From positions 193-64,192 of the forward strand of contig CAYXTA010000001.1 in the NCBI GenBank assembly GCA_964468315.1: a DNA stretch of 64,000 nt, given 5' to 3'. Of the stretch, positions 1 through 64,000 are shown piece by piece; positions within the stretch are counted from its first letter, which is position 1, and each line of letters starts with the position of its first letter. Source of the DNA: an uncultured Candidatus Saccharibacteria bacterium. GTDB taxonomy: Bacteria > Patescibacteriota > Minisyncoccia > Phycocordibacterales > UBA9973. The position numbers were made by a program, and so were the translations under genes. The notes beneath the pieces were generated by a model. The model saw nothing but the letters and a program-made list of their open reading frames with translations, searched no databases and was not told the DNA's origin.

Positions 1-820
1 TTTCCATTACAGAAAGTATTGAATTTGCATTTTGAATTGGCATTTTCATTGCACGAATAAGATCGTCTCTTTCGATTGGTTCACGAAGCAAATCCACAAC
101 GATTTTTTCTTCAGGTGATAAATCTTCAAAGAGTTTCATTTGTTTGTCTTCATTATCAGGTAAATCAAAACCGAGAGCTTCGAGTACATCTTCTGCACAA
201 GTTATCGGTGTTGCTCCTTGTCTTAATAATTTATTTGTTCCTTTTGAACTTGGAGAAAAAACAGATCCTGGAATTGCTAATACATCACGATTGTATTCTG
301 TCGCAAGTCGAGCTGTGATAAGTGTTCCAGATTTTTCTTCTGCTTCTATTATGAGTGTTGCTTTGCAAAGTCCTGCCATAAGTCTGTTTCTCATTGGGAA
401 ACTCCAGTGTGTCGCTTTGAAATCTGGTTCAAATTCTGATACAAGGCATCCACCACTATTTATTATTTCTTCTATCATTCGAACATTTGTTTTTGGATAC
501 ATTGCTTCTTTGGATAAACCTGAACCAGGGAATACTATAGTATGTAAATTATTTTTCATTGCTCTTTTGTGTGCAATTGTGTCGATACCCATAGCAAAAC
601 CAGATACGATGACAACTGGGTAACCTTTGAGACCATCAATTATTTTTTCACAAATATCACGTCCATAATAAGTGAAACGCCTAGATCCGACTACACATAA
701 ATAAACTTGATCTTCGACTTCTTCTGGCCAGTCGCCACAAATCCAGAGTTCTTTTGGTGGCTGGGGAATTTCTAAGAGAGCTTGAGGAAATTTTTCTTTT
801 GAAAGTTTTTTTATTTCCAT
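1..820 (-). CDS. dprA: DNA processing protein DprA (Smf), C-terminally truncated by window edge
   Basis: Minus-strand translation from the ATG complementary to 818-820 gives MEIKKLSKEK...VVGSRRFTYYGRDI...VVIVSGFAMGIDTIAHKRAM...LIIEAEEKSGTLITARLA, a DprA Rossmann-like domain signature. Plus-strand ORFs 76..318 and 144..623 are antisense shadows. Confidence 0.8.
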   Translation of the reverse strand, partial: MEIKKLSKEKFPQALLEIPQPPKELWICGDWPEEVEDQVYLCVVGSRRFTYYGRDICEKIIDGLKGYPVVIVSGFAMGIDTIAHKRAMKNNLHTIVFPGSGLSKEAMYPKTNVRMIEEIINSGGCLVSEFEPDFKATHWSFPMRNRLMAGLCKATLIIEAEEKSGTLITARLATEYNRDVLAIPGSVFSPSSKGTNKLLRQGATPITCAEDVLEALGFDLPDNEDKQMKLFEDLSPEEKIVVDLLREPIERDDLIRAMKMPIQNANSILSVME

Positions 821-833
821 AAAATTTTATTAC

Positions 834-897
834 GCCTTAAATGATTTACTCAGGTCCTCGGGGTAAGTCACCAGACCATTCGTAAATCATTTAAGGC
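834..897. promoter_or_regulatory. 15-bp perfect inverted repeat hairpin in divergent dprA/serS intergenic region
   Basis: gccttaaatgatttac (834-849) pairs with gtaaatcatttaaggc (882-897), enclosing 32 nt that include ggtcctcgggg. No trailing T-run. Confidence 0.4.
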
Positions 898-939
898 TAC
901 ATTTGATAATTATACTAATTTTAGTATATAATTAAAATT

Positions 940-2208
940 ATGCTAGATATTAAATTTATACGTGAAAATAAGGATATAGTACAAGCAGGAGCTGTCAAAA
1001 AACAGATAGATTTGAATATTGATAGACTTATCGCACTCGACGATGAAAGATTAAAAGCTTTAAAAGAAGTGGAAGAACTTCGCACAGAAGTAAACAGAGT
1101 TTCAAATGATATTGCTCGTGATCAAGACCCAGCTTTGAAAGTACAACTCATTGAAGAGATGCGTATTGTAAAAGAAGAAATAAAATCAAAAGAAGAAAAT
1201 TTGAAACTTATAATGGAAGATTGGCAGAAGATGATGATACAAGTTCCAAACGTTCCCGACATGACCGTCCCAGATGGAAAAAGTGATGAAGATAATGTTG
1301 AAGTTCGTTCTTGGGGAGAAAAACCAGTTTTTAATTTTACCCCAAAGAATCATATAGAACTTATGGAAAATTTGGATATGGTGGATTTTGATAGAGGTGT
1401 AAAAGTCTCAGGTTTCCGTGGATACTTTATGAAAAATGAAGGAGCGACTCTTTTCTTTGCACTTTGGCAATATTTTTTAAATTATTTTATTGAACAAGGT
1501 TATACCCCAATGATCGTGCCTTCTCTTGTTCGTAAAGAATCACTCATCGGTACAGGTATGCTTCCTCAGTCAGAAGAAGATTTGTATAAGGTTGGAGAAA
1601 ATGAATATCTCGCAGGTACAGCTGAAGTAGCAACTATGGGCTATTATATGAATGAAGTTTTAGATAAAAAAGATTTACCAAAAAAGTTTATTTCTTTTTC
1701 TCCTTGTTTTCGTGCAGAAGCAGGTAAGCACGGCAAAGACGTAAAAGGTATCATACGTGTTCATGAATTTTTCAAAATAGAACAAGTAATCCTTACAGAA
1801 GCTTCACACGAAGAATCTGTAAAATGGCATGAAGAGATAACTGCTCACGTAGAAAAATTGATGCAAGATTTGAAATTACCATATCATGTCGTTGTAAACT
1901 GTGGCGGAGATCTTGGTCTTGGACAAGTAAAGAAATACGACATAGAAGCCTGGATGCCTTCACAAGAAAAATTTAGAGAAACACATTCATCTAGTTATTT
2001 TCATGATTTTCAGACTCGTCGTTTAAATATTCGTTATAAAGATGATGAAGGTAAGTTGCGTTTTGTTCACTCACTAAACAATACAGCTTGTGCTACATCA
2101 CGTCTTCCTGCTTCTCTTGTGGAGAATTATCAACAAGAAGATGGATCTATCATTATCCCTGAAGTATTGCGTAAATATATGGGAGGCAAAGATCGTATCT
2201 CTAAATAA
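940..2208 (+). CDS. serS: seryl-tRNA synthetase
   Basis: 422 aa with N-terminal coiled-coil arm and class II core (FRAEAGKHGKDVKGIIRVHEF, GGDLGLGQ, ATSR). Length typical. Confidence 0.92.
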   Translation: MLDIKFIRENKDIVQAGAVKKQIDLNIDRLIALDDERLKALKEVEELRTEVNRVSNDIARDQDPALKVQLIEEMRIVKEEIKSKEENLKLIMEDWQKMMIQVPNVPDMTVPDGKSDEDNVEVRSWGEKPVFNFTPKNHIELMENLDMVDFDRGVKVSGFRGYFMKNEGATLFFALWQYFLNYFIEQGYTPMIVPSLVRKESLIGTGMLPQSEEDLYKVGENEYLAGTAEVATMGYYMNEVLDKKDLPKKFISFSPCFRAEAGKHGKDVKGIIRVHEFFKIEQVILTEASHEESVKWHEEITAHVEKLMQDLKLPYHVVVNCGGDLGLGQVKKYDIEAWMPSQEKFRETHSSSYFHDFQTRRLNIRYKDDEGKLRFVHSLNNTACATSRLPASLVENYQQEDGSIIIPEVLRKYMGGKDRISK

Positions 2209-3053
2209 TGAGGAAAGAACATATTTTAAATTCTCCACGCTTTGAGGAGTATAAAAAGAAAAAAAGCAAAAACTTAAGAAAAAAAGTTTATCTTATTTTG
2301 TTTTTATTTTTGGTTATATTTATCTCTTTAGTTTTTATCTCTCGTATTAAAAAAATAAATATAGATCAAATAATCGTGACAGGTAATAAAGTTGTCGACA
2401 CAAAAGATATTGAAAACATTGCACAACAAAAATTAGACCAAAAATATATTTGGCTTTTTCCAAAATCAAATGCTTTTATTTATCCAGAGAAAAGTATAAA
2501 AAACAATTTACTGACAAATTATAAACGCCTGACAGATGTGGATTTGAAAGTGAAAGATAATAAAATTTTGGAAATATTTGTGAAAGAGAGAGAAGGGAAG
2601 TACATTTGGTGTGGAGATATAAAACCAGTGGAAAATACTTTGGATCAAAAATGTTATTTTTCAGATTCTGAAGGATATATTTTCGACACTGCACCCTATT
2701 TCTCTGACGGAGTGTATTTGAAACTTTATGGAAAGATAAATAATGAAAACAAAATAGGGACTTATTTTGTTCCAGAGAGTTTTAAAAACATTATTCATTT
2801 TAAAGATTTGGTAGAAAAAATGGATTTGAAAATACGTTCAGTATCAATACAAGAAAATAAAGATATGAATATGTATCTTTCTAGTGGCGCAGAAATACGT
2901 TTCAATTCTCTCTCTGATGTAGAAAAATTGTCTCAGAGTTTACAGGCTGCAATTATCACCCCACCGTTTAGTACTGATTTTAAAAATAACCCGTCTTCAC
3001 TTTTGTATATTGACCTAAGGTTCGGAAATAAAGTATATTTCAAGTTCAAATAA
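2208..3053 (+). CDS. FtsQ/DivIB-like cell division protein (POTRA domain), single N-terminal transmembrane (TM) helix
   Basis: 281 aa. Basic N-terminus, one TM helix, then IDQIIVTGNKVV...ILEIFVKEREGKYIW, resembling the FtsQ POTRA region. Confidence 0.55.
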   Translation: MRKEHILNSPRFEEYKKKKSKNLRKKVYLILFLFLVIFISLVFISRIKKINIDQIIVTGNKVVDTKDIENIAQQKLDQKYIWLFPKSNAFIYPEKSIKNNLLTNYKRLTDVDLKVKDNKILEIFVKEREGKYIWCGDIKPVENTLDQKCYFSDSEGYIFDTAPYFSDGVYLKLYGKINNENKIGTYFVPESFKNIIHFKDLVEKMDLKIRSVSIQENKDMNMYLSSGAEIRFNSLSDVEKLSQSLQAAIITPPFSTDFKNNPSSLLYIDLRFGNKVYFKFK

Positions 3054-3054
3054 T

Positions 3055-4035
3055 ATGAATAATTTTTGGAAAAAATTAAATAAACCCTTTTTTGTCCTTG
3101 CACCTATGGCGGATGTGACTGATTGTGCTTTTAGACAAATAATTGCTAAGTATTCACGACATAGTGAAAATGCCGGTGGCCCGGATGTTTTTTGGACGGA
3201 ATTCGTCTCTGCTGATGGTCTCGCTCATAGAGATGCTCGAGAAAAACTTCTTATTGATTTGAAATTTGAAAAAAATGAACGACCTATAGTCGCACAGATT
3301 TTCGGATCTAATATTGAAAATATTCGTGAAGCTTCGAAACTTTGCGCAGAGCTTGGTTTTGATGGTATTGATATAAATATGGGTTGCCCTGACAAATCTA
3401 TCGAGAAGCAAGGAGCCGGAGCATCTAGTATGAAGAATCCAGCTCATGCTAGAGAAATAATTCGTGCTGCGAAAGAAGGTGCACCGAATTTGCCAATATC
3501 TGTAAAAACTCGTATTGGTTATAATAAAAATGAAATTGAAACTTGGATACCAGAAATTTTAAAAGAAGGTGTCGCTGTGCTCACTGTGCATTTGCGTACT
3601 AGAAAAGAAATGTCTCTTGTACCAGCACATTGGGATTTGATGCCACAAATCTTAGCACTAAGAGATAAAATCGCACCTGAGACTTTGATAATAGGGAACG
3701 GTGATATTTTAAATATTGAAGACGCAAAAGAAAAAATAAAAACATCTGGTTGTGATGGAGCGATGCTCGGTAGAGCAATATTTGGTAACCCTTGGCTTTT
3801 TGATGAAAATAAAAAAGAAATTTCTATAAAAGAAAAATTAGAAGTTATGTGTGAACACACAAAACTTTTTGAAGAAATGCTAGGTGGTCATAAAAATTTT
3901 GCAATTATGAAAAAACACTACAAAGCGTATTGTAATGATTTCAGGGGAGCGAAAGAACTACGTGTGAAACTCATGGAAGCAGAAAATGCTGGGGAAGTAG
4001 AGTCTATTGTGAAAGACTTTTTGTCTACTCAATAA
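3055..4035 (+). CDS. dus: tRNA-dihydrouridine synthase
   Basis: LAPMADVTDCAFRQII, INMGCP, and TVHLRTRKEMS motifs of the Dus TIM-barrel family. Confidence 0.85.
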   Translation: MNNFWKKLNKPFFVLAPMADVTDCAFRQIIAKYSRHSENAGGPDVFWTEFVSADGLAHRDAREKLLIDLKFEKNERPIVAQIFGSNIENIREASKLCAELGFDGIDINMGCPDKSIEKQGAGASSMKNPAHAREIIRAAKEGAPNLPISVKTRIGYNKNEIETWIPEILKEGVAVLTVHLRTRKEMSLVPAHWDLMPQILALRDKIAPETLIIGNGDILNIEDAKEKIKTSGCDGAMLGRAIFGNPWLFDENKKEISIKEKLEVMCEHTKLFEEMLGGHKNFAIMKKHYKAYCNDFRGAKELRVKLMEAENAGEVESIVKDFLSTQ

Positions 4036-4093
4036 TCTTTGACAAATATATTTTTTGTTATATAATGGGAAAAACCTTAAAAACCCAATATAG

Positions 4094-4849
4094 ATGAATA
4101 TAAAACAGCAAATCAAAAATTTGTTGGCTCCTTATATAAAAAACAATTCAATTGTTGATACTTTTATTGAAAATACTAAACAAAAAAATTGTTTTAAATG
4201 TAAGGTATTCTTCCTTTATAAAAAGGAAGTAAAGCCGACTATTGAATTACAAGTTTCTTTTATTTGTAATTTTTCCGAAGAACCTTGTAACTTACCAAAT
4301 ATAAATGAAAGTGATATTTACAATCAAGGTTCAAGCTTCTCTTCTTTCTTTGAAAGAATTATAAAAAATAGAATACGTGGAGCTGAAAGAGAAATTTTAG
4401 CTATTAAATTATTAAAAGAACTTGTCGGTAAAGAAATTTCTAGTAAAGTTCCGAATTTAAAAATTACAAAAGTTCTTGCTCCAACAGAATACGCAGACTC
4501 TACTTTAAAAGTAGATGTTTGGGTTATTTTGAATTTTGATTATAGGGGTAAGTTTGATGGATTTGATGGTTTGTCTAGTACAATTGTCGGTATCCAAATA
4601 AAAAGTTCTTCTTGGTATCAAAATATTCACAAACAAAAACATCCTTTCATTCCTTCAATAAATTGGAATGATAATATGACTGATGATGAATTTAAAAAAA
4701 CTGCTTGCAATCTTTTGCTTAATTTTTATAAATTTAGAATTCGTCAATTGTATTTGAATTTCTGTGAGCAAGGTGATACGCATAATAAAGGAATAAATGA
4801 TTTAATAGAAAGACAAATTGAGTTATCTGTCGAAAGTTTGCATTTATGA
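4094..4849 (+). CDS. hypothetical protein
   Basis: 251-aa ORF with no recognisable family. Weak D...QIK pattern (DVWVILNFD...IVGIQIKSS) hints at a restriction-endonuclease-like fold. Confidence 0.45.
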   Translation: MNIKQQIKNLLAPYIKNNSIVDTFIENTKQKNCFKCKVFFLYKKEVKPTIELQVSFICNFSEEPCNLPNINESDIYNQGSSFSSFFERIIKNRIRGAEREILAIKLLKELVGKEISSKVPNLKITKVLAPTEYADSTLKVDVWVILNFDYRGKFDGFDGLSSTIVGIQIKSSSWYQNIHKQKHPFIPSINWNDNMTDDEFKKTACNLLLNFYKFRIRQLYLNFCEQGDTHNKGINDLIERQIELSVESLHL

Positions 4850-4853
4850 TAAA

Positions 4854-4886
4854 AGCCTCCAAAGTTGAAAAATGGAGGCTTTTTTA
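4854..4886 (+). terminator. rho-independent terminator
   Basis: Stem agcctcca / tggaggct followed by a T-run. Confidence 0.6.
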
Positions 4887-4916
4887 TTTTCCTATTTTTT
4901 CTGTTATAATTTGCAG

Positions 4917-5954
4917 ATGCAAGAATTAGCACTATATCGTAAATACAGACCGAAATCTTTTGACGAAGTTTTAGGGCAAGACCATATTACTAAAGTATTG
5001 GAAAGCTCTATTGATTCTGGAAAAGTTTCGCATGCGTATCTTTTCGTAGGTTCTCGTGGTACAGGCAAGACTTCTGTTGCTCGTATTTTTTCTCGTGCAC
5101 TTGGTATTTCTGATAATGATCTTTACGAAATAGATGCTGCTTCAAATAGAGGTATCGACGATATTCGTGAACTCCGCGACGGTGTGCGTGTACTTCCTTT
5201 TGATTCAAAATATAAAGTCTACATCATAGATGAAGTTCATATGCTTTCAAAAGATGCGTGGGGAGCATTGCTTAAGACTTTGGAAGAGCCACCAGCACAT
5301 GTGATATTTATTTTAGCAACGACAGAATTGCAAAAAGTCCCAGACACCATCGTCTCTCGTTGTCAGGTTTTTAATTTCAAAAAGCCAACAGATGTGATAC
5401 TCAAAGATATGATCCTAGAAACTGCAAAGAAAGAAGGATTTAAAATGGATACTAGTTCTGCAGAGCTTATCTCAATACTTGGTGATGGTTCATATCGTGA
5501 CACTTTAGGAGCTTTGCAAAAAGTTTTAAATTTCTCTGAAAGTAAAAATATAAAAAGGGAAGATATAGAAAATATCACTGGCGCCCCAAAGACTACATTA
5601 GTGAATGATTTCATATCTGCTATTGCCGAGAAAGATTTGGAGAGTGGTATCGCTACTGTAAGAAATGCATCGAAAGAGAATTTAGATATGAAACTTTTTG
5701 CAAAACTTATCATACAGAAATTCCGTATGGCGATAATATTAAAATATGCACCGAAGCTCGAAGCTGAAATGTCTGCAAATCTTTCGCCAGAAGATATTAC
5801 TTTCTTAAAAGAACTTTCAAAGAAAGATAAAGAGGGAATGATGCGTTCTCCTTCACTTTCAATACTTCTCGAAGCGTATCAAAATATTGATAAATCTTTT
5901 GTCTCAGAGCTTCCGCTTGAACTAGCTCTTATAAAAATCTTAGCAAAAGAATAA
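4917..5954 (+). CDS. dnaX: DNA polymerase III subunit gamma/tau (short form)
   Basis: YRPKSFDEVLGQDHI, Walker A GSRGTGKTS, and DEVHML. Start moved to ATG 4917 (MQELALYRK), downstream of a tataat at about 4902 and the terminator that overlaps the 4872 ATG. Confidence 0.85.
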   Translation: MQELALYRKYRPKSFDEVLGQDHITKVLESSIDSGKVSHAYLFVGSRGTGKTSVARIFSRALGISDNDLYEIDAASNRGIDDIRELRDGVRVLPFDSKYKVYIIDEVHMLSKDAWGALLKTLEEPPAHVIFILATTELQKVPDTIVSRCQVFNFKKPTDVILKDMILETAKKEGFKMDTSSAELISILGDGSYRDTLGALQKVLNFSESKNIKREDIENITGAPKTTLVNDFISAIAEKDLESGIATVRNASKENLDMKLFAKLIIQKFRMAIILKYAPKLEAEMSANLSPEDITFLKELSKKDKEGMMRSPSLSILLEAYQNIDKSFVSELPLELALIKILAKE

Positions 5955-5957
5955 AAA

Positions 5958-5990
5958 TAAAAAACCTTATTCTTTTGAATAAGGTTTTTA
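5958..5990. terminator. bidirectional terminator hairpin between dnaX and convergent gene
   Basis: aaaccttattc tttt gaataaggttt flanked by an A-run and a T-run. Confidence 0.6.
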
Positions 5991-6007
5991 GGTTAGGCTT
6001 CATTGTA

Positions 6008-6547
6008 TTAATGGCTTTCTTTTTTTGGATCTTTCTCAGCTTGTATTACCGCTGGTGGTTTCTGGTCGTAATATTGATGAAACACTCTTTTGTCATGATG
6101 ATGTATTATTCTTTCATTATTACTATTTTTTATTTTGTCTAATAAACCGATAATAAATAAAATAATTGCACCCAATAAAAAAGCAACAAGTATATTCCAA
6201 GTTTCGAAACCATCATTTTGCACCGGCACATAGTAATTTTGATTTTGCATTCCACAATTATTATTTCTTTGGCACTGGGCCGGATTGATAATAGTAGTTG
6301 GATTACATTCAATATACACTCCATTGGCACCCGGCAATCTTTTTGGCGATTCCTGTTTTGTTACCGGAAAAGTGGGGCAGGGAGGGCAAGGAGTTTTCTC
6401 ATGATGCCATGTGTCCTGACTTACTTTCGGATTTGCAACTTGATATTCATTTTTACTTTGAGCTTTCACAAATATGTTCGAAAACATTATTGCTGTAATA
6501 ATAACTGCCGCTGCAGCAAGTCGTGGTAAAAAATCATTTTTTCTCAT
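6008..6547 (-). CDS. hypothetical secreted/membrane-anchored protein (signal peptide, Cys-rich, C-terminal TM)
   Basis: 179 aa. N-terminal hydrophobic signal, CPPCP and several other Cys, and a C-terminal hydrophobic helix. Confidence 0.45.
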   Translation of the reverse strand: MRKNDFLPRLAAAAVIITAIMFSNIFVKAQSKNEYQVANPKVSQDTWHHEKTPCPPCPTFPVTKQESPKRLPGANGVYIECNPTTIINPAQCQRNNNCGMQNQNYYVPVQNDGFETWNILVAFLLGAIILFIIGLLDKIKNSNNERIIHHHDKRVFHQYYDQKPPAVIQAEKDPKKESH

Positions 6548-6694
6548 TGTTATTAAGTTTTTTAAGAACTAGATCGTTAGGTCACTAGTCTGAATATAGT
6601 ATAGCATATTATGTACTTTTGTCAAGTACTATTAAAAATAGCCCATAAACTTGCTTTTTAAGCATTTTTAGGTGAAAATAGTAAATGTTTATAT

Positions 6695-6765
6695 TGGGAG
6701 ATCGTCTAACGGTAGGACAGAGGCCTTTGAAGCCTTTAATTGGGGTTCGATTCCCTATCTCCCAG
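6695..6765 (+). tRNA. tRNA-Gln (anticodon TTG)
   Basis: Cloverleaf: acceptor tgggaga/tctccca, T-loop ttcgatt, anticodon loop ctTTGaa. Confidence 0.8.
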
Positions 6766-6771
6766 CAAAAT

Positions 6772-7353
6772 ATGGCTAATGAATATATTGTAATTACTCA
6801 AATTTCTCAGATTAATAATTCCTTAAAAACTTTAGTTCAATCTGGAGATCATGTTTATTTTATTAAAGATATTTTATTACCTTTAATAATCTCCTTCTTT
6901 ACTTTCAGTCTATCTCTATTATTTGGTTTTCTTGTTTTGAAAAGAAGGCCTAATTTTAAAGTGTTCCATGTTCAAAAAAATATAGATATTACAAGTCAAG
7001 AATTTTCTAAAGAAGTAGTTATCAATTTAAACGGGGCAATCTCAACAGATTTTGAATTTTCTATAAAACCAGAACTCAAATTCCCACTATTTTATTCAAG
7101 TAAAAATTCTAAGTGTAGAATCCAGTTAGTAGATAAAGAAAATTTGTTAATGTTTCCTTTGTTAGATAAACTTCCTGGTTTGCCATTAAGATATAAGATT
7201 GATCCTTTTGAAATAGAAGAACCAAATATTATCAAGCATTTTTCATTTTTGATATCTCCAGAAAAAACTTTCGAAAAATATACTTTGTATTTATGGATTT
7301 ATTTTCGAGGTAAAAAATTTGAAGAAAAACTTATTGTTTCAATTTATAAATAG
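6772..7353 (+). CDS. hypothetical membrane protein
   Basis: ORF 6685..7353 trimmed to ATG 6772 (MANEYIV) because the upstream part overlaps tRNA-Gln. One TM segment. Confidence 0.45.
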   Translation: MANEYIVITQISQINNSLKTLVQSGDHVYFIKDILLPLIISFFTFSLSLLFGFLVLKRRPNFKVFHVQKNIDITSQEFSKEVVINLNGAISTDFEFSIKPELKFPLFYSSKNSKCRIQLVDKENLLMFPLLDKLPGLPLRYKIDPFEIEEPNIIKHFSFLISPEKTFEKYTLYLWIYFRGKKFEEKLIVSIYK

Positions 7354-7378
7354 TATTTAATTCTGCTATAATACAACT

Positions 7379-7669
7379 ATGAAAAAACCAATTTATTATG
7401 CATTAGGGGCGGTGGGTTATATTGTTTTAATAGTTCTTGGAGTAAATTCAACTACACATTTTCCACAAAAAGAGACGATTATTATTCCTATGATAATGCT
7501 TAGTTTATTTGTATTGTCTGCTGCTGTGATGGGATTTTTATTTTTATCTGAACCACTTCGTCTTTTTATGGAAAATAAAAAACAAGAAGCTCTTAAATTC
7601 TTTTTAAAAGTTTTAGGAATCTTTGCCTGCTTTGTCGCTATTTTTGTAATAATACTTTTGCTAATTTAA
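7379..7669 (+). CDS. small integral membrane protein
   Basis: 96 aa with three hydrophobic helices. Confidence 0.45.
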   Translation: MKKPIYYALGAVGYIVLIVLGVNSTTHFPQKETIIIPMIMLSLFVLSAAVMGFLFLSEPLRLFMENKKQEALKFFLKVLGIFACFVAIFVIILLLI

Positions 7670-7702
7670 ACTTTTTGATTGTGCTATAATGTTTTCATAT
7701 AT

Positions 7703-8833
7703 ATGAATAAATTTTTTAAACAATTCAGCAAATTACGGCTGGTGTCTCTATTTCTTTTTACTACACTTGTCGTAGTGGTGACATTTTATTTTGGAAATAT
7801 TTTTCCTATAAAATACGATCAAGCAAATGATATATTGGAAAAGAAAGAAATTGTGAAAAAAATTCCTCCACTCGATACAGCACTTTATGATTTAAAAATG
7901 AATGAATTAGCAAACAACCCTGTCGTCGTAGCAGTAGAGAATACTGTAAAAACAACTACTCCTGCAACAACCACAAACCAAGCACCAGCAAAACCCGTCG
8001 AAGTAAAGCCAAATCTTTGGCCTGTGAAGACTGCGTACCCAAATGCAGGAGCAATACTTCCTTTTAGTAGAGTTGTTGCATATTATGGTAATTTCTATTC
8101 AAAAAAAATGGGAGCATTAGGTGAATACCCAGAAGATGAAATGCTTGCAAAGCTCACAGCAGAAGCAAAAAAATGGGAAGAAGCAGATCCAAATACTAAA
8201 GTAATTCCTGCTATACATTACATAACAGTAACAGCACAGGGTAGTGCTGGTAAAGACGGTAAGTATCGTTTGCGTATGCCAGATAGCCAAATAGATAAAG
8301 CATTGGCAATGGCAAAAAAAATAAATGGAATTGTTTTTTTGGATGTACAAGTGGCACTCAGTGATTTGCAAAGTGAACTTCCACCGCTTGAAAAATATTT
8401 GAAAATGCCAGAAGTACATCTTGGTATCGATCCAGAATTTTCAATGAAGACAGGTAAGAAACCAGGAAGCGTGATTGGAAGTTTCGATGCAGTAGATATT
8501 AATTATACTGCAGAATTTTTAGCACGAATTGTAAAAGAAAATAATTTAACACCAAAGATTTTAATAATACATCGTTTCACTGGACCAATGGTTACAAATT
8601 ATAAAAATATAAAACCATTACCAGAAGTGCAGATAGTGATGGATATGGATGGATGGGGAATACAAGCAAGAAAGTTAAATACTTATAGAGAGGTAATATA
8701 CAAACAACCTGTTCAATTTGCTGGTTTCAAATTGTTTTATAAAAATGATTTTCGTGAACCAAATAGTAGAATACTGACACCAGCAGAAGTTTTGAAACTT
8801 CGACCAAAACCAATATACATTCAATATCAATAA
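7703..8833 (+). CDS. hypothetical exported protein (N-terminal TM/signal)
   Basis: Start trimmed to MNKFFKQF, because the ctataat -10-like box sits inside the 7679 extension. No confident family. Confidence 0.5.
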   Translation: MNKFFKQFSKLRLVSLFLFTTLVVVVTFYFGNIFPIKYDQANDILEKKEIVKKIPPLDTALYDLKMNELANNPVVVAVENTVKTTTPATTTNQAPAKPVEVKPNLWPVKTAYPNAGAILPFSRVVAYYGNFYSKKMGALGEYPEDEMLAKLTAEAKKWEEADPNTKVIPAIHYITVTAQGSAGKDGKYRLRMPDSQIDKALAMAKKINGIVFLDVQVALSDLQSELPPLEKYLKMPEVHLGIDPEFSMKTGKKPGSVIGSFDAVDINYTAEFLARIVKENNLTPKILIIHRFTGPMVTNYKNIKPLPEVQIVMDMDGWGIQARKLNTYREVIYKQPVQFAGFKLFYKNDFREPNSRILTPAEVLKLRPKPIYIQYQ

Positions 8834-8846
8834 TTTTTTATTTCTT

Positions 8847-9308
8847 ATGAGGCGTATTTTAAATAATATAAAAGAGCATCATGATGTAGCTCGCAAACAT
8901 TTAGATAAAAAGTTATTTTTACGAGTGGTTATTTTTATAATAATTTTTATCGTGATGGTTGGTTTGATTATTTTTAATGTTTTTGAAAACAAAATAGGGA
9001 TTCTTTTGGCGAGTTTTGGTTTTCTTTTGGGTTATACGATAGGTACACTCACTGGAAGAGTTTTTAAAATTCGTTGGAATAAAAAAGACAAAAAAGTCAT
9101 AGCCCGCATCGATGTGATAGGTTTTTTTATTTTAATTCCTTATTTAATTTTTACTTTTTTTAGAGATCAGATTTTAGAAAATTGGCTTCATGGAGTTTTG
9201 CTTACTGCTTTCACTTTCAGTCTTCTTGCAGGGATAATGCTCGGACGCGTAGTATATTTTTTTTCTCATATTAAAAAAACTTTAGGAGATAGAGGAATTT
9301 CTGTATAA
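8847..9308 (+). CDS. hypothetical membrane protein
   Basis: 153 aa with four hydrophobic helices. Confidence 0.45.
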   Translation: MRRILNNIKEHHDVARKHLDKKLFLRVVIFIIIFIVMVGLIIFNVFENKIGILLASFGFLLGYTIGTLTGRVFKIRWNKKDKKVIARIDVIGFFILIPYLIFTFFRDQILENWLHGVLLTAFTFSLLAGIMLGRVVYFFSHIKKTLGDRGISV

Positions 9309-9346
9309 AAGCTGAAATTTTATAGATTTTCTGCTAATATAATGCT

Positions 9347-11149
9347 ATGGACTTAAAACACATAAGGAATTTCAGCATTATCGCTCATATAGACCACGGA
9401 AAATCTACTTTGGCAGATAGAATGCTCGAGATTACAAATACTATAGAAACACGCAAAATGCGCGACCAAGTACTAGATAGTATGGAGCTTGAGCGTGAGC
9501 GCGGTATCACAATAAAGATGCAACCAGTGCGTATGGAATACAAACTCGGTAATGAAAATTATACTTTGAACCTTATCGATACTCCTGGGCACATTGATTT
9601 TTCTTATGAAGTCTCTCGTGCACTTAAAGCTGTGGAAGGTTCAATACTTCTTGTAGATTCTACTCAAGGCGTTCAAGCTCAAACACTCACAACGCTTGCT
9701 ATGGCTCGCGAAGGCGGACTAAAAATTATTCCAGTGCTTTCAAAAATAGATTCGCCACTTTCTCGTGTCGAAGATGTAAAAGAAGAAGTTATTAAGCTTT
9801 TGGATTGTGACCCAAATGAAATACTTTTAGTTTCTGGTAGAACAGGTGAAGGTGTAGCAGAATTGCTTGCAGAAGTTGTAAAGCGTGTACCACCCCCAAC
9901 TGAGACATATCTAGATGGTAACAATTTCAGAGCTCTTGTTTTTGATTTTAAATATTCAAATCATAAAGGCGTCATCGTGTATGCTCGTGTGCTCGATGGA
10001 AAGATTTCAAAAAATGAAAATCTTATTTTTTCTGCTTCAAAAGAAAAATTTATCTCTCTTGAAGTTGGAACATTTTCTCCCGAAGAAACTCCTCGTGAAT
10101 TTCTTTCTGCGGGAGAGACAGGCTACATAGTCACAGGTATTAAGAAGCCTGGTATAGCAAGTGTCGGAGATACGATAACAATGTTAAAAAATCCTTTACC
10201 ACCACTCCCTGGATATATGCAACCAAGGCCTGTCGTCTGGGCTTCTGTTTTTCCTGAAGATGCAGATCAATTTAATGATTTGAAAGCATCTTTTGGAAAA
10301 TTGAAACTTTCAGACTCTGCATTTTCATATGAAGAAGAATCTTCCGGTTCACTCGGACGTGGTTTTCGTTGTGGTTTTCTTGGAATGCTTCATTTGGAAA
10401 TAATTATTGAAAGATTGAAAAGAGAATTTAATTTGAGTCTTGTTGTTACTACGCCATCTATCACTTATGAAGTACTTTTAAATAACGGAAAAAGAGAAAA
10501 AATATATTCACCATATTTCTTCCCAGAAGAAGGTAATATTAAAGAAGTCTATGAACCTTGGGTTTCTGTAAAAATAATTACTCCTTCTATATATCTTGGT
10601 CCTATTATGCAACTTCTTTTTGTGCATGAAGCAGAAGTGGGTGATACAGAAAGTTTCGGAGATAATAGATCTTCTATATCACTTAAAATGCCACTTCGTG
10701 AACTTATGCGTAATTTCTTTGATGAATTAAAAAGTGTTTCTTCTGGTTATGCTTCTATATCTTATGAGATCGATGAAATGCGTGATGCAAATGTGACTCG
10801 TCTTGATCTTCTTGTGGCCGATGAAATAGTCCCAGCTTTTTCTCGTGTTGTTTCTAGAAAGAGAGTACAAGAAGATGCAGAAGAAGCCGTTGAAAAATTG
10901 CATTCACTTTTACCTAGACAAATGTTCGCTACAAAAATACAAGGTAAAGCATTAGGAAAAATAATCTCATCTCGTACAACACAAGCTTTTATGAAAGATG
11001 TGACACAACATATGTATGGAGGAGATATTACTCGTAAAATGAAGCTTCGAGAGAAACAAAAGAGTGGAAAGAAAAAGATGAAAGAACGTGGAAGAGTAAA
11101 TATTCCACAGGAAGTTTTCCTAAAAATGATGCGTTCAGGAGATAATTAA
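9347..11149 (+). CDS. lepA: elongation factor 4 (LepA)
   Basis: IIAHIDHGKSTLADR, DTPGH, and the LepA-specific C-terminal domain. 600 aa. Confidence 0.93.
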   Translation: MDLKHIRNFSIIAHIDHGKSTLADRMLEITNTIETRKMRDQVLDSMELERERGITIKMQPVRMEYKLGNENYTLNLIDTPGHIDFSYEVSRALKAVEGSILLVDSTQGVQAQTLTTLAMAREGGLKIIPVLSKIDSPLSRVEDVKEEVIKLLDCDPNEILLVSGRTGEGVAELLAEVVKRVPPPTETYLDGNNFRALVFDFKYSNHKGVIVYARVLDGKISKNENLIFSASKEKFISLEVGTFSPEETPREFLSAGETGYIVTGIKKPGIASVGDTITMLKNPLPPLPGYMQPRPVVWASVFPEDADQFNDLKASFGKLKLSDSAFSYEEESSGSLGRGFRCGFLGMLHLEIIIERLKREFNLSLVVTTPSITYEVLLNNGKREKIYSPYFFPEEGNIKEVYEPWVSVKIITPSIYLGPIMQLLFVHEAEVGDTESFGDNRSSISLKMPLRELMRNFFDELKSVSSGYASISYEIDEMRDANVTRLDLLVADEIVPAFSRVVSRKRVQEDAEEAVEKLHSLLPRQMFATKIQGKALGKIISSRTTQAFMKDVTQHMYGGDITRKMKLREKQKSGKKKMKERGRVNIPQEVFLKMMRSGDN

Positions 11150-11152
11150 ATA

Positions 11153-11260
11153 TTACTGAAAAGAAGGCATGTAAAGCATAATCATACTTGCGATGATCAG
11201 TACGCACAGTACTCCCCAGATGACTTGTATTTTCTTTTTGTGTTTTGGATTTAAAAGCAT
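11153..11260 (-). CDS. 35-aa hydrophobic small protein (not in ORF track)
   Basis: Minus-strand ORF reads MLLNPKHKKKIQVIWGVLCVLIIASMIMLYMPSFQ*: a basic N-terminus plus one TM helix. Confidence 0.3.
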   Translation of the reverse strand: MLLNPKHKKKIQVIWGVLCVLIIASMIMLYMPSFQ

Positions 11261-11304
11261 GTTATAAAATGTTCTCTATTAATGTATAATCATAGTATCA
11301 GATT

Positions 11305-11682
11305 ATGAAGAATTTTCAAGAGGACAATTTTAAAGATAGATTAATACATTCAAAAGTATTTTTGCTTATTTTACTTTGCTTTGTGCTTTTCTTTTTTTAT
11401 AATGTTATAAAATTTTCTGTAAAAGCATTTGAAACAAGAGAAAATAAAATTATTGCAGAAGAAAAAGTCGCGGGGTTACAAAAAGAAAAAGATAGACTTA
11501 ATTTAGAAATACAAAGACTCAATACCGAAGCTGGTGTAGAAGAAAATATTCGAAATAAATTCGCTCTTGCGAAAGACGGGGAAGGACTGATCGTTGTGCT
11601 TGATGATGAAAATCCACAAATACAAAAACCCCAAACAAAAATACAAAGATTCTTTTCTTTTTTAAAGAATTTTGTTAAATAA
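11305..11682 (+). CDS. septum formation initiator (FtsB/DivIC-like) coiled-coil membrane protein
   Basis: N-terminal TM helix then a coiled coil (LQKEKDRLNLEIQRLNTE), the typical FtsB/DivIC architecture. Confidence 0.55.
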   Translation: MKNFQEDNFKDRLIHSKVFLLILLCFVLFFFYNVIKFSVKAFETRENKIIAEEKVAGLQKEKDRLNLEIQRLNTEAGVEENIRNKFALAKDGEGLIVVLDDENPQIQKPQTKIQRFFSFLKNFVK

Positions 11683-11751
11683 AACAATCTTTGAAAAGAT
11701 TTTTTTATTTTGATACTATGTACAGACTTATTATTTAAATAAAAATTTGAT

Positions 11752-12150
11752 ATGAATGAAATAAACTTAAAAGAAGTGTTGGATGAAAAGGGTAGAAGAG
11801 CAAGTCCTGTATTACCGAGTGATGTGCGTAATTTTATTATAGATATCGATGGTACTATTTGTGATGATATTCCAAATGAAGAACCTGGACGCATGGTGAC
11901 TGCAGAAGAAATGCCAAATGCAAAAAGGTGTATAAATGAATGGTATGATGCAGGACATAAGATAACTTTCTTTACTTCAAGAAGAGATACAGAGCATGGA
12001 GAGATTACAAAAACATGGTTGAAAGATCATGGTTTCAAATATCACAGTATTATTTTTAATAAACCAAGAGGAGGGAATTATCTTTGGATAGACAATCTAG
12101 ATGTAAAAGTTGCTAAATTTCAGGGAGATTTTAATGATTTGGTTGTTTAA
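11752..12150 (+). CDS. HAD-superfamily phosphatase-like protein
   Basis: IIDIDGTICDD (the DxDGT nucleophile motif), then TSRRD and a downstream acidic motif. Confidence 0.5.
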   Translation: MNEINLKEVLDEKGRRASPVLPSDVRNFIIDIDGTICDDIPNEEPGRMVTAEEMPNAKRCINEWYDAGHKITFFTSRRDTEHGEITKTWLKDHGFKYHSIIFNKPRGGNYLWIDNLDVKVAKFQGDFNDLVV

Positions 12151-12197
12151 AAGTATTCTAGTATAATATACATATTACTTATTAATTTTTTAATTTT

Positions 12198-12431
12198 ATG
12201 AAAAATATAACAATTTATTCAACCCCGTCATGTCATTTTTGTCACTTAGCTAAAGATTTCTTTAAAGAAAATAATTTTTCTTATACAGAATACGATGTTT
12301 CTTCTAATATGGAAAAAAGGGCTGAATTAATTGAAAAAAGTGGTCAAATGGGTGTGCCTGTTATACTCATTGATGACAATCTCGTTGTAGGTTTCAACAA
12401 ACCTAAGATAGTAGAATTACTAGGCCTTTAA
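12198..12431 (+). CDS. glutaredoxin-like protein (NrdH/Grx family)
   Basis: 77 aa with CHFC redox motif near the N-terminus and GVPVI, a thioredoxin-fold signature. Confidence 0.7.
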   Translation: MKNITIYSTPSCHFCHLAKDFFKENNFSYTEYDVSSNMEKRAELIEKSGQMGVPVILIDDNLVVGFNKPKIVELLGL

Positions 12432-12441
12432 AAGGCCTGTA

Positions 12442-12513
12442 GCCCTCGTAGTTCAATGGATAGAACAGTTCCGTCCTAAGGAATAGATGCACGTTCGATT
12501 CGTACCGAGGGCA
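12442..12513 (+). tRNA. tRNA-Arg (anticodon CCT)
   Basis: Acceptor gccctcg/cgagggc, anticodon loop gtCCTaa, T-loop ttcgatt. One mismatch in the T-stem. Preceded by hairpin aggcctttaaaaggcct. Confidence 0.7.
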
Positions 12514-12581
12514 CAAAAACGCTTGAAATTATATATGACGAAAACTTTGATTTTTAGTCATTTTATGATAATATAACTTTT

Positions 12582-12839
12582 ATGAATCCAGAAGAAAAAC
12601 AGATGTTAGAGGAAACTCTAGAGCTTTCTCAAGAGAATAACAAAATGCTAAAGCATATTCGTCGTTCTCAAAAAATGGCAGCTGTGATGCGTATTTTTTA
12701 TTGGGTTCTTGTTTTGGTTATTTCTTATGGTGCGTACACATTTGCAGAACCATATGTGAATCAAATGATTAATATTTTTCAGAGTTCTCAAACAGAGTTG
12801 AATAATATAAGAAATTTAGGTTCTAAATTGCCAAGGTAG
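12582..12839 (+). CDS. hypothetical small membrane protein
   Basis: 85 aa with one TM helix. Confidence 0.4.
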   Translation: MNPEEKQMLEETLELSQENNKMLKHIRRSQKMAAVMRIFYWVLVLVISYGAYTFAEPYVNQMINIFQSSQTELNNIRNLGSKLPR

Positions 12840-12884
12840 TTGTTTTGGTAGGTATACGTAAGTTTATGTAAAAAGTTAATTAAT

Positions 12885-12957
12885 GCCGAGGTAGCTCAGT
12901 TGGTAGAGCGCTCCCCTGAAGAGGGAGATGTCACCAGTTCAAATCTGGTCCTCGGCA
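12885..12957 (+). tRNA. tRNA-Phe (anticodon GAA)
   Basis: Perfect cloverleaf: gccgagg...cctcggc, D-loop agttggta, anticodon loop ctGAAga, T-arm accag ttcaaat ctggt. Confidence 0.85.
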
Positions 12958-14498
12958 CAACCACAGAAGTCGGCGAAAATGGTCGGGTCAAAAGCGAATT
13001 TCTGCGAAATTCGCAAGGAGTCGGAAGTCCGTCCGGTCTTTATAAATAAGGTGAAATCCCATAAATCCCCCCAGTGTATGGAAACCATTTTGTCCTTAAT
13101 CACGGGGTTCGAGCCGACTTTTTGAAAAAACTTCTTCCATTCGATGTAATCGGAAGTTTTTTCTAAATTGACGGCTTCTTTTAAGGACAAAATGAAATTC
13201 CGCAAAGGTTCGACCCAATTATTTCTCTGATGTCCAAAATGACTCAAACTTTCCTCAAGCTTGATTTTTTGACGCATCAAAATATCTTTTCGTTCGAGAT
13301 ATATACCTTTCTCAACCTCGCCATCGAGATATATCGAGACGAGTCGATCAAGCTTGGTTTTTGTTTCGGAAAGTTTGGTCTTTACATTTTGGATATCAAT
13401 TCCGTTTGCCGAAATTGACTCACTTTCCCAAACAGTAATCTGCTTTTCCATTTCTTCAATTTCGGACAACGGAAACGACACTGATTGAAGCAGGGTACGC
13501 AATTGTGTGGCGAGTGCATTTTCCTGCAAATACGGCTGACTACACTTTCCTTTCTTTTTACTGCAACGATAATAAATATACCGAGTTCCAGAATCATTCG
13601 TTGCATATTGAGCCGTAATTGCTCCTGTGCATTCGCCACACTTCGCAAGACCACGAAAATCAAATGGATGCGCAATTTTTGATTTTCGTGGTCTTTGACG
13701 ATTTGCGTACACTTTCTGCACTGCTTCGAACAGTGTCGGAGAAATAATTGGCTCAAAGGTTCCATCGTACCACTCGCCACGATGGTTTATAAAACCGAGA
13801 TATGCGCGATTGGTAAGCATTTTCGCGATGGACCAAGTGCATAGTGGCGTTCCTTTTTTCTGTACAACTCCGTGATCCGCCAAAAAATCTGCCAAGGTTT
13901 CAAAAGTGTGAGTCTTGTTGGAATACTCTTCAAACGCTCGCTTAATAACTTTGCCATACACGGGATGTGGTTCGATATTCTTTGTTTTATAATTATTCAC
14001 ATAGCCCATCGGAGCGAGCGTTAGCCATTCACCACGACGGATTTTTTGGCGGATTCCACGCTTAACATTTTCAACTAAGTTGTCAGAAAAATATTTGGAT
14101 TGCCCGAACGCCACTTGCAACATAAATTTGCCTTGCGGAGTTGGCTCAAACCAAAACTGCGGAAAGCGTAAAGAAGCAATTCTGTTGATGTCTACAAGGT
14201 AAATTATTTTACCTCCATCAACAGAATTCCGAGCAAGACGGTCAGGGTGCCATGCCAAAATGCCAAGCGGTTCACTTGAGCTTTCAATATATTCAATCAT
14301 TTTGGCAAAACCGTCTCGCCCGGGCTTCTTTGCGCTTTTTGATTCTGTAAATACTTTTACAATATCAATGCGTTCTCTGCTCGCAAATTCTTTCAACTCA
14401 AAAAGCTGTGCCTCGATGGACATAACTTGCTTATCGTCCTCTTCAGTAGATTTGCGAGCATAGAGAACACATTTAGTTTTGGTTTGAGTTGTTTCCAT
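12939..14498 (-). CDS. large serine recombinase (resolvase/invertase N-domain + recombinase + zinc ribbon)
   Basis: METTQTKTKCVLYARKSTEEDD (catalytic Ser context), recombinase domain, and Cys cluster CGECTGA...YYRCSKKKGKC. Stop codon TGA is complementary to 12939-12941 inside the tRNA-Phe T-loop. Start taken at METT; an alternative in-repeat start lies at 14597. Confidence 0.85.
   Translation of the reverse strand: METTQTKTKCVLYARKSTEEDDKQVMSIEAQLFELKEFASRERIDIVKVFTESKSAKKPGRDGFAKMIEYIESSSEPLGILAWHPDRLARNSVDGGKIIYLVDINRIASLRFPQFWFEPTPQGKFMLQVAFGQSKYFSDNLVENVKRGIRQKIRRGEWLTLAPMGYVNNYKTKNIEPHPVYGKVIKRAFEEYSNKTHTFETLADFLADHGVVQKKGTPLCTWSIAKMLTNRAYLGFINHRGEWYDGTFEPIISPTLFEAVQKVYANRQRPRKSKIAHPFDFRGLAKCGECTGAITAQYATNDSGTRYIYYRCSKKKGKCSQPYLQENALATQLRTLLQSVSFPLSEIEEMEKQITVWESESISANGIDIQNVKTKLSETKTKLDRLVSIYLDGEVEKGIYLERKDILMRQKIKLEESLSHFGHQRNNWVEPLRNFILSLKEAVNLEKTSDYIEWKKFFQKVGSNPVIKDKMVSIHWGDLWDFTLFIKTGRTSDSLRISQKFAFDPTIFADFCGCAEDQI
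12955..13081. repeat. inverted repeat A, left copy (127 bp)
   Basis: Reverse complement of 14492..14618 with one mismatch. Overlaps the last 3 nt of tRNA-Phe. Confidence 0.9.
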
Positions 14499-14618
14499 AC
14501 ACTGGGGGAATTTATGGGATTTCACCTTATTTATAAAGACCGGACGGACTTCCGACTCCTTGCGAATTTCGCAGAAATTCGCTTTTGACCCGACCATTTT
14601 CGCCGACTTCTGTGGTTG
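14492..14618. repeat. inverted repeat A, right copy (127 bp)
   Basis: Matches 12955..13081 in inverted orientation. Contains the recombinase ATG and upstream region. Confidence 0.9.
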
Positions 14619-14882
14619 TGCGCTAATTATACGCTTTGCGCGAACTTTTTTCGAGAAGCAAAGTGATTAAGCGCATCCGTTGCGCTGAAGCGCCACCACG
14701 CCAAGCGTGGTGCTTTTCCTAAAAGGAAAAGACGGAAGCGCTTAGACCCAATGCGGACTCGGTTTTGCGAAAGCTATATTCTCTGGGATACGATTTTGCA
14801 AAACCTCGGCATATTCTTTTTTGAAATTCGGCAGGGTTTCGGTTTGGTTTGGCACGCAGGAGGGTCTGGGAGGAATGCGTGC
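14619..14882. repeat. inverted repeat B, left copy (about 264 bp, GC-rich)
   Basis: Reverse complement of 30958..31215 with a few mismatches. Begins gtgcgctaattatacg immediately after repeat A. Confidence 0.85.
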
Positions 14883-14920
14883 ACCTTTAATTTTGTACCC
14901 TGTTATATTTTAACATACCA

Positions 14921-14936
14921 TTGCGGTATACTGCAA
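14921..14936. promoter_or_regulatory. imperfect palindrome upstream of the HTH gene (candidate controller operator)
   Basis: ttgcggtatactgcaa is a near-palindrome centred on gtatac, about 20 bp upstream of the 14956 ATG. Confidence 0.3.
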
Positions 14937-14955
14937 CAAGGAGTAAACTCAATGT

Positions 14956-15162
14956 ATGAAAAGTGAGTCAAAAAAACTGGGAGGAAATCTAAAAACCATC
15001 CGAACTACAAAGGCAATATCACAAGGTGATATAGCGCGATCACTCGACGTTAGTCGAGGGTTTATTAGTAATATTGAAAATGGCAAAACCAACCCAACAC
15101 TTGAAACAATCGCAAGATTGGCAAAAGCTGTTGGTGTATCAACTAACGAGCTTTTGAAATAA
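14956..15162 (+). CDS. XRE-family HTH regulator (restriction-modification controller-like C protein)
   Basis: 68 aa. ISQGDIARSLDVSRGFISNIENGKTNPTLETIARLAKAVGVSTNELL is the canonical HTH_3/XRE fold. Lies immediately upstream of the restriction/helicase operon. Confidence 0.75.
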   Translation: MKSESKKLGGNLKTIRTTKAISQGDIARSLDVSRGFISNIENGKTNPTLETIARLAKAVGVSTNELLK

Positions 15163-15166
15163 TTGA

Positions 15167-18100
15167 ATGATAAAGAATTTCAACAATAAGACAGAAAAGG
15201 TTGGTGATGACCTAAAAAATACTATTAAAAAAGGCAGTAAACTTGATATTGCTGCTGCTATTTTTTCTATGTATGGATTTGAGAGCTTAAAAACTGAATT
15301 AAAAAATATTGATGAACTTCGTTTTATTTTCACTGATCCTACTTTTATTGAACTTGATAAAAGTAAGCGTCAAGAAAGAATGTTTGAAATTCTTGCAAAC
15401 AATAGAAAAAAAGCCATAGGAGGGTCTGATTTTGAAATAAATTTAAAGAACGAACTTAGAGGTAAATCTATTGCGAAAGAGTGCAAAAAATGGATTGAAG
15501 ATAAGGTAAAATTTAAAACAAATAGAGCTGGTGGATTCATCCAGCCTCAGTTTATTGTTCGTAATGAAGATGAATCAATTTTGTATAGTGGTATAAATGA
15601 ATTTAGTAGTTCTGGTGTGGGGTATGAAAAAGATAACTCTATTTTAAATATGGTAATGAAGTCTGATGATTATCAGACAACGCATGAGTATATTAAAAAT
15701 TTTGAAGAAGTATGGAATGACGAAAAATCATTAAAAGATGTTACTGATGAAGTCCTTGGTTATATTTCAAATATATATAAAGAGAATTCTCCTGAATTTA
15801 TTTATTACATAACACTCTATAATATTTTTGATGAATTTTTGGAAGATATAACAGAAGATGAATTGGCTAATGAAAAAACAGGGTTTAAAGAATCTGCTGT
15901 TTGGCATATGTTATACGATTTTCAAAAAGATGCTGTTTTGGGAGTTATTAATAAGCTTGAAAGACACAATGGTTGTATCTTGGCAGATAGTGTTGGATTA
16001 GGTAAGACTTTTTCTGCACTCGGTGTCATTAAATACTATCAAGAGAGAAATAAGAGTATTCTCGTTCTTTGTCCTAAAAAGCTCAGCGACAACTGGCAGA
16101 CTTTTCTTTCAAATTACGAAGACAATCAATTATATAAAGATAGATTTAATTACGATGTTTTATATCATACAGACCTTTCTCGCGATAAAGGGTTTTCAAA
16201 TGGTAAAGATCTTTCTCGTGTAAACTGGGGCAATTATGATTTGGTTGTAATCGACGAATCACATAACTTCAGAAATAATGATCCAAGAAAAGATAAGATA
16301 ACTCGATATCAGAAACTTTTAAATAATGTAATGAAAGCAGGAGTAAAAACAAAGGTCCTAATGCTCTCTGCTACTCCTGTAAATAATAAATTTACTGATT
16401 TAAAGAATCAAATAGCTTTGGCTTATGAGGGACATACAGATGTAGTTGATGATAAAATGGATATTACTAAATCAATTAATTCTATTTTAAATCAAGCACA
16501 AAGGACTTTTAATGACTGGTTAAAATTACCAGTAGAAGAACGTACTGGAACAAATCTTTTGTCTGAGTTGAATAAAAACTTCGACTTTTTTAAACTACTA
16601 GATAATATTACTATCTCAAGAAGTAGAAAACATATCATGAAGTATTATGATACTTCTGCTATTGGTAAATTCCCAAATAGATTAAAGCCTATTACTTATC
16701 GTTCGGATATTACTGATATAGAGGGATTTATGAAGGTAGATGAATTGTATGAACAATTGACCAGATTAAATATGGCCATGTATTCTCCTTTTGATTATAT
16801 TCTTCAAGATAAAATACAATTCTATAATGAAACTTATGATACTCAAATTTCAGGAAATTCGAGTTTAAAACAGTCTACTCGTGAAAAAAGTTTACAGAAA
16901 CTAGTGAAGATAAATTTTCTTAAAAGACTAGAGAGTTCTGTGGATTCATTTCGTATTACTTTGGAAAAATTTGTTAATGCAGTTGATGCAACTGTTAAAA
17001 GCATTGATGAGTTTGAAAAAACAGGAGTTAATAGTATTACAGAAGCTACCCAAATAAATGATTCTGGTTTTGATGAAGATGAGGAGAATGAAGATTGGCT
17101 TGATGATGAATTTAGTTTCGGTGGAAAAGTAAAAATAAACCTTGCGGATATGAATACTGCTGGTTGGAAGGAAGACTTACAATTTGACTATAAAATAGCA
17201 AAAGCAATTCTTGATGAAATGAAGCGTGTTACTCCAGAGCATGATTCTAAACTAAAAGATCTTCGAGATTTTATTACACATAAGATAAAAAATAATATAA
17301 ACCCAGATAATAGTAAAGTGGTAGTTTTTACAGCTTTTGCTGATACAGCAAATTATCTTTATGAAAATATATCTACTTGGGCTAAGGATACTCATGCACT
17401 AGAATCTGCTCGTATTACTGGTGGTGGAACCAATAAATGTACCCTCGATATAGATAGTCAATTTAATAACTTATTAATACATTTTTCACCACGATCAAAA
17501 GGTCGTCATGAAAAGTATAAGGACCACAAAGAAATCGATATTTTAATTGCTACTGATTGTATTTCAGAAGGTCAGAACCTTCAAGATTGTGATACTCTCG
17601 TAAACTACGATATTCACTGGAATCCTGTGCGTATAATCCAACGCTTTGGGCGTATTGACCGTATTGGATCTATTAATACTGATATACAGCTCGTAAACTT
17701 CTGGCCACAGATATCACTTGATGATTATATTAATCTTAAAAACCGCGTAGAGGGTCGTATGCTCCTTGTAGACATGACAGCAACTGGAGATGACAATGTG
17801 CTTACAAATCAATCTTCGGATATAGATTTTAGAAAACAACAATTAGAAAGACTTCAAAATGAAGTTGTGGATATTGAAGAAATGGATTCTGGTATTTCTA
17901 TTACAGATTTAGGACTAAACGACTTTCGTATGGATTTGGTGAATTACATTAAGTCTGGCCAAAATTTAGAAGGTTTAGCAAATGGTATGCATGCGGTATG
18001 CCCACAAGCACCAGAAAAAGGAGTAGAAAAAGGAGTTATCTTTGTATTAAAAAATATCAACAATGAAGTAAATATTGATAATACAAATCAACTTCATCCG

Positions 18101-18427
18101 TTTTATTTAGTATATATAAATGAGCAAGGGCAAGTTATTTCAAATCATCTTAATGTAAAAAATACTTTAGATATCTTACGTTCTATCGCTAAAGGTAAAG
18201 ACGAGCCTATTCCTGTAGTTTATGAATTATTTAACGACGAGACAGACGATGGTAAGAAGATGGATAAATATTCCAATCTTTTGAGTGAGTCTATACAATC
18301 AATCATCCATGTAAAAGATGAATCAGATGTAGATAGTTTATTTAGTGTTGGTGGTACTACTGCACTTATGAATAGTATAAAAGGTCTGGAAGATTTTGAA
18401 TTAATTAGCTTTATGGTTATTAAATAG
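15167..18427 (+). CDS. SNF2-family helicase/ATPase (SNF2_N + helicase C) with uncharacterised N- and C-terminal domains
   Basis: ILADSVGLGKTFSALGVI (motif I), VIDESHNFRN (motif II DEXH), LSATPVNN, and C-terminal ILIATDCISEGQNLQDC...HWNPVRIIQRFGRIDRIGS (motifs IV-VI). Confidence 0.85.
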   Translation: MIKNFNNKTEKVGDDLKNTIKKGSKLDIAAAIFSMYGFESLKTELKNIDELRFIFTDPTFIELDKSKRQERMFEILANNRKKAIGGSDFEINLKNELRGKSIAKECKKWIEDKVKFKTNRAGGFIQPQFIVRNEDESILYSGINEFSSSGVGYEKDNSILNMVMKSDDYQTTHEYIKNFEEVWNDEKSLKDVTDEVLGYISNIYKENSPEFIYYITLYNIFDEFLEDITEDELANEKTGFKESAVWHMLYDFQKDAVLGVINKLERHNGCILADSVGLGKTFSALGVIKYYQERNKSILVLCPKKLSDNWQTFLSNYEDNQLYKDRFNYDVLYHTDLSRDKGFSNGKDLSRVNWGNYDLVVIDESHNFRNNDPRKDKITRYQKLLNNVMKAGVKTKVLMLSATPVNNKFTDLKNQIALAYEGHTDVVDDKMDITKSINSILNQAQRTFNDWLKLPVEERTGTNLLSELNKNFDFFKLLDNITISRSRKHIMKYYDTSAIGKFPNRLKPITYRSDITDIEGFMKVDELYEQLTRLNMAMYSPFDYILQDKIQFYNETYDTQISGNSSLKQSTREKSLQKLVKINFLKRLESSVDSFRITLEKFVNAVDATVKSIDEFEKTGVNSITEATQINDSGFDEDEENEDWLDDEFSFGGKVKINLADMNTAGWKEDLQFDYKIAKAILDEMKRVTPEHDSKLKDLRDFITHKIKNNINPDNSKVVVFTAFADTANYLYENISTWAKDTHALESARITGGGTNKCTLDIDSQFNNLLIHFSPRSKGRHEKYKDHKEIDILIATDCISEGQNLQDCDTLVNYDIHWNPVRIIQRFGRIDRIGSINTDIQLVNFWPQISLDDYINLKNRVEGRMLLVDMTATGDDNVLTNQSSDIDFRKQQLERLQNEVVDIEEMDSGISITDLGLNDFRMDLVNYIKSGQNLEGLANGMHAVCPQAPEKGVEKGVIFVLKNINNEVNIDNTNQLHPFYLVYINEQGQVISNHLNVKNTLDILRSIAKGKDEPIPVVYELFNDETDDGKKMDKYSNLLSESIQSIIHVKDESDVDSLFSVGGTTALMNSIKGLEDFELISFMVIK

Positions 18428-18428
18428 C

Positions 18429-19046
18429 ATGAACTTCAATTTACCCCAGCAGGCATATTTACACAGATTTATACCAAAGAATAAATTCTCTGATAAAACT
18501 GAAGTTAATACAAAGCTAAAAAAAGAATTTACAGATCAAATACAGAAAATAATTTGGGAATATAAATTAGCTCCTAGTACTGTTGGTATATCTGCCACCG
18601 AAAAAGTTGAAGAAATTCAAATATTTGAAATTCAATTAAAGGAAAAAATAATACCTAAAAATGTATTAAAAATTATAGACAAAGCTATCCCGTATCCTAT
18701 TTTATATGTTTTTAAATACGAAGGACATTATGCTTATGGTATTACCTTAAAAGAAGATAACTCTCAGAGATATTACTTCTCAGAATGGGATGAGAAAAAG
18801 GAATTTAATTTCTTTGGTATCGACCTGGAACACGTGTACCAAGGCTTAGTTACCAGTTTTATTGGTATTCGCCAGAAGGGTCAAGATTTTGCTACAATAG
18901 TAAATACAGATAAACAAATAGAATCCTTAGAAAAAGAGATCAATGCTCTGAAAAACAAGGTCAAAAATGAAAAGCAATTCAACAGAAAAGTAGAGTTAAA
19001 TAAGGTATTAGCAGAAAAAAAGAAGTCGCTCAAGTCTATATTATAA
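18429..19046 (+). CDS. small uncharacterised protein, DUF4391-like (tentative)
   Basis: 205 aa with C-terminal coiled coil. AIPYPILYVFKYEG resembles, from memory, the conserved YPI motif of the DUF4391 family, which co-occurs with SNF2 helicases and methyltransferases. Not verifiable here. Confidence 0.4.
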   Translation: MNFNLPQQAYLHRFIPKNKFSDKTEVNTKLKKEFTDQIQKIIWEYKLAPSTVGISATEKVEEIQIFEIQLKEKIIPKNVLKIIDKAIPYPILYVFKYEGHYAYGITLKEDNSQRYYFSEWDEKKEFNFFGIDLEHVYQGLVTSFIGIRQKGQDFATIVNTDKQIESLEKEINALKNKVKNEKQFNRKVELNKVLAEKKKSLKSIL

Positions 19047-19067
19047 ATTATCAATAACATCATTATT

Positions 19068-21005
19068 ATGAAAAAACTAGCAATGCAAACACCAGACCTT
19101 ACAGAAGGTAATATTACAAAGATAAAAGAACTATTTCCTAATGTAATTACTGAAAAGGAAGGTCCTGATGGTGTTATTGAAAAGGCCGTAGACTTTGAGC
19201 TTCTGAAGCAGATACTTTCAAAAGAGCTAGTGGAAGATGATAATGAGCGTTATCGCCTCGACTGGCCTGGTAAAAAAGCTTCACTTTTGAAAGCGAATAC
19301 CCCTATTACTAGCACACTTCGTCCAGACAGAGAAAGTAGTGTTAATTTTGATACAACTGAAAATGTGTTCATAGAAGGCGATAACTTTGAAGTTTTAAAA
19401 GTCCTCCAGGAGTCATATTTAGGAAAGATAAAAATGTGCTACATTGACCCCCCATACAATACGGGAACTGCAATGATTTATAGTAATGATTTCAGTAAAA
19501 CAGAAGAAGAATATGATGAAGAAATGGGTGCGGTTGATGAAGAAGGTATCAAAATGTTCAAGAATACTGACAGTAACGGTCGCTTTCATAGTGATTGGCT
19601 TAGTATGATGTATGAAAGGATTGTTGTAGCTAGAGATTTGTTAACAAATGATGGTTTTATGGCATTGGCTATTGATCATAATGAGTTACATAATTTAATA
19701 TCAATTTGTGATGAAATTTTTGGTGAAAATAATAGAGTGGGAGTAATCACTGTAGTACATAAACCAGAAGGAAGAAATCAAGAGAAGTTTTTTGGAACAA
19801 GTAATGAATTTATGCTTGTTTATTCAAAAAATAAAGATGAAGCAAATTTTAATGATGTTGTTTTAGATGATTCCCTTGCTGAGTTATTTGACTCAAACGA
19901 TGAAAGAGGAAAGTTTAAATTAAAGAATTTTATTAGATTGTCGGATGGTAAATATAGTTTGAGAGTTAATAAACCACATTTTTATTATCCTGTTTATGTT
20001 AATGGTGACTTTACAGAAATTTCACTAAGTCAAAAGGATGGATTTATCGCAGTCTATCCAATAACTCAGGCTGGGCAAGAGAGAACATGGAAAACTACAC
20101 CAGAAACATTAGTAGATAGATTTAATAAAGGTGATTTAATATTTACAAAAAATAAGGATAATGAGATAGAGCTTTTTGAGAAACTTAGAGAAAATCAAGT
20201 TATTAAAACACACTGGATTGATAAAAAATATCACGGTTATCATTTTGGTACAAAAATCATTGATTCACTATTGGGAGATAAAACATTTGATTTTCCAAAG
20301 TCATTATTTTTAATGAAGGATGTTTTAAAAATGATGGCATCAGGTGATGATATTATCTTAGATTTTTTTGCTGGATCAGGTACAACAGCACATGCTACTA
20401 TTCAGTTAAATGTAGAAGATGGCGAAAATAGAAAATTTATTATGGTTCAAATTCCAGAAAAAACAGAGAGTGATTCTGATGCATACAAAGCGGGTTATAA
20501 AACTATTTCAGAAATTAGTATGGAGCGTATACGTAGGGCAGGCAAAAAGATTGTAGAGGAAAATGCAGAAAAATTAAAAGAAAGAGAAACACCGTTAGAT
20601 ATTGGATTCCGTGTGTATAAGACTGATACAACAAACATGAAAGATGTTTACTATCATCCGTCTGCCGTCAACCAGGATGATTTGTTTAATCACGTTAGTA
20701 ATATAAAAAATGACAGAACACCAGAGGATTTGCTCACTCAGGTAATTCTTAACCTTGGGCTAACCTTAGACCTCCCAATAGAAAAGAAAAATATAAAAGG
20801 TAATGATGTTTATTTTGTCGCAGGTAATGCACTCGTTGCTTGTTTTGATGACAAGATTGATTTTGGGATCGTGGAAGAAATAGCAAAGTCTGAGCCGTTA
20901 AAAGTCGTATTCAAAGATGCAAGCTTTAAGGAAGAACAAGATAGAACAAATGTCGAAACAAAATTCAAGAGGTTGTCTCCGGAAACAATAATCACTGTAT
21001 TGTAA
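19068..21005 (+). CDS. Type III-like DNA methyltransferase (Mod; beta-class N6-adenine/N4-cytosine methyltransferase)
   Basis: CYIDPPYNTG (motif IV DPPY) lies N-terminal to ILDFFAGSGTTAHA (motif I FxGxG). This order is the beta-class permutation typical of Type III Mod. Confidence 0.85.
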   Translation: MKKLAMQTPDLTEGNITKIKELFPNVITEKEGPDGVIEKAVDFELLKQILSKELVEDDNERYRLDWPGKKASLLKANTPITSTLRPDRESSVNFDTTENVFIEGDNFEVLKVLQESYLGKIKMCYIDPPYNTGTAMIYSNDFSKTEEEYDEEMGAVDEEGIKMFKNTDSNGRFHSDWLSMMYERIVVARDLLTNDGFMALAIDHNELHNLISICDEIFGENNRVGVITVVHKPEGRNQEKFFGTSNEFMLVYSKNKDEANFNDVVLDDSLAELFDSNDERGKFKLKNFIRLSDGKYSLRVNKPHFYYPVYVNGDFTEISLSQKDGFIAVYPITQAGQERTWKTTPETLVDRFNKGDLIFTKNKDNEIELFEKLRENQVIKTHWIDKKYHGYHFGTKIIDSLLGDKTFDFPKSLFLMKDVLKMMASGDDIILDFFAGSGTTAHATIQLNVEDGENRKFIMVQIPEKTESDSDAYKAGYKTISEISMERIRRAGKKIVEENAEKLKERETPLDIGFRVYKTDTTNMKDVYYHPSAVNQDDLFNHVSNIKNDRTPEDLLTQVILNLGLTLDLPIEKKNIKGNDVYFVAGNALVACFDDKIDFGIVEEIAKSEPLKVVFKDASFKEEQDRTNVETKFKRLSPETIITVL

Positions 21006-21012
21006 TATTTAT

Positions 21013-24000
21013 ATGAAATTACAGTTTAAACAGCAACAATATCAAGCAGATGCCACAAATGCAGTGGTGCGGGTTTTTGATGGTCAAGAAAAAGGGGTTA
21101 GGAAGGAAGTGGTGGGAAGAGTTAAAGCAAATGATTTGTTTCAGAAGACTATGGTAGAAGAAATTTTTTCAAATAAAAAACTTGATATTGATGAAAAACA
21201 AATACTTACTAATGTGCAAGAACTCCAAAAAGAACAAGGAATAAAAGTTGGTAAAAAATTAGAGGGTTTAAATTTTACCGTAGAAATGGAAACAGGTACT
21301 GGTAAGACGTATGTTTACACCAAAACAATGTTTGAGCTAAATAAAGAGTATGGCTGGAATAAGTTCATAATTATGGTCCCCTCTGTTGCTATTCGTGAAG
21401 GAGTGAATAAGTCCATGGAAATAACGGCAGATCATTTTCAGGAAATATATGGTAAAAAAATAAGATTCTTTATTTATGATACAAAGAATAAGACAAATCT
21501 AACTAATATAAAATCTTTTGCAAATACATCGAATATTGAAGTGATAATAATGAATTATCAAGCTTTCGGACGAACAAGTAAAGATGCCTTGAAAATGTTC
21601 CAAAAGCTTGATGAGATGCAGTCAGAAAAGCCTATTGATGTTATCAAGCGTGCCCGCCCAATATTGATTATCGATGAGCCACAACGTTTTGGTCAAACAG
21701 CACAATCAATGCTTCCTGAATTTAACCCACTTTTTATTACTCGATATTCTGCAACACATAAAGAGGATTACAATAAAATATATCGTCTTGATGCTATTGA
21801 TGCATACAACCAAAAACTAGTTAAAAAAATAAGAGTAAAAGGGATAGAAGTAAAAGGTAATTCTGGTACGAATAGTTACTTATTCCTAGATAGAATACAT
21901 GTAAGTAGTAATGCATACCCTACCGCTACTGTGCAGATGGAGATAGAAACAAAACAATCTGGTGGAATTAAGAAGACTTTAAAGAAAATTAAGGAGGGAG
22001 ATAATTTATTTGCTGTCTCTGGTGAATTGGCTCAATACGAAGGATATCTTGTAAAAGAAATTAATGCACGTACGAATACCGTTTCTTTTACCAATGGGAT
22101 TTCAATATCAGTCGGTCAAGTCCATGGAGATGTAGATGAGCTACACATACGAACAATTCAAATACGTGAAGCAATAGCATCACATATAGAAAAAGAAAGA
22201 GAACTCTATACCAAGGGAATTAAGGTCCTCACCTTATTCTTTATTGATGAGGTTGCAAAGTATCGTGCTTACGATGATAAAGGAAAACAAATACGCTCAG
22301 AGTATGAGGAAATATTTGAATATGAATACAAACAGGCCATATCACAAAGAGATTTGTTTAATGATGAATATTATAAATACCTAGATTCTTTTGATGTATC
22401 AAAGGTTCATAATGGATATTTTTCTGTTGACAATAAAGGGAGAGCAGTAAATTCTAAAGAAACTCGAGGTCAGGATGGTAGTGACGATGTAAATGCATAT
22501 GATCTTATTATGAAAAATAAGGAACAATTACTGAGCTTCAAAGAGCCGACTCGTTTTATTTTTTCTCACTCAGCACTTCGTGAAGGATGGGATAATCCAA
22601 ATATTTTTCAAATATGCACACTAAAGCATAGTGAATCTACAATAAGTAAACGTCAAGAAATAGGCCGTGGACTTCGTATTGCTGTAAATGATCAAGGAGA
22701 AAGAATGGATCATAGTGTTCTTGAGAATGAATTTTTTGATATCAATACATTGACTGTTATTGCAAGTGAATCATATGATACTTTTTCAAAGCAATTACAA
22801 GGCGAAATTTTAGACACATTATCTGATCGCCCAAGTAGCCTAGAAGTTGGTGTATTCAAAGACAGGATTCTAAAAAATAAAGACGGAGAGACTTTTGTTT
22901 TTGACGATAAACATACTATGGATTTAATATTTATGTTTAAGGAAAAGGGTTATGTTGATAGTGATTACAAAATTACAGAAAAACTAATAGAGGCTATTGA
23001 TTCAGATACAGTTGAAATACCTGTAGTTCTTGTAAATTTTAAAACAGAATTGGTAAATATGATTCAAAAAGTGCACGCAACAAATACCTTTAAATCTTCA
23101 GAAGATGATCGTGCTAATAATGTAAAAGTATCTATTTTAAAACCTAATGAAAACTTCTTCAAACAGGAGTTTAAGGATTTATGGAATAAGATAAAAATAA
23201 AGACAGTATATGATGTTTCTTTTGATGGTAAAGAACTAATTGAAAAAAGTATCAAAAGTATCGATGCTACGCTAGATGTAAATAAAGCTACTGTTAGAGT
23301 TACTATTGGTGAGCAAAAAGACAATATAACAGAAGAATTATTAAAAAGTGGTGAGTCTATTTCAAAAACAAGTAATCAAATAGAGAAAACTGAAAGTATT
23401 TTAGGTTCAATTAAATATGACATTATAGCTGAAGTCGCAAAGGGTGCAAATATAACAAGAAAAACATCAGGTGAGATTCTTGGTAAAATGAACAAAATCA
23501 AATTTGCTTTGTTCAAGGTGAATCCCGAGCATTTTATTCGTGAGGTTGTTCGTCATATTAATGAACAAAAAGCAGCAACTCTTATAAATAATATAACTTA
23601 CCACAAGCTCGACAGTGTATATGAAGATGACATTTTTACTGTAAATAATTTCCAAGGAGCACTTGATAATAATGTTCTAAAAGTAAACAAGCATATTTAT
23701 GAATACGTGAAGACTGATTCTAAAATAGAACGTAAATTTGCAGAAGAAATGGATCTCGAAGGTAGTAAAGTCCTTATATACGCAAAATTACCTAACGGCT
23801 TTAAGATTCCTACTCCAATAGGTAATTATAATCCGGACTGGGCTATTGTATTTGATAGTAAGGATATTAAATATATCTATTTCATCGCTGAAACAAAAGG
23901 TAGTATGAGTACACTACAACTAAAAGGATCTGAATTACAAAAAATAAATTATGCTAGAAAACATTTTGAAGCATTGTCGTGTGCTGATTTGAAATACGAT

Positions 24001-24045
24001 GTTGTAGATAGTTACGAGAGTTTAATGGAAAAAGTAATGAGGTAA
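21013..24045 (+). CDS. Type III restriction enzyme Res subunit (helicase-nuclease)
   Basis: METGTGKTYV (Walker A), ILIIDEPQRF (DEAH-like), FIFSHSALREGWDNPNIFQIC (helicase motif VI region), and a long C-terminal domain. About 1000 aa, as for Res. Confidence 0.85.
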   Translation: MKLQFKQQQYQADATNAVVRVFDGQEKGVRKEVVGRVKANDLFQKTMVEEIFSNKKLDIDEKQILTNVQELQKEQGIKVGKKLEGLNFTVEMETGTGKTYVYTKTMFELNKEYGWNKFIIMVPSVAIREGVNKSMEITADHFQEIYGKKIRFFIYDTKNKTNLTNIKSFANTSNIEVIIMNYQAFGRTSKDALKMFQKLDEMQSEKPIDVIKRARPILIIDEPQRFGQTAQSMLPEFNPLFITRYSATHKEDYNKIYRLDAIDAYNQKLVKKIRVKGIEVKGNSGTNSYLFLDRIHVSSNAYPTATVQMEIETKQSGGIKKTLKKIKEGDNLFAVSGELAQYEGYLVKEINARTNTVSFTNGISISVGQVHGDVDELHIRTIQIREAIASHIEKERELYTKGIKVLTLFFIDEVAKYRAYDDKGKQIRSEYEEIFEYEYKQAISQRDLFNDEYYKYLDSFDVSKVHNGYFSVDNKGRAVNSKETRGQDGSDDVNAYDLIMKNKEQLLSFKEPTRFIFSHSALREGWDNPNIFQICTLKHSESTISKRQEIGRGLRIAVNDQGERMDHSVLENEFFDINTLTVIASESYDTFSKQLQGEILDTLSDRPSSLEVGVFKDRILKNKDGETFVFDDKHTMDLIFMFKEKGYVDSDYKITEKLIEAIDSDTVEIPVVLVNFKTELVNMIQKVHATNTFKSSEDDRANNVKVSILKPNENFFKQEFKDLWNKIKIKTVYDVSFDGKELIEKSIKSIDATLDVNKATVRVTIGEQKDNITEELLKSGESISKTSNQIEKTESILGSIKYDIIAEVAKGANITRKTSGEILGKMNKIKFALFKVNPEHFIREVVRHINEQKAATLINNITYHKLDSVYEDDIFTVNNFQGALDNNVLKVNKHIYEYVKTDSKIERKFAEEMDLEGSKVLIYAKLPNGFKIPTPIGNYNPDWAIVFDSKDIKYIYFIAETKGSMSTLQLKGSELQKINYARKHFEALSCADLKYDVVDSYESLMEKVMR

Positions 24046-24059
24046 AAATTAAATAAATT

Positions 24060-25208
24060 ATGGTAGGAAAAAATAAAAAACTAAATAAAATTTTACCAGA
24101 TAATCTTAAAAAAGAAGAGGAACGTCCTAAATGGACAGATATGAATGATGTTCTTAAGGTCTATAAGTATTACAGTAAACAGTATAGTTGGATGCATCTT
24201 GTTGTTGCTCAGAATAAATTTTCAAAGAAAAAATATCTTCGTCTAAAAAAATATTTCAATTGGTTTGCCATTCCTGATGCTGGTTATTTGGCAGTACTTC
24301 AGAATATTTTAAAAAAGGGAGCTCAAGAGCTTGAGTGGAAATATAAAAATGATTTAGAAGTAAAACTTGAAGAAGTAACAGATAAAAAAGAAAAAAGGGA
24401 TATATTAAAATCAAATAAATCGAGTGGAATTCCAGAAGAAATACTTGAATTTATACAGAAATTTCCTGACTTTACAAAAAAACTTATTTCACTTGATTTA
24501 GAAAACAAGAAATTAGAAGAAATACTTGAAGTTATGAATATGACTGCTGATGCTATTTCTGTTTCTGGTGATCGTTTTCGAATAGCATTTCAGGAGTTGC
24601 TTGGAAAGATTTCTAAAGAAGAACCTAAAAGTATGATGGAATTATCTGATTTAATGGAAAAATATAATTTGAATCAACTTACTTCACTTTTAAATATAGT
24701 AAAATCACGACTACAAACCATTGAAACATTTGAGCAAATGATTCACAACGATAAAACTTATGAAATCAGAGGCGATAAATCTGTACATCGTGTATTAGAA
24801 AATAGTATGTGGCTAGTCGATGATAAATACTGGATTGTGTCTTCGAATAAATCTCTTCGTGATTTTATTGGTGTAGGTATGGAAAAAGAGGATAAAAAAT
24901 ATAAAAGCAAAAGACCTGATTTTGTTTGTGTAGATCATGATAATAAAATAATAATATTGGAAATTAAAAGACCTTCAGTCGAATTAAAAAAAGAAGAAAT
25001 AGATCAAGCTGTTTTATATTTACGAATGATAAAAAAATATCACTCACAGAAAAAACCAGTCGAAGTCTACTTAATAGGTAATACAATTTCAGAAGAAGCG
25101 AGAGATATAGCAGAACTAATGCCAACAATAAAATTACAAACATACCAGGAATTTTTAGAAAAATGTAGAGCCAGATATAAGCAATATTTAAATATAGTAG
25201 AAGTTTAA
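24060..25208 (+). CDS. hypothetical protein with C-terminal PD-(D/E)xK nuclease-like core
   Basis: RPDFVCVDHDNKIIILEIKRP gives PD-x13-ExK. N-terminal 250 aa unassigned. Confidence 0.4.
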   Translation: MVGKNKKLNKILPDNLKKEEERPKWTDMNDVLKVYKYYSKQYSWMHLVVAQNKFSKKKYLRLKKYFNWFAIPDAGYLAVLQNILKKGAQELEWKYKNDLEVKLEEVTDKKEKRDILKSNKSSGIPEEILEFIQKFPDFTKKLISLDLENKKLEEILEVMNMTADAISVSGDRFRIAFQELLGKISKEEPKSMMELSDLMEKYNLNQLTSLLNIVKSRLQTIETFEQMIHNDKTYEIRGDKSVHRVLENSMWLVDDKYWIVSSNKSLRDFIGVGMEKEDKKYKSKRPDFVCVDHDNKIIILEIKRPSVELKKEEIDQAVLYLRMIKKYHSQKKPVEVYLIGNTISEEARDIAELMPTIKLQTYQEFLEKCRARYKQYLNIVEV

Positions 25209-25212
25209 TTTT

Positions 25213-26718
25213 ATGAAATTAATTTCTAAATCAAAATTCTTAGACTATCTAACTTGCCCTAAAGATGCATGGTTTAGAATGCATAAGCCAGAATTGAAAG
25301 AATTTGAAATTTCTTCTGGGCTACAAAACACATTTGACCAAGGTTATGAAGCTGAAGAATATGCAAAACAATTAAAAGTATTTTCTGGATTTATAGAAGT
25401 CACAGCTAAAGGAGTTGATGTAAAAAAAGAAGTTGACTCATTAATAGAGAAAAAGGTTCCAGCCATTTATCAGCCGACATTTATTGCAGATGGATTTATT
25501 ATTCGTTGCGATATGCTCGTCTGGGATTCAGAATCTTCTAAATGGGATTTGTATGAAATAAAATCATCAACAAAAAGACATGATACAGGGGCTCGAGATC
25601 ATCTGTCTGATGCAGCTTTTCAGGCAATAGTTTTGGAACGCTATGGAATCTCGGTTGGTAAAATATTTATTGTTCATCTAAATAGTGAATATATAAAAAA
25701 TGGAGAAGTAGACATTGAAAATCTTTTTGTGCTAAATGATAGCACTTCTAAGGTTACAGCAAGAAGAGTTACCGTAGCTCCAGAAATGGAAGAAGCCAAA
25801 AAGTATCTTAATCAAGAAACTGAACCAAAGAATGGTTGCGATTGCATATATCGCGGTCGTAGTAGTCATTGTGCAACAACACACATTTCATACCCTAGTA
25901 TTCCTGAGTACTCTGTTCATGATCTTTCATACATTGGAAAGAGTCCTGATAAATTGAGAAGTTTAATAGAGAAAGGGATATATCACATACATGATATTGA
26001 AGATGCTTCTAATTTGACTGACAAGCAACAAAATCAAGTAATGGTGCATAAATCAGATACTGAAATGATAGACAAGGAAGAGATTGAGAATGTTCTGAAT
26101 AGCTATACCTACCCTTTATATTTCTTTGATTATGAGACTTATGCCCCAGCTATACCTATCTATGATGGGTTTTTCCCATATCAAAGAATTCCAATTCAGT
26201 TCTCTTTACATGTTATTGATAAAAAAGGTGGAGAAGTACGCCATGTGGAATATTTACAAACTGAAAATATAGATCCGTCGGAAACCGTGGCAAAAATGTT
26301 AAGTGAGAATATAGAACCAGAAGGAACAATTCTCGCATGGAATGTTGGTTTTGAAAAAAGTGTGACTACCGAACTTGCCTTACGGTTGCCAAAGTACAAG
26401 AATGTTTTAACTAGAATATGCGACCAAATGCAAGACTTAATGGATATATTTTCCAATCAACATTATGTACATAAAGGTTTTAAAGGTAGAGTAGCCATTG
26501 AACCAGTAATGAATACACTACTTCCTGAAATGACATATGACCACTTACCTTACACAGGAGCAGATGTTGGGTATGTATGGTGGAGTGATATAGTTAATGA
26601 AGGTAAAGAACCAAAAACAAGAGATGAAAAATTACATTTACTTTTGGAGTATTGTAAACAAGATACTTTTGTTATGGTGGAAATTTTCAGGATACTTAAT
26701 GAGATTATCAAGAAGTAA
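25213..26718 (+). CDS. RecB/Cas4-like PD-(D/E)xK nuclease fused to DEDD-like exonuclease domain (DUF2779-like, tentative)
   Basis: N-terminal C15 plus CDCx8C Cys cluster. DGFIIRCDM...LYEIK (D...ExK). YFFDYETYAP resembles exonuclease motif I; compare FVDIETTGL in the DnaQ-like ORF at 54715. Confidence 0.45.
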   Translation: MKLISKSKFLDYLTCPKDAWFRMHKPELKEFEISSGLQNTFDQGYEAEEYAKQLKVFSGFIEVTAKGVDVKKEVDSLIEKKVPAIYQPTFIADGFIIRCDMLVWDSESSKWDLYEIKSSTKRHDTGARDHLSDAAFQAIVLERYGISVGKIFIVHLNSEYIKNGEVDIENLFVLNDSTSKVTARRVTVAPEMEEAKKYLNQETEPKNGCDCIYRGRSSHCATTHISYPSIPEYSVHDLSYIGKSPDKLRSLIEKGIYHIHDIEDASNLTDKQQNQVMVHKSDTEMIDKEEIENVLNSYTYPLYFFDYETYAPAIPIYDGFFPYQRIPIQFSLHVIDKKGGEVRHVEYLQTENIDPSETVAKMLSENIEPEGTILAWNVGFEKSVTTELALRLPKYKNVLTRICDQMQDLMDIFSNQHYVHKGFKGRVAIEPVMNTLLPEMTYDHLPYTGADVGYVWWSDIVNEGKEPKTRDEKLHLLLEYCKQDTFVMVEIFRILNEIIKK

Positions 26719-26719
26719 T

Positions 26720-26851
26720 ATGGACGAAGAAACATTTGAAATAGCAAAAGAAAATGATTTAAGTCTTGAGGAAGCTGAAGAACTTCGGGACTTTGCTGAC
26801 GAGAATGACATTGAAGTAGATGATGCTTTAGAAATTTGGCAAGATTTATAA
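26720..26851 (+). CDS. small acidic protein (43 aa)
   Basis: MDEETFEIAKENDLSLEEAEELRDFADENDIEVDDALEIWQDL. Track ORF 26597.. overlaps the upstream gene; ATG 26720 follows its stop. Confidence 0.3.
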   Translation: MDEETFEIAKENDLSLEEAEELRDFADENDIEVDDALEIWQDL

Positions 26852-27118
26852 AAAGATGCTATAATATAAGTGTTACAGAAGTAACACTTAGTCTATGAGT
26901 TTATATAGACCATACGAGGTTCCCTTGAATGGGTAGGTGAATTGGGAAATCTGCGAGGATCCAAATACCTTATATGACTGATTGCCAAAGGCGGTTGGGA
27001 GATTTCATTAAGATTGTCGAATCTTGATCAAAACTCTTAGTCGCTTTTTTCTTTGCCTAGTCAGCAGATCAAAGCTCTCAGGGTATTATTAAATTAAAAA
27101 TAATAATATAATAAAAAT

Positions 27119-28000
27119 ATGATATACACAAATAAAATACAAAAAGCTATAGAACTCGCAATACAAACTCACGAGATAGATGATAAACAAAAAAGGAAAG
27201 GCAAAGATATACCGTACATTACGCACCCGCTTTCTGTAGGGCTTATACTCGCTACAGCAGGGGGTACAGAGGATGTGATAGTCGCTGGTATACTCCACGA
27301 TACTATTGAAGATAGTACAGTTGAAAAGAAAATCACAAAGGAAATGATTGCCGAGCAATTTGGTGATAATGTAATGCAATTAGTCCTAAGTGTTACAGAA
27401 CAAAATAAATCCTTGTCCTGGGAAGAAAGAAAAGCCGAAGCGCTTGAGCATATAAAAACATTTTCACACGATTCACTGCTATTAAAGTCTGCAGACATAA
27501 TTTCAAATACAACAGAACTTATTTCTGATTACCAAATAGAGAGAGAAGAAACTTTTGATAGGTTCAATGCCCCAAAAGAAAGAATTTTAAAAGGTTATAC
27601 TGATTCTATAAATGCTATCTTGTATAAATGGTCAGAGAGTCCTCTTGCTGAGGATCTAAAAAATGTATTAGGAGAAATAAAAAGTATGACAGAAAGTAAA
27701 GAAGAAGTTGAATTTTATCTAAATTCAGAAGAATTAAAAGAAAGGCGTATTGTGTACGTTGCTTGTGAAGATGAAGAGAATTGTGGTTTTATTGTGGAAT
27801 TCAAATTTCCTAATTGTACTTTTTTCTTCTGTAAAGAACACAAAATGGGATTTAATATTGATTTAAATACTGTTACTGATGATGGCGTTTTGTGTAAACA
27901 GCATAATGAAATGGAGCGCTACAATGTCTTGACAGAAGATAATGTTTGCCCAGTATGCGAAAAGAATACCCTTGCAATACTTTCTGCTAGAATTAACTAA
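27119..28000 (+). CDS. HD-domain phosphohydrolase, RelA/SpoT-type (p)ppGpp hydrolase-like (SAH) with C-terminal Cys-rich zinc ribbon
   Basis: YITHPLSVGLILATAGGTEDVIVAGILHDTIED (HD motif with the His-Asp pair). C-terminal CxxC...CPVC. Confidence 0.7.
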   Translation: MIYTNKIQKAIELAIQTHEIDDKQKRKGKDIPYITHPLSVGLILATAGGTEDVIVAGILHDTIEDSTVEKKITKEMIAEQFGDNVMQLVLSVTEQNKSLSWEERKAEALEHIKTFSHDSLLLKSADIISNTTELISDYQIEREETFDRFNAPKERILKGYTDSINAILYKWSESPLAEDLKNVLGEIKSMTESKEEVEFYLNSEELKERRIVYVACEDEENCGFIVEFKFPNCTFFFCKEHKMGFNIDLNTVTDDGVLCKQHNEMERYNVLTEDNVCPVCEKNTLAILSARIN

Positions 28001-28047
28001 AAAATTAAAAATTTGGCAGGATCTATAAAAAGGTCTATGATAGGGGT

Positions 28048-28938
28048 ATGGAAGGACTAACATTTAAAGAAAAAATTATATTGGAAAAAACAAACAAATT
28101 CTTAAAAAAACACAAGCCGTCTTTTGTATTGACTGCTATTGTTATATTGAGTGTTTTAATCGGCAATGCCATCTATTTTTCTATTTGGCCGTCTGACGAT
28201 AAGACCCTTTTAAGTTCTTTGACTGATATTGAGAATGACAACTGCTCTGTAGTAGGTATTAATTTACATGGAACTTTACTAACATATATTGCACCTCATT
28301 CTGAAAGTGACCCCCTTTTTAATTATGATTCCGTAGCTAGTGAAGATATATATTTTAAAATTAAACAAGCAAATGAAGATGAAAGTATAAAAGCAATTAT
28401 ACTGGAAGTTGACTCTGGTGGAGGGTCTGGAATTGCTGGTGAAGAGGTTTCAAATATTATTAAAAATAGTGCTAAACCTGTCGTAGGATGGATAAGAAGT
28501 GTAAGTGCGTCGGCGTCGTATTTTGCTGTAAGTAGTGCTGATAGGATATTTGCCTCAAAATTTTCTGATGTTGGAGGAATAGGTGTGACCGCTTCTTATT
28601 TAAGTAATGTAAAAAAGAATCAAAAAGATGGCTTAAATTACGAGCAATTGATTGCAGGTAAATATAAAGATTCAGGAAGACCTGATAAGCCACTTACAGA
28701 AGAAGAAAAGAAATTATTTTTGAGAGATATAAATATTGGGTATGAGAACTTTATGAAAGCTGTTTCCGCGAATCGTAATATACCAATTGAAAAAGTTAGA
28801 GAAATTGCTGATGGTTCAACAGTGATGGGAGAGCAAGCAAAGGAACTTGGTTTGATTGACGAGATTGGTGGAATTAATGAGGTTGAAAAGTATCTTGAGG
28901 AAACAATCGGAGAAAAGCCAGAGATTTGTTGGAAGTAA
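28048..28938 (+). CDS. sppA: signal peptide peptidase SppA-like serine protease
   Basis: N-terminal TM. IKAIILEVDSGGGS...ASYFAVSSADRIFA resembles the SppA/ClpP-fold catalytic region. Confidence 0.7.
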   Translation: MEGLTFKEKIILEKTNKFLKKHKPSFVLTAIVILSVLIGNAIYFSIWPSDDKTLLSSLTDIENDNCSVVGINLHGTLLTYIAPHSESDPLFNYDSVASEDIYFKIKQANEDESIKAIILEVDSGGGSGIAGEEVSNIIKNSAKPVVGWIRSVSASASYFAVSSADRIFASKFSDVGGIGVTASYLSNVKKNQKDGLNYEQLIAGKYKDSGRPDKPLTEEEKKLFLRDINIGYENFMKAVSANRNIPIEKVREIADGSTVMGEQAKELGLIDEIGGINEVEKYLEETIGEKPEICWK

Positions 28939-28960
28939 TTTAATAATATAATATTTAACT

Positions 28961-29413
28961 ATGAAAAATAACCGTAACAGCGTATTAACAGGAGTAACTG
29001 GCGAATATTATGTAGCCGCAGAACTTTCTCGTATGGGATATATTGCTTCTATCACTCTCAGAAATACTAAAGGGGTAGATATTCTGTGTTCAAACTCTGA
29101 CGCGACGAAAACTGTTAGTATACAAGTAAAGACTGGATCAGAAGTTAAGAGCACTTGGATTCTAAGTGAAAAGTCAGAAAAATATTATGCACAAAAACTT
29201 TTTTATGTGTTCGTAACTTTGAGTAAAAATTTACACCCAGAGTATTCTATCGTACCAAGTAAAATCGTTGCTGATTTCATAACTAAAAATCACAAAAATT
29301 ACCTAGGTTCTCTTAGTAAAAAGGGCAAAGAGCATAAAGATAGCTCTATGAGAAAGTTTATTGATTTGGAGAAAAAGTATTTAAATAGGTGGGACTTATT
29401 AGGTCTTAACTAG
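28961..29413 (+). CDS. hypothetical protein, restriction-endonuclease-like fold (tentative)
   Basis: EYYVAAELSRMGY...GVDILC...IQVKT shows an E / D / QxK spacing reminiscent of PD-(D/E)xK. Confidence 0.35.
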   Translation: MKNNRNSVLTGVTGEYYVAAELSRMGYIASITLRNTKGVDILCSNSDATKTVSIQVKTGSEVKSTWILSEKSEKYYAQKLFYVFVTLSKNLHPEYSIVPSKIVADFITKNHKNYLGSLSKKGKEHKDSSMRKFIDLEKKYLNRWDLLGLN

Positions 29414-29500
29414 GTAGGTATGGGTATTATACCACAATTTAATCTAAAATGCAAGTATTTTTTACCATACAAATTAAGCTCTTTTTGATATAATCCATAT

Positions 29501-30073
29501 ATGGCAGATGAAATAGACACTAATACCCAAACGCCTCAAACTGAGCCTCTAGAGGTGCCAAAATTGGCACCAGAAGCAACTTCTGAAGCTCAAACGGCTC
29601 AAATACCATCAAGTGAGCCGTTGGCTACTGAACCCGAGCTAATTGCAACACCAGAAGTAACGTCTGAACCTTTGCAAACTTCTGGCGAGGTAAAAGCCGA
29701 GCCAGAGAAAGAAGAAACGGAAATCCCTGAATCAAAACACGAAGATCAAACTTCTTCACAATCTGAGACTCAATCCCAACCCACTACTCCACCACAGGAG
29801 GCAACGCCTCCTGTGGTAATAATCCCTCCTGTAAATAAAATTCGTGAACTTCTTGCGAAAGCCAGAAATGCAATTCAATTTAGAAAAAGAAAGAAACTAG
29901 AAAAAATCATGAACATGTTCACGAAGCGAACAAATGTAACTAACGACGAAGTTGAGAAACTTTTGCATGTCTCTGATGCCACTGCAACAAGATATCTCAC
30001 TATCCTCAAGAAAGAAAACAAGATTAAACAATCTGGAAAAACAGGGAAAGGAGTTTCGTATTCTAAGATTTAA
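29501..30073 (+). CDS. Pro/Thr/Glu-rich low-complexity protein with C-terminal winged-helix
   Basis: N-terminal 110 aa acidic PT-rich. C-terminal VEKLLHVSDATATRYLTILKKENKIKQSGKTGKGVSY is HTH-like. Confidence 0.4.
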   Translation: MADEIDTNTQTPQTEPLEVPKLAPEATSEAQTAQIPSSEPLATEPELIATPEVTSEPLQTSGEVKAEPEKEETEIPESKHEDQTSSQSETQSQPTTPPQEATPPVVIIPPVNKIRELLAKARNAIQFRKRKKLEKIMNMFTKRTNVTNDEVEKLLHVSDATATRYLTILKKENKIKQSGKTGKGVSYSKI

Positions 30074-30284
30074 CCAAATTTTTTTGAATCAAAAAATGCA
30101 ACCTTAACGCTGTGGAAAAATAGTAAAGATATGGATTTATGATAACCTTGTTGTATTCATATTGAGTTATCTTTAACTTTACGCTATCAACTTGATAATA
30201 ATACTGACCATTGTCTTCAATAGCTTCTGCAAAATATTTAAAATTATTTCCTAACAAACAAATCTTTAGTGTAACTACTTTCAT
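30063..30284 (-). CDS. hypothetical small protein
   Basis: 73-aa ORF with no supporting features. Confidence 0.2.
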   Translation of the reverse strand: MKVVTLKICLLGNNFKYFAEAIEDNGQYYYQVDSVKLKITQYEYNKVIINPYLYYFSTALRLHFLIQKNLVKS

Positions 30285-30489
30285 AAAATAAAAAATTCCT
30301 TAAATAATAAGGAAAGGTTTTTTGCGTGGACTAGACACAAACTTATCTTTCCCATATGGGTTGGATTTAGCACCTTGCATTTGTAGGTTGCTGGATGGAT
30401 TACTGAGCCAATTCTCTAACCACCACTCTTGATATAAACTATTAAGTTGTAATTTAATTCTATCAATAAAAAAGAATAAGAGCAAATTT

Positions 30490-31215
30490 TATAGGGAGCA
30501 GAAGTTGCCTACGCGCACGGGTGGGTGGAGTGTGTGCGTACTCGCACACACTCGGGGCAAGTATTTGCATTTGCACCTCGGGCATTTCCGCTATGTGCGT
30601 CCATGGCTGACGGATGAGCGCCGACCCTATATTGCAATACTAAAGGTAAATAGCGAAGCGACACACTAACATCTAATCTGATAAAGCGTAGAGTGGGGGT
30701 GGCGAGGGTGGACCGCTGTATTCAGCGACACCCGACCCGGGGAGAGGAAACTTCCTCTCCCCGAGAAGCGCGGGCAATCTACTAAACGGCTCATCCTCTG
30801 GTATTTGAGCCGTTTAACTATCTGGTTTGCCCGCTCATAGGCATGTAGGCGTGAGTAGCCATAGCGGAAATGCCCGAGGCGGATGCCGAGGGTGATACCT
30901 ACCGACAGACAGGACAACACATCGAGAAAGGAACGAGGTACAATATTGAATTTGTATTTTTGAGTTATGCCCGCATTCCTCCCAGACCCTCCTGCGTGCC
31001 AAACCAAACCGAAACCCCGCCGAATTTCAAAAAAGAATATGCCGAGGTTTTGCGAAATCGTATCCCAGAGAATATAGCTTTCGCAAAACCGAGTCCGCAT
31101 TGGGTCTAAGCGCTTCCGTCTTTTCCTTTTAGGAAAAGCACCACGCTTGGCGTGGTGGCGCTTCAGCGCAACGGATGCGCTTAATCACTTTGCTTCTCGA
31201 AAAAAGTTCGCGCAA
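30490..31215 (-). ncRNA. GC-rich structured element (candidate large ncRNA or ORF-less mobile RNA element); contains inverted repeat B right copy
   Basis: About 725 nt and clearly GC-richer than its surroundings. Many hairpins (for example ggggagaggaa actt cctctcccc, and gagtgtgtgcg tact cgcacacactc). A 20-nt long-range pairing joins 30574-30593 and 30863-30882. ORFs in it (30666..31100 minus, 30870..31109 plus) have foreign composition. Strand uncertain. Confidence 0.35.
30958..31215. repeat. inverted repeat B, right copy
   Basis: Reverse complement of 14619..14882. Ends ...taattagcgcacaa at the island/chromosome junction. Confidence 0.85.
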
Positions 31216-31270
31216 AGCGTATAATTAGCGCACAAATTTATATATAATAACTTAAAAAATTAAGTACTTT

Positions 31271-32272
31271 ATGGAATCATTAGAAAATAATAATATATCT
31301 ATTGGTGGGCAGAAAAAAGTTGAAGAATATGTTGATCGTATTAGAAATGGAGAATCTGAGGACCTTATTTTTAAAGATCTTCCAGAATCTTTTAAAAATG
31401 GTATTAAAAAAATACTTAATGAATCTGTAGAAGAAAAAAATAAAAGATACGAGTCTGAACAAAATAGAATTGAAGAACTTAGAGAACAACTTGGTGCTAA
31501 AAAATCAACAGAAAAGATAAATTTATTAGATATTCAAGAAAGAAAAAAACTACAAGGATGGACAGCTAGTTATGAATTGGCAAAAATTGCAAAACAGCAG
31601 GGTATTGATTTATCAAAAATTTCTAGAGAAGAATATGTAAATTTCGCAATACAAAATTCTTTAGCTATTGATGACGATCAGTTAAGGGTTGCACCATGGC
31701 AAAGAATGGGTACTTCTGTCGAAGAAATCGTTTTAGAAAACAGAAAAAGAAAAGCACAAATAAAAGAAGAATCTGAAAAAGAGTTTGCAAAATTTTGTTA
31801 CGAAACACAACAAAAAGCAGGCCAAGAAAATCGTTTTATTTCAGAAAATATTAGAATAAGACAAGGTACAAAAGATTCTAATTCCTGGCTGTTTTTCGGG
31901 ATCAATAACGGAACTGGAGAAAAAAGTAATGAAACTTATAAATCGTATGTTTCTGTTAAAGATTTGAATACTTTAACCCCTGAAAGATTTACACAATTTA
32001 TGACAGCTCTTAGGGATGCAAAATATAATGGTGATATCAAAATTTTCCAAGATTTATCAGAGCAAGGTGTTAGATTAAATGATCAGATTGTTATGCATGG
32101 AGGTTCACAAACAGATGCAGAACTTGGTTTGCAAGTTGCTGAACAATTTTTCGGTACAGATTTAGACCAAAAGAGTCTAGGAAAAGATGAAGTTATCAAT
32201 GGAGAGAATAAAAGTTATAGTCAGATTCTTGCATTAAAAATTTCAGAAGCTGTAAATAAAAAAACCGCTTAA
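31271..32272 (+). CDS. hypothetical protein
   Basis: 333 aa, charged with coiled-coil-like N-terminal half. No family recognised. Confidence 0.45.
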   Translation: MESLENNNISIGGQKKVEEYVDRIRNGESEDLIFKDLPESFKNGIKKILNESVEEKNKRYESEQNRIEELREQLGAKKSTEKINLLDIQERKKLQGWTASYELAKIAKQQGIDLSKISREEYVNFAIQNSLAIDDDQLRVAPWQRMGTSVEEIVLENRKRKAQIKEESEKEFAKFCYETQQKAGQENRFISENIRIRQGTKDSNSWLFFGINNGTGEKSNETYKSYVSVKDLNTLTPERFTQFMTALRDAKYNGDIKIFQDLSEQGVRLNDQIVMHGGSQTDAELGLQVAEQFFGTDLDQKSLGKDEVINGENKSYSQILALKISEAVNKKTA

Positions 32273-32286
32273 GACGGTTTTTTTAT
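32258..32286. terminator. bidirectional terminator
   Basis: aaaccg cttaaga cggttt plus a T-run, between convergent genes. Confidence 0.6.
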
Positions 32287-32294
32287 TATTGATA

Positions 32295-32765
32295 TTAGAG
32301 AGATTTTACTTTAACACTCTTTTTCTTTTCTTTATCTATCTTTGGAAGCTTGATAGTGAGTAAACCGTGCTTTTCTGTTGCTTCAGATTCTTCTGGATCA
32401 ACTTCTTCGGGAAGGGAAATAGTCCTTGAAAATGAACCCCAGTAGAGTTCTTTACTGAAGTAATTTTCTTCGTTTATAGTGCGTGACTCTTCTCTTTTTC
32501 CACGGATTGTTATCATATCTCTTGTAATAACAATGTCCAAATCTTCAGGGCGTACACCAGCGACCATTGTTTGAACGACTATATCATTTGCTGTTTGGTA
32601 AACATCCACAGTGAGTTCTGCATCTTCCTCTTCTTCCATCCATCCAGCAGGATTTTCTTTTTTAGAATCTAAATTCTTAATAGAATTTTTTACTACTGGC
32701 TCATCGTTGTATTCATCCATGTCTACACTTCCAGTAAGTCTTTCAAAAAATGATCTTTTTTTCAT
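32295..32765 (-). CDS. Hsp20/alpha-crystallin family small heat shock protein
   Basis: Alpha-crystallin domain: ELTVDVYQT...IVITRDMITIRGKREE...GSFSRTISLPEEVD...HGLLTIKLPK. Confidence 0.8.
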   Translation of the reverse strand: MKKRSFFERLTGSVDMDEYNDEPVVKNSIKNLDSKKENPAGWMEEEEDAELTVDVYQTANDIVVQTMVAGVRPEDLDIVITRDMITIRGKREESRTINEENYFSKELYWGSFSRTISLPEEVDPEESEATEKHGLLTIKLPKIDKEKKKSVKVKSL

Positions 32766-32787
32766 AATATTTTTAGTTGATTAATTT

Positions 32788-33480
32788 TTAATATTCACCA
32801 CTCATTCTTCTTAGTTTTTCAATAAGAAGCATATTGATTATTGTAACAACCCAAAGTAAAGCGAAGACGCTTAAAAAATTGTTACCATTATTATCTATTA
32901 TAAAAAAATTAAACGCAGTATGCAAGGCAATAGCAGCGATCATTCCGATTATTAAGTATAATTTTTTAAAAAATTTACCTAAATAAAAAGATAAACCTAA
33001 AGATATACCAATAAGTCCACTAGAAACAGAGTGAAGTAATGTAGAACCAAGGAATCTTAGTTGGCTTGTGAGAAGTCCGACAGTTGAATGGTCAAGTGAT
33101 AATGGTTTTATTAAAAAGAAAGTATTTTCAAGAGCAGCGAAACCAAGAGCAGCTGTAATTATATAAATAGGGTAGTCGATAGGGTTTTTTATATATGAAG
33201 TATTAAAAAGAACTATAAGTACAGCCAAGTATTTTATAATTTCTTCTACACTAGCCCAAGAAAGTATTTGATATTCTTGAGAACTTATATGTACTTGTAG
33301 AAATTTTTCAATTGGAAGTACAAAAATCACAGCAACCATTCCAAGTAAGAAGCAAAGCATAAGCATTCCTTTTGGTTCTGGTTTTTCTGCATCTTCTCTA
33401 AGCCAAAACCAAAGCCAAATAAGAGCTGGTAGTACACCTCCTATTAATGCTATACCTAAAATTTTAGGGTCGTTAGTCAT
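32788..33480 (-). CDS. PrsW-like intramembrane protease family protein (tentative)
   Basis: Polytopic membrane protein with GFAALEN (FxxxEN-like) and acidic residues in the first helices, as in PrsW/CPBP-type proteases. Confidence 0.45.
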   Translation of the reverse strand: MTNDPKILGIALIGGVLPALIWLWFWLREDAEKPEPKGMLMLCFLLGMVAVIFVLPIEKFLQVHISSQEYQILSWASVEEIIKYLAVLIVLFNTSYIKNPIDYPIYIITAALGFAALENTFFLIKPLSLDHSTVGLLTSQLRFLGSTLLHSVSSGLIGISLGLSFYLGKFFKKLYLIIGMIAAIALHTAFNFFIIDNNGNNFLSVFALLWVVTIINMLLIEKLRRMSGEY

Positions 33481-33483
33481 TTT

Positions 33484-35589
33484 TTATGATGGCCAATTTT
33501 CAACCATCAATAAATTTTTATCTTGGGTAGGCAATATCGACCAGATTTCTTCTGTGACAAATGGCATAAATGGGTGAAGTGTTTTTATGCAGTCAATCCA
33601 AATTGGCAACAATACTGATTTTATTTTTTCGTCTTTCTTACTTTCTTCTATTATTTCATCTGCGAATCTGTGCCAAATATATTGATATATTTTTTCTGAA
33701 GCTAAATGAAAACGATAATTGTCCATATCACTTGTAATATCTTTAATTATTTCTTTAAATTCTTTCACTAATTCATTATCTGTAAAACTTTCATTTTGAT
33801 CTGTTTTATTTTCTAAAACGAAACGTGTGATATTCCATATCTTGTTTGCGAAATTTTTATAACCTTTGATTTTGTCTTCAGAGACTTTACTGTCTGTACC
33901 TGGCGCAGTTCCTACTATGAGAGCCATACGTCCTGCATCAGCACCGAATTTAGCTGCTATATCAAGTGGATCAATACCATTACCGAGAGATTTAGACATT
34001 TTGCGTCCTTGTCCATCGCGTACTGTACCATGTAAGAAAACTTTTTTGAATGGAATATCTCCTAGCGCATATTTTGTCATTAATACCATTCTTGCAACCC
34101 AAAAGAAAAGGATTTCGTATCCAGTTTCTAAAATATCTGTCGGATGAAAATCTGCTAAATCTTTTGTATTTTCTGGCCAACCTAAAGTAGAGAAAGTCCA
34201 AAGACCAGAAGAGAACCAAGTATCTAGAGTGTCTTCGTCTTGTTTCCAACCTTCGCCTTGCGGAGCTTCTGTGCCACAATAAATTTCTTCATCTTTGTAC
34301 CAAACAGGCACACGATGTCCATACCAAATCTGACGAGAGATACACCAGTCACGAAGATTTTCTATCCAATGGAAATATGTTTTTGAAAAATAATCAGGAA
34401 TAATTTCGATTTCTTTATTTTCCATTGGTTCACGCATTAATTCTTTGAGAGTTTTATTTTCTCTTTCTGGAATTGGTTTATTTACATTTATAAACCATTG
34501 TAATTTTGGAAGTGGTTCTACAATACCACCAGTTCTTTCAGCTGTAGAAACATTTTGTTTTATATCTTCTTCTTTTTCTAAAAGATTATTTTCACGAAGC
34601 CAAGATACTATTACTTCTCTCGCTTCAGTTGTTTTTTTACCAAGTAGATTTTCGCCACCAACAGACATTTTTGCATATTCATTGATAACTTGCGGGCGAG
34701 GAAGATCGTGCCTATCTGCCATTTCCCAGTCGATCATAGAGTGTGCAGGAGTCACACCGAGCGCTCCAGTACCGAAAGCAGGATCAACTTCTTTGTCGGC
34801 AATTATTTTTATATGTATTGGTACACCAGCAAATTGTAAATCGTATTCTTTTCCAACATATTCTGTATAACGAGCGTCATCAGGATTCACAGCTACAGCC
34901 ACGTCACCGACTTTTGTTTCAGGACGACTTGTAGAAATTGAAATAGGAAAGTCAGCACTATATTTAAAAGTATAGAGTTTAGACATTCTTTCTTCATAAA
35001 CTATTTCATCATCTGAAATAGTTGTTTGTCCTTTTGGATCCCAGTTTACAATTCTATTACCACGATAAATAAGCCCGTCGTCATACATTTTTTTGAATAT
35101 TGTATTTACTGCGAGATTTCTTTTTTCATCGAGAGTGAATGCTTCACGAGACCAATCACAACTTGCCCCCATTGTGCGTACTTGAGATACGATAGTATCA
35201 TGACTTTGTTGTGCAAATTCTTTTATCCTTTTTAACATTTCTTCACGACCTAAATCATGACGACTTTTTCCTTCTTTTTTTTGAATTTCTTTTTCAACTT
35301 TTGATTGAGTTGCTATAGCTGCGTGGTCAGTACCTGGAAGCCAGAGAGTTTTATATCCTTGCATTCTTTTGTAACGAATCATTATGTCTTCAAGTGTGAC
35401 CATCAAAGCATGACCCATATGAAGTACACCTGTCACATTTGGAGGAGGCATCATTATTGTAAAAGCTTCTTTTCTTTCACCGGGTAAATTGTCAGGATTA
35501 AAAAAACCGGACTTTTCCCAAAGTTCATAAATCCTTTTTTCTGTATTTGTTGGGTCGTACGGCTTTAAAAGCTTTTCATTAATTTCCAT
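33484..35589 (-). CDS. valS: valyl-tRNA synthetase (short form lacking C-terminal coiled coil)
   Basis: PPPNVTGVLHMGHA (HIGH region, ValRS-type), KMSKSLGN, and an editing-domain segment. 701 aa is short for ValRS. Confidence 0.8.
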   Translation of the reverse strand: MEINEKLLKPYDPTNTEKRIYELWEKSGFFNPDNLPGERKEAFTIMMPPPNVTGVLHMGHALMVTLEDIMIRYKRMQGYKTLWLPGTDHAAIATQSKVEKEIQKKEGKSRHDLGREEMLKRIKEFAQQSHDTIVSQVRTMGASCDWSREAFTLDEKRNLAVNTIFKKMYDDGLIYRGNRIVNWDPKGQTTISDDEIVYEERMSKLYTFKYSADFPISISTSRPETKVGDVAVAVNPDDARYTEYVGKEYDLQFAGVPIHIKIIADKEVDPAFGTGALGVTPAHSMIDWEMADRHDLPRPQVINEYAKMSVGGENLLGKKTTEAREVIVSWLRENNLLEKEEDIKQNVSTAERTGGIVEPLPKLQWFINVNKPIPERENKTLKELMREPMENKEIEIIPDYFSKTYFHWIENLRDWCISRQIWYGHRVPVWYKDEEIYCGTEAPQGEGWKQDEDTLDTWFSSGLWTFSTLGWPENTKDLADFHPTDILETGYEILFFWVARMVLMTKYALGDIPFKKVFLHGTVRDGQGRKMSKSLGNGIDPLDIAAKFGADAGRMALIVGTAPGTDSKVSEDKIKGYKNFANKIWNITRFVLENKTDQNESFTDNELVKEFKEIIKDITSDMDNYRFHLASEKIYQYIWHRFADEIIEESKKDEKIKSVLLPIWIDCIKTLHPFMPFVTEEIWSILPTQDKNLLMVENWPS

Positions 35590-35605
35590 CCTTATATATT
35601 ATCAC

Positions 35606-36655
35606 TTAAAATGAAAGTCCGCCATTGGCTTTTATGTTTGTTTTTTTGTTTTTTCTTCGGAAATACCCAACGAGAGATATCATTATTGCATTATCTGTTG
35701 AAAGTTTTTTATTAGGAAAAAGTACTTCTATTTTTAAATTATTTTCTTTTATTTTCTTTTTTAATATTTTTTTGAGTTGTGTATTTGCAGAAACACCACC
35801 AGCTACTATAAGTGTTTTTATTTTGTGTTCTTTTATAGCTTTTATTGTTTTATGAGTAAGTACATCTACTACAGCATCTTCAAATTCTCTAGCGATTTCC
35901 ATTTTCATTTTTTCATCTAGAGATCCGATTTTTTGGATTAAATACAAAACGGCAGTTTTGAGTCCAGAAAATGAAAAATCGTAATTTTTTGAATACATCA
36001 TTGGGCGAGGGAGAGTGATTTCACTTATTGATTTAATTTTCCTACCTAGTGCTGCCAATTTTGAAACTTGTGGTCCACCAGGATATGAAAGTGAGAGCAT
36101 TCTAGCAACCTTATCAAAAGCTTCACCAGCTGCATCGTCGCAAGTCTCACCAATTTTTTTATACTTCATCCAATCTTTTACTAAAACTAATTCAGTGTGT
36201 CCACCTGATACAAGAAGTGATAGAGCAGGGAATTTTAAATTTGGAATTTTAAATTTACCATTTTTAGCAAATACTGAAAGAACATGACCTTCCATATGGT
36301 TCACTGGTACTACTGGTACATTCCATTTTTTACTTAATTCTTTTGCAAAGACTATTCCTGTCCAAAGTGCTGGTTCGAGACCTGGGCCAGAAGTTACAGC
36401 TATCATGTCGACAGGTTTTTTACTTTTTTCTAATTTAAGTTTTTTTAAAGTTTTTTCCAATAGTATAGGAAGATTTTTTATATGTTCTCTTTTTGCGAGA
36501 GCAGGGTAGACTCCACCATACTGTGCATGTATTTTTATTTGTGAAGAAAGATTGTTTGCCAATACTTCAAAAACTGGATTGTTTTCATTTCCAGTTACAT
36601 TCAATATTGTGATTCCTGTTTCATCACAAGACGTTTCAATACTTAAGATTTTCAT
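35606..36655 (-). CDS. tsaD: tRNA N6-adenosine threonylcarbamoyltransferase TsaD (Kae1/Gcp)
   Basis: MKILSIETSCDETGI, HMEGH, and GGVSAN. 349 aa. Confidence 0.9.
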   Translation of the reverse strand: MKILSIETSCDETGITILNVTGNENNPVFEVLANNLSSQIKIHAQYGGVYPALAKREHIKNLPILLEKTLKKLKLEKSKKPVDMIAVTSGPGLEPALWTGIVFAKELSKKWNVPVVPVNHMEGHVLSVFAKNGKFKIPNLKFPALSLLVSGGHTELVLVKDWMKYKKIGETCDDAAGEAFDKVARMLSLSYPGGPQVSKLAALGRKIKSISEITLPRPMMYSKNYDFSFSGLKTAVLYLIQKIGSLDEKMKMEIAREFEDAVVDVLTHKTIKAIKEHKIKTLIVAGGVSANTQLKKILKKKIKENNLKIEVLFPNKKLSTDNAIMISLVGYFRRKNKKTNIKANGGLSF

Positions 36656-36657
36656 AG

Positions 36658-36730
36658 TGCGCGGTGAGGAACTCGAATCCCCGGCCTACCCCACGTCAAG
36701 GGGTCGCTCTACCAGCTGAGCTAACCGCGC
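36658..36730 (-). tRNA. tRNA-Val (anticodon GAC)
   Basis: gcgcggt...accgcgc acceptor, D-loop agctggta, anticodon loop ttGACgt, T-loop ttcgagt. Confidence 0.8.
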
Positions 36731-36860
36731 AAATACTCGTAAATAGTACATTTTTTCAGCATTTATTTCAAGTATTGCGTTTTTTGTCTTTAAGTGGTAT
36801 TTTGAGTTTAAATGGTTTGAAAAAGTTCTTAAATAATAATAAATATAAAAAATAAAAGAA

Positions 36861-37745
36861 ATGGAAACATATGAAAAATGGCTAAAAGCCTTCAGATTGA
36901 AAATGGCTGTATTTGCCATTTTACTTGTTATGTGTAGTTTTGTTTTAGAAAATGAAACTATAGATGCCTACGTTTGGCTAATTGCACTTGTTGTTACTTT
37001 AGGAACAACAAATACAATGCTAACGAATGATTATGTTGACCGAGAACACGATAAATTAAAAGGAAAAACTTTCGCTTCAGAAAACGAGCATGTTCTTTTT
37101 TCTGTTGTTGTTATTCTTTGGGCAATTATTATTATGTTGTCTCTTGTTGTAATGTTTTATTCTAGATATCAAGGTGGCATACTTTTAGTATGTGCGTATG
37201 TAGGAATAATGTATTCCTTTACAAGGAAATTCCCAATGCTTTCAGCTTTTTCTGTTGCATTGGCTAGTGCTTTAATAACATTACTTCCATTAGCTAAAAG
37301 TGGAATGTCTGTTGTTTTATTTTCTTCTACTTTTTTATTTATCCTTGCAAGAGAAATAGTAAAAGATGTTGATGATAAAAAAATAGATGAAAGAATTGAT
37401 GAAAAAGGCAATGTTTACAAAAAAACTCTTCCTGTGATTTTAAACACAGAAACAGCTTTGATTCTTGCTGGATTTGTACTGTGTGCTGGAATTATTTGCT
37501 CTTGGTTTTTAATTCCTTTTACTGATAAGTTTTATGTGATATGGATTCCATTGCTTTGTTTGTCCGTCATTGCTTTTATTGTTTATCCAAAAAAATATGC
37601 TATCGGTGCTACATATTTAGATATAGGAATACTTTTGATTTTATTTTCAATTTTGTATCCCAACATATTAAATATTTATCACGATTTTTTATCTCATATA
37701 GCTTATTTATTTGGACTTATTAATTATTTTTATCCTGTAAAATAA
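36861..37745 (+). CDS. UbiA-family prenyltransferase-like membrane protein
   Basis: Polytopic. NDYVDREHD matches the first Asp-rich NDxxDxxxD motif of UbiA prenyltransferases. Confidence 0.55.
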   Translation: METYEKWLKAFRLKMAVFAILLVMCSFVLENETIDAYVWLIALVVTLGTTNTMLTNDYVDREHDKLKGKTFASENEHVLFSVVVILWAIIIMLSLVVMFYSRYQGGILLVCAYVGIMYSFTRKFPMLSAFSVALASALITLLPLAKSGMSVVLFSSTFLFILAREIVKDVDDKKIDERIDEKGNVYKKTLPVILNTETALILAGFVLCAGIICSWFLIPFTDKFYVIWIPLLCLSVIAFIVYPKKYAIGATYLDIGILLILFSILYPNILNIYHDFLSHIAYLFGLINYFYPVK

Positions 37746-37785
37746 AAAAATACCTCACTGAAATTCAGTGAGGTATTTTAATTTT
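37745..37785. terminator. bidirectional terminator
   Basis: atacctcactgaa att cagtgaggtat plus a T-run. Confidence 0.6.
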
Positions 37786-37791
37786 ATAAAA

Positions 37792-38292
37792 CTAATTATT
37801 CATCATCATTGGTGCAGGAGATATTTTAGAAGAATATATTTCTGGATTTACCATTCCAAATATCATAGCTATGTGAGCTACGACTAAAAATATTGCTACA
37901 AAAATAGCATGTAATTTTAATTTTTCTTCTACACTCGCATATTTCTTTATGAATCCTAATTCGAGAAGTGTGATTCCAAAAAGAGGAATTACTCCTAATA
38001 AATAAAATCCAACTGCTATTATGTCTGCAAAACCTCTCCATTCACCGGACATAGTTATAGGCAATACTGCTGTTTTGAGTAAATAGAAAAATACTCCTAA
38101 AAAGTAAATTCCTACTACCATTCCAGCCCATTTGCTGATCTTTTTTGCTGTACTATCTAAGTTTCTGGTAAAGAGTAAATACAATTCTGTTATGGCTATT
38201 GTTTCAGCTAATATTACTGGTATTGCCATAAAGATGATTAAATTCCAAGGTTGATTTGAAGCTAAAAGCCCCATATAGTGTGTCATTGACAT
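37792..38292 (-). CDS. hypothetical integral membrane protein
   Basis: 166 aa with 4-5 TM helices. Confidence 0.45.
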   Translation of the reverse strand: MSMTHYMGLLASNQPWNLIIFMAIPVILAETIAITELYLLFTRNLDSTAKKISKWAGMVVGIYFLGVFFYLLKTAVLPITMSGEWRGFADIIAVGFYLLGVIPLFGITLLELGFIKKYASVEEKLKLHAIFVAIFLVVAHIAMIFGMVNPEIYSSKISPAPMMMNN

Positions 38293-38339
38293 AAATTTAA
38301 ATAAGTTAAAATTAATTAATAAAAAAACTATTTATTAAT

Positions 38340-38744
38340 TTAAAATACTTTTGTATTAAGAATTCCTTTAGAAAAAAGTGTTTGATACAAATCATTAATT
38401 ATTTTATATCTTTGTCTTTTTATATAGAGTACAAGTTTTATTAAAGGTGGGGAAGTGTAAATGAAATTTAAAAATAAGAAAGAAAAAATCAATAAAGTAA
38501 TTATCTTAAAAGAAGGCAAAACCATCAATAGATTTTTCTGTAATGAATTTAAATGACCAAAAAAATCTAGGGGGCATATCGCTGATTGGCCATCCATATA
38601 AGGACAATCAAAATTCGCCATCGGAGACATATGCTCGTGGCTCATACTCATCATGTGTTGGAATATATAAAAAGGGAGAAGTAGGTATAAAGCTAATACC
38701 CCGAAAGCTATGAATTTTTTAGTATTTGAAAGCTTTAGTTTCAT
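38340..38744 (-). CDS. hypothetical membrane protein
   Basis: 134 aa with two TM segments and Cys/His/Met-rich loop HMMSMSHEHMSPMANFDCPYMDGQSAICP, a possible metal-binding site. Confidence 0.4.
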   Translation of the reverse strand: MKLKLSNTKKFIAFGVLALYLLLPFYIFQHMMSMSHEHMSPMANFDCPYMDGQSAICPLDFFGHLNSLQKNLLMVLPSFKIITLLIFSFLFLNFIYTSPPLIKLVLYIKRQRYKIINDLYQTLFSKGILNTKVF

Positions 38745-38767
38745 AAAGATATTATAGCACTAATTTG

Positions 38768-38839
38768 TGACCCTACAGAGAATCGAACTCTGATTACCGC
38801 CTTGAAAAGGCGATGTCCTAACCGTTAGACGATAGGGCC
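38768..38839 (-). tRNA. tRNA-Glu (anticodon TTC)
   Basis: ggcccta...tagggtc acceptor, anticodon loop ttTTCaa, T-loop ttcgatt. Confidence 0.8.
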
Positions 38840-38968
38840 AATGGAAATATATTACCAACTTTTTAAGAAAAATGCAAAATTTTTGACATAGGGTATTTAA
38901 ATTGTTACCCTTTATTTAGGTTAAAAACTTAGCACTTTGAATAAAAATAAATACTAAAATCTTGTATC

Positions 38969-39358
38969 ATGAAAAATGGAAAAACAGTAGTATTGGTCAT
39001 AGAACCAGGAAAAAGTAACCAAGGAGCAATAAAAAGACAACTTGAAGCTCATGATGTGAAAGTAATACCATCTTTTACTTTGTTTCAAGGAAAAGAATTT
39101 TTTGAAGCAAATAAAGAAATCCTAGATTTCATTTTTCTTGATGATTTTTCTGAATTTTTAAAAATGGATGACATTAAAGATTTGATTGAATATTTCAAAT
39201 CTGAATCTTCTATTTTTAAAGGAAAAATAATTGCTATTTCAGATCATAAAAATAATGAAATGATAAGGGCTGGTTGTGATGGTCAATGGAGTAAAAACTT
39301 ACTTTCTTATATGAAAGGAGAGGGTTTTACTAAAAGTGATGAAATGTTTAAAGTTTAA
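38969..39358 (+). CDS. hypothetical protein (CheY-like receiver fold possible)
   Basis: VLVIEP...DFIFLDDF resembles the acidic pocket and beta-alpha pattern of a receiver domain. Weak. Confidence 0.35.
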   Translation: MKNGKTVVLVIEPGKSNQGAIKRQLEAHDVKVIPSFTLFQGKEFFEANKEILDFIFLDDFSEFLKMDDIKDLIEYFKSESSIFKGKIIAISDHKNNEMIRAGCDGQWSKNLLSYMKGEGFTKSDEMFKV

Positions 39359-39362
39359 ATTT

Positions 39363-39398
39363 AGTGCTGGAAATACAAATTTCCAGCACTTTTTATTT
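39363..39398. terminator. bidirectional terminator
   Basis: agtgctggaaat acaa atttccagcact plus tttt. Confidence 0.65.
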
Positions 39399-40319
39399 TG
39401 TATGCAAATAGAGATATATATCTTCGAGTGCTTTGACTCCATCACCAGCAGCAATGTTGTTTTGATGATATAAGATATTTGTACAATCACCAGCAGCCCA
39501 GATACCTGCGATAGATGTGCGGTTTGTCCAAGGGTCTATTTTAATTCTATTTATTTCATCGATTTCTACTAAGTCTTTTACGAGGTCAGTATTTGGTATT
39601 TGTCCTATTTCTACGAAAATTCCAGTGACAGATATTTCTTTTATTTCGCCAGAAATTTTATCTTTATAGATCAAACCTTGTACAAATTTTTCTCCTTTGA
39701 TTTCCAAAATTTCTGCATTTTTTATAACTTTCATTTTTGGATGAGAAAGTACTTTTTGTACAGTGACTTCATCTGCACGGAAAGTATCACTTCTGTTTAT
39801 AAGAGTTACAGAATTACAATATGCTAGAAGCTGTGCTGCGGATTCGAGTCCTGCATTACCTCCACCAATAACAGCTACATCAGCTCCAGAGAAAAGGGGA
39901 CCATCACAAGAAGCACAATAAGTGATGCCTCTGTGTTCTAAGGTGTCTGCATTTTTTGCAATTAATTTTCTGCGTCCACTACCAGTACTTATGAGAATTG
40001 TTTTACCTTCATACTCTTCGTCGCTATCTGTTTTTACAATAAAATTGTCATCTTTTTTTGAAACTAAAATAGCTTTACTTCCTTCTTTTACTTCTAAATC
40101 TTCGCCGACATTTGCAGTGACGTGTTTTTTGAAATTATCAGCTAATTCCATGCCACCTATTTCGGGTGAACCGATCCAGTTGTATATTTTTTCAGAAACA
40201 GTAGATTGCCCACCAAATTCGGAAGTAATAAAAAGTGTTTTTAATTTTTTTCGAGCAGCATAAACAGAAGCAGATACTCCTGCAGGGCCACCTCCTAAGA
40301 TAATCAAATCGTATATCAT
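39393..40319 (-). CDS. trxB: thioredoxin-disulfide reductase
   Basis: DLIILGGGPAGVSASVYAARK (FAD GxGxxG), redox-active CASCDG, and second Rossmann motif AVIGGGNAG. Confidence 0.85.
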   Translation of the reverse strand: MIYDLIILGGGPAGVSASVYAARKKLKTLFITSEFGGQSTVSEKIYNWIGSPEIGGMELADNFKKHVTANVGEDLEVKEGSKAILVSKKDDNFIVKTDSDEEYEGKTILISTGSGRRKLIAKNADTLEHRGITYCASCDGPLFSGADVAVIGGGNAGLESAAQLLAYCNSVTLINRSDTFRADEVTVQKVLSHPKMKVIKNAEILEIKGEKFVQGLIYKDKISGEIKEISVTGIFVEIGQIPNTDLVKDLVEIDEINRIKIDPWTNRTSIAGIWAAGDCTNILYHQNNIAAGDGVKALEDIYLYLHTK

Positions 40320-40333
40320 GAATTGATTATATA

Positions 40334-41557
40334 TTATTTTTTATTTCTACGAAAGAAAGCAGGTACAGCACTCCAATCTTCATTGTCATCTATGATGATT
40401 TCTTCAATGACTGGTTGTTCTGTTTTAACTGGTTCTGGACTTTTTTCTATTTTTCTAACAAATTCATTTTGATTTATTTCTGCAATAGTACTTTGAGCAA
40501 TAGGATTTACTTCTTTTTTAGGTGTAAAGAATTTTTCTTCTTTTATACTTGGAGCAGATACTGGTGCTGGTTGTGTATTGAACAAAGTTTTTCTTTGCAT
40601 ATCAGCAGGGAAGGAAGTTGCAATAACAGTGACTTTGATTTCTCCTTTCTTTAATTTTTCATCATGAATAGTACCGAAGATAACTTTCGCATCTTTGTCT
40701 ATTGATTCTGTGATTATTTTTGCTGCTTCTTGTATTTCGTGTATTGTTAGGTCGTCTCCACCTGAAATAGCAAAGAGTACTCCTTTTGCACCATTTATAG
40801 AAACTTCAAGAAGAGGGGAATTGATAGCGAGTAATGCTGCTTTCTCTGCTCTGTTTTCTCCTGAAGCAGAACCGATACCCATAAGAGCACTTCCTGCATC
40901 AGACATAATAGCTTTGATATCTGCAAAGTCGACATTGATGACTCCTGGAGTAGTGATAAGGTCAGAAATACCTTCTACCGCTTGGCGTAATACTTCATTA
41001 CACATAGCGAAAGCATCTTTTGAATTTGTATTTTTGTCTGTAAGTTGAAGTAATTTGTCATTTGGAATTACGATAATAGCATCGACTTCTTTTGCAAGTT
41101 CCTCGATACCTTTTTCTGCGATTTTCATACGGTGATTACCTTCGAAGAAAAATGGTTTTGTGACTACAGCGACAGTAAGTATGTCTTGTTCTTTTGCTGC
41201 ACGAGCAACGATAGGTGCTGCACCAGTACCAGTGCCTCCACCCATACCACAAGCAATGAAGATCATATCAGAACCTTTGATAGTATCTTGGATTTCTGCT
41301 TTTGTTTCTTCTGCTGCTTTTTTTCCAATGTCAGGATTCATTCCTGCACCGAGACCTTTTGTTAGATTTTTACCAATATGAATTTTCTTTTCTGCAAGAG
41401 AATTGTGTAAGTCTTGAACATCAGTATTCATTGAGATGAATTCGACTCCTTTGACCTTTGATAAGATCATATGATTGAGTGCATTCTTTCCGGAACCACC
41501 AACTCCGATGACTTTAATACGAGCGAAACTTTCTATATCTGGATTTACTTTTGGCAT
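40334..41557 (-). CDS. ftsZ: cell division GTPase FtsZ
   Basis: GVGGSGKNALNHM and tubulin signature GGGTGTGAAPIVARAAKE. 407 aa. Confidence 0.93.
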   Translation of the reverse strand: MPKVNPDIESFARIKVIGVGGSGKNALNHMILSKVKGVEFISMNTDVQDLHNSLAEKKIHIGKNLTKGLGAGMNPDIGKKAAEETKAEIQDTIKGSDMIFIACGMGGGTGTGAAPIVARAAKEQDILTVAVVTKPFFFEGNHRMKIAEKGIEELAKEVDAIIVIPNDKLLQLTDKNTNSKDAFAMCNEVLRQAVEGISDLITTPGVINVDFADIKAIMSDAGSALMGIGSASGENRAEKAALLAINSPLLEVSINGAKGVLFAISGGDDLTIHEIQEAAKIITESIDKDAKVIFGTIHDEKLKKGEIKVTVIATSFPADMQRKTLFNTQPAPVSAPSIKEEKFFTPKKEVNPIAQSTIAEINQNEFVRKIEKSPEPVKTEQPVIEEIIIDDNEDWSAVPAFFRRNKK

Positions 41558-41665
41558 ATTTTTTGTGGTTAATTTCTAATAAAAAATGAGTATCCATCTA
41601 TCATAACAGAAATTAAAAAAAAGCAAAATTTTACTTTTTTCTTTATTTTCAGTATAAAAATAGCC

Positions 41666-42832
41666 TTATGGTAGAAGCTGTTTGAACATTGACTTTAGAC
41701 CATTTGAGATGTCTTTCATAAAAGCAGGTAGATTGTCATTTTTATTATTTATGAGAGAACTTTTTCCAGACATACAAAGTCCAAATGCTACAAACCAAGA
41801 AGAATCACGGACTTTTGTTTTTGTATTTCCAAAGATTTCTCCATTACCTATTTTAGAAGGAAGGTTTAAAGTTTCTTTTGATAAATTTTCAAGCATAGGT
41901 ATTGCAGAACCTCCACCAGTGAAAATAATTCCCGCAGGAAGTAAACCATTTCTTCTTATTTTCTTTAAATGATTTTCGATGAGTTCAAATATGTCAGTAA
42001 GTCTTGCCTCGATAATTTCGTCTAATTTCTTTTTTGAAAAATTTCCATAATCAGAATTTATTTTTAAACTCTCTGCCTCTTCGAGAGGGATTTTTAATCC
42101 AAGGGCTATATCATTTGTAATATCAGATGAACCAATAGAGAAAACATGTAGAGAAAGGGGAGCCCCGTTTTCAAATACAACTATAGATACAGTTTCAGCT
42201 CCTATATTTACCAATGCACAACCGACTATTTTCTGGCGCTCGTTTAAAGCTACAAAACTAGCCGCTATAGGTGAAGCTACTATATCTATAGGTTCTACTC
42301 CAGCTTCTGTGAGAGCAAGGACGATATCTTCTATGTGTTGATTTAAACTCGTCACAAAGAGAGTTTTTACTTCGAGCTTTATACCATGCAAACCTTCAGG
42401 TCTACCTAATACTTCTTTTTCATCGAGTTTATAAGAAATAGGGAATGAGTGAATTATTTTTTTATTTCCTAAGGTTAGATTTACTTCACTTTCTTTCTGC
42501 GCTTTTGATATGTCGAGCATTGTGACTTCGTTGTCTGCTTTTGAAATTATTGCAGATCCTGTAGAAACTTCAGAACTAAGTGTAATACCCCCGATAGAAA
42601 CAAAAGCTCTTTTTATTTTTGTATTTGAAACAGTTTCAGCTTGAGCTATTGCAGTTTTAATACTATCTACAACATCATCGAATTTGAAAACATATCCGTG
42701 CCTTATGCCTTTTGTAACACAAGATCCTGTGCCTATGATTTTAGGAATTTTCTCATCTTTAAAAGACTCAGCTACTACAACACGTGTCATAGCTGTTCCT
42801 ATATCAATACCGACAGAAATGTTTCTTATCAT
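41666..42832 (-). CDS. ftsA: cell division protein FtsA
   Basis: Actin-like ATPase motifs (VGIDIGTAMTRVVV, DIVLALTEAGV, GIIFTGGGSAI). Immediately upstream of ftsZ. Confidence 0.85.
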   Translation of the reverse strand: MIRNISVGIDIGTAMTRVVVAESFKDEKIPKIIGTGSCVTKGIRHGYVFKFDDVVDSIKTAIAQAETVSNTKIKRAFVSIGGITLSSEVSTGSAIISKADNEVTMLDISKAQKESEVNLTLGNKKIIHSFPISYKLDEKEVLGRPEGLHGIKLEVKTLFVTSLNQHIEDIVLALTEAGVEPIDIVASPIAASFVALNERQKIVGCALVNIGAETVSIVVFENGAPLSLHVFSIGSSDITNDIALGLKIPLEEAESLKINSDYGNFSKKKLDEIIEARLTDIFELIENHLKKIRRNGLLPAGIIFTGGGSAIPMLENLSKETLNLPSKIGNGEIFGNTKTKVRDSSWFVAFGLCMSGKSSLINNKNDNLPAFMKDISNGLKSMFKQLLP

Positions 42833-42890
42833 TTATAAAAAGTGATGCACATATTAAAAGCTAGTAATAAAAATAAAAGAGTATATCAAA

Positions 42891-43274
42891 CTAACACTTA
42901 AAAATTTTTGAAAATTTTTCCTCTTGTACTTCCATTGTACTACCATGTTGCATTCCTTTCAAATGTAGCATTCCGTGGATAACTAAAAATCCGACAAATT
43001 CTTGCCAAGTTTTGCCATAATCACTCGCTTGTTTTTTTGCTACTCTAATACAAATAAAAATTTCTCCATTTTTTTTTGAATAAGGGAAAGACAAGACATT
43101 TGTAGGGTTATCTTTTTCTCTATAAGTTTTATTTAATTCTTGAGATTTTTTTTCATCGACAAAAACAAGAGAAAGATTGTATTTACTTCCTAGTATTTTT
43201 GTTTTCATCATAGCAAAAGGCAAGCCGGGAAGCTTGCCTTTTGTGAGATTTGTTATTGAAAAATCGTCTTTCAT
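42891..43274 (-). CDS. ybeY: rRNA maturation endoribonuclease YbeY
   Basis: HGMLHLKGMQHGS (the HxxxHxxxxxH zinc motif). 127 aa. Confidence 0.8.
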   Translation of the reverse strand: MKDDFSITNLTKGKLPGLPFAMMKTKILGSKYNLSLVFVDEKKSQELNKTYREKDNPTNVLSFPYSKKNGEIFICIRVAKKQASDYGKTWQEFVGFLVIHGMLHLKGMQHGSTMEVQEEKFSKIFKC

Positions 43275-43286
43275 AATTAGAACAAA

Positions 43287-43514
43287 TTATTTCATCTTTC
43301 CTAATTTGCGCATTTTTTCGTTAGCTTTTCTTTTTGCAATACGTTTTAGTGTGGCAGCTTTTACTTTTACTTTAGATTCTTCGCGTTCGTTATAACGATT
43401 GTTTTTGACTTTGTAGATAATACCTGACTCCTGTATTTTACGAGTAAATCTGCGAAGTACACTCGCATTGTTTTCATTTGTATTTTTCTTTACTTCTATG
43501 ATTGATTTTTGCAT
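43287..43514 (-). CDS. rpsU: 30S ribosomal protein S21
   Basis: ASVLRRFTRKIQESGI...KRIAKRKANEKMRK matches the S21 pattern (LRRFKR...KR.AKK). Confidence 0.7.
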   Translation of the reverse strand: MQKSIIEVKKNTNENNASVLRRFTRKIQESGIIYKVKNNRYNEREESKVKVKAATLKRIAKRKANEKMRKLGKMK

Positions 43515-43540
43515 ATACAGTAGTTTAACATATTTTTTAT

Positions 43541-45478
43541 TTATAGCAAGTCCTCCGGGTCCACATTTATAATGAATTGCGGTGGTAGATTTGAGATTTT
43601 CGTCAGTAGCTTTTTATCTATCGTTCTTTCTTTGTATACATCACTTAAAGACCATTTTTCTAGATCAATCTTGATAAGCATATGTGTCACGAATTTATTA
43701 TTTAATTTTGCAACAAAACCACCAAATATTTCAGGATTATATTCTTTGAAAGTTTCTTGTAATTCTTTTTTTGCTACATAAGTACTTTCTTTATCGCCTA
43801 TATATGATATTTTTATAAATCTTTTGTAAGGGGGATAATTTAGATTTTTCCTGTCTTGCAATTCTTCTCTTACGAAGTTCAAAATACTTTCATTGTTTAT
43901 TGATTTTAATATTTCATCTTTTTCGTTTTTTGTTTGAATTACTAATTTTTTTGTAGTGTTTGATATAGTAGAAAATATTATGTGTAAGATTTTCTCACTC
44001 ATTTTAAAATTCGGAATACTCCAAAGAGAGTCAAAAGAAGCGATGATAGATAAATCTACTTTCCTTGTCATGTAATGGAACGCCATTTCTGTGCCGATAA
44101 GTATCGCACCTTCTTCATTTTCAAAATTTTTAATTATTTTTATTGCACCAGCATTAGTCTTTGCTGATTCCTTGTCTATTTTCAAAATTTTTGTTTTAGG
44201 AAAATTCTTTTTTATTTCTTCTTCGACGCCTTCTGTGCCTATGCCTAAAGGAGTTAGATTCCATGAATCACAATACGGGCATTTCATTTGTGGGTCCATT
44301 TGTGTTTTGCATTTATTGCAAATAAACATTCTTTTCTTACCATCACGTGAAAGATAAAGCACAACAGGGGATGAACAATTATTGCAAAGTACTGGTGATG
44401 AACAATCTTTGCACACAGTAATAGTCGCTAAACCTTTTCTTAAAGAAAAAATAAATACATTTTGTTTTTTTGAAATTGTGTTTTTTATTTCTTCTATGTT
44501 TTCTTCTGATAGAAGTTTGAATTTTTTAGAAGCTTCTCCTTCATTTTTTGGATTTGGATCTTTGATTTCTATTTCTCCTTCGAAATTGAGTCTAAAAGAC
44601 AGAGATGATATTTCTGTGAATTCTTCTCTTCTTCCCAATGTTTCAAAACGTAAAAGGGTATCAGCTAATATGAATTTTGCTTGTATTTTTTGTGCATATA
44701 ATTCTGCAAAAATTCTAAAGTCTAAAAATGGGCGAACCATCATTTTGTAACTCGTCTTACTTTCATTCTCTAATATGATAGTTTTTATATCTTTTCTTGG
44801 TATAGATAAAAATTGAGGACTAGCGATTATGAGTATAGGGTGATCTGTCTCCATTATTTTTTTAAAAGCTTCAATTTGTTTCTTCTCAGACATTCCACCG
44901 TGAGCTTTGAAACTGAAGTTTTCAATACCACGAGAAAGTTCTTTGCTCCATGTTTCTACATCTTGTTCTGTCGGCAAAATAAAGAATAAAGATTTTTTTT
45001 CTGCGAAAGATGAACGAATAAGAGTTTTGTAATAAGAAATACGGTCTTCTTTGTTTGTTTGGAAAAGTATTTTTTCCGTTTTTATATTATTTATTTTTCC
45101 TGTTTCTTCTATATCACTTTTATTTAATTTTGAAATCTTGTCATAATTTTCTCGAAAACTTGTAGGTATAAGAGAAAGCAGTGTTCGGCTTTTTGATGAT
45201 GCAAAATATTCACTTACTTCTATTCCTGTAGATAAAAATTGATTAAGCAAAATAGAATTTTCTTTTATCTCAGTAATCTTTCTTAAATTAAAAGACATAT
45301 TTTTTATATTTGATTTTGTGTCGCTAGCATCAGTAGAAGAGATGACAATACCGAGTATTGATTTATTTCGAACAGGTATTTTTACTACAGAACCATTGGA
45401 GATTTCTTTTGCAGTGAAATAGGTTAATTCTTCTTTGAATATGCCTTTGGAGAGAGGGATTACGGTCGCTATTTTCAT
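43541..45478 (-). CDS. priA: primosomal protein N' (PriA)-like, helicase motifs degenerate
   Basis: N-terminal VIPLSKG...TYFTAKEISNGSVVKIPVRNKSILGIVIS is the PriA 3' DNA-binding domain pattern. FFILPTEQ...KAHGGMSEKKQ...IIASPQ and a Cys4 zinc ribbon are present. Walker A and DEEH are absent (IILENES). Start trimmed to MKIATV to avoid overlap with mreB. Confidence 0.55.
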   Translation of the reverse strand: MKIATVIPLSKGIFKEELTYFTAKEISNGSVVKIPVRNKSILGIVISSTDASDTKSNIKNMSFNLRKITEIKENSILLNQFLSTGIEVSEYFASSKSRTLLSLIPTSFRENYDKISKLNKSDIEETGKINNIKTEKILFQTNKEDRISYYKTLIRSSFAEKKSLFFILPTEQDVETWSKELSRGIENFSFKAHGGMSEKKQIEAFKKIMETDHPILIIASPQFLSIPRKDIKTIILENESKTSYKMMVRPFLDFRIFAELYAQKIQAKFILADTLLRFETLGRREEFTEISSLSFRLNFEGEIEIKDPNPKNEGEASKKFKLLSEENIEEIKNTISKKQNVFIFSLRKGLATITVCKDCSSPVLCNNCSSPVVLYLSRDGKKRMFICNKCKTQMDPQMKCPYCDSWNLTPLGIGTEGVEEEIKKNFPKTKILKIDKESAKTNAGAIKIIKNFENEEGAILIGTEMAFHYMTRKVDLSIIASFDSLWSIPNFKMSEKILHIIFSTISNTTKKLVIQTKNEKDEILKSINNESILNFVREELQDRKNLNYPPYKRFIKISYIGDKESTYVAKKELQETFKEYNPEIFGGFVAKLNNKFVTHMLIKIDLEKWSLSDVYKERTIDKKLLTKISNLPPQFIINVDPEDLL

Positions 45479-45515
45479 AATTTTTATTTTAGCATTTTTG
45501 TGATATATTTGCTCT

Positions 45516-46529
45516 ATGGGGATTTTTTCAAAAAAACTCGGTATCGACCTAGGAACTGCGAATACTTTAGTGTATTTACCTGGAAAAGGCATTGTTCTAA
45601 ACGAGCCTTCTGTTGTAGCTGTTTCTGAGCAAGATAATAAAATTCTAGCTATTGGTTTTGACGCTAAAGATATGATAGGTAAAACTCCTGATTCCATCAT
45701 CGCATATCGCCCAATGAAAGATGGAGTTATTGCAGACTATAGAGTGACAGAAGCAATGCTTCGTTATTTTATAAATAAAGCACTTGGAAAATTTAATTTA
45801 TGGAAACCTGATGTGATGATTTCTGTACCAGCTGGAGTGACTTCTACTGAAAGAAGAGCGGTGATAGAAGCAGCGATAAGAGCTGGTGCAAAAAATGCAT
45901 ATGTAGTGAAAGAGCCAATTCTTGCTGCTATCGGTGCTGGTATTCCTATATATGAATCAAAAGGTCATATGGTGGTAGATATCGGAGGTGGTACTACTGA
46001 CGTTGCAGTTATTTCTCTCGGAGGCATAGTAGCTTCTACTTCTGTAAAATGTGCAGGTAATAAAATAGATCAAGCTATTGCTGACTACATAAAAAAGACT
46101 TTCAATCTTGCTATCGGTGACCGTACAGCAGAAGAAGTAAAAATAAAAATTGGTGCAGCTGTGATGCTCGAAGAAGAATTGCGTGTAACCATAAAAGGAA
46201 GAGATTTTATACAAGGTTTGCCTCGTAGTGCTCAAGTTGGAACTAATGAAATAGTAAGAGCTATAGATGCAGAACTTAAACAAATAGTAAAAGCTATCAA
46301 AGATGTCTTACAAGAAACTCCACCAGAGCTCGCTTCTGATATCATCGATCATGGCATTATCATGACTGGAGGATCTTCACAACTTCGTAATTTAACCGAT
46401 CTCGTATATAGAAAGACTGGCGTAAAAGCGACTCTAGCTGAAGATGCACTATATTGTGTTGTAAAAGGTACAGGTATCGCACTTGATCACCTAGATGTGT
46501 ACAAAAAAGCAGTTCTTAGTAAAAAATAA
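45516..46529 (+). CDS. mreB: rod shape-determining protein MreB
   Basis: GIDLGTANTLVY, VVDIGGGTTDVAVIS, and MTGGSSQLRNL. Confidence 0.92.
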   Translation: MGIFSKKLGIDLGTANTLVYLPGKGIVLNEPSVVAVSEQDNKILAIGFDAKDMIGKTPDSIIAYRPMKDGVIADYRVTEAMLRYFINKALGKFNLWKPDVMISVPAGVTSTERRAVIEAAIRAGAKNAYVVKEPILAAIGAGIPIYESKGHMVVDIGGGTTDVAVISLGGIVASTSVKCAGNKIDQAIADYIKKTFNLAIGDRTAEEVKIKIGAAVMLEEELRVTIKGRDFIQGLPRSAQVGTNEIVRAIDAELKQIVKAIKDVLQETPPELASDIIDHGIIMTGGSSQLRNLTDLVYRKTGVKATLAEDALYCVVKGTGIALDHLDVYKKAVLSKK

Positions 46530-46531
46530 AT

Positions 46532-47233
46532 ATGTTCAAAGAACATTTAGATAAAAATAATTTACACCATGCGTATTTGATCGAAGGATCAAGAGAAATA
46601 ATTTTACCTGAAGTTTTAACTTTTCTTGAAGATATAGATTTTAAAATTTCTAACAATCCTGATTTTTATAATGTTTTTATTGATACTTTCAAAGTAAAAG
46701 ATGCTGAAGATATAAAATCTTTAGCAAGTCAGAAGATTTTTGAAGAAGGGGAGAAATTTAAAAAGATATTTATTCTTTCTACAAATAATTTTCTCTTAGA
46801 AGCACAAAATAGTTTACTTAAGATTTTCGAAGAACCAAATAAAAATACACATTTTTTTATCATAGTGCCTGATGTAAGTATTTTTATCCCTACTATTGTT
46901 TCTCGTTTTCGCGTAATTTATACAAAAGATAAAAATACTGAATATAATAAAATAGCAGAAAGTTTCATTGAAATGAAACTTTCTGATCGTATTGAATTTA
47001 TAAAAGATTTTGTAAAAGAAAAAGATGAAGAAGATATGTTAGAAGATTCTATTCGTGCAAAAGCCAATAGATTTTTAAATGCTTTAGAATATGTATTACA
47101 TAAGAAAAATCTTTCAAAAACAAATCCTGAAATTTTCTACCATATTTTCAAGGTCCGCCAATTCCTCCGCCAACCTGGTTCATCTACAAAAATGCTTTTA
47201 GAATCAGTAGCTTTAGTTTTACCGATTTTTTAA
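46532..47233 (+). CDS. holB: DNA polymerase III delta' subunit-like (HolB)
   Basis: HAYLIEGS...LLKIFEEP...IVSRFRV is the delta-prime clamp-loader pattern without a functional Walker A. Confidence 0.55.
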   Translation: MFKEHLDKNNLHHAYLIEGSREIILPEVLTFLEDIDFKISNNPDFYNVFIDTFKVKDAEDIKSLASQKIFEEGEKFKKIFILSTNNFLLEAQNSLLKIFEEPNKNTHFFIIVPDVSIFIPTIVSRFRVIYTKDKNTEYNKIAESFIEMKLSDRIEFIKDFVKEKDEEDMLEDSIRAKANRFLNALEYVLHKKNLSKTNPEIFYHIFKVRQFLRQPGSSTKMLLESVALVLPIF

Positions 47234-47252
47234 TTTCTGATATAATAAAAAT

Positions 47253-47789
47253 ATGCAATACAATTTTTCAAATACAAAAACTGAAATGAAGAAGGTAGAG
47301 GAATTCTTGAGTAAAGAATATACTCAACTTAATACTGGTCGTGCATCACCAATGGTACTCGACGGTATAGCTGTTGAAGTTTATGGTGCATTTCAACCTA
47401 TTAAAAATGTTGCTTCTGTTTCTATAGAAGATCCAAAAACACTTCGCGTAGCTCCATGGGATAAAAGTCAGATCAAAGGAATCGAAAAAGCAATTCAAGC
47501 TGCAAACTTAGGACTTTCTTGTGCGACTGATGAATCTGGTCTTCGTGTAATATTTCCTCAACTTACAACTGAGACTCGTCAGAATTTAGTAAAAGTACTC
47601 AAGGGTAAGCTTGAAGAATCACGCATAACTGTACGTAAAGAAAGAGAAAAAGTTATGAATGATATAAATGCTCTTACTGAAGATGAAAAATTTAAAGGAA
47701 AAGAAGATCTACAAAAAATAGTAGATGAAACAAATAGAAATTTGGAATCTATTTTTGAAAAGAAAGAAAAAGAAGTACTCGGTCAATAA
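47253..47789 (+). CDS. frr: ribosome recycling factor
   Basis: LNTGRASPMVLDGIAVEVYG...LRVAPWDKSQIKGIEKAI. 178 aa. Confidence 0.9.
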   Translation: MQYNFSNTKTEMKKVEEFLSKEYTQLNTGRASPMVLDGIAVEVYGAFQPIKNVASVSIEDPKTLRVAPWDKSQIKGIEKAIQAANLGLSCATDESGLRVIFPQLTTETRQNLVKVLKGKLEESRITVRKEREKVMNDINALTEDEKFKGKEDLQKIVDETNRNLESIFEKKEKEVLGQ

Positions 47790-47792
47790 AAT

Positions 47793-48896
47793 ATGAATAT
47801 AATAATTTTTTTAATAATTCTCTTGGTGTTGGTTTTGGTGCACGAATGGGGGCATTTTTTTTCTGCAAAGAAATTCGGCATACGTGTAGATGAATTTGGT
47901 TTTGGTTTTCCACCAAAAATCGCAAGTATAAAAAAGGGTGAAACAGAATACAGTATAAATGCTTTGCCTTTTGGAGGTTTTGTAAAAATATTTGGTGAGA
48001 ATCCTGATGAAGAAAATACAAATGGCCCTGATGCAAATAGGAGTTTCGTAAATAAACCACGTTGGCAACAAGCGATAGTTTTATTTGCTGGTATTTTTAT
48101 GAACTTTGTTTTAGCTTGGGTACTTTTTTCTGTAGGATTTATGTCTGGTCTTCCGACTTCTACAAGCACGATGAAATCCGGAGAAAATTTAAGTAATATC
48201 CATCTTATGGTTGTAGGAGTCGCACCAGCATCTCCAGCAGAAAAAGCAGGATTAAAATCTGGAGATAAAATTATAGGACTTCAAAGTGGTAAAGATATTA
48301 TTTCAGAATTGAATCCAGAAATTTTAAAAAATTTCGTAGTGTCTCATGGTACACAAGAAATAGAATTTACATATTTAAGAGGCACAGATAATACAAAAAT
48401 TTCTTCAAAAATAACTCCAGTGCCAAATATTGCAAATGGTAATCCTGGTGTCGGTATTTCGATGGATGAGATCGGTATTTTGAAACTTCCATTTTTCTCT
48501 GCTGTTTGGGAAGGTTTGAAGTTTAATATTTCTGTTACAAAAGAAACTGCTGTCGGCCTCGTAAAATTTATTAAAAAAAGTGTGACCGGTAAAGCAAATT
48601 TCTCTGAAGTTTCAGGGCCTGTCGGCCTCGTTGGTGCGGTCGGGGATGCGTATAAAGGTTTTGGCCTTGCTTATCTTTTGTCTTTCGCTGCGATGATATC
48701 TGTAAATTTAGCAGTGATAAATTTTTTACCTTTTCCAGCTCTTGATGGTGGAAGACTCCTCTTTCTTCTTATAGAAAAAATAAAAGGCTCTCGCATAAAA
48801 CCAAAAGTAGCAAACATAGTAAATCTAATTGGTTTCTCACTTCTTATTCTACTTATGCTTGTAGTGACGTATCACGATATTGTAAAGCTTTTCTAG
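47793..48896 (+). CDS. rseP: RIP metalloprotease RseP (site-2 protease) with PDZ domain
   Basis: HEWGHFF (HExxH), PDZ segment, and C-terminal LDGG motif. Confidence 0.85.
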   Translation: MNIIIFLIILLVLVLVHEWGHFFSAKKFGIRVDEFGFGFPPKIASIKKGETEYSINALPFGGFVKIFGENPDEENTNGPDANRSFVNKPRWQQAIVLFAGIFMNFVLAWVLFSVGFMSGLPTSTSTMKSGENLSNIHLMVVGVAPASPAEKAGLKSGDKIIGLQSGKDIISELNPEILKNFVVSHGTQEIEFTYLRGTDNTKISSKITPVPNIANGNPGVGISMDEIGILKLPFFSAVWEGLKFNISVTKETAVGLVKFIKKSVTGKANFSEVSGPVGLVGAVGDAYKGFGLAYLLSFAAMISVNLAVINFLPFPALDGGRLLFLLIEKIKGSRIKPKVANIVNLIGFSLLILLMLVVTYHDIVKLF

Positions 48897-48958
48897 CTAT
48901 TGACAAATAGGTATATAGTATGCTATACTAGGCATATAAATCCTTAAAAACAATAAAT

Positions 48959-49297
48959 ATGAAACTACAAGAAATCGCATTTATGAAAAACCTCATAATG
49001 CAAAATTATCGCAGAAGAATGGCATATTTTCTTCTAAACCTTTTTGTTATTATTGCAACGTCTTATTTTATATACTTCTTTATAGAAGTTAAGACCATTA
49101 AAGAACTTTTTCTTTTTATTGTTTTAGGTGGTGGAGTATACCAAATTATTGCTACTTATGAGAGTAATGATCATCAAAGAGATTATCCTTGGTCTATTAA
49201 AAAAAGACAAATGAAGGTTTTAAGGGAGGTAATTAAAAATGGAACCTTTGAAGACTTTAGAGGAAGTGTACCAATGCAAGAATATTTTGATGTATAA
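48959..49297 (+). CDS. hypothetical membrane protein
   Basis: 112 aa with two TM helices. Confidence 0.4.
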   Translation: MKLQEIAFMKNLIMQNYRRRMAYFLLNLFVIIATSYFIYFFIEVKTIKELFLFIVLGGGVYQIIATYESNDHQRDYPWSIKKRQMKVLREVIKNGTFEDFRGSVPMQEYFDV

Positions 49298-49320
49298 CTT
49301 AGAAGAGTCGTATTGTCATT

Positions 49321-49356
49321 AAACCTGTTTCGCAAATGCGAAGCAGGTTTTTTATT
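49321..49356 (+). terminator. rho-independent terminator
   Basis: aaacctgtttcgc aaat gcgaagcaggttt plus a T-run. Confidence 0.6.
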
Positions 49357-49454
49357 TTGCCAATTTTCTTTGCATTTAAAAACTTTATGTGTTATTATTA
49401 GAACATAAATCCCCGAGGGATTTTTTATTTACTTAACTAACTTTTAATACAATT

Positions 49455-51263
49455 ATGGAAATCAGAAACATAGCAATCATAGCTCACGTGGACCATGGAA
49501 AGACAACTCTTACTGATGGTTTGATGAAGCAAAACGGAGGTTTACAAACAGAAGGTATTTCAATGGACTCAAATGACATTGAAAAAGAAAGAGGTATTAC
49601 TATCTATTCAAAAAATACTTCTATATATTACAAAAATACAAAGATCAATATTGTAGACACTCCAGGTCACGCTGATTTCGGTTCTGAAGTTGAACGTGTT
49701 TTGCGTGCTATTGATTCTGTTCTGCTTCTCGTGGATGCTGTTGAAGGTCCAATGCCACAAACACGTTTCGTTTTGAAGAAGTCTTTAGAGCTTGGTTTAA
49801 AACCAATAGTAGTAATAAATAAAATCGACAAACCAGCAGCTGATGCTCATCGTGTTCATGAAGAAGTTTTAGAACTTTTCTTTGAACTTGGTGCCACAGA
49901 TGAACAAGCTGATTTCAAAACTGTTTATGCAGTAGGACGTGAAGGTTGGGCAACACTCGACCTTGCAAGTCGTGCAGCTGATTTTTCTCCTCTTCTTGAT
50001 TTGATATTAGATACAGTGCCTGAAGCTTCAGGTCATGATGATAAACCAACTATCGCTCAAGTATTTAACTTGGGTTATGATAACTTTTTAGGACGTATGG
50101 CTATAGCTCGTATTTATGGAGGAAAAATAACTTCTGGTGGTCAAATTACAGTTAAGGGTGTTCATGGAACTCGTACTGGAAGAATCACAAAACTTTTTTC
50201 TTTTGAAGGTATTGCTCGTAAAGAAATACCAGAAGCAAATTCTGGTGATATTGTAATGCTTTCAGGTATTCCTGATATCTATATTGGAGAGACTCTTTGT
50301 TTAGATGTAAACACAGAAGAACTTCCAACTATTGCTATCGATGAGCCTACTATCTCTCTTAACTTTTTAGTTAATGATTCTCCTTTTGCTGGTAAAGAAG
50401 GAAAATTTGTTACTTCAAGACAAATAAAAGAACGCTTAGAAAAAGAATTAGAAATAAACGTAGGACTTAAAGTGGATTTTTCTCCAGACCAAGGAACAAC
50501 AAATTCTGGACCAAGTTTTTTTAAAGTGTACGGAAGAGGTGAATTGCACGTAGCTGTTTTATTAGAAAACATGCGCCGCGAAGGATTTGAAATGCAAGTT
50601 TCTCAACCAGAAGTAATTATCAAAGAAGAAAATGGTCAAAAAACAGAACCATTTGAAGAATTAGTTATTGATGTTCCTGAAGAATTTTCTGGAAGTGTTA
50701 TTGAAAAAATCGGTAAGCGTCGCGGAGTTATGAAAGACATGACTTCAAAAGGACGTATACAAAGAATCGTTTTTGAACTTCCAACACGCGGACTTTTAGG
50801 TTATCGTGGTGAATTTATTATTGATACTAAGGGTGAGGGAATAATGTCTTCACTTGTTATTGGTTTTAGACCATATGCTGGAGAAGTAAAGAAAAGAGAA
50901 TACGGATCTATGACTTCTATGGTAGCTGGAAAGGCTGTTGCCTTTTCTCTTGCAAATTTACAAGAACGTGGTATACTATATATAGATCACGGTACAGAGG
51001 TATACGAAGGTATGGTTGTCGGTAATGTCCTCAAAGGTGAAGATATGGCAGTAAACCCTACAAAAGGTAAACAACTCACAAATATGCGTGCATCAGGAAC
51101 TGATGAAGCAATAGTAGTAAGACCTCCTTTTACTCTTAGTATTGAACGTGGTTTGGAAATAATGAGTGAAGATGAATACTTAGAAATCACTCCAAAAAGT
51201 GTCCGTCTACGTAAAAAATTCTTAACAGAATTAGATAGAATAAAGTCAGGAAGAAATAAATAA
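49455..51263 (+). CDS. typA: translational GTPase TypA/BipA
   Basis: [26 protein letters not shown], and the BipA C-terminal domain. 602 aa. Confidence 0.92.
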
Positions 51264-51364
51264 AAAATACAATATCTATTGTTTGACTATGAGTCAAACA
51301 TGTGTATAATTAAATTAATAGAAAATTATTATAAATAACTAAATAAAAATTTTTTTAAAAAATT

Positions 51365-52393
51365 ATGTCAACAATATCATTTAAACCGAAACAAGTTACA
51401 AAAAAAATAACTTCACACCTCCACGATAGAGCCATCGATGTCATAATGAATCGTTTTGGTTTAACAAATGATTCTGAAAAGAAAACTTTGGAAGAAATAG
51501 GTCAAAAATATGGCATAACTCGTGAAAGAGTTCGTCAGATAGAAGATGCAGCTTTGACTTCAATCAAAAAAGGAGAAGGTTTTAAATCCGAACAAGCTAC
51601 TTTTGATGAATTAAAACAAATAATAAATTCACTTGGTTCTGTTGTTGCTGAACATGATTTCTTACCACATATTTCAAAAGATAAATCTACACAAAATCAC
51701 ATACATTTTTATTTAGTACTTGGTGATGCTTTCAAGAAACACCGAGAAGATGATCATTTCCATGTTCGTTGGAGTACTGATGATGCTGTGGTGGAAAAAG
51801 TGCATGATTCTTTAAAGAAATTATATTCAAGTCTTAATGATGAAGACCTTGTTCCAGAAACACAAATAATACAAAAATTCTTAGAAAATTTGAAAGATGT
51901 TTCAGTTGAATACAGAAATGAAGAAATAGCTCGCAGATGGCTTTCAATGTCAAAGAGAATTTCAAAAAATCCACTTGGTGAATGGGGTCGTGCTACTTCT
52001 CCAAATATCCGTACTCGTGGAGTTAAAGATTATGCTTTCTTAGTAATGCGTAAACATGGTGAACCAATGCATTTCAAAGAAGTTGCTGATGCAATAAGTA
52101 CAACGTTTGGTAAAAAAACACATTATGCAACATGTCACAATGAACTTATAAAAGATTCTCGTTTTGTACTCGTAGGACGCGGTATGTACGCTCTTGCAGA
52201 ATGTGGTTACAAGACAGGTATAGCTCGTGAAGTTATACGTGATATTTTGAAAAAAGAAGGACCAATGTCTAAAGAAGATGTAGTTGAGAAAGTCATGAAA
52301 GAAAGATATTTCAAGAAAAATACTATCTTGGTAAATCTTCAAAATCCTAAGTATTTCAAAAAAAATAAAAACGGTTTGTATATTAGTGCATAA
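51365..52393 (+). CDS. hypothetical protein with N-terminal sigma-70 region-4-like HTH
   Basis: LEEIGQKYGITRERVRQIEDAALTSIKK matches the sigma-70 region 4.2 consensus. No regions 2 or 3. The remaining 270 aa are unassigned. Confidence 0.45.
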   Translation: MSTISFKPKQVTKKITSHLHDRAIDVIMNRFGLTNDSEKKTLEEIGQKYGITRERVRQIEDAALTSIKKGEGFKSEQATFDELKQIINSLGSVVAEHDFLPHISKDKSTQNHIHFYLVLGDAFKKHREDDHFHVRWSTDDAVVEKVHDSLKKLYSSLNDEDLVPETQIIQKFLENLKDVSVEYRNEEIARRWLSMSKRISKNPLGEWGRATSPNIRTRGVKDYAFLVMRKHGEPMHFKEVADAISTTFGKKTHYATCHNELIKDSRFVLVGRGMYALAECGYKTGIAREVIRDILKKEGPMSKEDVVEKVMKERYFKKNTILVNLQNPKYFKKNKNGLYISA

Positions 52394-52569
52394 TTTTATT
52401 AATTATTTTTCTTATTTTAAAAATATGAAAAAAAATCTAAATAAGGGTATTGTTAATATTATAATAATAATTATTGGCATAGCTATAGCAGCAGTACTAC
52501 TAGGCTTGTTTTCTGTAAATTGGAAGTAATTTCTTTTAATTTTTACTTTTTTGTATTACAATAGTAATA

Positions 52570-53820
52570 ATGATTGATTCATTACTAAATCTTGCGTATC
52601 CTGCCATACAAGCTGTTTTACCTATTGGTGGAACAATTTTTTTGGGATATTTAGCTTGGACACTTTTTACGCATTATACAAAAACTAGATTTATTTCTGG
52701 TATAGATTGGGTATTGCTTGAAATAAAACCTCCTCGTGATGTATCACGTTCACCTCGTGCAATGGAGTTGTTTTTTACAAATGCACTCTATCAGATAACA
52801 AATAAAGATTTTAAATCACAGTACAGGAAAGGCCATGTACGTTTTTGGTATTCTTTAGAAATTGCTTCTATTGATGGCCAAGTACATTTCTATATTAGAG
52901 TGCCTTCACGTTTAAAGAACCTTGTAGAAACACAAATGTATGCCCAATATCCTCAATCTGAGGTTGTTCAAGTAGAAGATTATACTTTGGCTGTTGATGA
53001 TATATCTCCAAATGGAGATTGGAATATTTGGGGTTGTGAATTTAAATTAGAAAAACCAGATCCATTTCCTATTAAGACATATGTTGATTTCGGTTTGGAT
53101 AAAGATCCAAAAGAAGAATTTAAGGTTGATCCACTTTCTCCTTTGATAGAACTTTTTGGTTCAATTGAAAAGGGTGAACAAATGTGGGTACAGATAGTTA
53201 TACAAGCAAGTAATAAAAAATACCATGGTCATGATGGTAAAATGCACGATTTTATAAAAGAAGCCGAGAATACAATTTCAGAACTTTCAAAAGATTTTAC
53301 TTCTGTAAAAGAAGATGGAACAAAAGAAATGCGTAAAGCTCCTTGGCTCGATCCTATAAACGAAGCAATAATGAATAAAACAACCAAGCTTACTTTTGAT
53401 TGTGGTATTCGTGTTGCTTATGTTGCAAAGAAAACAGTTTTCAAAAGTGATAACTTAAGAAATATTCGTCTTATTTTTAGACAATATGCAGCACCACATT
53501 TAAATAGTTTTTCTCGTACGAATTCTGTAGGTATAGCCAATTTTTATGAAAGAAATTCAAGAACTGTAAGTATAGTCAAAAGTAGATTTTTACTTGAATA
53601 TCAAGAAAGAAATTTTTTCAATCATCCTTTGCGTAGTCATTTTAATGTTTTCTGGCCTATTTCAATGTTTATACCAAAATATGTGCATCCACATACTTTT
53701 GTTTTAAACACTGAAGAATTGGCAACAATATTTCACTTTCCAGGTCAGATTATTAAAGTTCCAGGTCTTGAACGTGTTGAATCTAAAGAAGCTTCTCCAC
53801 CTACAAATCTTCCAATATAG
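52570..53820 (+). CDS. hypothetical protein (N-terminal TM)
   Basis: 416-aa ORF with no family recognised. Confidence 0.45.
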   Translation: MIDSLLNLAYPAIQAVLPIGGTIFLGYLAWTLFTHYTKTRFISGIDWVLLEIKPPRDVSRSPRAMELFFTNALYQITNKDFKSQYRKGHVRFWYSLEIASIDGQVHFYIRVPSRLKNLVETQMYAQYPQSEVVQVEDYTLAVDDISPNGDWNIWGCEFKLEKPDPFPIKTYVDFGLDKDPKEEFKVDPLSPLIELFGSIEKGEQMWVQIVIQASNKKYHGHDGKMHDFIKEAENTISELSKDFTSVKEDGTKEMRKAPWLDPINEAIMNKTTKLTFDCGIRVAYVAKKTVFKSDNLRNIRLIFRQYAAPHLNSFSRTNSVGIANFYERNSRTVSIVKSRFLLEYQERNFFNHPLRSHFNVFWPISMFIPKYVHPHTFVLNTEELATIFHFPGQIIKVPGLERVESKEASPPTNLPI

Positions 53821-53825
53821 TTTTT

Positions 53826-54713
53826 ATGGATTTATTTAAAAAAACATACTTTTTATATATTGTTTCTTTTTTAATTTTTGTTTTTTTGATATTTCAATTT
53901 TTACTATCTGCTCCAAAAGAATTTCCTGTTGGAAAAATAATCACAATAGAAAAAGGTGCGAATTTGCGTATTTTATCTAGAGATTTGAAAACACAAAATG
54001 TAATACGATCAAGATTTGTATTTGAATCATTTGTGATTTTTTATGGTGGAGAGAAGAGCATTTCTCCAGGAGATTATGTTTTTGATAATAAAATATCTGT
54101 ATATACTGTTGCAAATAAAATTGTAAAAATACAAAGAGGAATTTCTCAAATAAAAGTTACAATACCTGAAGGTTTCGATAATAATGATATCGCAAATCTT
54201 TTTTCTTCAAAATTAAAAAACTTTAACAGAATTTCATTTTTAGATGAAGCTAAAGATAAACAAGGTTATTTATGGCCCGATACTTATTTTTTCTTTCCTA
54301 CAGATGACACAAACGATGTTTTAAAAGTTTTAAATGATAATTTTATTCAAAAAACTAAAGATCTAAATGAAGATATAAATCATTCTGGAAAAACAGAAAA
54401 AGATATTATTGTTATGGCATCTATAATAGAACGTGAAGCAAAAGGAGATGCAGATAGAGCAATTATTTCAGGTATTCTTTGGAATAGAATTAAAAAAGGA
54501 ATGCTTTTGCAAGTAGATGCTGCACCAGAAACATATAAAATAAAAGGTTTGCCAAAATCTCCGATTGCAAATCCTGGTTATAAATCAATATATACTTCTA
54601 TATATCCTACAAGTTCAACTTATTTTTATTATCTTCATGATAAGCAAGGTAATATTCATTATGCTCGTACATTCGAAGAGCATAAAATAAATAAACAAAG
54701 ATATTTAAAATAA
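53826..54713 (+). CDS. mltG: endolytic murein transglycosylase MltG (YceG-like)
   Basis: N-terminal TM. IIEREAKGDADRAIISGILWNRI and GLPKSPIANPG match the YceG core. Confidence 0.8.
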   Translation: MDLFKKTYFLYIVSFLIFVFLIFQFLLSAPKEFPVGKIITIEKGANLRILSRDLKTQNVIRSRFVFESFVIFYGGEKSISPGDYVFDNKISVYTVANKIVKIQRGISQIKVTIPEGFDNNDIANLFSSKLKNFNRISFLDEAKDKQGYLWPDTYFFFPTDDTNDVLKVLNDNFIQKTKDLNEDINHSGKTEKDIIVMASIIEREAKGDADRAIISGILWNRIKKGMLLQVDAAPETYKIKGLPKSPIANPGYKSIYTSIYPTSSTYFYYLHDKQGNIHYARTFEEHKINKQRYLK

Positions 54714-54714
54714 T

Positions 54715-55242
54715 ATGAGAAAACATAATTTAGCATTTGTTGATATTGAAACAACCGGACTTGATATTTTAAAGCATGAGATTGTTGCTATTGGTTGTGT
54801 AATAACCACATCCGATTTAGAAATTTTAGAAGAATTTGAATTAAAAATAAAACCAGAGCATATAGAAAATGCTGATCCTGTAGCTCTTAAAGTAAATAAA
54901 TACAATGAAGAGGATTGGGCTTTTGCATACAGCTTACCGGAAGCAATGCAAATACTTTCTGAAAAAATAAAAGACTGTATTATGGTTGGTCAGAATGTTG
55001 CTTTCGATTCATCTTTTTTAGATTATAATTTTTTGAAAACAAAAATACAAAATACTTTTCATTATCATAAACTCGACACCATATCTATAGCTTGGTCTAA
55101 ATTTCATAATGATGAATCTTTCATACATTTTTCTTTAAGAGAAATGTGTAAATATTTTGATATAAAAAATGAAAATGCGCATACTGCACTCTCAGATGCT
55201 AAAGCTACCTTTGAGCTTTACAAAAAGCTTATGAGTTTGTAG
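54715..55242 (+). CDS. DnaQ-like 3'-5' exonuclease (DEDDh)
   Basis: FVDIETTGLD (Exo I), VGQNVAFDSSFL (Exo II), and HTALSDAKATFELY (Exo III with His). Confidence 0.75.
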   Translation: MRKHNLAFVDIETTGLDILKHEIVAIGCVITTSDLEILEEFELKIKPEHIENADPVALKVNKYNEEDWAFAYSLPEAMQILSEKIKDCIMVGQNVAFDSSFLDYNFLKTKIQNTFHYHKLDTISIAWSKFHNDESFIHFSLREMCKYFDIKNENAHTALSDAKATFELYKKLMSL

Positions 55243-55251
55243 TATAAATTT

Positions 55252-56325
55252 GTGATAAAAAAAGACAAGAAAAATAAGAATAAAACAGTATTTATCGGCA
55301 TGTCTGGGGGAGTAGACTCTTCTGTTTCTGCAGCTATTTTAAAATATCAAGGATACAATATTGTTGGTGTTTTTATTAAGACTTGGCATCCTGAATTTTT
55401 ATTTTGTAATGAAGAAGAAGAACGTCGAGATGCTATGCGTGTGGCGGCGTATTTAGACATTCCATTTCTTACATATGATTTTGAAAAAGAATACAAAGAA
55501 GGTGTCGCTGATTATATGATTTCTGAATATAAACTTGGCCGTACACCAAACCCAGATGTTATGTGTAATAGAGAAGTGAAATTCGGAGCTTTTCTTAAAA
55601 AAGCACTTTCCATGGGAGCAGATTTTGTGGCGACAGGACATTATGCTCAAAATAAAAATAATTCTTTGTTGAAAGGAAATGACCCAACCAAAGATCAGAG
55701 TTATTTTTTGTGGACTTTAACAGAAGATCAATTATCTAAAATTTTATTCCCTGTAGGCCATATACCCAAAAAAGAAGTAAGAAAATTGGCAAAAAAATTC
55801 AAACTTCCTGTCGCTGAAAAGAAAGACAGTCAGGGGATATGTTTCCTTGGAGATGTAGATATAAAAGATTTTTTGAAACATTATATAGATTCAAAAAAAG
55901 GAAAAGTTTTAAATCAAAAAGGAGAAGAAATAGGATATCATGATGGAGCTATTTTTTATACTCTAGGAGAAAGACATGGTTTTACTATCACAAAGAAAAC
56001 ATCAAATGATGAAGCTTATTATATTTTAGAAAAAGATATCAAAAAAAATATTTTAATAGTTGGAAACAAAAAAAATGAACATAATATTTTAGCAAATTCA
56101 TCATTTTTTTTGGACAATATTAATTGGATTAATTTTATTCCAGATGAAGGTAAAAAATACCAAGCACAAGTCAGGTATCACGGTGAATTTATGGACTGCG
56201 TTTTAGAAAATATAAACGGAAAATCAGTAAATGTTATATTTGATAAGCCTGTTTTGGTTGCACCTGGCCAATCTATCGTTTTTTACGAGGGAGATACTTG
56301 CCTAGGGGGCGGTATAAAATCATAG
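55252..56325 (+). CDS. mnmA: tRNA-specific 2-thiouridylase MnmA
   Basis: VFIGMSGGVDSSVSA (PP-loop SGGxDS) and catalytic Cys in GICFLGD. Confidence 0.9.
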   Translation: MIKKDKKNKNKTVFIGMSGGVDSSVSAAILKYQGYNIVGVFIKTWHPEFLFCNEEEERRDAMRVAAYLDIPFLTYDFEKEYKEGVADYMISEYKLGRTPNPDVMCNREVKFGAFLKKALSMGADFVATGHYAQNKNNSLLKGNDPTKDQSYFLWTLTEDQLSKILFPVGHIPKKEVRKLAKKFKLPVAEKKDSQGICFLGDVDIKDFLKHYIDSKKGKVLNQKGEEIGYHDGAIFYTLGERHGFTITKKTSNDEAYYILEKDIKKNILIVGNKKNEHNILANSSFFLDNINWINFIPDEGKKYQAQVRYHGEFMDCVLENINGKSVNVIFDKPVLVAPGQSIVFYEGDTCLGGGIKS

Positions 56326-56366
56326 ATTTATTTGATTTTTGACCCCAAAAAAGCTATATTATACGT

Positions 56367-56831
56367 ATGGAAAAATCAGATTATATTACAGAAGAAAAGA
56401 AAAAAGAGCTTTTAAAAGAATTAGAAGACTTAAAAGGTCCTCGTCGAAAAGAAATCATTGAATCATTAGAATTTGCAAAATCACTAGGTGATCTTTCTGA
56501 AAATGCGGAATATCATCAAGCTCGTGAAGATCAAGGAAAACTTGAAGAAAGAATTTTAAAAATTGAAAGTATCTTACAAAATTCAACAATTGTTTCTGGT
56601 GAAAGAGGTGATTTTGTTGAAGTTGGTTCAAGTGTAATTGTTCAAAAAGAAGGCAGTTCTGAAACAAAAACTTATATTATAGTAGGTTCAGAAGAAGCAG
56701 ATTCTTTGGCTGGAAAAATTTCAAATCATTCTCCTTTTGGAGTTGCGCTTTTGGGTAATAAAAAAAATGACACAGTTTCTTTTTCTACTCCAAGTGGTGT
56801 TGTAAATTATAAAATAATAGATGTATCTTAA
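56367..56831 (+). CDS. greA: transcription elongation factor GreA
   Basis: LGDLSENAEYHQAREDQ (acidic coiled-coil tip) plus C-terminal FKBP-like domain. Confidence 0.88.
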   Translation: MEKSDYITEEKKKELLKELEDLKGPRRKEIIESLEFAKSLGDLSENAEYHQAREDQGKLEERILKIESILQNSTIVSGERGDFVEVGSSVIVQKEGSSETKTYIIVGSEEADSLAGKISNHSPFGVALLGNKKNDTVSFSTPSGVVNYKIIDVS

Positions 56832-56839
56832 TTTTTAAA

Positions 56840-58321
56840 ATGTCATCTGTACAAGAACTAAAAGATATTAGAATTAAAAAGCTTGAATTACTAAAGAGTA
56901 AAGGTATTAGTCCATACAAGACAGAATCTTTTAGAGAAATCTCTATAGATTCTGTTATTTTAGATTTTTCTAATTTAGAAAATAGTAAAAAAGAAATGTG
57001 GATTTCAGGGAGAGTTATGTCTGTCCGAGGACAAGGTGCAATTATTTTTCTTACATTAAATGATGGTACAGGAAGTTTCCAAGCTTTATTTAAAAAAGAT
57101 GAAATAGATGAAGACAAATTCTCTCTTTTTGTTGATACTGTAGATATAGGAGATTTTATAGAGGTAAAAGGTTTTTTCTTTACTACAAATAGAGGAGAAA
57201 AAACAATTCAAGCAAAAGATTGGTGTATGCTTACAAAATCACTTCTTCCTCTTCCTGAAAAATGGCACGGACTAACTGATACAGAAGAAAGACACAGAAA
57301 AAGATATTTGGAAATTTTAACTGATAAAGAAGTATCAGATCGTTTTGTCTTGCGTTCAAAAGTTATAAAAGAAATTAGAAAGTTTTTTGATGATTTAGGA
57401 TTTTTAGAAATTGAAACTCCAATACTTAAAAACAATGCTGGTGGCGCCATGGCAGAACCATTCGTAACTCATCATAATGATTTAGATATCGATATGAAAC
57501 TTCGTATATCATTAGAAATAGAACATAAAATCCTTATGGCTTCAGGTATTCCTGCACTTTATGAAATAGGTAAAAACTTTAGAAATGAAGGAAGTGACCC
57601 TACACACATACAAGAATTCACTATGATGGAATGGTACAGCGCTTATCACACACTTGAAGAAAATATAACTTGGACAGAAAAACTTTTGAAACAACTTGCT
57701 GTGAGTGTTGTAGGTAAAGACAGATTTAAAGTTTTTGATAAAGATGATAATGAAGTAGAAGTTGATTTTGCTGGTATTTGGCCAAGAGTTACTTTTTCTG
57801 AATTACTTAAAGAGTATGCAGATATAGATATGCAAAACATTTCAGATGCTGACTTGAAAAAAGAAGCAATTAAATATGGAATGGAAAAAGAATTATCTGA
57901 TAAAGCAAATAGAGCAAATTTACTTGATTTTGTTTATAAACATACAGCTCGACCAAAACTTATAAATCCTACATTTGTTATAGATTATCCAGGAGAATTA
58001 AAACCACTTGCAAATCAAAACGAAGATGGTACAGCTAAAGTCGCTCAGCTCATAATCGCTGGAGCAGAAATAACAAATCAATATTCTGAATTAGTTGATC
58101 CTATAAAACAAAGAGAATTGCTTACCTTACAATCTAAAGCAAAAGAAATGGGGGATAAAGAAGCTATGGAAATCGATGAAGAATTTTTGACTGCTATGGA
58201 ATACGGTATGCCACAAATGACTGGTTTCGGTATGGGCATAGATAGATTGATGGCAATATTAACTGAACAGAAAAACCTACGTGAAGTTATATTGTTTCCA
58301 ATCATGCGACCTAAAAATTAA
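56840..58321 (+). CDS. lysS: lysyl-tRNA synthetase (class II)
   Basis: Anticodon-binding OB fold (RVMSVRGQGAIIFLTL) and class II motifs (FRNEG, GFGMGIDRL). Confidence 0.9.
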   Translation: MSSVQELKDIRIKKLELLKSKGISPYKTESFREISIDSVILDFSNLENSKKEMWISGRVMSVRGQGAIIFLTLNDGTGSFQALFKKDEIDEDKFSLFVDTVDIGDFIEVKGFFFTTNRGEKTIQAKDWCMLTKSLLPLPEKWHGLTDTEERHRKRYLEILTDKEVSDRFVLRSKVIKEIRKFFDDLGFLEIETPILKNNAGGAMAEPFVTHHNDLDIDMKLRISLEIEHKILMASGIPALYEIGKNFRNEGSDPTHIQEFTMMEWYSAYHTLEENITWTEKLLKQLAVSVVGKDRFKVFDKDDNEVEVDFAGIWPRVTFSELLKEYADIDMQNISDADLKKEAIKYGMEKELSDKANRANLLDFVYKHTARPKLINPTFVIDYPGELKPLANQNEDGTAKVAQLIIAGAEITNQYSELVDPIKQRELLTLQSKAKEMGDKEAMEIDEEFLTAMEYGMPQMTGFGMGIDRLMAILTEQKNLREVILFPIMRPKN

Positions 58322-58334
58322 ATAAAAAAATAAA

Positions 58335-58367
58335 TAGCCGTTGCTTATACAAGCAACGGCTATTTTA
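58335..58367. terminator. bidirectional terminator
   Basis: atagccgttgctt ata aagcaacggctat plus ttt. Confidence 0.65.
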
Positions 58368-58632
58368 GTAATTTTTCGTAGATTTCTTTTGTAACATTTG
58401 GAAAACACTTTATTTTTTCATTGTTATTTCTTGATACTATGTTTTTTGTTACATAAGTACCCAATATGTTAATTGGATAATTTTTAATTACATAATCAAA
58501 AATCTTTTCCTGTTGTTTTTTAGAAAGCTCTTTTATTTCAATATGATTAAGAAAATTTTTTGTTAAAATAAATTCTTTTTCTCCTGTTGAATTTATGTAT
58601 AAACTAATAACCCAAGGTTCTTCTTTTTCCAT
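58360..58632 (-). CDS. hypothetical small protein (MEKE-start paralog 2)
   Basis: 90 aa, directly downstream of a similar 103-aa ORF. Confidence 0.35.
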   Translation of the reverse strand: MEKEEPWVISLYINSTGEKEFILTKNFLNHIEIKELSKKQQEKIFDYVIKNYPINILGTYVTKNIVSRNNNEKIKCFPNVTKEIYEKLLK

Positions 58633-58636
58633 AAGA

Positions 58637-58948
58637 TTACATTTTTTGAGCTTTTAAAATCTCCGGCATCTCAAATTCTGGAAATCTTCTTAAAATAATT
58701 TTCCCAAATGGTATTGGCTCAGAAGGGTTTCCTAATTGCTTTCCTTCTATTAATTTTCTAGCTTCCTCGTCTAGAGCTTTTACTTCCCAATTTGTTTCAT
58801 TTTTTGAGTCATATTTTGTTAGAAAATATAGTGCAGTTATTTCTTTTACTGCATCAGGGTTTGCTCTTGGTTTTTCTTCTGTAACGATAGATAAAACCCA
58901 TTTACCTTCATATAGGTTTTCAGTTGTTATAAGTATTTCCTTTTCCAT
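58637..58948 (-). CDS. hypothetical small protein (MEKE-start paralog 1)
   Basis: 103 aa. Both begin MEKE followed by W-V-(L/I)-S with similar hydrophobic periodicity. Confidence 0.35.
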   Translation of the reverse strand: MEKEILITTENLYEGKWVLSIVTEEKPRANPDAVKEITALYFLTKYDSKNETNWEVKALDEEARKLIEGKQLGNPSEPIPFGKIILRRFPEFEMPEILKAQKM

Positions 58949-59073
58949 TTTCTTTGGTTTTAAGTGAATATTTCAATGAATTAGTTCTTTTTAACTATAC
59001 CATAAAAAACAAATAAAGCAAATTAAATTTCCTATTAAGTTATCCACATATTCAATATAAATAACATAGCAAA

Positions 59074-59119
59074 GTGGGAAGGAGTGGTTTATAATATATA
59101 CTAGGTGGGAAAAAGTGGG
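59074..59119 (+). promoter_or_regulatory. MraZ-box direct repeats (GTGGG at 10-bp phasing) around -10 element of dcw promoter
   Basis: gtggg at 59074 and 59105, gtggt at 59084, and gtggg at 59115. A tataat lies between the pairs (59091-59096). Confidence 0.6.
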
Positions 59120-59143
59120 AAGGATTTTTAAACAACAATTTTT

Positions 59144-59584
59144 ATGCTTATAGGCGAATACATACATACAATAGATGAGAAGAATAGAATTTCGCTACCA
59201 GCAAAATTTCGAAAAGAAATGGGTAAAAATGTTGTGATAGCTCCCGCACCAGATCAATGTTTGTTCATTTTCACAATCAAAGAATGGAATAAAGTTTCAA
59301 ATCGTTTGACTGACAATGAACATGAACTTTCATTTCTAAAAGCTGATAAAAGAAATTTCAACCGTTTTATGTTGGGACGTGCAAGTGATGTAGAAGTAGA
59401 TTCTATTGGAAGAATCTTGATACCTGATTTTTTGAAAGATCGTATTGGTCTTAAGGGTAAAGCTGCACTTGTAGGTGTCGGAGACAGAGTTGAAATTTGG
59501 AATGACAAGACTTGGAATTCATACAAAATTGATGCAGAAAAAACAGCTGGAACTTTAGCAGAGAAATTAGCAGGTGAAAGATAA
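59144..59584 (+). CDS. mraZ: transcriptional regulator MraZ
   Basis: Two SpoVT/AbrB-like halves (DEKNRISLPAKFR and DSIGRILIPDFL). Confidence 0.9.
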   Translation: MLIGEYIHTIDEKNRISLPAKFRKEMGKNVVIAPAPDQCLFIFTIKEWNKVSNRLTDNEHELSFLKADKRNFNRFMLGRASDVEVDSIGRILIPDFLKDRIGLKGKAALVGVGDRVEIWNDKTWNSYKIDAEKTAGTLAEKLAGER

Positions 59585-60479
59585 TATGAAAAGTATTCAC
59601 AAGAGTGTTCTTTTACAAGAAACAGTAATAGGTTTGAACCTTCCAAAAGACGGCGTCGTAGTGGACGGTACTTTTGGTGGAGGGGGACATAGTCAATTTG
59701 TTTCTCAAAATTTTCCTGAAGTAAAAATCATTGCAATAGACCAAGACAAAGGAGCTTGGGAAAAAGCAAAAGATAAATTTACTAATATAAAAAATGTTGT
59801 TTTCCATAACAATAATTTTAGAGAGATAAAAGATGTTTTAGAAAAAGACGGATTAGAAAAAGTCGATGGTATTATCCTTGATTTGGGTTTAAGTTCTGAT
59901 CAATTGGATGCTTCTGGACGAGGATTTTCTTTTATGAGAGATGAGTCACTTCTCATGACAATGAAAGAAAATCCTTCTTTAGAAGATATTACAGCGAAAG
60001 ATATTGTGAATTCTTGGAAAGAAGAAAATTTGGCAGATATTATTTATGGCTACGGAGAGGAACAGTTTTCTCGTCGTATTGCAAAAGGAATAGTAGAAGC
60101 AAGAAAAATAAAACCAATAGAAACGACATTTGAATTAGTAGAAATTATAAATAAATCTGTTCCGAATTTATATAAGAAAGGAAAGATAAACCCAGCAACG
60201 AAAACATTTCAAGCATTAAGAATAGCAGTAAACGATGAATTAGGATCGATAGAAGAAGGTTTAAATAAAGGTTTTGAAGTTTTGAAAAGTAAAAGAAGAA
60301 TGTCAGTCATATCATTTCATAGTTTAGAAGATAGAATTGTTAAAAGATTTTTTAAAGAAAAAGAAAAAAACGGTGAGGGGATTTTAATAAATAAAAAACC
60401 AATAATAGCGAGTGAAATAGAAATAAAAGAAAATCCAAGATCAAGAAGTGCAAAATTAAGAATCATAGAAAAAATATAA
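59574..60479 (+). CDS. rsmH: 16S rRNA (cytosine1402-N4)-methyltransferase RsmH (MraW)
   Basis: HKSVLLQE, VDGTFGGGGHS, and DLGLSSDQLD. Confidence 0.9.
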   Translation: MKDNMKSIHKSVLLQETVIGLNLPKDGVVVDGTFGGGGHSQFVSQNFPEVKIIAIDQDKGAWEKAKDKFTNIKNVVFHNNNFREIKDVLEKDGLEKVDGIILDLGLSSDQLDASGRGFSFMRDESLLMTMKENPSLEDITAKDIVNSWKEENLADIIYGYGEEQFSRRIAKGIVEARKIKPIETTFELVEIINKSVPNLYKKGKINPATKTFQALRIAVNDELGSIEEGLNKGFEVLKSKRRMSVISFHSLEDRIVKRFFKEKEKNGEGILINKKPIIASEIEIKENPRSRSAKLRIIEKI

Positions 60480-60480
60480 A

Positions 60481-60819
60481 ATGAAAACACAAACATTAAA
60501 AATAAATACAGACATTTTGAATAATAAAGATGTAAATAAAAGATTTTTAAATGGTTTATTTTACACTGCCGGTTTTTTAGCTATTTGTTATGTGTTTATC
60601 CTGACAAATATGGTTTGGAATATTGTTGCTCGTAAAAGTTTGGAAAATCAATCTAGGGATTTAAATACAGAAGTAAGTACTTTAGAACTCCAATATCTAT
60701 CACTTTCAAATAAAATAGACATTAACCTAGCTTATTCATTAGGTTTTAAAGAAACAAAAAAAGAATTTGCTAATCGTAAGACTCTAGGTTCTGTGGCTAT
60801 AGCTAAAAATGAATTCTAG
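60481..60819 (+). CDS. FtsL-like cell division membrane protein
   Basis: Position in the dcw cluster, single TM helix, and coiled coil. Confidence 0.5.
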   Translation: MKTQTLKINTDILNNKDVNKRFLNGLFYTAGFLAICYVFILTNMVWNIVARKSLENQSRDLNTEVSTLELQYLSLSNKIDINLAYSLGFKETKKEFANRKTLGSVAIAKNEF

Positions 60820-62521
60820 TTTTTTAAATAGAATAAAAATCCTTTCTTTTTTTATTGTTATTTTCGCTATTACCTTAGTAGGTAAACTTTTTTTAGTACA
60901 AATAGTGCATCAATCTTCTTATAGTAAACGTGCAGATAGACAGTATGTGACTCCATCTACTGATATTTTTGAAAGAGGAACGATATTTTTTACTCGTAAA
61001 GACGGAGTTTTGGTTTCTGGTGCTGTTCAAGCATCTGGTTTTAAATTAACTATTACACCAAAAGAAATAATTGATGTTCAGGGTATAATAAATAAAATAT
61101 CAGCTATAGTACCAATAGATGCAGAAGCATTTAAACTTAAAGCCTCAAAGAAAAATGACCCTTACGAAGAAATAACAAATCATATTACAAAAGAAAAAGC
61201 TGATGAAATAAATAGTTTAAATCTTCCAGGAATTCATATTTATAAAGAAAAATGGAGATTCTATCCTGGAGGAGAAATGGCTGCACATACTGTCGGTTTT
61301 GTAGGTTTTAAGGGTGATGAATTAGCTGGTAGATATGGCCTTGAAAGACAATACAATAGTATACTATCACGAGGAATCGATAACCCTTATGTAAATTTTT
61401 TTGCAGAAGTTTTTTCAAACATAAAAGATAATCTTTCAAAAGATAAAGAGTCTGCAGGTGATATAGTCACTACAATAGAACCCGCAACACAAGAATTTTT
61501 ATCAAAAAAACTGAAAGAAGTTCAAGAAAAATATAATACTGATTCCTTAGGTGGAATTATTATAAATCCACAAGACGGATCTATCTATGCCATAGAAGCA
61601 CAACCAAATTTTGATCCAAATAATTTTTCTAAAGTAAAACAAACAAGTATATTCAGTAATCAAGTAGTAGAAAATGTTTTTGAATTTGGATCTATTATAA
61701 AACCGCTTGTTATGGCAGCAGGACTTGATATAGGAGTAGTGACACCGAAAACTTCTTATAATGACAAAGGTTTTGTAATTATAGATAAAAAACAAATAAA
61801 TAATTTCGATAAAAAAGGTAGAGGACCTAATACAACAATGCAAGATGTGCTTAATCAATCATTGAACACCGGTATGGTACTTGTAGCAGGGAAACTTGGA
61901 AAAGATAATATGCGAGACTATATGCTCTCATATGGTATAGGAGAAAAGACGGGTATTGATTTACCAAATGAGACAAGTGGTTTAGTTTCAAACTTGAAAA
62001 GTCCTCGTGACTTAGAATATGCTAATGCTGCTTTCGGACAAGGTATCGCTCTTACTCCCATAGAAGCAGTGCGAGCACTTTCTTCACTTGGTAATGGTGG
62101 TAATCTCGTTGTACCTCATTTAGTAAAAGAAATAAAATATGAAGATGGTACTAAAAAAGAAATCACATATCCGACTAAAAGAGTAAAATTTTCAGAAAAA
62201 ACTTCCGAAGAAATTACAAGCATGCTAGTAACTGTGATGGATAAATCTTTGAAAGGTGGACCTGCGAAATTTGATCATTATAGTGTTGCAGTAAAAACAG
62301 GAACTGCACAAGTTGCTCGAAGTGATGGCGGAGGTTATTATGAGGACAGGCATACGCATTCATTCTTTGGATATTTCCCAGCATATGACCCAAAATTTTT
62401 AGTATTCCTCTATGCTGTTAATCCAAAAGGTGTGCCTTATGCATCACAGACATGGGCAGATCCATTTTTAGATCTTGCCAAATTTTTGATTAATTATTAT
62501 GAAGTTCCACCAGATAGATAA
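60809..62521 (+). CDS. ftsI: penicillin-binding protein 2/FtsI-type transpeptidase
   Basis: N-terminal TM, dimerisation domain, and transpeptidase motifs SIIKP, SLNT, and KTGTA. Confidence 0.85.
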   Translation: MNSSFLNRIKILSFFIVIFAITLVGKLFLVQIVHQSSYSKRADRQYVTPSTDIFERGTIFFTRKDGVLVSGAVQASGFKLTITPKEIIDVQGIINKISAIVPIDAEAFKLKASKKNDPYEEITNHITKEKADEINSLNLPGIHIYKEKWRFYPGGEMAAHTVGFVGFKGDELAGRYGLERQYNSILSRGIDNPYVNFFAEVFSNIKDNLSKDKESAGDIVTTIEPATQEFLSKKLKEVQEKYNTDSLGGIIINPQDGSIYAIEAQPNFDPNNFSKVKQTSIFSNQVVENVFEFGSIIKPLVMAAGLDIGVVTPKTSYNDKGFVIIDKKQINNFDKKGRGPNTTMQDVLNQSLNTGMVLVAGKLGKDNMRDYMLSYGIGEKTGIDLPNETSGLVSNLKSPRDLEYANAAFGQGIALTPIEAVRALSSLGNGGNLVVPHLVKEIKYEDGTKKEITYPTKRVKFSEKTSEEITSMLVTVMDKSLKGGPAKFDHYSVAVKTGTAQVARSDGGGYYEDRHTHSFFGYFPAYDPKFLVFLYAVNPKGVPYASQTWADPFLDLAKFLINYYEVPPDR

Positions 62522-62526
62522 AATAT

Positions 62527-63837
62527 ATGAAAAACAATTTTAAAAAAATACTTACTTTTATTTTAATATTTGAAGCACGATTGATACTTTGGAAATATAA
62601 ACCTCGTATTGTCGCTGTGACAGGAAGTGTAGGAAAGACTTCTACGAAAGATGCTGTTTATGCAGTACTTTCTAAGTTTTATTTTGTTCGTAAAAGTGAG
62701 AAAAGTTATAATAGCGAAATAGGATTACCACTTACCATTTTAGGTGTTTCAAATGGTTGGAATCACTTATTTATTTGGATAAAAAATATATTTTTAGGAT
62801 TATGGATATTTATTTGGCCACATAAATATCCAAAGTGGCTTGTACTCGAAGTCGGTGTTGGACATCCTGGCGATATGAAAAGAACTGCTTCATGGCTCAA
62901 GACTGATGTTGTAATAATCACAAATATTACAAACCCTCCTGCGCATATAGAATTTTTCAATTCAGCAGAAGAAGTAGTAAAAGAAAAAGCTGGGCTTATA
63001 AAGACTTTAAAAAAAGATGGAGTGCTCATTTTAAATGCTGACGATGAAGTTGTTTTGAATATGAGAGGAAATTCTAAAAATAGATTTTTTACTTATGGAT
63101 TTAATCAAAATGCAGATGTCGTAGCTTCTGAAGATCAAATATCTTATTCAAATTCTTCAGCAGATAACATAAAACCAAACGGTGTTAGTTTTAGGGTCGA
63201 TATTGAAGGTAAGAGTTTGCCTGTAAATTTGGAAGGTGTATTTGGAAGAAATCATATTTATTCTGCGCTTGTAGGACTCACTGTTTGTTTTAGTCAAAAA
63301 TTAAATTTATTGACTGCTCTTGAAGCTTTGAGAATATATGAATTTCCATTAGGAAGAATGAGTTTGCTTTCCGGTATTAATGATACTTGGATTATTGATG
63401 ATACATACAACGCTTCTCCTTTTGCTATGAAGTCCGCTATCAATACTTTGGGAGAATTGAAAAATTTTAATAGAAAAATTGCAGTATTGGGAGATATGCT
63501 TGAACTCGGTAAGCATACAGAAGAAGCTCATTTTAGTATTGGAAATATTTTAAAAGAAAACAATATTGATATTATTTGTGTTGTAGGACCTCGTGCAAAA
63601 AATATTAAAAAAGGTGCCATAGAAGCGGGGATAAAAGAAAATCATATTTACGAATTTGATACTTCTTTTGAAGCAGGGGATTTTCTTAAAACATTTGTAA
63701 AAAAAGGTGATATTGCTCTAATTAAAGGTTCTCAAGGTGTGCGTATGGAAAGAGCCGTAGAAGTAATATTGCTTAATATAACTAATAAGAAGAATCTTCT
63801 AGTGAGACAAGATGAAGATTGGGTAAATAAAAAGTAG
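62527..63837 (+). CDS. murF: UDP-N-acetylmuramoyl-tripeptide--D-alanyl-D-alanine ligase
   Basis: VAVTGSVGKTSTKD (Mur ligase P-loop). Middle and C-terminal Mur ligase domains. Position after ftsI. Confidence 0.85.
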   Translation: MKNNFKKILTFILIFEARLILWKYKPRIVAVTGSVGKTSTKDAVYAVLSKFYFVRKSEKSYNSEIGLPLTILGVSNGWNHLFIWIKNIFLGLWIFIWPHKYPKWLVLEVGVGHPGDMKRTASWLKTDVVIITNITNPPAHIEFFNSAEEVVKEKAGLIKTLKKDGVLILNADDEVVLNMRGNSKNRFFTYGFNQNADVVASEDQISYSNSSADNIKPNGVSFRVDIEGKSLPVNLEGVFGRNHIYSALVGLTVCFSQKLNLLTALEALRIYEFPLGRMSLLSGINDTWIIDDTYNASPFAMKSAINTLGELKNFNRKIAVLGDMLELGKHTEEAHFSIGNILKENNIDIICVVGPRAKNIKKGAIEAGIKENHIYEFDTSFEAGDFLKTFVKKGDIALIKGSQGVRMERAVEVILLNITNKKNLLVRQDEDWVNKK

Positions 63838-64000
63838 GTTTTAAAACTTGCATTTTATTAAAAAAAATGTTACAATTTTACCGTATATTATAAATATTTG
63901 AGCTCAATTTTATTTGAGTTATTTTTTAGTGAAAAAAATTAAACACAATTTTTTCCATATTGCGCGCAAAACAAAACAATTTTGGATTGATGTTTTTCTT

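Follow-up and report, generated by a model that had tools for sequence, protein, structure and literature searches.

What lies between the tRNA-Phe gene of this genome and the host gene at position 31271, and why does the intervening DNA carry long inverted repeats? In the 64,000-nt stretch analyzed here (the window), positions 12955-31235 are an intact integrative island, inserted by a large serine recombinase (LSR) at the 3' end of tRNA-Phe. A first-pass annotation, made from the sequence alone, had proposed such an island carried by such an enzyme, which is supported here; its suggestion that the element is rearranged, inverted or immobilised is not. The architecture of the island and of the family to which it belongs can be regarded as practically settled; the purpose of its repeats is unproven.

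Limits, recombinase and cargo of the island

The integration target, tRNA-Phe (GAA), is intact and lies where it had been placed, at 12885..12957/8 on the plus strand (ARAGORN; Rfam tRNA, 73.1 bits). An empty site had been predicted, and it exists: three contigs from other samples (L001-L003), with flanks 100% identical to those of the window, join position 12954 to position 31236 through a single GCACAA and read ...ggtcctcgGCACAAatttatatataataac. The predicted right edge was 20 nt too far to the left: the chromosome resumes at 31236, not at 31216, and the letters at 31210-31215, taken earlier for the shared hexamer, are gcgcaa, the GCACAA copy being at 31230-31235. The island measures 18.3 kb, with limits at 12955/12961 and 31229/31235.

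The 6-bp core GCACAA is clean in attL (12955..12960, plus strand, about positions 71-76 of the tRNA, with the tRNA on its left and repeat A on its right), in attR (31230..31235, plus strand) and in the empty attB. Cores of 3-8 bp were found in 16 related elements. Crossover takes place at the last acceptor base and the discriminator of tRNA-Phe and leaves the tRNA body untouched; contrary to the earlier assumption, this is not an attachment site that reconstitutes a tRNA 3' end as those of tyrosine integrases do. Serine integrases require just a few shared bases, and for this reason the short tRNA repeat at the right end is no sign of immobilisation. The element is neither rearranged nor immobilised. 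The higher GC content noted earlier for the recombinase and repeat regions was also found: 0.41-0.44 between 13 and 15 kb and 0.415 between 30 and 31 kb, versus approximately 0.32 elsewhere.

The recombinase gene (12939..14498, minus strand) codes for 519 amino acids with the YARKS catalytic motif, DRLAR and a Cys4 zinc ribbon. Its reading frame had been recognized correctly: the TGA codon (12939-12941) is antisense to the T-loop, and the last five codons and the stop overlap the tRNA. The assignment as an LSR was confirmed by the Resolvase, Recombinase and Zn_ribbon_recom domains (PF00239, 4e-23; PF07508, 2e-12; PF13408, 4e-9) and by a match to the SPbeta integrase (9dxh, E=9e-7, residues 8-427). 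P0001 is 100% identical to this protein.

The cargo identities given in the first-pass annotation stand (Pfam, PADLOC). The first cargo gene, divergent from the recombinase, codes for an XRE-type HTH regulator (14956..15162, plus strand; HTH_3, 8e-15). It is followed on the same strand by a defence block, a type III restriction-modification module with SNF2 helicase and DUF4391 (15167..24045; PADLOC match C3a139, 2e-133): an HKD/SNF2 helicase (15167-18427), a DUF4391 protein (18429-19046), the Mod methylase (19068-21005; MTase_III, 2e-204) and Res (21013-24045; REase_III, 2e-290). Further plus-strand genes code for a 382-aa protein whose weak PD-(D/E)xK/HSDR_N-like matches fall below the curated cut-offs (24060-25208), a DUF2779/Cas4-like protein (25213-26718), an HD_4 domain protein (27119-28000; 2.5e-16) and an SppA/S49 peptidase (28048-28938; Peptidase_S49, 1.7e-34); ORFs of 150 aa (28961-29413) and 190 aa (29501-30073) complete the series. 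The minus strand carries a SAM-I riboswitch (30340-30438; RF00162, 46.6 bits against a gathering score of 44.4) followed by a 73-aa ORF (30063-30284), and a GC-rich structured RNA element, the G region, which adjoins the far repeat arm (30555..30930; fold z = -8.6). The G region has a 26-bp closing stem and several hairpins, with compensatory changes at 10 pairs; it is kept in five other elements according to nhmmer (L011, L013, L014, L058 and the single contig L010/L015) and matched no Rfam family.

Two pairs of inverted repeats and an internal attachment site

With each slash standing for a GCACAA core, the order of the element is tRNA / A - recombinase (reverse strand) - A' / B - HTH and cargo - B' / chromosome. 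Repeat search and base-by-base comparison defined the four arms. The inverted repeats flanking the cargo had been described earlier and are present, 268 nt long with two mismatches: B at 14616..14883 (GC 0.50) and B' at 30968..31235, so that the far arm does not end at 31215. The pair bracketing the recombinase gene had escaped the first-pass annotation: A (12955..13085) and A' (14491..14621) are 131 nt long and differ at one position, 13067. Also missed was a third, inverted copy of the core at 14616-14621, common to both repeat pairs. At lengths of 131 and 268 nt, an identity of 99% far exceeds chance, and the repeats around the cargo are half of a conserved double-repeat design, not an oddity of a single copy.

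Read on its minus strand, repeat A supplies approximately the last 45 codons of the recombinase; its plus strand has the sequence of the recombinase 5' leader, ATGGAAAC included, and A' is that leader itself, with the start codon (14496-14498). Conservation between elements divides repeat B into an outer P arm of about 47 nt, with the GTTCGCGC motif and a TATAAT box, and an inner part with a conserved hairpin block (approximately 14750-14831; hairpin D1 of L010).

Three junctions are formed in this way: tRNA/A is attL, B'/chromosome is attR, and B'/A, read on the minus strand across the internal core (TTGTGC, 14616..14621), has the composition of attP. Base-by-base comparison, together with a comparison of cores over 17 elements, makes it likely that this site is an intact, inverted copy of the predicted attP with a promoter-like sequence inside it. 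That sequence, TCGAAA-17-TATAAT (14626..14654, minus strand), lies within the P arm, is directed over the core toward A' and the recombinase gene, and matches the consensus at 10/12 positions in both B arms; its counterpart in B' (31197-31225, plus strand) points outward, toward the host gene at 31271. A TAnnAT box precedes the core by 4-5 nt in nearly all of the 17 elements. The promoter call is a consensus match alone, such matches showing no excess over shuffles in the region overall.

In LSR systems the zinc-domain motif of attP half-sites lies about 5 bp farther out than that of attB half-sites. Here the first base of GTTC is at position -18 in the arm formed by the tRNA and near -24 in the B' arm, and over the 17 elements the GTTCG motif of the attP arm is 6, 5 or 4 nt farther from the core than the GTTCRA of the tRNA T-loop. 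The right-hand half-sites, on the A arm and the chromosome side, showed no clear motif offset. Since the cores of four elements (L044, L045, L058 and L088) have no palindromic dinucleotide, the middle site is to be read as a true inverted attP and not as a symmetric hybrid site. No recombination directionality factor was identified.

The island resembles known LSR elements (the phiC31, Bxb1, A118 and SPbeta prophages and LSR-borne islands) in domain architecture, in its short common core, in precise insertion with an empty site, in the recombinase gene adjoining the attachment site and in the outward shift of the attP half-site motif. It differs from them in the second complete, inverted attP within the 131- and 268-nt repeats that bracket recombinase and cargo, and in that the family targets the extreme 3' end of many different tRNAs. 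We found no earlier description of an extra inverted attachment-site copy inside such an element. Insertion at the 3' side of a tRNA, variable defence-rich cargo and tandem accretion recall the tRNA islands of tyrosine integrases (Islander-type islands, tycheposons), from which the present element is set apart by its serine recombinase and by a shared sequence of only 3-8 bp in place of a displaced tRNA fragment or a direct repeat of 15-50 bp. In geometry the element resembles the yeast 2-micron plasmid and the circularised class E genome of herpes simplex virus (HSV), where long inverted repeats with a recombination or junction site split two unique segments: the order core-A...A'-core'-B...B'-core mirrors the HSV order a-b...b'-a'-c'...c-a. 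The analogy is one of geometry only, enzymes and hosts being unrelated; moreover, those genomes are roughly equal mixtures of isomers, whereas in the island family one orientation dominates.

The element family in Patescibacteria

The layout recurs in independent assemblies of Patescibacteria (CPR bacteria), and in this survey the family was found in MAGs of that group only; the query of IMG/VR found none. Repeats surround the recombinase in 52 of the 57 scorable loci, with a median arm identity of 99.1%, and in 46/55 loci the outer end of the repeat overlaps the tRNA 3' end by 4-7 nt. Twenty-four different isoacceptors serve as targets. In 17 elements attL, the internal B'/A junction and attR are all clean, with a shared core of 3-8 bp. 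L010 (NCBI MAG) and L011 (JGI) share the double-repeat layout and have recombinases approximately 80% identical to that of the window. Of 19 elements in which both repeat pairs are present, 15 have an HTH match or an ORF of 67-73 aa at the recombinase-proximal end, in the same orientation, and none has it at the far end. Distant relatives such as L079 have a repeat that stops about 190 nt ahead of the start codon. Tandem accretion at the same tRNA was observed in L041, L051, L054 and L074.

Arms are 98-100% identical within an element and 76-79% between elements; the two pairs may differ in this respect, A being at 100% and B at 93-95% in L013 and L025. Where the two arms of a pair disagree, neither strand is favoured, and transversions occur almost as often as transitions. 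These patterns are best explained by copying of one arm from the other (gene conversion), which would keep them nearly identical, rather than by selection for pairing.

At one locus (L028) a recombinase module is located between the 3' ends of two different, convergent tRNA-Leu genes, the arrangement expected if an internal attP recombined with a second tRNA. The integrase of pTN3 in Thermococcales has been proposed to drive inversions between tRNA genes (PMC5495485). There too an integrase of a mobile element would rearrange a chromosome between tRNAs, although that enzyme is a tyrosine integrase of archaea and L028 is a single locus.

Explanations for the duplicated attachment site

The duplicated, inverted attP region might have no present function, having arisen once in an ancestor, for example from a mis-resolved dimer, and persisting since gene conversion homogenises its arms and no process eliminates it. 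The mismatches look neutral, with many transversions and indels, 13/59 arm pairs have drifted below 95% identity, and no function could be demonstrated. Against this, the layout is retained from 97% down to 42-45% recombinase identity, while repeat lengths (59-149 nt and 86-372 nt) and sequences vary freely. Related elements are very small, often with about 2 kb of cargo, and a useless 0.4-0.8 kb should often be lost from them and from streamlined genomes. We consider this explanation unlikely, but deserving of attention.

The repeats could instead be inversion sites by which the recombinase flips its own gene, the cargo or both, as a phase-variation switch. The geometry allows both segments to invert, and flipped recombinase segments do occur in L020, L049 and perhaps L093, where the flipped segment beside B could be the product of a wrong de Bruijn path through the 131-nt repeat. 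Orientation is nearly uniform, however: the tRNA faces the recombinase 3' end in 68/71 loci (3 flipped), every complete element lies the same way, and no oppositely oriented cargo module was seen. A flip of the cargo would leave its surroundings as they were, the two arms having the same 268 nt. Serine recombinases acting on inverted sites are familiar from the Hin/Gin/Cin/Pin segments, but those are small invertases, encoded outside the segment, that use 26-34-bp sites and an enhancer to switch expression, whereas the island has an LSR inside its own repeat pair, where a flip would leave the local gene context unchanged. A switch of this kind is improbable.

Still less credit can be given to a single-stranded form of the element, taken up for example by competence, that would fold so that the stem provides a double-stranded attP and promoter and the loop the recombinase template, much as CTX phage has a folded attP and conjugative plasmids have promoters that work as single strands. 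The two attP regions of approximately 405 nt are exact complements. If the window plus strand folded in this way, its loop would contain the template strand of the recombinase gene, and integration of this strand, once replicated and resolved, would yield the very orientation that is observed; conserved hairpins are also abundant in the backbone. Both DNA strands are cut by serine recombinases, and a stem recombining with the chromosome would leave it broken and hairpin-capped, so that an additional attL x attR repair would be needed; arm mismatches have no G-T bias on either strand (A, 41 vs 39; B, 15 vs 25), and no single-stranded form is known for these organisms.

Since the recombinase and cargo modules have inverted repeats of their own at their ends, the island could also be two adjacent transposons, an insertion sequence consisting of the recombinase alone (131-nt ends) and a transposon carrying the cargo (268-nt ends). 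This is very improbable: the modules have the same six bases in common where they meet (14616-14621), the core always lies the same way round with respect to the arms, both modules are missing together from the empty site and nothing but the core is duplicated at the target, and the two occur together wherever contigs extend far enough upstream. An assembly artefact, whether chimeric or made by collapsing the population variants of a simple element, is the least credible of all: repeats exceeding the assembly k-mer do invite mis-joins and many related contigs end at repeats, but the arms differ by one and two bases, every inner junction requires its own reads, and more than 50 contigs, produced by unrelated projects with unrelated assemblers, have this layout; one of them (L009, GCA_020049755.1) carries the very same element.

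The explanation that we prefer, and hold to be probable as a whole, is an LSR island whose inverted attP duplication keeps the recombinase gene with its promoter. The excised circle would contain two identical, inverted attP regions of approximately 405 bp separating the recombinase segment from the cargo segment. Taken by itself, the functional rationale is a tentative one. The -10 box of the B' arm would fire across the crossover point, and with a single attP, integration would sever the recombinase gene from its own promoter. The internal copy would keep the two joined and set recombinase-binding DNA over the promoter, while the far copy would fire outward into host genes displaced from the tRNA by the insertion. 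Promoter-gene linkage needs no duplication, since an attP located elsewhere would also work; the rationale may have been fitted to the layout afterwards.

Two identical attP copies should, furthermore, integrate equally in either orientation, and the observed bias requires an assumed counter-selection. Integration through the other copy would set the recombinase directly behind the tRNA promoter; loss of that orientation, as we propose, would explain why 68 of the 71 loci and all complete elements share the same one. On the target side, the recombinase may read the universal T-loop GTTCRA, and on the element side the GTTCG mimic of the B' arm, 4-6 nt farther out. Such a reading of the T-loop would explain how close relatives within this family have come to occupy 24 different tRNAs.

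Limits of the island and its recombinase

The island occupies positions 12955-31235 of the window, next to its integration target, tRNA-Phe(GAA) (12885-12957, plus strand). An empty site, expected by the first-pass annotation, was found in three contigs, L001-L003 (SRR25018341-43), which were located through an identical copy of the host protein encoded at 31271-32272. Each reads ...tctggtcctcgGCACAAatttatatataataac, that is, tRNA-Phe joined through a single copy of the hexamer core GCACAA to position 31236, and their flanks are 100% identical to 12913-12960 and 31230-35047. The island, for which an empty allele exists and whose limits are exact, is an element of the large serine recombinase (LSR) type that has integrated at the 3' end of tRNA-Phe.

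The more distant strains L004-L006 (93-97% identical) are without the island and also without the 333-aa gene at 31271-32272 to its right, which has no Pfam match on record; since this gene is missing along with the island, it represents a separate strain difference beside the same tRNA. An HSP20 gene directly follows tRNA-Phe in these strains. In L004 (10262-10310), a second copy of the first 12 nt of tRNA-Phe, together with the 'at' before them, lies about 40 nt upstream of this tRNA gene.

The same island occurs in assembly GCA_020049755.1 on separate contigs: the recombinase module (L009) is 99.8% identical to window 12883-14742, and the cargo (L092) is 94.5% identical to window 14845-22096, with 88% over one part. 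Given this unequal identity to the window, the two parts may have different histories.

The recombinase ORF (519 aa) runs from 14498 to 12939 on the minus strand. As had been noticed from the sequence, its 3' end lies antisense to the T-arm and acceptor end of tRNA-Phe, the overlap being the last five codons plus the stop. A 552-aa product starting at 14597, for which an exact sequence look-up gave no record, was dropped because L020, a locus of the 140-nt repeat class, has a stop before the recombinase ATG. The protein contains a catalytic resolvase domain (PF00239, 4.2e-23, residues 11-158), with the serine-nucleophile motif Y13-A-R-K-S17 and DRLAR read from the translation, followed by a Recombinase domain (PF07508, 1.6e-12, residues 182-266) and a zinc ribbon (PF13408, Zn_ribbon_recom, 3.7e-9, residues 281-329); residues ~340-440, a candidate for the directionality-controlling coiled-coil insertion of the LSR zinc domain, appear helical by eye. 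The nearest solved structure is that of the SPbeta integrase (YokA), 9dxh (E=8.9e-7, residues 8-427). By its three predicted LSR domains and its kinship to a solved integrase, the ORF is a large serine recombinase.

The inverted repeats reported around the cargo are real (B and B', 14616-14883 and 30968-31235, 268 nt, two mismatches), although the right-hand coordinates first assigned to them were 20 nt too low. A second inverted pair, unseen at that stage, lies around the recombinase gene (A and A', 12955-13085 and 14491-14621, 131 nt, one mismatch) and overlaps the 268-nt pair by six bases. GCACAA stands at the repeat ends in three copies, at 12955-60 (plus), 14616-21 (minus) and 31230-35 (plus). 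The junctions read tRNA-core-A, B'-core-A on the minus strand, and B'-core-chromosome, which fits the pattern expected of attL, attP and attR. Islander-type tRNA islands use a tyrosine recombinase and carry a displaced copy of the tRNA 3' end of tens of bp, whereas this island has a serine recombinase and only 6 bp are repeated.

Recurrence, cargo and structured RNAs

Relatives of the recombinase number in the thousands, the best 120 all being at least 56% identical. The named matches and related loci are Patescibacteria MAGs, save a few bins labelled otherwise, and recombinases about 80% identical are found in genomes spanning 33-51% GC. Two loci with recombinases ~80% identical to that of the window, L010 (an NCBI MAG) and L011 (a JGI metagenome), are built alike: the arms of a 131-nt pair stand 1405 nt apart, a directly adjoining pair of 288 or 180 nt encloses a small cargo, and the outer repeat end overlaps tRNA-Leu or tRNA-Gly.

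A census was made of 81 loci of GTDB species genomes, 57 of them with enough flank for scoring. The recombinase-bracketing repeat was present in 52 of the 57 scorable loci, with lengths of 59-149 nt (modes 114, 131 and 140) and a median arm identity of 99.1%. Its outer end overlaps the 3' end of a tRNA by 4-7 nt in 46/55 loci, and 24 tRNA isoacceptors serve as targets in the census loci. A second pair (86-372 nt) surrounds the cargo wherever the contig reaches far enough upstream. The double-repeat layout persists down to 42-45% recombinase identity (L079, L088); in two further loci at this identity, L071 and L076, only the recombinase-bracketing repeat was seen. The layout is a family trait, neither an accident nor an artefact, and we regard the architecture of island and family as nearly certain.

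Five loci (L041, L051, L054, L074 and L116) carry tandem recombinase modules, or a module and a recombinase remnant, at one tRNA, and the 'chromosome' side of attR in L074 resembles the A arm of another element. These arrangements suggest serial insertion into an occupied site. The window's own core plus A sequence had no match in a metagenome scan. A degenerate A-arm pattern gave 33 matches in the same kind of scan, mostly without a recombinase nearby and then taken as chance; the few genuine ones were incomplete. An IMG/VR scan found no relatives of the element.

The 16.1-kb cargo of the window is the largest among the elements examined. It starts with an XRE regulator, followed by defence genes for an HKD/SNF2 helicase, DUF4391 and type III Mod and Res. 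PADLOC assigned a type III system (MTase_III 2.4e-204, REase_III 2.3e-290, HKD+Snf2 1.9e-133), and DUF4391 matched at 3.8e-46; judged from these matches, the cargo carries a type III restriction-modification system, with the Mod methylase and Res helicase-nuclease in one operon, together with the SNF2 helicase and DUF4391. Also present are a 382-aa protein with weak nuclease-fold matches, a DUF2779/Cas4-like protein, an HD_4 protein, the S49 SppA peptidase recognised earlier and two small ORFs; small ORFs in the island have no assigned function. Other elements carry 1.7-7.7 kb of unrelated cargo, such as an SF1 helicase with an MTES_1575 nuclease, a solute symporter, an ART-PolyVal protein, a Dam methylase and unknowns.

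A SAM-I riboswitch (30340-30438, minus strand; 46.6 bits, just above the gathering score) lies ahead of a 73-aa ORF (30063-30284, minus strand). It has a terminator-like hairpin and is located inside the island, near a SAM-dependent methylase system.

Adjoining the far repeat arm is a GC-rich region of ~380 nt (window 30555-30930, minus strand), which is conserved in five other elements, a subset of the family only (L011 7127-7508; L013 3820-4290; L014 2-418; L058 1946-2381; L010 5530-6103). It folds far better than shuffled sequences (z = -8.6), with a 26-bp closing stem, several hairpins and ten pairs showing compensatory changes, and its G-U pairs fit the minus strand. It matched no Rfam family; at a permissive threshold, Rfam searches of both repeat regions and the GC-rich region returned only the tRNA, the SAM riboswitch and chance microRNA matches. 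The region may represent an RNA, so far undescribed, that is associated with this family of elements. That a copy of the HTH promoter in B' drives this RNA was considered and rejected: the likely HTH promoter is at 14884-14955, outside the repeat, and a promoter scan found none in B.

Attachment sites and the promoter-like sequence at the crossover

All three junctions were readable in 17 elements, each showing attL, an internal B'/A junction and attR with a core of 3-8 bp. Across the 17 elements the cores share only the last acceptor base and the discriminator, which usually read CA. Since several cores (TCA, TCACCA, CCACA and CACCAA) have no palindromic dinucleotide, the att sites have a fixed polarity, which would make the middle site a true inverted duplicate of attP and not a symmetric hybrid. 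The same cores exclude a palindromic model that fits the window, in which each module forms its own circle and a symmetric site crosses over at a GC dinucleotide. As an attP sequence is already inside the element, a circle cannot be recognised from its junction sequence alone; scans of metagenomes and viral sequences yielded nothing informative on an excised form.

On the tRNA side the T-loop sequence GTTCRA begins 18 nt before the core, and on the B' arm a conserved GTTCG(n)GC begins ~24 nt before it; the shift between the two is 6 nt in most of the 17 elements and 5 or 4 nt in the others. In LSR-DNA structures the zinc-domain motif lies ~5 bp further from the centre in attP half-sites than in attB half-sites. 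The outward shift of GTTC supports the assignment of B' as the P-type arm and of the tRNA as the B-type arm. The recombinase would read the universal T-loop on the tRNA, accounting for the many tRNA targets. Among the right half-sites, the chromosome side is not conserved and the A-arm motif gTAGaAACwT has no clear offset.

Repeat A also contains a hairpin ~35-60 nt from the core (window 12990-13015; L020 ~9905-9935; L028 ~9915-9945; L049 ~4245-4275), in which the sequence varies and the pairing is kept (GCGAATTTC/GAAATTCGC, GCGATTTTG/CAAAATCGC, CGAGTTTTC/GAAAACTCG). A hairpin of this kind is also conserved in repeat B (window ~14760-14815; L010 5388-5432).

Within the outermost 40 nt of B stands TCGAAA-17-TATAAT (10/12), directed over the core into A' and on to the recombinase gene; its counterpart in B' is directed outward, toward the host gene at 31271. 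A TAnnAT box stands 4-5 nt before the core in nearly all of the 17 elements, with its outer positions conserved and its middle ones variable, as expected of a -10 element, the promoter call itself being a consensus match. If this reading is right, transcripts start approximately at the crossover, A' is the 5' leader of the recombinase and the P arm, to which the recombinase binds, overlaps the enzyme's own promoter. We consider it probable that the element carries an intact inverted copy of attP and that the internal site is an attP combined with a promoter.

Orientation, arm identity and rival explanations

In 68 loci it is the 3' end of the recombinase gene that faces the tRNA, and only in L020, L049 and L028 is the tRNA immediately upstream of the recombinase and co-directional with it. 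In 15/19 elements with both repeat pairs, the XRE HTH gene or an ORF of 67-73 aa replacing it is recombinase-proximal and divergent from the recombinase; it lies at the far end in none of these 19. From this orientation bias and the HTH position it follows that the recombinase and cargo segments do not invert freely.

Two contigs show other arrangements. In L093 (Logan ERR4405441, 1-1761) the 3' part of the recombinase and an A arm are joined directly to B and the HTH gene. This flipped recombinase segment may be a genuine isomer, or the assembly path may have gone wrong across the 131-nt repeat. In L028 (9798-11622) a recombinase module whose arms are 93.6% alike is flanked by the 3' ends of two convergent tRNA-Leu genes, caa and gag. 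Recombination of the internal attP with a second tRNA, with inversion of part of the chromosome, would be expected to leave this arrangement, which is a single case.

A functional rationale for the duplicated attP can be offered tentatively. The excised circle, as we infer it, would contain two identical inverted attP regions of ~405 bp each, a geometry similar to that of the yeast 2-micron plasmid and HSV. Insertion by way of one attP copy would produce the order seen here. If the other copy were used, the two segments would be inverted as a unit, the recombinase would come to stand immediately behind the tRNA promoter and A would serve as its leader. This tRNA-driven state is proposed to be unstable or harmful and hence lost. 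As this state turns the two segments round at once, and separate flips are rare, losing it would explain why both are biased. The internal copy would keep the recombinase joined to its own, probably self-limited, promoter, and the far copy would give displaced host genes an outward promoter.

Repeat arms are 98-100% alike within most elements and 76-79% between elements with ~81% identical recombinase genes, which indicates concerted evolution; 13/59 arm pairs fall below 95% identity. An LTR-like model, with arms renewed at each insertion and then decaying clock-like, is contradicted by L013 and L025, in which the A arms are 100% and the B arms 93-95% identical. Among mismatches between arms, neither strand has an excess of the G-T type (41 vs 39 for A, 15 vs 25 for B); transversions, nearly equal in number to transitions, and indels are frequent. 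These observations argue against selection for arm pairing, whether as an mRNA panhandle of the recombinase 5' leader and 3' end or as a DNA stem. That the duplicated attP is a functionless relic maintained by gene conversion we consider rather unlikely.

An inversion switch of the Hin/Gin type is quite improbable as the role of the repeats: such switches combine a small invertase, short sites and both orientations in common use, whereas the window has a 519-aa LSR, the recombinase segment is oriented 68 vs 3 and the cargo is uniform. Single-strand folding, by which the repeats of single-stranded element DNA would pair into a double-stranded attP and promoter, predicts the observed orientation, and the plus strand of the window would put the template strand of the recombinase in the loop; it is nevertheless highly improbable, as it needs repair of a hairpin-capped chromosome break and draws no support from the arm mismatches. 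The whole element does not have the form of an insertion sequence or transposon with terminal inverted repeats, in which the two ends are mutually inverted and flanked by a target-site duplication: its outer ends (A and B') are unrelated sequences and the repeats pair end-to-middle. Two side-by-side transposons are a very remote explanation; an assembly artefact is remoter still, chimeric assembly being excluded for practical purposes by the varied projects and assemblers and by the three positions at which the window arms differ.

It is doubtful, though conceivable, that the duplicated inverted attP and promoter form an obligatory working part of Patescibacteria-wide cassettes targeting tRNA ends, for example as a single-strand-folded attachment site and promoter or as an orientation and expression ratchet. 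Patescibacteria are thought to depend on DNA uptake; from folded single-stranded DNA the recombinase would be made and used before a second strand exists. If true, folding or ratchet would amount to a kind of serine-recombinase mobility for which no precedent has been described.

A full-text literature search, incomplete in coverage, turned up no account of this layout in an LSR element, nor any of this Patescibacteria family. LSR integrative islands as such are ordinary; the novelty lies in the inverted attP conserved inside the element, in the double-repeat design and in the targeting of tRNA ends. Recognition of the T-loop, with a matching motif in the arm of the element itself, suggests a way for a single recombinase family to use dozens of tRNA genes, and would be relevant to the choice and engineering of serine integrases. 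The internal inverted attP, with its strong orientation bias, poses a testable puzzle on the coupling of integration, expression and stability, and the double-repeat layout explains the frequent contig breaks beside tRNA genes in these genomes. In the tiny genomes of Patescibacteria few mobile elements have been recognised; the present family looks to be a common chassis with a broad host range, carrying defence and other genes from one distant lineage to another.

Follow-up and report, generated by a model that had tools for sequence, protein, structure and literature searches.

The question raised by this locus is what a long and nearly perfect inverted repeat is doing around a gene for a serine recombinase, with one of its copies reaching into a tRNA gene. 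In the window, which is the whole stretch of 64,000 nucleotides analysed here, a repeat search and pairwise alignment located the inverted copies at 12955-13085 and 14491-14621 (131 nt, 130/131 identical, 1405 nt apart). The 127-bp repeat claimed in a preliminary description of this DNA is therefore real and four bases longer, with a single mismatch. The latter, C at 13077 as against T in the other arm, sits in a GAT (Asp) codon at a position where D/E is conserved in the C-terminal tail of the family. A 21-nt probe derived from the arms occurs twice in the window, both times in the arms themselves, where shuffled sequences would give an expected number of 0, and the arms match no Rfam family. 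The left arm is the element-side arm of attL; its minus strand encodes the recombinase tail VSIHWGDLWDF...FCGCA, while its plus strand reads as a copy of the leader plus ATGGAAAC. The right arm comprises the recombinase leader and, from the ATG (14498) on, 8 nt of coding sequence, and forms the inner arm of an intact, inverted copy of attP. In the preliminary description the right copy was said to carry the recombinase start and its whole upstream region; the ATG is indeed inside, but a promoter-like -35/-10 pair (14654..14626) lies outside the repeat. The left copy does code for the C-terminal tail on the opposite strand, as had been proposed, but instead of abutting tRNA-Phe it overlaps it by 4 nt, and the stop codon (12939-12941) falls within the tRNA gene.

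The recombinase itself can be classified readily. As it stands in the window, its gene (12939..14498, minus strand) encodes a 519-aa integrated or clipped form, of which residues 1-515 are specified by the element and the last four (EDQI), together with the stop codon, by the antisense strand of tRNA-Phe. The longer ORF of 552 aa (12939-14597, minus strand) shows the Resolvase (PF00239, 5e-23, residues 44-191 of this ORF), Recombinase (PF07508, 2e-12) and Zn_ribbon_recom (PF13408, 4e-9) domains, and the catalytic motif YARKS is invariant in the family alignment. Thus, the catalytic domain with its nucleophilic serine, the Recombinase and zinc-ribbon domains and the hybrid att sites with a short core, all of them features of large serine recombinases, are present, and a 519-aa protein of this composition is not an invertase of the Hin/Gin type, with which a comparison had been proposed. 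The nearest solved structure is that of the SPbeta integrase (E 9e-7), identity to any phage or plasmid serine integrase is at most 25-28%, and a scan of IMG/VR returned no relatives. The AlphaFold model of a homologue (P0103) predicts long helices after the zinc ribbon (339-441), then a linker with pLDDT <50 (residues 485-507) and a terminal helix with pLDDT ~80 (511-528). No database record was found for the 519-aa and 552-aa forms, and the 515-aa form led to one further locus (L169). At the tRNA-Phe of a different host, recombinase and arms are identical to those of the window. An alternative 33-aa N-terminal extension (MVGSKANF..) had also been put forward. The open frame exists, but it was rejected as true coding sequence, since it is open in only 42/106 relatives and the aligned homologues annotated at NCBI begin M-E-T; it is read as the antisense shadow of the tail. 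The wobble positions of the two frames coincide, so periodicity cannot separate them.

The target of integration is the tRNA-Phe(GAA) gene at 12885..12958 on the plus strand (ARAGORN; Rfam tRNA, 73 bits), which provides the B arm of attL. The attL core, GCACAA (12955..12960, plus strand), takes in the final two bases of the acceptor stem, then the discriminator A and 3 further nucleotides. This core occurs at 12955-12960, at 14616-14621 in inverted orientation and at 31230-31235 in direct orientation with respect to attL, and around it a triad of sites can be recognized: tRNA, core and arm (attL); X, core and arm (inverted attP); and X, core and host DNA (attR, 16 kb off), X being a second repeated sequence described below. 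The intact inverted attP is located at the 5' end of the recombinase gene. Moreover, three independent empty tRNA-Phe sites were found in other samples. Their sequence is the same as that of the window through ..GGTCCTCGGCAC, diverges directly after GGCAC(A) and reads GGTCCTCGGCACATCAAATT; the tRNA-Phe is left unchanged by the insertion. These empty sites lack 12959-~32256, about 19 kb. The window contains an integrative island of ~18.3 kb (12955-31235), which a large serine recombinase has placed at the tRNA-Phe 3' end. As in other tRNA islands the 3' end of the tRNA is intact and the core is directly repeated (12955 and 31230), the enzyme being a serine recombinase and not, as is usual for such islands, a tyrosine recombinase. 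The ~1 kb between attR and the host terminator (31236..32256), with a 333-aa ORF on the plus strand that has no family match, is likewise absent from the three empty sites, and may be an older insertion or strain-specific DNA. All three contigs that carry the downstream host gene (31271-32272) begin inside X (e.g. SRR25018341-43), so they show no empty site. A direct repeat of the tRNA 3' half was sought as a mark of the far end and none was found, only the 6-nt core being in common. As a side observation, the distance of the pentamer GTTCG from the core is 24 nt in X and 18 nt in the T-arm of the tRNA, a difference which recalls the offset of the zinc-ribbon motif between attP and attB of serine integrases; this half-site signal is not relied on, as much of the signal in X is the coding motif of the other strand.

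The first inverted repeat has a counterpart in a second one. This consists of X1 (14616..14883), the outer arm of the internal attP, and X2 (30968..31235), which includes the attR core GCACAA (31230-31235); the copies are 268 nt long and identical at 266/268 positions. X matches no Rfam family, is conserved across the family and in the window is repeated, inverted, 16 kb away; a second inverted copy was also seen in metagenome loci. On the minus strand of X2, 31231->31181 is the authentic, detached 3' end of the recombinase gene (ALIIRFARTFFEKQSD*), while the plus strand of X1 (14620-14670) carries, inverted, a spare of the 16 codons that end the full-length gene, followed by a terminator-like hairpin (14694-14712). 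At attP the recombinase ORF reads tail, core and ALIIRFARTFFEKQSD*, with the attachment site ~16 codons before the stop. Upon integration the tail stays at attL beside the tRNA, and the last 16 codons go to attR together with the 3' untranslated region, X; the 530-aa form ends in ..FCGCA-LIIRFARTFFEKQSD and the 519-aa form in ..FCGCA-EDQI. This reading was extended to the family by joining each arm to the reverse complement of X and following the frame through the core: the C-terminal motif I-[LI]-x-F-A-R-T-[FY]-F-E appeared in the recombinase frame at 69/70 unique junctions, in three different phases, and the entropies of the three codon positions over the motif were 0.91/0.72/1.25. On these sequence grounds the recombinase ORF is shown to cross its own attachment site, the point missed by the preliminary description, and integration replaces its conserved C-terminus. 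In keeping with this, 9/120 database homologues are called genes with this motif at their end, and among the loci 7 recombinases are full length versus 96 that stop in antisense tRNA or tmRNA. The 3' end of the recombinase gene, attachment site included, is duplicated in inverted orientation over ~400 bp, the arms being the tail half of this duplication and X the other half. Hence, the arms are not unusually long att sites, as had been thought: the crossover core common to the sites measures only 4-8 nt, and the rest is duplicated 3' coding tail.

The same DNA thus serves as tail at one end of the gene and as leader at the other. The promoter-like sequence TCGAAA-17-TATAAT (14654..14626, minus strand) lies within X1 and faces the recombinase, and the start of transcription is predicted near the core (~14619-14621), so that the leader would coincide with the arm. 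At the same time the promoter-like hexamers, read on the complementary strand, are the conserved codons for F-F-E and I-I, and therefore their conservation is no proof of a promoter. Within the arm, an excess at third positions is confined to the inner 45 nt, the outer 86 nt being without codon periodicity; nevertheless, the recombinase frame is free of stops through the outer 84 nt in 103/105 unique family arms, as against 32-67 for the other five frames. A hairpin, GCGAATTTC-TGC-GAAATTCGC, at 12994..13014 with a mirror copy at 14562-14582, is conserved. RNAalifold gave no consensus structure on 24 arms, the hairpins being split by the MAFFT alignment, and hairpins were counted instead per sequence and against shuffles: a perfect one of >=7 bp, 25-50 nt from the outer end, is found in 57/83 unique family arms versus 0.7 in shuffles, with 31 different stems. 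A role as intrinsic terminator was considered and rejected, given that a T-run follows in 22/86 only.

The genes in the rest of the island, all on the plus strand, are largely cargo. A gene for an XRE-family helix-turn-helix protein (14956..15162; Pfam HTH_3, 8e-15) diverges from the recombinase, and such a gene lies beside the recombinase-proximal X in 8/13 small elements of the family as well as in L170 and L172. It is followed by an HKD/Snf2 helicase (15167-18427; Pfam; PADLOC HKD+Snf2, 2e-133), a DUF4391 protein (18429-19046; Pfam), a type III methyltransferase (19068-21005; PADLOC MTase_III, 2e-204) and restriction enzyme (21013-24045; PADLOC REase_III, 2e-290), an ORF with weak Pfam family matches only (24060-25208), a DUF2779/Cas4-like protein (25213-26718; Pfam) and, at 27119..30073, an HD-domain protein, an S49 peptidase and two small ORFs, all missing from the empty sites. 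Just inside the far-end X, at 30505..30915, there is a G+C-rich and strongly structured element of ~400 nt (z = -8.4 and -8.5). It has no Rfam match; homologues were found in L119, L002 and L097, with 12 compensated pairs among 3 sequences.

The architecture is not peculiar to this window. The recombinase clade includes hundreds of loci, recovered almost only from assemblies of Patescibacteria (CPR), and it was asked whether the repeat recurs among them. It does so in 55/58 evaluable genome loci, with a median length of 131 nt and 33/65 perfect, near-identity which may be inflated where short-read assemblies collapse repeats, even if many loci do show mismatches; it is retained down to 43% protein identity. 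In the closed chromosome CP060229.1 (L068) the arms agree at 129/131 positions. The repeat and the 3' end of the tRNA overlap by 4-8 nt in 72/75 loci and the attP core follows the identity of the tRNA: the clade targets thirteen tRNA species and tmRNA, and the 4-nt attP core fits each. Members of the family carry the ~400-bp inverted copy of the 3' end (tail, core and X) directly upstream of the recombinase. Furthermore, 13 other small elements (3.1-5.6 kb) have the att triad as well, with cores of 4-8 nt, and those of 3-4 kb contain just the recombinase, the helix-turn-helix gene and one cargo gene, with no candidate for a directionality factor identified in them. Beyond the arm on the start-codon side nearly all loci have a conserved flank, and the opposite flank is nearly always the 3' end of a tRNA or tmRNA. 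In many relatives the inner boundary of the repeat ends 6-29 nt before the start codon. Between the window and L001, ~15 of the outer 33 arm positions differ and the changes are mirrored in both arms; the repeat arms evidently evolve in concert. Three relatives (L012, L044, L089) present the cassette between two convergent tRNA genes.

The cassette also occurs in the other orientation. The tRNA lies on the start-codon side in L032, L007 and L171, and in two of these (L032 and L171) it is a tRNA-Ala, with a full-length ORF ending in X. Such flipped relatives number 2-3 of about 90, or 2 versus 49 clipped in the orientation count, and their arms are less alike (73% in L171, 122/132 in L032). The preliminary description was right in that the layout is not that of a standard prophage integrase, attP being inside the recombinase ORF and an inverted attP copy beside the gene, and also in that the cassette can be met in either orientation, which would change its coupling to promoter or tRNA; the IS-like unit it had envisaged did not hold. 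Flipped relatives could equally stem from inversion or from integration through the upstream attP, and when the DNA beyond X in L032 and L171 was compared with this alternative in mind, no homology was found beyond X. For the window, the two orientations of 13086-14490 would differ after tRNA-Phe and arm, in CATTTTGTCC or AACTCAAACC, and the predicted circle junction would join the unique 3' end of the gene (..AAGGACAAAATG) to arm, core and GCTAATTATACGC.

Taken as a whole, the explanation which we consider fairly probable is that of an island whose attP lies inside the recombinase ORF and whose inverted spare 3' end acts as a switch of the recombinase. Integration through the downstream attP would limit itself, since the enzyme thereby loses its conserved C-terminal helix. 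The clipped gene would take its leader, and probably its promoter as well, from the inverted spare copy. If the nearly identical 131-bp arms recombined with one another, most likely by homology, the segment 13086-14490 would be flipped, the start codon brought behind tRNA-Phe and the 3' end rejoined to X1, so that the 530-aa enzyme would be restored. The repeat would in this way toggle the recombinase between dormancy and activity, a function that we infer. Against this, in most loci the clipped genes are intact ORFs, which suggests that the clipped enzyme still does something. A more specific form of this explanation is put forward only tentatively, and we would rather doubt it than rely on it: the C-terminal helix would constitute a cis-encoded switch of directionality or activity, tethered in the free form and absent when integrated, with inversion rebuilding the full enzyme under read-through from the tRNA.

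The same architecture may also be explained by a duplicate that does not switch anything, a possibility to be taken seriously despite being the less probable one. In this case the copy would provide the leader and promoter, an autoregulatory binding site and a second usable attP, and the clipped state would be a stable end point; a circle with two attP sites could integrate through either, only the downstream one clipping and silencing the gene, and gene conversion would keep the arms alike. The strong preference for the clipped orientation (96 versus 7 and 49 versus 2) is what such a duplicate would give, as are a promoter-like site in X that points at the gene and the reduced likeness of the arms in the flipped L171 and L032. 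The double-tRNA cassettes fit the use of both attP sites, but can also be produced by homologous recombination between copies. A duplicate without switching, however, leaves unexplained the inverted orientation of the duplication, its reach exactly up to the start codon and the near-identity of the arms across 43-100% protein divergence. At the RNA level, the 5' leader and the 3' tail of the mRNA would be complementary over 131 nt, and a panhandle could hide the start codon or attract RNase III until opened by ribosomes translating the tail. This is consistent with the predicted transcription start, which makes the leader equal to the arm, with the conserved arm hairpin and its covarying stems, and with an ORF open over the entire arm in spite of the missing codon periodicity of its outer part. 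Nevertheless, an open frame is already required for the attP form to end in the C-terminal motif, and in many relatives the repeat stops short of the start codon; a panhandle is accordingly held to be improbable.

It is much less probable still that the segment 12955-14621 (1.67 kb) constitutes by itself a mobile or programmed-invertible unit, autonomous and IS-like or Hin-like, with the arms as its terminal repeats or as the sites on which the recombinase acts. The recombinase gene does lie wholly between the arms, relatives show both orientations, and many homologues are found on contigs of 1.7-1.9 kb or at contig ends; such short contigs, however, are the usual output of assemblers at repeats exceeding the k-mer. 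An insertion sequence with terminal inverted repeats is rejected by the outer flank of the right arm, X, which is conserved throughout the family and recurs 16 kb away, at the island's far end, by that second repeat and by the empty sites, which lack ~19 kb and not 1.7 kb; no copy with unrelated flanks on both sides was found. The domains are those of a large serine recombinase and not of the Hin/Gin layout, and attL x attP is not, to our knowledge, a pair which serine integrases recombine. Finally, amplified or short-read metagenomes are known to yield inverted duplications as artefacts, a chimeric or fold-back join could have made this one, and contigs of the family often break at the repeat. 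Yet >100 independent loci, from a variety of projects and assemblers, present this architecture, the mismatch between the arms falls in a selected codon, and continuity of the frame across the junction is conserved. Misassembly, the refutation that the preliminary description had named, is excluded because the repeat recurs in independent assemblies (55/58 evaluable loci), CP060229.1 included, and an artefact is hardly credible.

Among known systems, the large serine integrases (phiC31, Bxb1, A118/LI, SPbeta SprA, TnpX/TndX) share with the enzyme of the window the YxRxS catalytic domain, the recombinase domain, the zinc ribbon and, according to the model, the long helices, as well as site-specific integration over a very short shared core to give hybrid attL and attR. 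In this class a coiled coil is inserted in the zinc-ribbon domain, the cut is staggered by 2 bp, and directionality is set by a separate recombination directionality factor. Unlike these integrases, the enzyme of the window has its attP within the ORF that encodes it and another, inverted copy of attP beside the gene, and the small relatives (3-5 kb) have no obvious room for such a factor. A recombination site within the integrase ORF is known from the 'suicidal' tyrosine integrases of the SSV type, whose gene is split by integration, also into tRNA genes, and rebuilt by excision (PMC7253208). The gene is split on integration here too, but those enzymes are archaeal tyrosine recombinases left as two inactive pseudogenes, while in this bacterial serine recombinase only the last ~16 codons are exchanged, the rest being an intact ORF, and an inverted spare 3' end lies beside the gene. 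We know of no such spare in the archaeal systems. In the immunity system of mycobacteriophage BPs, attP lies in the 3' end of an ORF, and the free and integrated forms give proteins with different C-termini and activity (PMC4557955); there it is the repressor that is affected, by loss of an ssrA-like degradation tag and through a tyrosine integrase, whereas here the recombinase itself would lose a conserved helix. With Hin, Gin and Cin the locus has in common a recombinase gene inside a segment between inverted repeats, in either orientation across relatives. These are serine recombinases of ~190 aa with a C-terminal helix-turn-helix and 26-bp sites with an enhancer, both orientations of their segment coexist in a population, and their flip switches neighbouring genes; in contrast, the integrase described here has 519/530 aa, its arms are duplicated coding sequence, and its own C-terminus would be switched. 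Like the tRNA-targeting islands with tyrosine integrases (P4-like, tycheposons), which insert at tRNA 3' ends and carry defence cargo (bioRxiv 10.1101/2020.12.28.424599), the island leaves the tRNA intact and has a tRNA-proximal integrase gene, a short direct repeat at both ends and defence cargo, but it differs in its serine enzyme, in a gene that reads into the opposite strand of the tRNA and in the extra inverted attP duplication. An inverted pair of attP sites flanking a cassette is otherwise found in MiMIC/RMCE, the engineered cassette exchange (bioRxiv 10.1101/2020.08.13.249656), of which L012, L044 and L089 look like a natural counterpart; the window offers a native arrangement, in which the recombinase gene is its own cassette. 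A literature search found nothing on inverted attP pairs in nature, on attP sites lying inside the gene of a serine integrase or on the present CPR family.

The clade thus represents large serine integrases aimed at the 3' ends of tRNA and tmRNA, a class of target called unreported by a 2020 survey (PMC7192596). The paradox of the suicidal integrase, so far one of archaeal tyrosine recombinases, gains a bacterial serine-recombinase counterpart with a possible built-in escape. For genome engineering with serine integrases, which is limited by its dependence on a second protein, control in cis would be of relevance, and the near-universal T-arm/CCA end makes natural attB sites attractive as landing pads. 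In addition, two long inverted repeats break short-read assemblies and help to explain why CPR genome bins are fragmented and lose islands. Should activity or direction be under the control of the C-terminal helix, this would offer a compact, cis-encoded alternative to directionality factors; excision would be re-armed without a separate factor, and this would explain how elements of 3-5 kb, composed of little more than a recombinase, move among the tRNA genes of Patescibacteria.

The gene for the serine recombinase (12939–14498, minus strand; Resolvase, Recombinase and Zn_ribbon_recom domains) is bracketed in the window by two inverted arms, 12955–13085 and 14491–14621, each 131 nt long, with one mismatch and a spacing of 1405 nt, which confirms the inverted repeat reported in the preliminary description. 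No third match to the arm was found by probing the whole window. The left arm overlaps tRNA-Phe (12885–12958) by 4 nt, the stop codon of the recombinase lies within this tRNA on the opposite strand, and G+C content at 13–15 kb rises to 41–43%, against some 31% for the window. The sole mismatch preserves a conserved Asp codon of the coding arm. The features tested place the enzyme among the large serine recombinases, with identity to phage or plasmid serine recombinases not exceeding 25–28% and the SPbeta integrase as best solved relative (E 9e-7). A Hin/Gin invertase was also considered and its defining features were not found in the enzyme. The IS-like cassette of the preliminary description had to be abandoned, those of a transposon bounded by terminal inverted repeats being equally lacking.

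Close relatives of the recombinase come almost entirely from Patescibacteria/CPR assemblies, and the IMG/VR scan yielded none. When one-genome-per-species contigs and JGI metagenomes were scanned, either set gave at least 550 confirmed encoding stretches, the best 80 of each being analysed. In the genome set (best 80 of at least 550), the gene is bracketed by an inverted repeat in 55 of the 58 evaluable loci, the median length being 131 nt and the copies perfect in 33 of 65. The layout is kept down to 43% protein identity. The inverted repeat is a family trait and no accident. In 72 of 75 loci there is an overlap of 4–8 nt between the C-terminal-side arm and a tRNA gene, at the 3' end of the latter. 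The targets comprise 13 tRNA species (Ala, Arg, Asn, Asp, Gln, Glu, Gly, Leu, Phe, Pro, Ser, Trp and Val) as well as tmRNA (loci L051 and L076), and the first four bases of this arm follow tRNA identity: CCAC for Ala, TCAC for Glu, GCAC for Leu, Phe, Arg and Gly, CGAC for Pro, and CCGC for Ser and Asp.

Beyond the start-codon-side arm lies DNA, here called X, that is conserved throughout the family and forms a second inverted repeat in the window (14616–14883 and 30968–31235, 266 of 268 positions identical, 16 kb apart). The two repeats share six nucleotides, GCACAA, and through this overlap three junctions with a common core arise: tRNA-Phe, core and arm at 12955; X, core and arm, inverted, at 14621; and X, core and host DNA at 31230. 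These three junctions bear the marks of attL, of an intact attP and of attR, respectively. Equivalent triads, with cores of 4–8 nt, occur in 13 further genome loci, where whole elements measure 3.1–5.6 kb, and the inverted second copy of X is likewise present in metagenome loci. The idea that the 131-bp repeat is a terminal repeat was rejected, as X is conserved family-wide and is itself repeated, inverted, 16 kb away. In many relatives the distal boundary of X carries the conserved motif AATTCCTCCCC(A)nACCCC (14860–14883 and 30968–30990 in the window). GTTCG stands 24 nt from the core in X; in the tRNA T-arm the distance is 18 nt. Such an offset resembles attP/attB half-site spacing, but the comparison is confounded by coding constraint on X.

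Three independent assemblies contain the empty site, in which a host 85-aa gene and tRNA-Phe are directly followed by the host terminator and an HSP20 gene, with GGTCCTCGGCAC and ATCAAATTAAAAAAACCGC meeting at the junction; all of 12959 to about 32256 is missing from them. About 1 kb separates attR from the point where homology to the empty site resumes. It contains a 333-aa ORF (31271–32272), which lies before the host terminator, has no family match, is missing from the three empty sites and occurs in three contigs, all starting within X. The stretch 31236–32272 may be an older insertion, for example a remnant at the same tRNA, or strain-specific DNA. The contigs with this downstream host gene of the window begin inside X, and homologues very often lie on 1.7–1.9-kb contigs or a few hundred bases from a contig end; such fragmentation of short-read assemblies of these genomes is evidently due to the pair of long inverted repeats.

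A recombinase 100% identical to that of the window, with identical arms, is found at the tRNA-Phe of a different host (L169, JAHZTO010200001.1), whose tRNA-Phe acceptor stem and neighbouring gene differ, an identity which, judged from sequence, indicates recent horizontal transfer. Several genomes hold more than one copy of the element, which, together with the empty sites and the recombinase shared between hosts, is evidence that the island moves. As cargo, the island of the window carries type III restriction-modification genes along with an HKD/Snf2 helicase. In L170 (a TARA scaffold of 27.8 kb) two recombinase genes, 70–79% identical in DNA, flank one restriction-modification cargo in the order full-length recombinase 1, inverted X, cargo, HTH, X and recombinase 2, while in L172 a full-length recombinase lies between two different versions of X with cargo on both sides; both are tandem or nested elements. 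The arms of L014 (JAQTPS010000028.1) differ over their outer 18 nt or so, the internal attP having the Leu-type core GCACC and the attL, at tRNA-Ala, CCACC; a change of target, or else recombination between elements, may have been caught in progress here. The island also carries a SAM riboswitch (RF00162, 30340–30438, minus strand), which scores 46.6 bits and so exceeds the gathering score. It stands upstream of a small minus-strand ORF that lacks annotation, and for a CPR genome a mobile defence island is an odd location for such an element. A G+C-rich element of about 400 nt (30505–30915; folding z-scores −8.4 and −8.5) borders the far-end X on its inner side, with an invariant closing stem of about 20 bp (CCTCGGGCATTTCCGCTATG / CATAGCGGAAATGCCCGAGG), homologues at the same position in L119, L002 and L097, 12 compensated pairs among 3 sequences and zero matches in Rfam; it could be a new RNA or a DNA-level site of the mobile element.

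The attachment site lies within the recombinase ORF. Over the outer 84 nt, the recombinase frame contains no stop codon in 103 of 105 unique arms (32–67 for the other five frames), codon periodicity not being found in this stretch, and the frame does not end until after the core in 98 of 106 loci. When the attP arrangement was rebuilt for each locus, by joining the C-terminal arm and core to the reverse complement of its own X, the frame ran on to encode x-I-[LI]-x-F-A-R-T-[FY]-F-E-x-x-stop, a peptide that is conserved. This motif is in the recombinase frame at 69 of 70 unique junctions, which occupy all three codon phases depending on lineage, and third codon positions vary most (entropies 0.91/0.72/1.25). 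In the window, the codons of the full-length C-terminus read ALIIRFARTFFEKQSD and a stop; the detached last codons lie at attR (31231 to 31181, minus strand) and a spare copy in the X next to the gene (14620–14670, plus strand), with a terminator-like hairpin downstream (14694–14712). Since the frame continues through the core to motif and stop, and then to a hairpin, X represents the last 16 codons and the 3' untranslated region of the full-length gene. Called genes end with the motif in 9 of the 120 best database homologues, and 7 fetched loci are full-length versus 96 ending in an antisense tRNA or tmRNA. In the AlphaFold model of the homologue P0103, the motif is predicted as a terminal helix (511–528, pLDDT about 80), the arm-encoded residues 485–507 being of low confidence (pLDDT <50).

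The 131-bp repeat is the tail-coding part of an inverted duplication of about 400 bp (tail, core and X) of the 3' end of the gene, the duplicate standing immediately upstream of the gene. Of the two arms, the left one is the real tail, which at present terminates in the tRNA, and the right one is the spare copy, whose other strand provides leader and start codon. The recombinases of the window and of L001 are 97% identical and their X 100% identical; about 15 of the outer 33 arm positions (12959–12991 and 14585–14617) differ between them, with changes mirrored in both arms of each element. The arms evolve in concert. These outer 33 nt or so form a hypervariable patch adjoining the crossover point. 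Of 83 unique arms, 57 have a perfect hairpin that starts 25–50 nt in from their outer end, compared with 0.7 in shuffles (12994–13014 and 14562–14582 in the window), with 31 different stem sequences and usually no T-run after it; it may function as structured RNA, or as a palindromic operator to which the neighbouring HTH protein binds. A promoter-like TCGAAA-17-TATAAT in X falls on the F-F-E and I-I codons of the motif, as their reverse complement, and this coincidence means that conservation of the hexamers is no proof of a promoter.

Most likely, the enzyme is deprived of its conserved helix by integration through the downstream attP. If the arms recombined with each other, 13086–14490 would be inverted, placing the ATG at 13078 behind tRNA-Phe and rejoining the 3' end to 14622–14670, which should restore the 530-aa enzyme. 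Two relatives, L032 and L171, are in this predicted flipped state, the start of the gene facing tRNA-Ala and the ORF, at full length, extending into X, and L007 has the orientation of L032 on a contig that stops inside the arm. Such relatives are rare, and they could alternatively derive from integration through the upstream attP. In three other loci (L012, L044 and L089) a pair of convergent tRNA genes (Leu/Leu, Ala/Ala and Leu/Leu, respectively) encloses the cassette, with no X on either side; these suggest that both attP copies are able to react and fit natural cassette exchange or chromosomal inversion, homologous recombination between copies being the alternative. As short-read assemblers may inflate arm similarity or join the 3' end of the gene to the wrong repeat exit, the full-length state is best supported by the long contigs L170–L172.

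The predicted loss of a helix on integration has a parallel in the archaeal SSV-type 'suicidal' integrases (PMC7253208), where the enzyme is likewise changed by its own integration; here a conserved helix would be removed. The BPs repressor also undergoes a C-terminal change dependent on integration (PMC4557955), the affected protein in the present case apparently being the recombinase itself. According to a 2020 survey (PMC7192596), serine integrases had not been reported to use t(m)RNA genes, and a literature search found no description of this recombinase family, no natural inverted attP pairs and no serine integrase with attP inside its own gene. The element can be described as a serine-integrase island whose attP splits the integrase gene and in which the 3' end of that gene has an inverted spare copy.

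Follow-up and report, generated by a model that had tools for sequence, protein, structure and literature searches.

A tRNA-Phe island whose paired long inverted repeats probably reflect a second, inverted attP of a large serine recombinase

Introduction

Large serine recombinases (LSRs) are prized tools for genome engineering, and the usual view is that they need a single attP and a single attB, with no long repeats left behind. The phages and elements that depend on them insert precisely through a short core common to attP and attB, the products are hybrid attL and attR sites, and the empty site is exactly restored. In these respects the island considered here, which lies in a 64-kb stretch of DNA that was analysed as a whole (the window), is like them, and the domains of its recombinase, Resolvase, Recombinase and zinc ribbon, are those of the LSR integrases of phiC31, Bxb1, A118 and SPbeta (SprA). 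However, in its integrated state it is bounded by long repeats, and a junction within it reads as a second attP. What are such repeats doing at an LSR island, and is this one island or several units side by side?

Repeats, junctions and the empty site

The order of parts proposed in a preliminary description of this DNA, namely tRNA, repeat A, recombinase gene, A', B, cargo, B' and chromosome, is correct. Repeat A (12955–13085, plus strand) pairs over 131 nt, with 1 mismatch, with A' (14491–14621, plus strand), and A' in turn overlaps B by the TTGTGC at 14616–14621, as had been noticed. The pair of long inverted repeats first put at about 260 bp is real: repeat search and ungapped comparison give 268 nt for B (14616–14883, plus strand) against the reverse complement B' (31235–30968, minus strand), with 3 mismatches, at 14797, 14833 and 14880, values that put a chance origin out of the question. 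The left arm had originally been placed to within 3 nt, while the right arm fell 20 nt short on its outside and was 10 nt off on its inside; likewise the shared start of the two copies stands, the outer ends of B and B' both beginning with TTGTGCGCTAATTATACG, though this is read towards the cargo rather than outward from it. Comparison of the window with itself, as the preliminary description had proposed, yielded by BLAST of B just these two copies and no others in all 64 kb.

Could the repeats be an artefact of assembly? Many of the related contigs described below do end inside or beside repeats, but real repeats also cause contig breaks, the copies in the window differ from each other at 3 positions in the case of B and 1 position in that of A, and the layout is present in assemblies of many projects as well as in the complete chromosome CP060229.1, from which related locus L076 comes. 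The likelihood of an artefact is virtually negligible.

Junction comparison identified one 6-nt core, GCACAA, common to all three junctions. Its first copy (12955–12960) is at J1, where the tRNA gene meets A; the second (14616–14621, TTGTGC on the plus strand) is at J2, where A' meets B and where the minus strand reads B', core, A; the third (31230–31235) is at J3, where B' meets the flank. A and B begin with the core in opposite senses. On its minus strand J2 consists of the left half of J3 followed by the right half of J1, and this rule of composition is valid in all the related loci too. In the terms used for LSR sites J1 corresponds to attL, with the outer copy of A as its P' arm, and J3 to attR, with the outer copy B' as its P arm; J2 has the form of an intact attP in inverted orientation, in which the inner copies A' and B are the P' and P arms.

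The tRNA concerned is tRNA-Phe with anticodon GAA (12885–12958, plus strand; ARAGORN, and 73.1 bits with the Rfam tRNA model), and attB has its left half in the 3' end of this gene. Relatives in which that attB is unoccupied show what was there before insertion. In L094, a close relative, nucleotides 1–56 match window positions 12905–12960 and nucleotides 51–1483 match 31230–32656, with a single GCACAA between the end of tRNA-Phe and the right flank, i.e., an empty site. Three loci from the same strain (L084–L086) start with a sequence in which GGTCCTCGGCACAA is followed directly by ATTTATATATAATAAC; they are 100% identical to 31230–35047, and in them too tRNA-Phe is joined straight to the right flank with one GCACAA. 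In a further locus, L087, a homologue of the flank gene has different synteny and says nothing about the insertion. As the empty sites have one copy of the core, positions 12961–31235 are one site-specific insertion: the island, of 18,275 bp with one core copy counted, is one precise insertion at the 3' end of tRNA-Phe. The earlier suggestion of a composite mobile unit is thus borne out by the empty sites as regards mobility. As regards composite structure it finds no support, for B is 268 nt of non-coding sequence with no conserved ORF and no IS copy, and the sole recombinase gene lies outside the B pair.

The recombinase gene, the promoter-like sites and the cargo

The LSR gene (12939–14498, minus strand) encodes 519 amino acids from the ATG at 14498, as judged from Pfam, translation and homologues. 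Its product matches Resolvase (PF00239, 5.1e-23), Recombinase (PF07508, 1.8e-12) and Zn_ribbon_recom (PF13408, 3.8e-9), so that the full LSR domain set is present, and across 32 homologues its YARKSTEEDD segment varies hardly or not at all. Among solved structures that of SPbeta SprA comes nearest, and SprA is only distant kin (SprA/YokA, E ~1e-6); exact-protein look-ups with the 519-aa and a 552-aa version returned no record, and no relative was found among viral contigs (IMG/VR). The gene is embedded in its own repeats at both ends. A' supplies the start codon and the 5' UTR, and the inner part of the outer A encodes, on the minus strand, the conserved C-terminus, where the entropy at the three codon positions over the motif WGELWDF is 0.41/0.28/0.79. 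The ORF then reads on through A and the core into the tRNA antisense.

A sigma-70-like promoter-like site in B, TCGAAA-17 nt-TATAAT (14626–14654, minus strand; 10 of 12 matches), is directed across the core into A' and on into the recombinase gene, and to judge from its sequence may serve as the promoter of that gene. A -10-like hexamer 3–4 nt ahead of the start of repeat A is present in 40 of 62 related J2 junctions. The second copy, in B' (31197–31225, plus strand), faces out of the island into a flanking gene for a 333-aa protein. B of the window also has a terminator-like hairpin, at which close relatives show compensatory changes; a terminator function for B as a family feature was considered and rejected, since a simple scan found a hairpin with a T-run in just 8 of 43 related arms. 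Dyad symmetry over 58 presumed attP sites reaches a weak maximum of 0.34, against a background of ~0.25, at 5 nt off the core.

Beyond B' towards the cargo lies region C (30500–30967, minus strand), the GC-rich continuation of the right copy that had first been put at about 465 nt; it comprises ~468 nt of unique structured non-coding sequence with 52.6% G+C. It is kept, with compensatory changes, in four related loci (L002, L003, L005 and L006), it sits solely at the distal end of the cargo, and minimal elements are without it. With Rfam at E values up to 1 over 11000–33000 nothing was found for A, B or C; two tRNAs and a SAM riboswitch, none of them in B or C, were the only matches, and at gathering thresholds there was no match for A, B or C in seven related loci.

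Divergent from the recombinase gene, across the internal attP, is a gene for a 68-aa XRE-family HTH protein (14956–15162, plus strand; Pfam HTH_3, 7.6e-15). The cargo block, annotated with Pfam and PADLOC (15167–30073, plus strand), has a host-like G+C content of ~32%, lower than that of the recombinase gene, A, B and C. It encodes a Snf2/HKD helicase, a DUF4391 protein, a Type III methyltransferase, a Type III restriction enzyme and a 382-aa nuclease-like protein, PADLOC matches being MTase_III (2e-204), REase_III (2e-290) and HKD+Snf2 (2e-133). The further products are a DUF2779 protein, an HD-domain protein, an S49 peptidase, the product of a 150-aa ORF and a 190-aa winged-HTH protein.

Related loci, mobility and orientation

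An A-type repeat surrounds the recombinase gene in 69 non-redundant related loci of CPR genomes, with a median length of 131 nt and a spacing of ~1414 nt. A tRNA or tmRNA gene abuts the repeat on the 3' side of the recombinase gene in 54 of them, and B-type repeats (154–426 nt) surround 1.1–6.7 kb of cargo in 21. The double-repeat layout is shown to be conserved across 69 related CPR loci, at many tRNA genes and tmRNA and with unrelated cargo. Among these loci the sequence of the core changes in step with that of the target tRNA's 3' end, and minimal relatives consist of the recombinase and one membrane-protein gene, and nothing else. Literature searches on CPR serine-recombinase elements, inverted attP and tRNA islands turned up no account of the double-repeat layout.

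That these elements have moved recently follows from near-identity in divergent hosts or at different tRNA genes. The window and L001 are 99.8–100% identical over the element and 72.5% identical in the single host-flank gene that can be aligned. Over 3.8 kb, spanning cargo, B, A', recombinase gene and A, L003 and L006 show 99.97% identity, and yet the former is inserted in tRNA-Gly and the latter in a tRNA-Leu-like 3' end. The recombinase genes mostly have a G+C content of 0.39–0.48, while that of the host flanks ranges from 0.30 to 0.65. A separate divergence of recombinase and cargo modules (L001 is 100% and L096 88–95% identical to the window) was entertained and then dropped because L001 and L096 come from one bulk metagenome assembly, which makes linkage impossible to establish.

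Might two independent neighbouring elements be involved, each with terminal inverted repeats and each inserted at a GCACA-type site, one an IS-like module of A, recombinase gene and A', and the other a non-autonomous module of B, cargo and B'? Each module does end in a near-perfect inverted repeat of its own and in cores, the cargo is host-like in G+C where the recombinase gene, A, B and C are higher, and in three loci (L018, L051 and L066) the recombinase module is present between two tRNA genes with no adjacent cargo. However, both modules are missing together from the empty sites, they have travelled jointly to different tRNA genes in L003 and L006, and no lone A-flanked or B-flanked module at a site between tRNA and flank was found among the 69 loci. 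Moreover, the opposite senses of the core in A and B fit a single site, B', core, A, and not a shared terminus. Two elements are therefore unlikely.

Orientation is the second issue on which the relatives bear. In 44 clearly classified loci the recombinase module has one orientation, and in 1–2 (L038, L011) it is flipped; the dominant isomer, with the tRNA at the 3' side of the gene and the intact attP at its 5' side, includes independent recent events. In the flipped L038 no match to either side of related elements is seen in the sequence beyond the B arm, so that the recombinase module alone or both modules may be flipped there. It is against this background that programmed inversion has to be judged, whereby the recombinase would flip its own gene between A and A', or the cargo between B and B', or both, in the manner of Hin/Gin or of phase-variable restriction-modification (R-M) loci. 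The position of the serine recombinase gene exactly between inverted repeats, starting and ending in them so that it would be intact after a flip, is what such a switch would need, the rare reversed modules could be its products, and one contig assembled at k=31 (L097) joins the 3' part of the recombinase gene to B and the HTH gene. That contig is untrustworthy, though, as a 131-nt repeat is beyond resolution at k=31, and the disparity of 44 loci to 1–2 is hardly that of a switch. The HTH homologues beside elements, where detected, are always on the inner-B side, and the cargo of relatives is unrelated to that of the window, being in some cases a single membrane protein. A flip of the cargo would be silent, since neither copy of B is within a gene and the outward promoter-like site is the same in both, so that inversion would alter no obvious link of promoter to gene and no coding sequence. 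Canonical LSRs are not known to synapse attL with attP or attP with attR, which are the pairs that J1 with J2 and J2 with J3 would make. An inversion switch is consequently most improbable, and the invertible R-M segment of the preliminary description finds no support: its repeats are outside genes with the same outward promoter-like sites, its cargo is not shared by relatives, and among genomes the cargo has one orientation relative to the recombinase wherever it can be scored.

A proposed mechanism

The probable explanation, in our view, is that B forms the P arm in the attachment site of an LSR island, and that the island holds a second intact attP, inverted, between recombinase gene and cargo. 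Crossover by the LSR inside GCACAA at the 3' end of tRNA-Phe would generate attL, at the meeting of tRNA and A, and attR, at that of B' and flank, with the second attP region, A' and B, inverted and intact between the recombinase gene and the cargo. As each arm of the internal attP mirrors the matching arm of attL or attR, both repeat pairs, and their abutting at TTGTGC, are explained. On the evidence of sequence the P arm may hold the recombinase promoter, which would fire across the crossover point; with the internal copy of attP, promoter, 5' UTR and gene would then stay together once the element has integrated, and this copy might also act as an operator like the Tn3 res site, while the outer promoter copy, in B', would fire into the host flank. 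The excised form is predicted to be a circle in which a ~400-bp inverted repeat divides the 1.4-kb recombinase module from the cargo module; no circular form of the element was observed. If the internal attP remains recombination-competent, as its sequence suggests, that would account for the rare recombinase modules between two tRNA genes. No candidate directionality factor is conserved among the elements, minimal relatives included.

Besides the lack of a circle and of a directionality factor, and the weakness of the dyad signal, two features do not sit easily with this second-attP explanation. From a circle with two identical attP sites two isomers are about equally to be expected, and that one dominates counts against it. 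Further, the two copies of a repeat vary in concert, so that gene conversion must be invoked: the A pairs are 100% identical in 31 of the 69 loci although A diverges fast between elements, and between the window and L004 ~15 of 32 nt beside the core differ, in both A copies. Rearranged and presumably immobile variants have lower repeat identity. All three, the near-exclusive isomer, the identical A pairs and the lower identity in those variants, would be accounted for if the intermediate were asymmetric, with the two repeat copies either pairing with each other or stemming from a common template, e.g., a single-stranded circle whose ~400-nt inverted repeat is folded into one duplex attP; integration would be orientation-specific and identical repeats would be regenerated every time. 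But serine recombinases cut all four strands, and recombination between a hairpin attP and an attB in duplex form would leave the chromosome ends capped by hairpins and call for extra steps; the elements are without rolling-circle replication or transfer genes, viral contigs hold no relatives, and the identity is more simply ascribed to gene conversion between the inverted repeats. Such an intermediate is accordingly very unlikely. A broader proposition, also rather unlikely, is that isomer bias, concerted repeat change and the end of the ORF within its own site are signatures of an undescribed serine-recombinase pathway, with an asymmetric intermediate that might consist of a folded or hairpin attP, or of co-translational binding in cis to the attP at the end of the gene. 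If it were true, integration would be orientation-specific, and after each event an intact attP would remain ‘armed’; this could drive the capture or exchange of cargo as well as rearrangements between tRNA genes.

To return to the reading with a second inverted attP, what it brings into view is a large natural LSR family, abundant in CPR/Patescibacteria, that targets the conserved tRNA and tmRNA 3' ends with relaxed specificity and moves among hosts of 30 to 65% G+C, carrying defence systems and other cargo. Distinctive of the family is a second inverted attP that is always retained intact, with arms that reach into the recombinase gene at its start and at its end. The layout could reveal new control of serine integrases, be it autoregulation, cis action, excision free of a directionality factor or cassette exchange, and could help explain how defence islands spread among bacteria whose genomes are tiny and in which few mobile elements are known. 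In annotation, it means that paired inverted repeats beside tRNA genes are to be taken as one island, and not as a composite transposon or a phase-variation switch.

Comparison with known systems

Set beside the LSR phages and elements mentioned at the outset, this family differs in targeting tRNA and tmRNA 3' ends, with near-identical elements in different tRNA genes, in having when integrated a second, seemingly intact inverted attP and hence two long inverted-repeat pairs, and in a recombinase ORF that starts and ends in a repeat, with no evident directionality factor. With phase-variable R-M loci, shufflons and Hin/Gin it shares inverted repeats and a recombinase beside restriction-modification genes, but here the repeats of the cargo are outside coding sequences, the cargo of relatives is not R-M and orientation variation was not seen. 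As in Tn3/gamma-delta with res and TnpR, a site for a serine recombinase lies between divergent genes and overlaps a promoter, or what looks like one, so that self-repression is conceivable; TnpR, however, is a small resolvase that acts on directly repeated res sites in a cointegrate, and repression by an LSR in the present case is just a hypothesis. The predicted circle, split by a long inverted repeat with a recombination site in it, recalls the yeast 2-micron plasmid with its FLP/FRT system and 599-bp inverted repeats, though FLP is a tyrosine recombinase that inverts segments for copy-number amplification, and the island shows neither a replication function nor inversion. Modules between inverted serine-integrase sites, with exchange that is in principle independent of orientation, are also the basis of MiMIC cassette-exchange designs with two inverted attP sites, which unlike the island are artificial. 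Finally, Tn4451/Tn4453 (TnpX) and Tn5397 (TndX) likewise have one large serine recombinase as sole mobility protein and, as is proposed here from sequence, a promoter that reads across the joined ends of the element into the recombinase gene. Tn4451 has neither long inverted repeats nor a tRNA target. Its promoter exists solely in the excised circle, whereas in the island the internal duplicate would join promoter and gene in the integrated state too.

Two inverted repeats with a shared core

A repeat search of positions 8000-36000 gave two long inverted pairs, each 99% identical, of which one (B/B'; 14616-14883 against 30968-31235, 268 nt) flanks the cargo and the other (A/A'; 12955-13085 against 14491-14621, 131 nt) flanks a recombinase gene. 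In ungapped comparison the former has three mismatches, at 14797, 14833 and 14880, the latter a single one, and every arm of both shows sharp loss of identity at both ends. No further copies of B, A or region C, the unique G+C-rich continuation of B', were found in the 64-kb window. The preliminary description was right about the reality of the B pair and the position of its left arm, its right arm being 10-20 nt off; the order that it gave (tRNA, A, recombinase gene, A', B, cargo, B', chromosome) stands, as do the TTGTGC common to A' and B and the G+C-rich extension, of about 465 nt, of the right B copy.

Ungapped comparison of the junctions gave a hexamer, GCACAA, common to all three. J1, from tRNA-Phe (12885-12958) into A, reads ...CCTCG GCACAA CCACAGAAG...; J2, where A' meets B, reads on the minus strand (B' to A) ...ATTAGC GCACAA CCACAGAAG...; and J3, from B' into the flank, reads ...ATTAGC GCACAA ATTTATAT..., such that joining the left half of J3 to the right half of J1 gives J2. 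If J1 is attL and J3 is attR, the hybrid sites present after integration, J2 has, on sequence grounds, the form expected of an intact attP. The target site, attB, predicted from the junctions is ...GGTCCTCGGCACAAATTTATATATAATAAC.

The empty site

Does that site exist unoccupied? Relatives of the flanking genes were searched for it. Three Logan contigs (L084-L086), 100% identical to window 31230-35047, start with ...CAGTTCAAATCTGGTCCTCGGCACAA joined to ATTTATATATAATAACTT, which is the attB predicted above, here in the strain of the window; a shared core of just 6 nt rules out mistaken graph joining at that junction. A JGI contig from a relative (L094) has the same junction as the Logan contigs: its nt 1-56 are 100% identical to window 12905-12960, its nt 51-1483 align with 31230-32656 at 94.8%, and the alignments overlap in a single GCACAA. 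These empty sites identify 12961-31235 (18,275 bp) as a single site-specific insertion or excision unit. That a recombinase module and a cargo module are instead independent and nested is unlikely, since both are absent together from the empty sites and the unit moves as one. What is present at tRNA-Phe is an island of a large serine recombinase (LSR), integrated there with attL, an internal inverted attP, and attR.

In more distant relatives (L088-L090) tRNA-Phe is joined to window 32252, and the 333-aa gene (31271-32272) is also missing; insertions at this tRNA-Phe hotspot form at least two layers. The 1,017-bp piece adjoining the island (window 31236-32251) lacks repeats at its ends. A homologue of the 333-aa gene, of 65% identity, is cargo of a related element (L017), and another, in L095, has a different serine recombinase gene 2 kb away.

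A gene that starts and stops within the repeat

The 1.4-kb segment between A and A' carries, on the minus strand, the LSR gene, whose product has the domains Resolvase, Recombinase and zinc ribbon. Translation from the ATG at 14498 gives a protein of 519 aa; its nearest solved structure is SPbeta SprA (E about 1e-6), and homologues number thousands, the named ones being from CPR/Patescibacteria. The ORF extends across A into the tRNA antisense. The start codon is inside A', and the opposite strand of A's inner part encodes a conserved C-terminal motif, (T/M)VSIxWG(E/D)LWDF, over which codon-position entropy of 0.41/0.28/0.79 points to protein-coding selection; the recombinase gene thus both starts and stops within the repeat. 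In an alignment of 42 loci, the start codon and WGELWDF are on opposite strands of the one A/A' sequence.

The layout as a family trait

Related loci were gathered by exact-protein look-ups and a scan in which each species was represented by one genome, and analysed by self-BLAST and ARAGORN, with counts being of non-redundant loci. An A-type inverted repeat surrounds the recombinase gene in 69 (median arm 131 nt, spacing about 1414 nt), with identity of 100% in 31, 97 to <100% in 21 and lower in 17. A tRNA or tmRNA adjoins it at the gene's 3' side in 54 of the 69, the targets being Ala (16), Leu (15), Glu (13), Gly, Ser and tmRNA (two each), and Phe, Arg, Tyr and Lys (one each). Where upstream sequence was long enough, a B-type pair of 154-426 nt was found around a cargo of 1.1-6.7 kb in 21 loci. 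In related loci too, J2 combines the left half of J3 with the right half of J1, and the core, of 4-6 nt, co-varies with the tRNA 3' end. An assembly artefact is excluded, as the copies carry mismatches and the layout recurs in many assemblies, including a complete chromosome (CP060229.1, the L076 locus). A full-text literature search found no description of this double-repeat layout, and Rfam has nothing for the repeat arms.

Repeat B is specific to these LSR elements and is no generic genomic repeat. The association with restriction-modification suggested earlier has nothing particular to it, as cargo is unrelated from element to element; the smallest elements have one membrane-protein gene and lack the HTH gene.

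In some relatives (J1 of loci L036, L052, L056 and L083) the adjoining 3' ends are of ...TCTCCACCA type, and ARAGORN called a tmRNA at two loci, which together indicate that tmRNA genes are also targets. On some contigs, a pair of elements or additional copies of an arm are found at neighbouring tRNA genes, arranged in tandem or back to back (L062, 6390-8032 and 8162-11524; L032, 416-3934; L040, about 5101).

Three variant loci (L018, 9798-11622; L051, 183-2000; L066, 1-1720) have the recombinase module bordered on each side by the 3' end of a complete tRNA gene, the two genes being different but of one type. They look like rearrangements between the internal attP and a second tRNA gene, and as they are the product expected of its crossing with a second attB, the internal attP seems recombination-competent. 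These variants have no B arm, and their repeat arms are more diverged.

Cargo and region C

Between B and B' are genes for an XRE-type HTH protein, a Snf2/HKD helicase, a DUF4391 protein, a Type III methyltransferase, a Type III restriction enzyme and several more. Cargo G+C is 32%, flank-like; that of the recombinase gene is 41%, of A 47%, of B 49% and of region C 53%. Region C (30500-30967, read on the minus strand from B'; G+C 52.6%) is non-coding, is kept in four related loci (L002, L003, L005, L006) with compensatory stem changes, and has a long-range helix of 20 bp, CCTCGGGCATTTCCGCTATG / CATAGCGGAAATGCCCGAGG. Rfam gave no match to region C, and the smallest related elements lack it. Limited to one subgroup, it is a candidate for a new structured RNA or for a DNA structure. 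A hairpin motif, AAACGGCTCA...TGAGCCGTTT, occurs in region C at 30785-30815 and also at 29592-29622, within a 190-aa ORF.

Also within the island is a SAM riboswitch match (30340-30438, minus strand; 46.6 bits vs a gathering score of 44.4), antisense to the cargo operon and a few kb from the SAM-dependent Type III restriction-modification system. Upstream of it is a promoter-like TTGATA-17-AATAGT (30466->30438), and downstream a 73-aa ORF (30284-30063) that lacks a family match.

Mobility and isomers

Compared with locus L001, the window is 99.8-100% identical over 1.9 kb comprising the B part, A', the recombinase gene and A; the sole alignable host-flank gene is 72.5% identical. A 3.8-kb stretch comprising cargo, B, A', the recombinase gene and A is 99.97% identical between loci L003 and L006, the former inserted in tRNA-Gly(TCC) and the latter in a tRNA-Leu-like 3' end. 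Among related loci recombinase-gene G+C is mostly 0.39-0.48, host-flank G+C ranging from 0.30 to 0.65. The element travels as a unit between divergent hosts and accepts different tRNA genes having the T-arm and a GCAC-type end in common; the two near-identical pairs point to very recent horizontal transfer with relaxed target choice.

Two identical attP copies should yield both isomers in similar numbers. The 44 clearly classified loci are alike, only L038 and L011 being flipped, and the common isomer is also that of every independent recent insertion. The preliminary description had considered an invertible segment. A programmed inversion switch is unlikely given the same orientation across genomes, and a flip of the cargo would be silent. 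In its favour is a Logan contig (L097, ERR4405441) whose nt 1-1761 join the 3' part of the recombinase gene, an A arm, core, B and HTH; this is either a recombinase module in the orientation opposite to that of the window or a junction of circle type, and is unreliable as in a k=31 assembly a 131-nt repeat is unresolvable.

Repeat copies also change together. Between the window and locus L004, both A copies differ at about 15 of the 32 nt beside the core (12961-12992 and 14584-14615), the B arm and the remainder of A being identical, and the rearranged variants have repeat copies that are less alike. Gene conversion, together with either selection against the other isomer or recombinase acting in cis on the site ending its own gene, could explain the isomer bias, the joint change and the variants' lower identity; an asymmetric intermediate could do so too.

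Proposed mechanism and known systems

B has a promoter-like site, TCGAAA-17-TATAAT (10/12 matches), aimed at the core, and of 62 related J2 junctions, 40 have a -10-like hexamer 3-4 nt ahead of where repeat A starts. The J2 copy faces the recombinase gene and an identical copy at J3 faces the host flank. A transcript from this site would begin close to the crossover point and have A' for its 5' UTR. Recombination of J1 with J3 would yield a circle whose recombinase and cargo modules are kept apart by an inverted repeat, B'-core-A, of about 400 bp. Integration via the attP copy at the gene's 3' end would leave the other copy intact, so that promoter, 5' UTR and gene would remain joined in the chromosome. 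Given its position between divergent genes and its overlap with the promoter-like site, the internal site may also be one at which the recombinase represses its own gene.

By protein and chemistry the island is an LSR integrative element; however, that class has a single attP and no long repeats, a feature from which this island departs. In Tn4451 the promoter exists in the excised circle only, whereas here its linkage to the gene would be kept on integration. Tn3 resolvase represses itself at res, and the likeness to it is in possible autorepression at a site between divergent genes.
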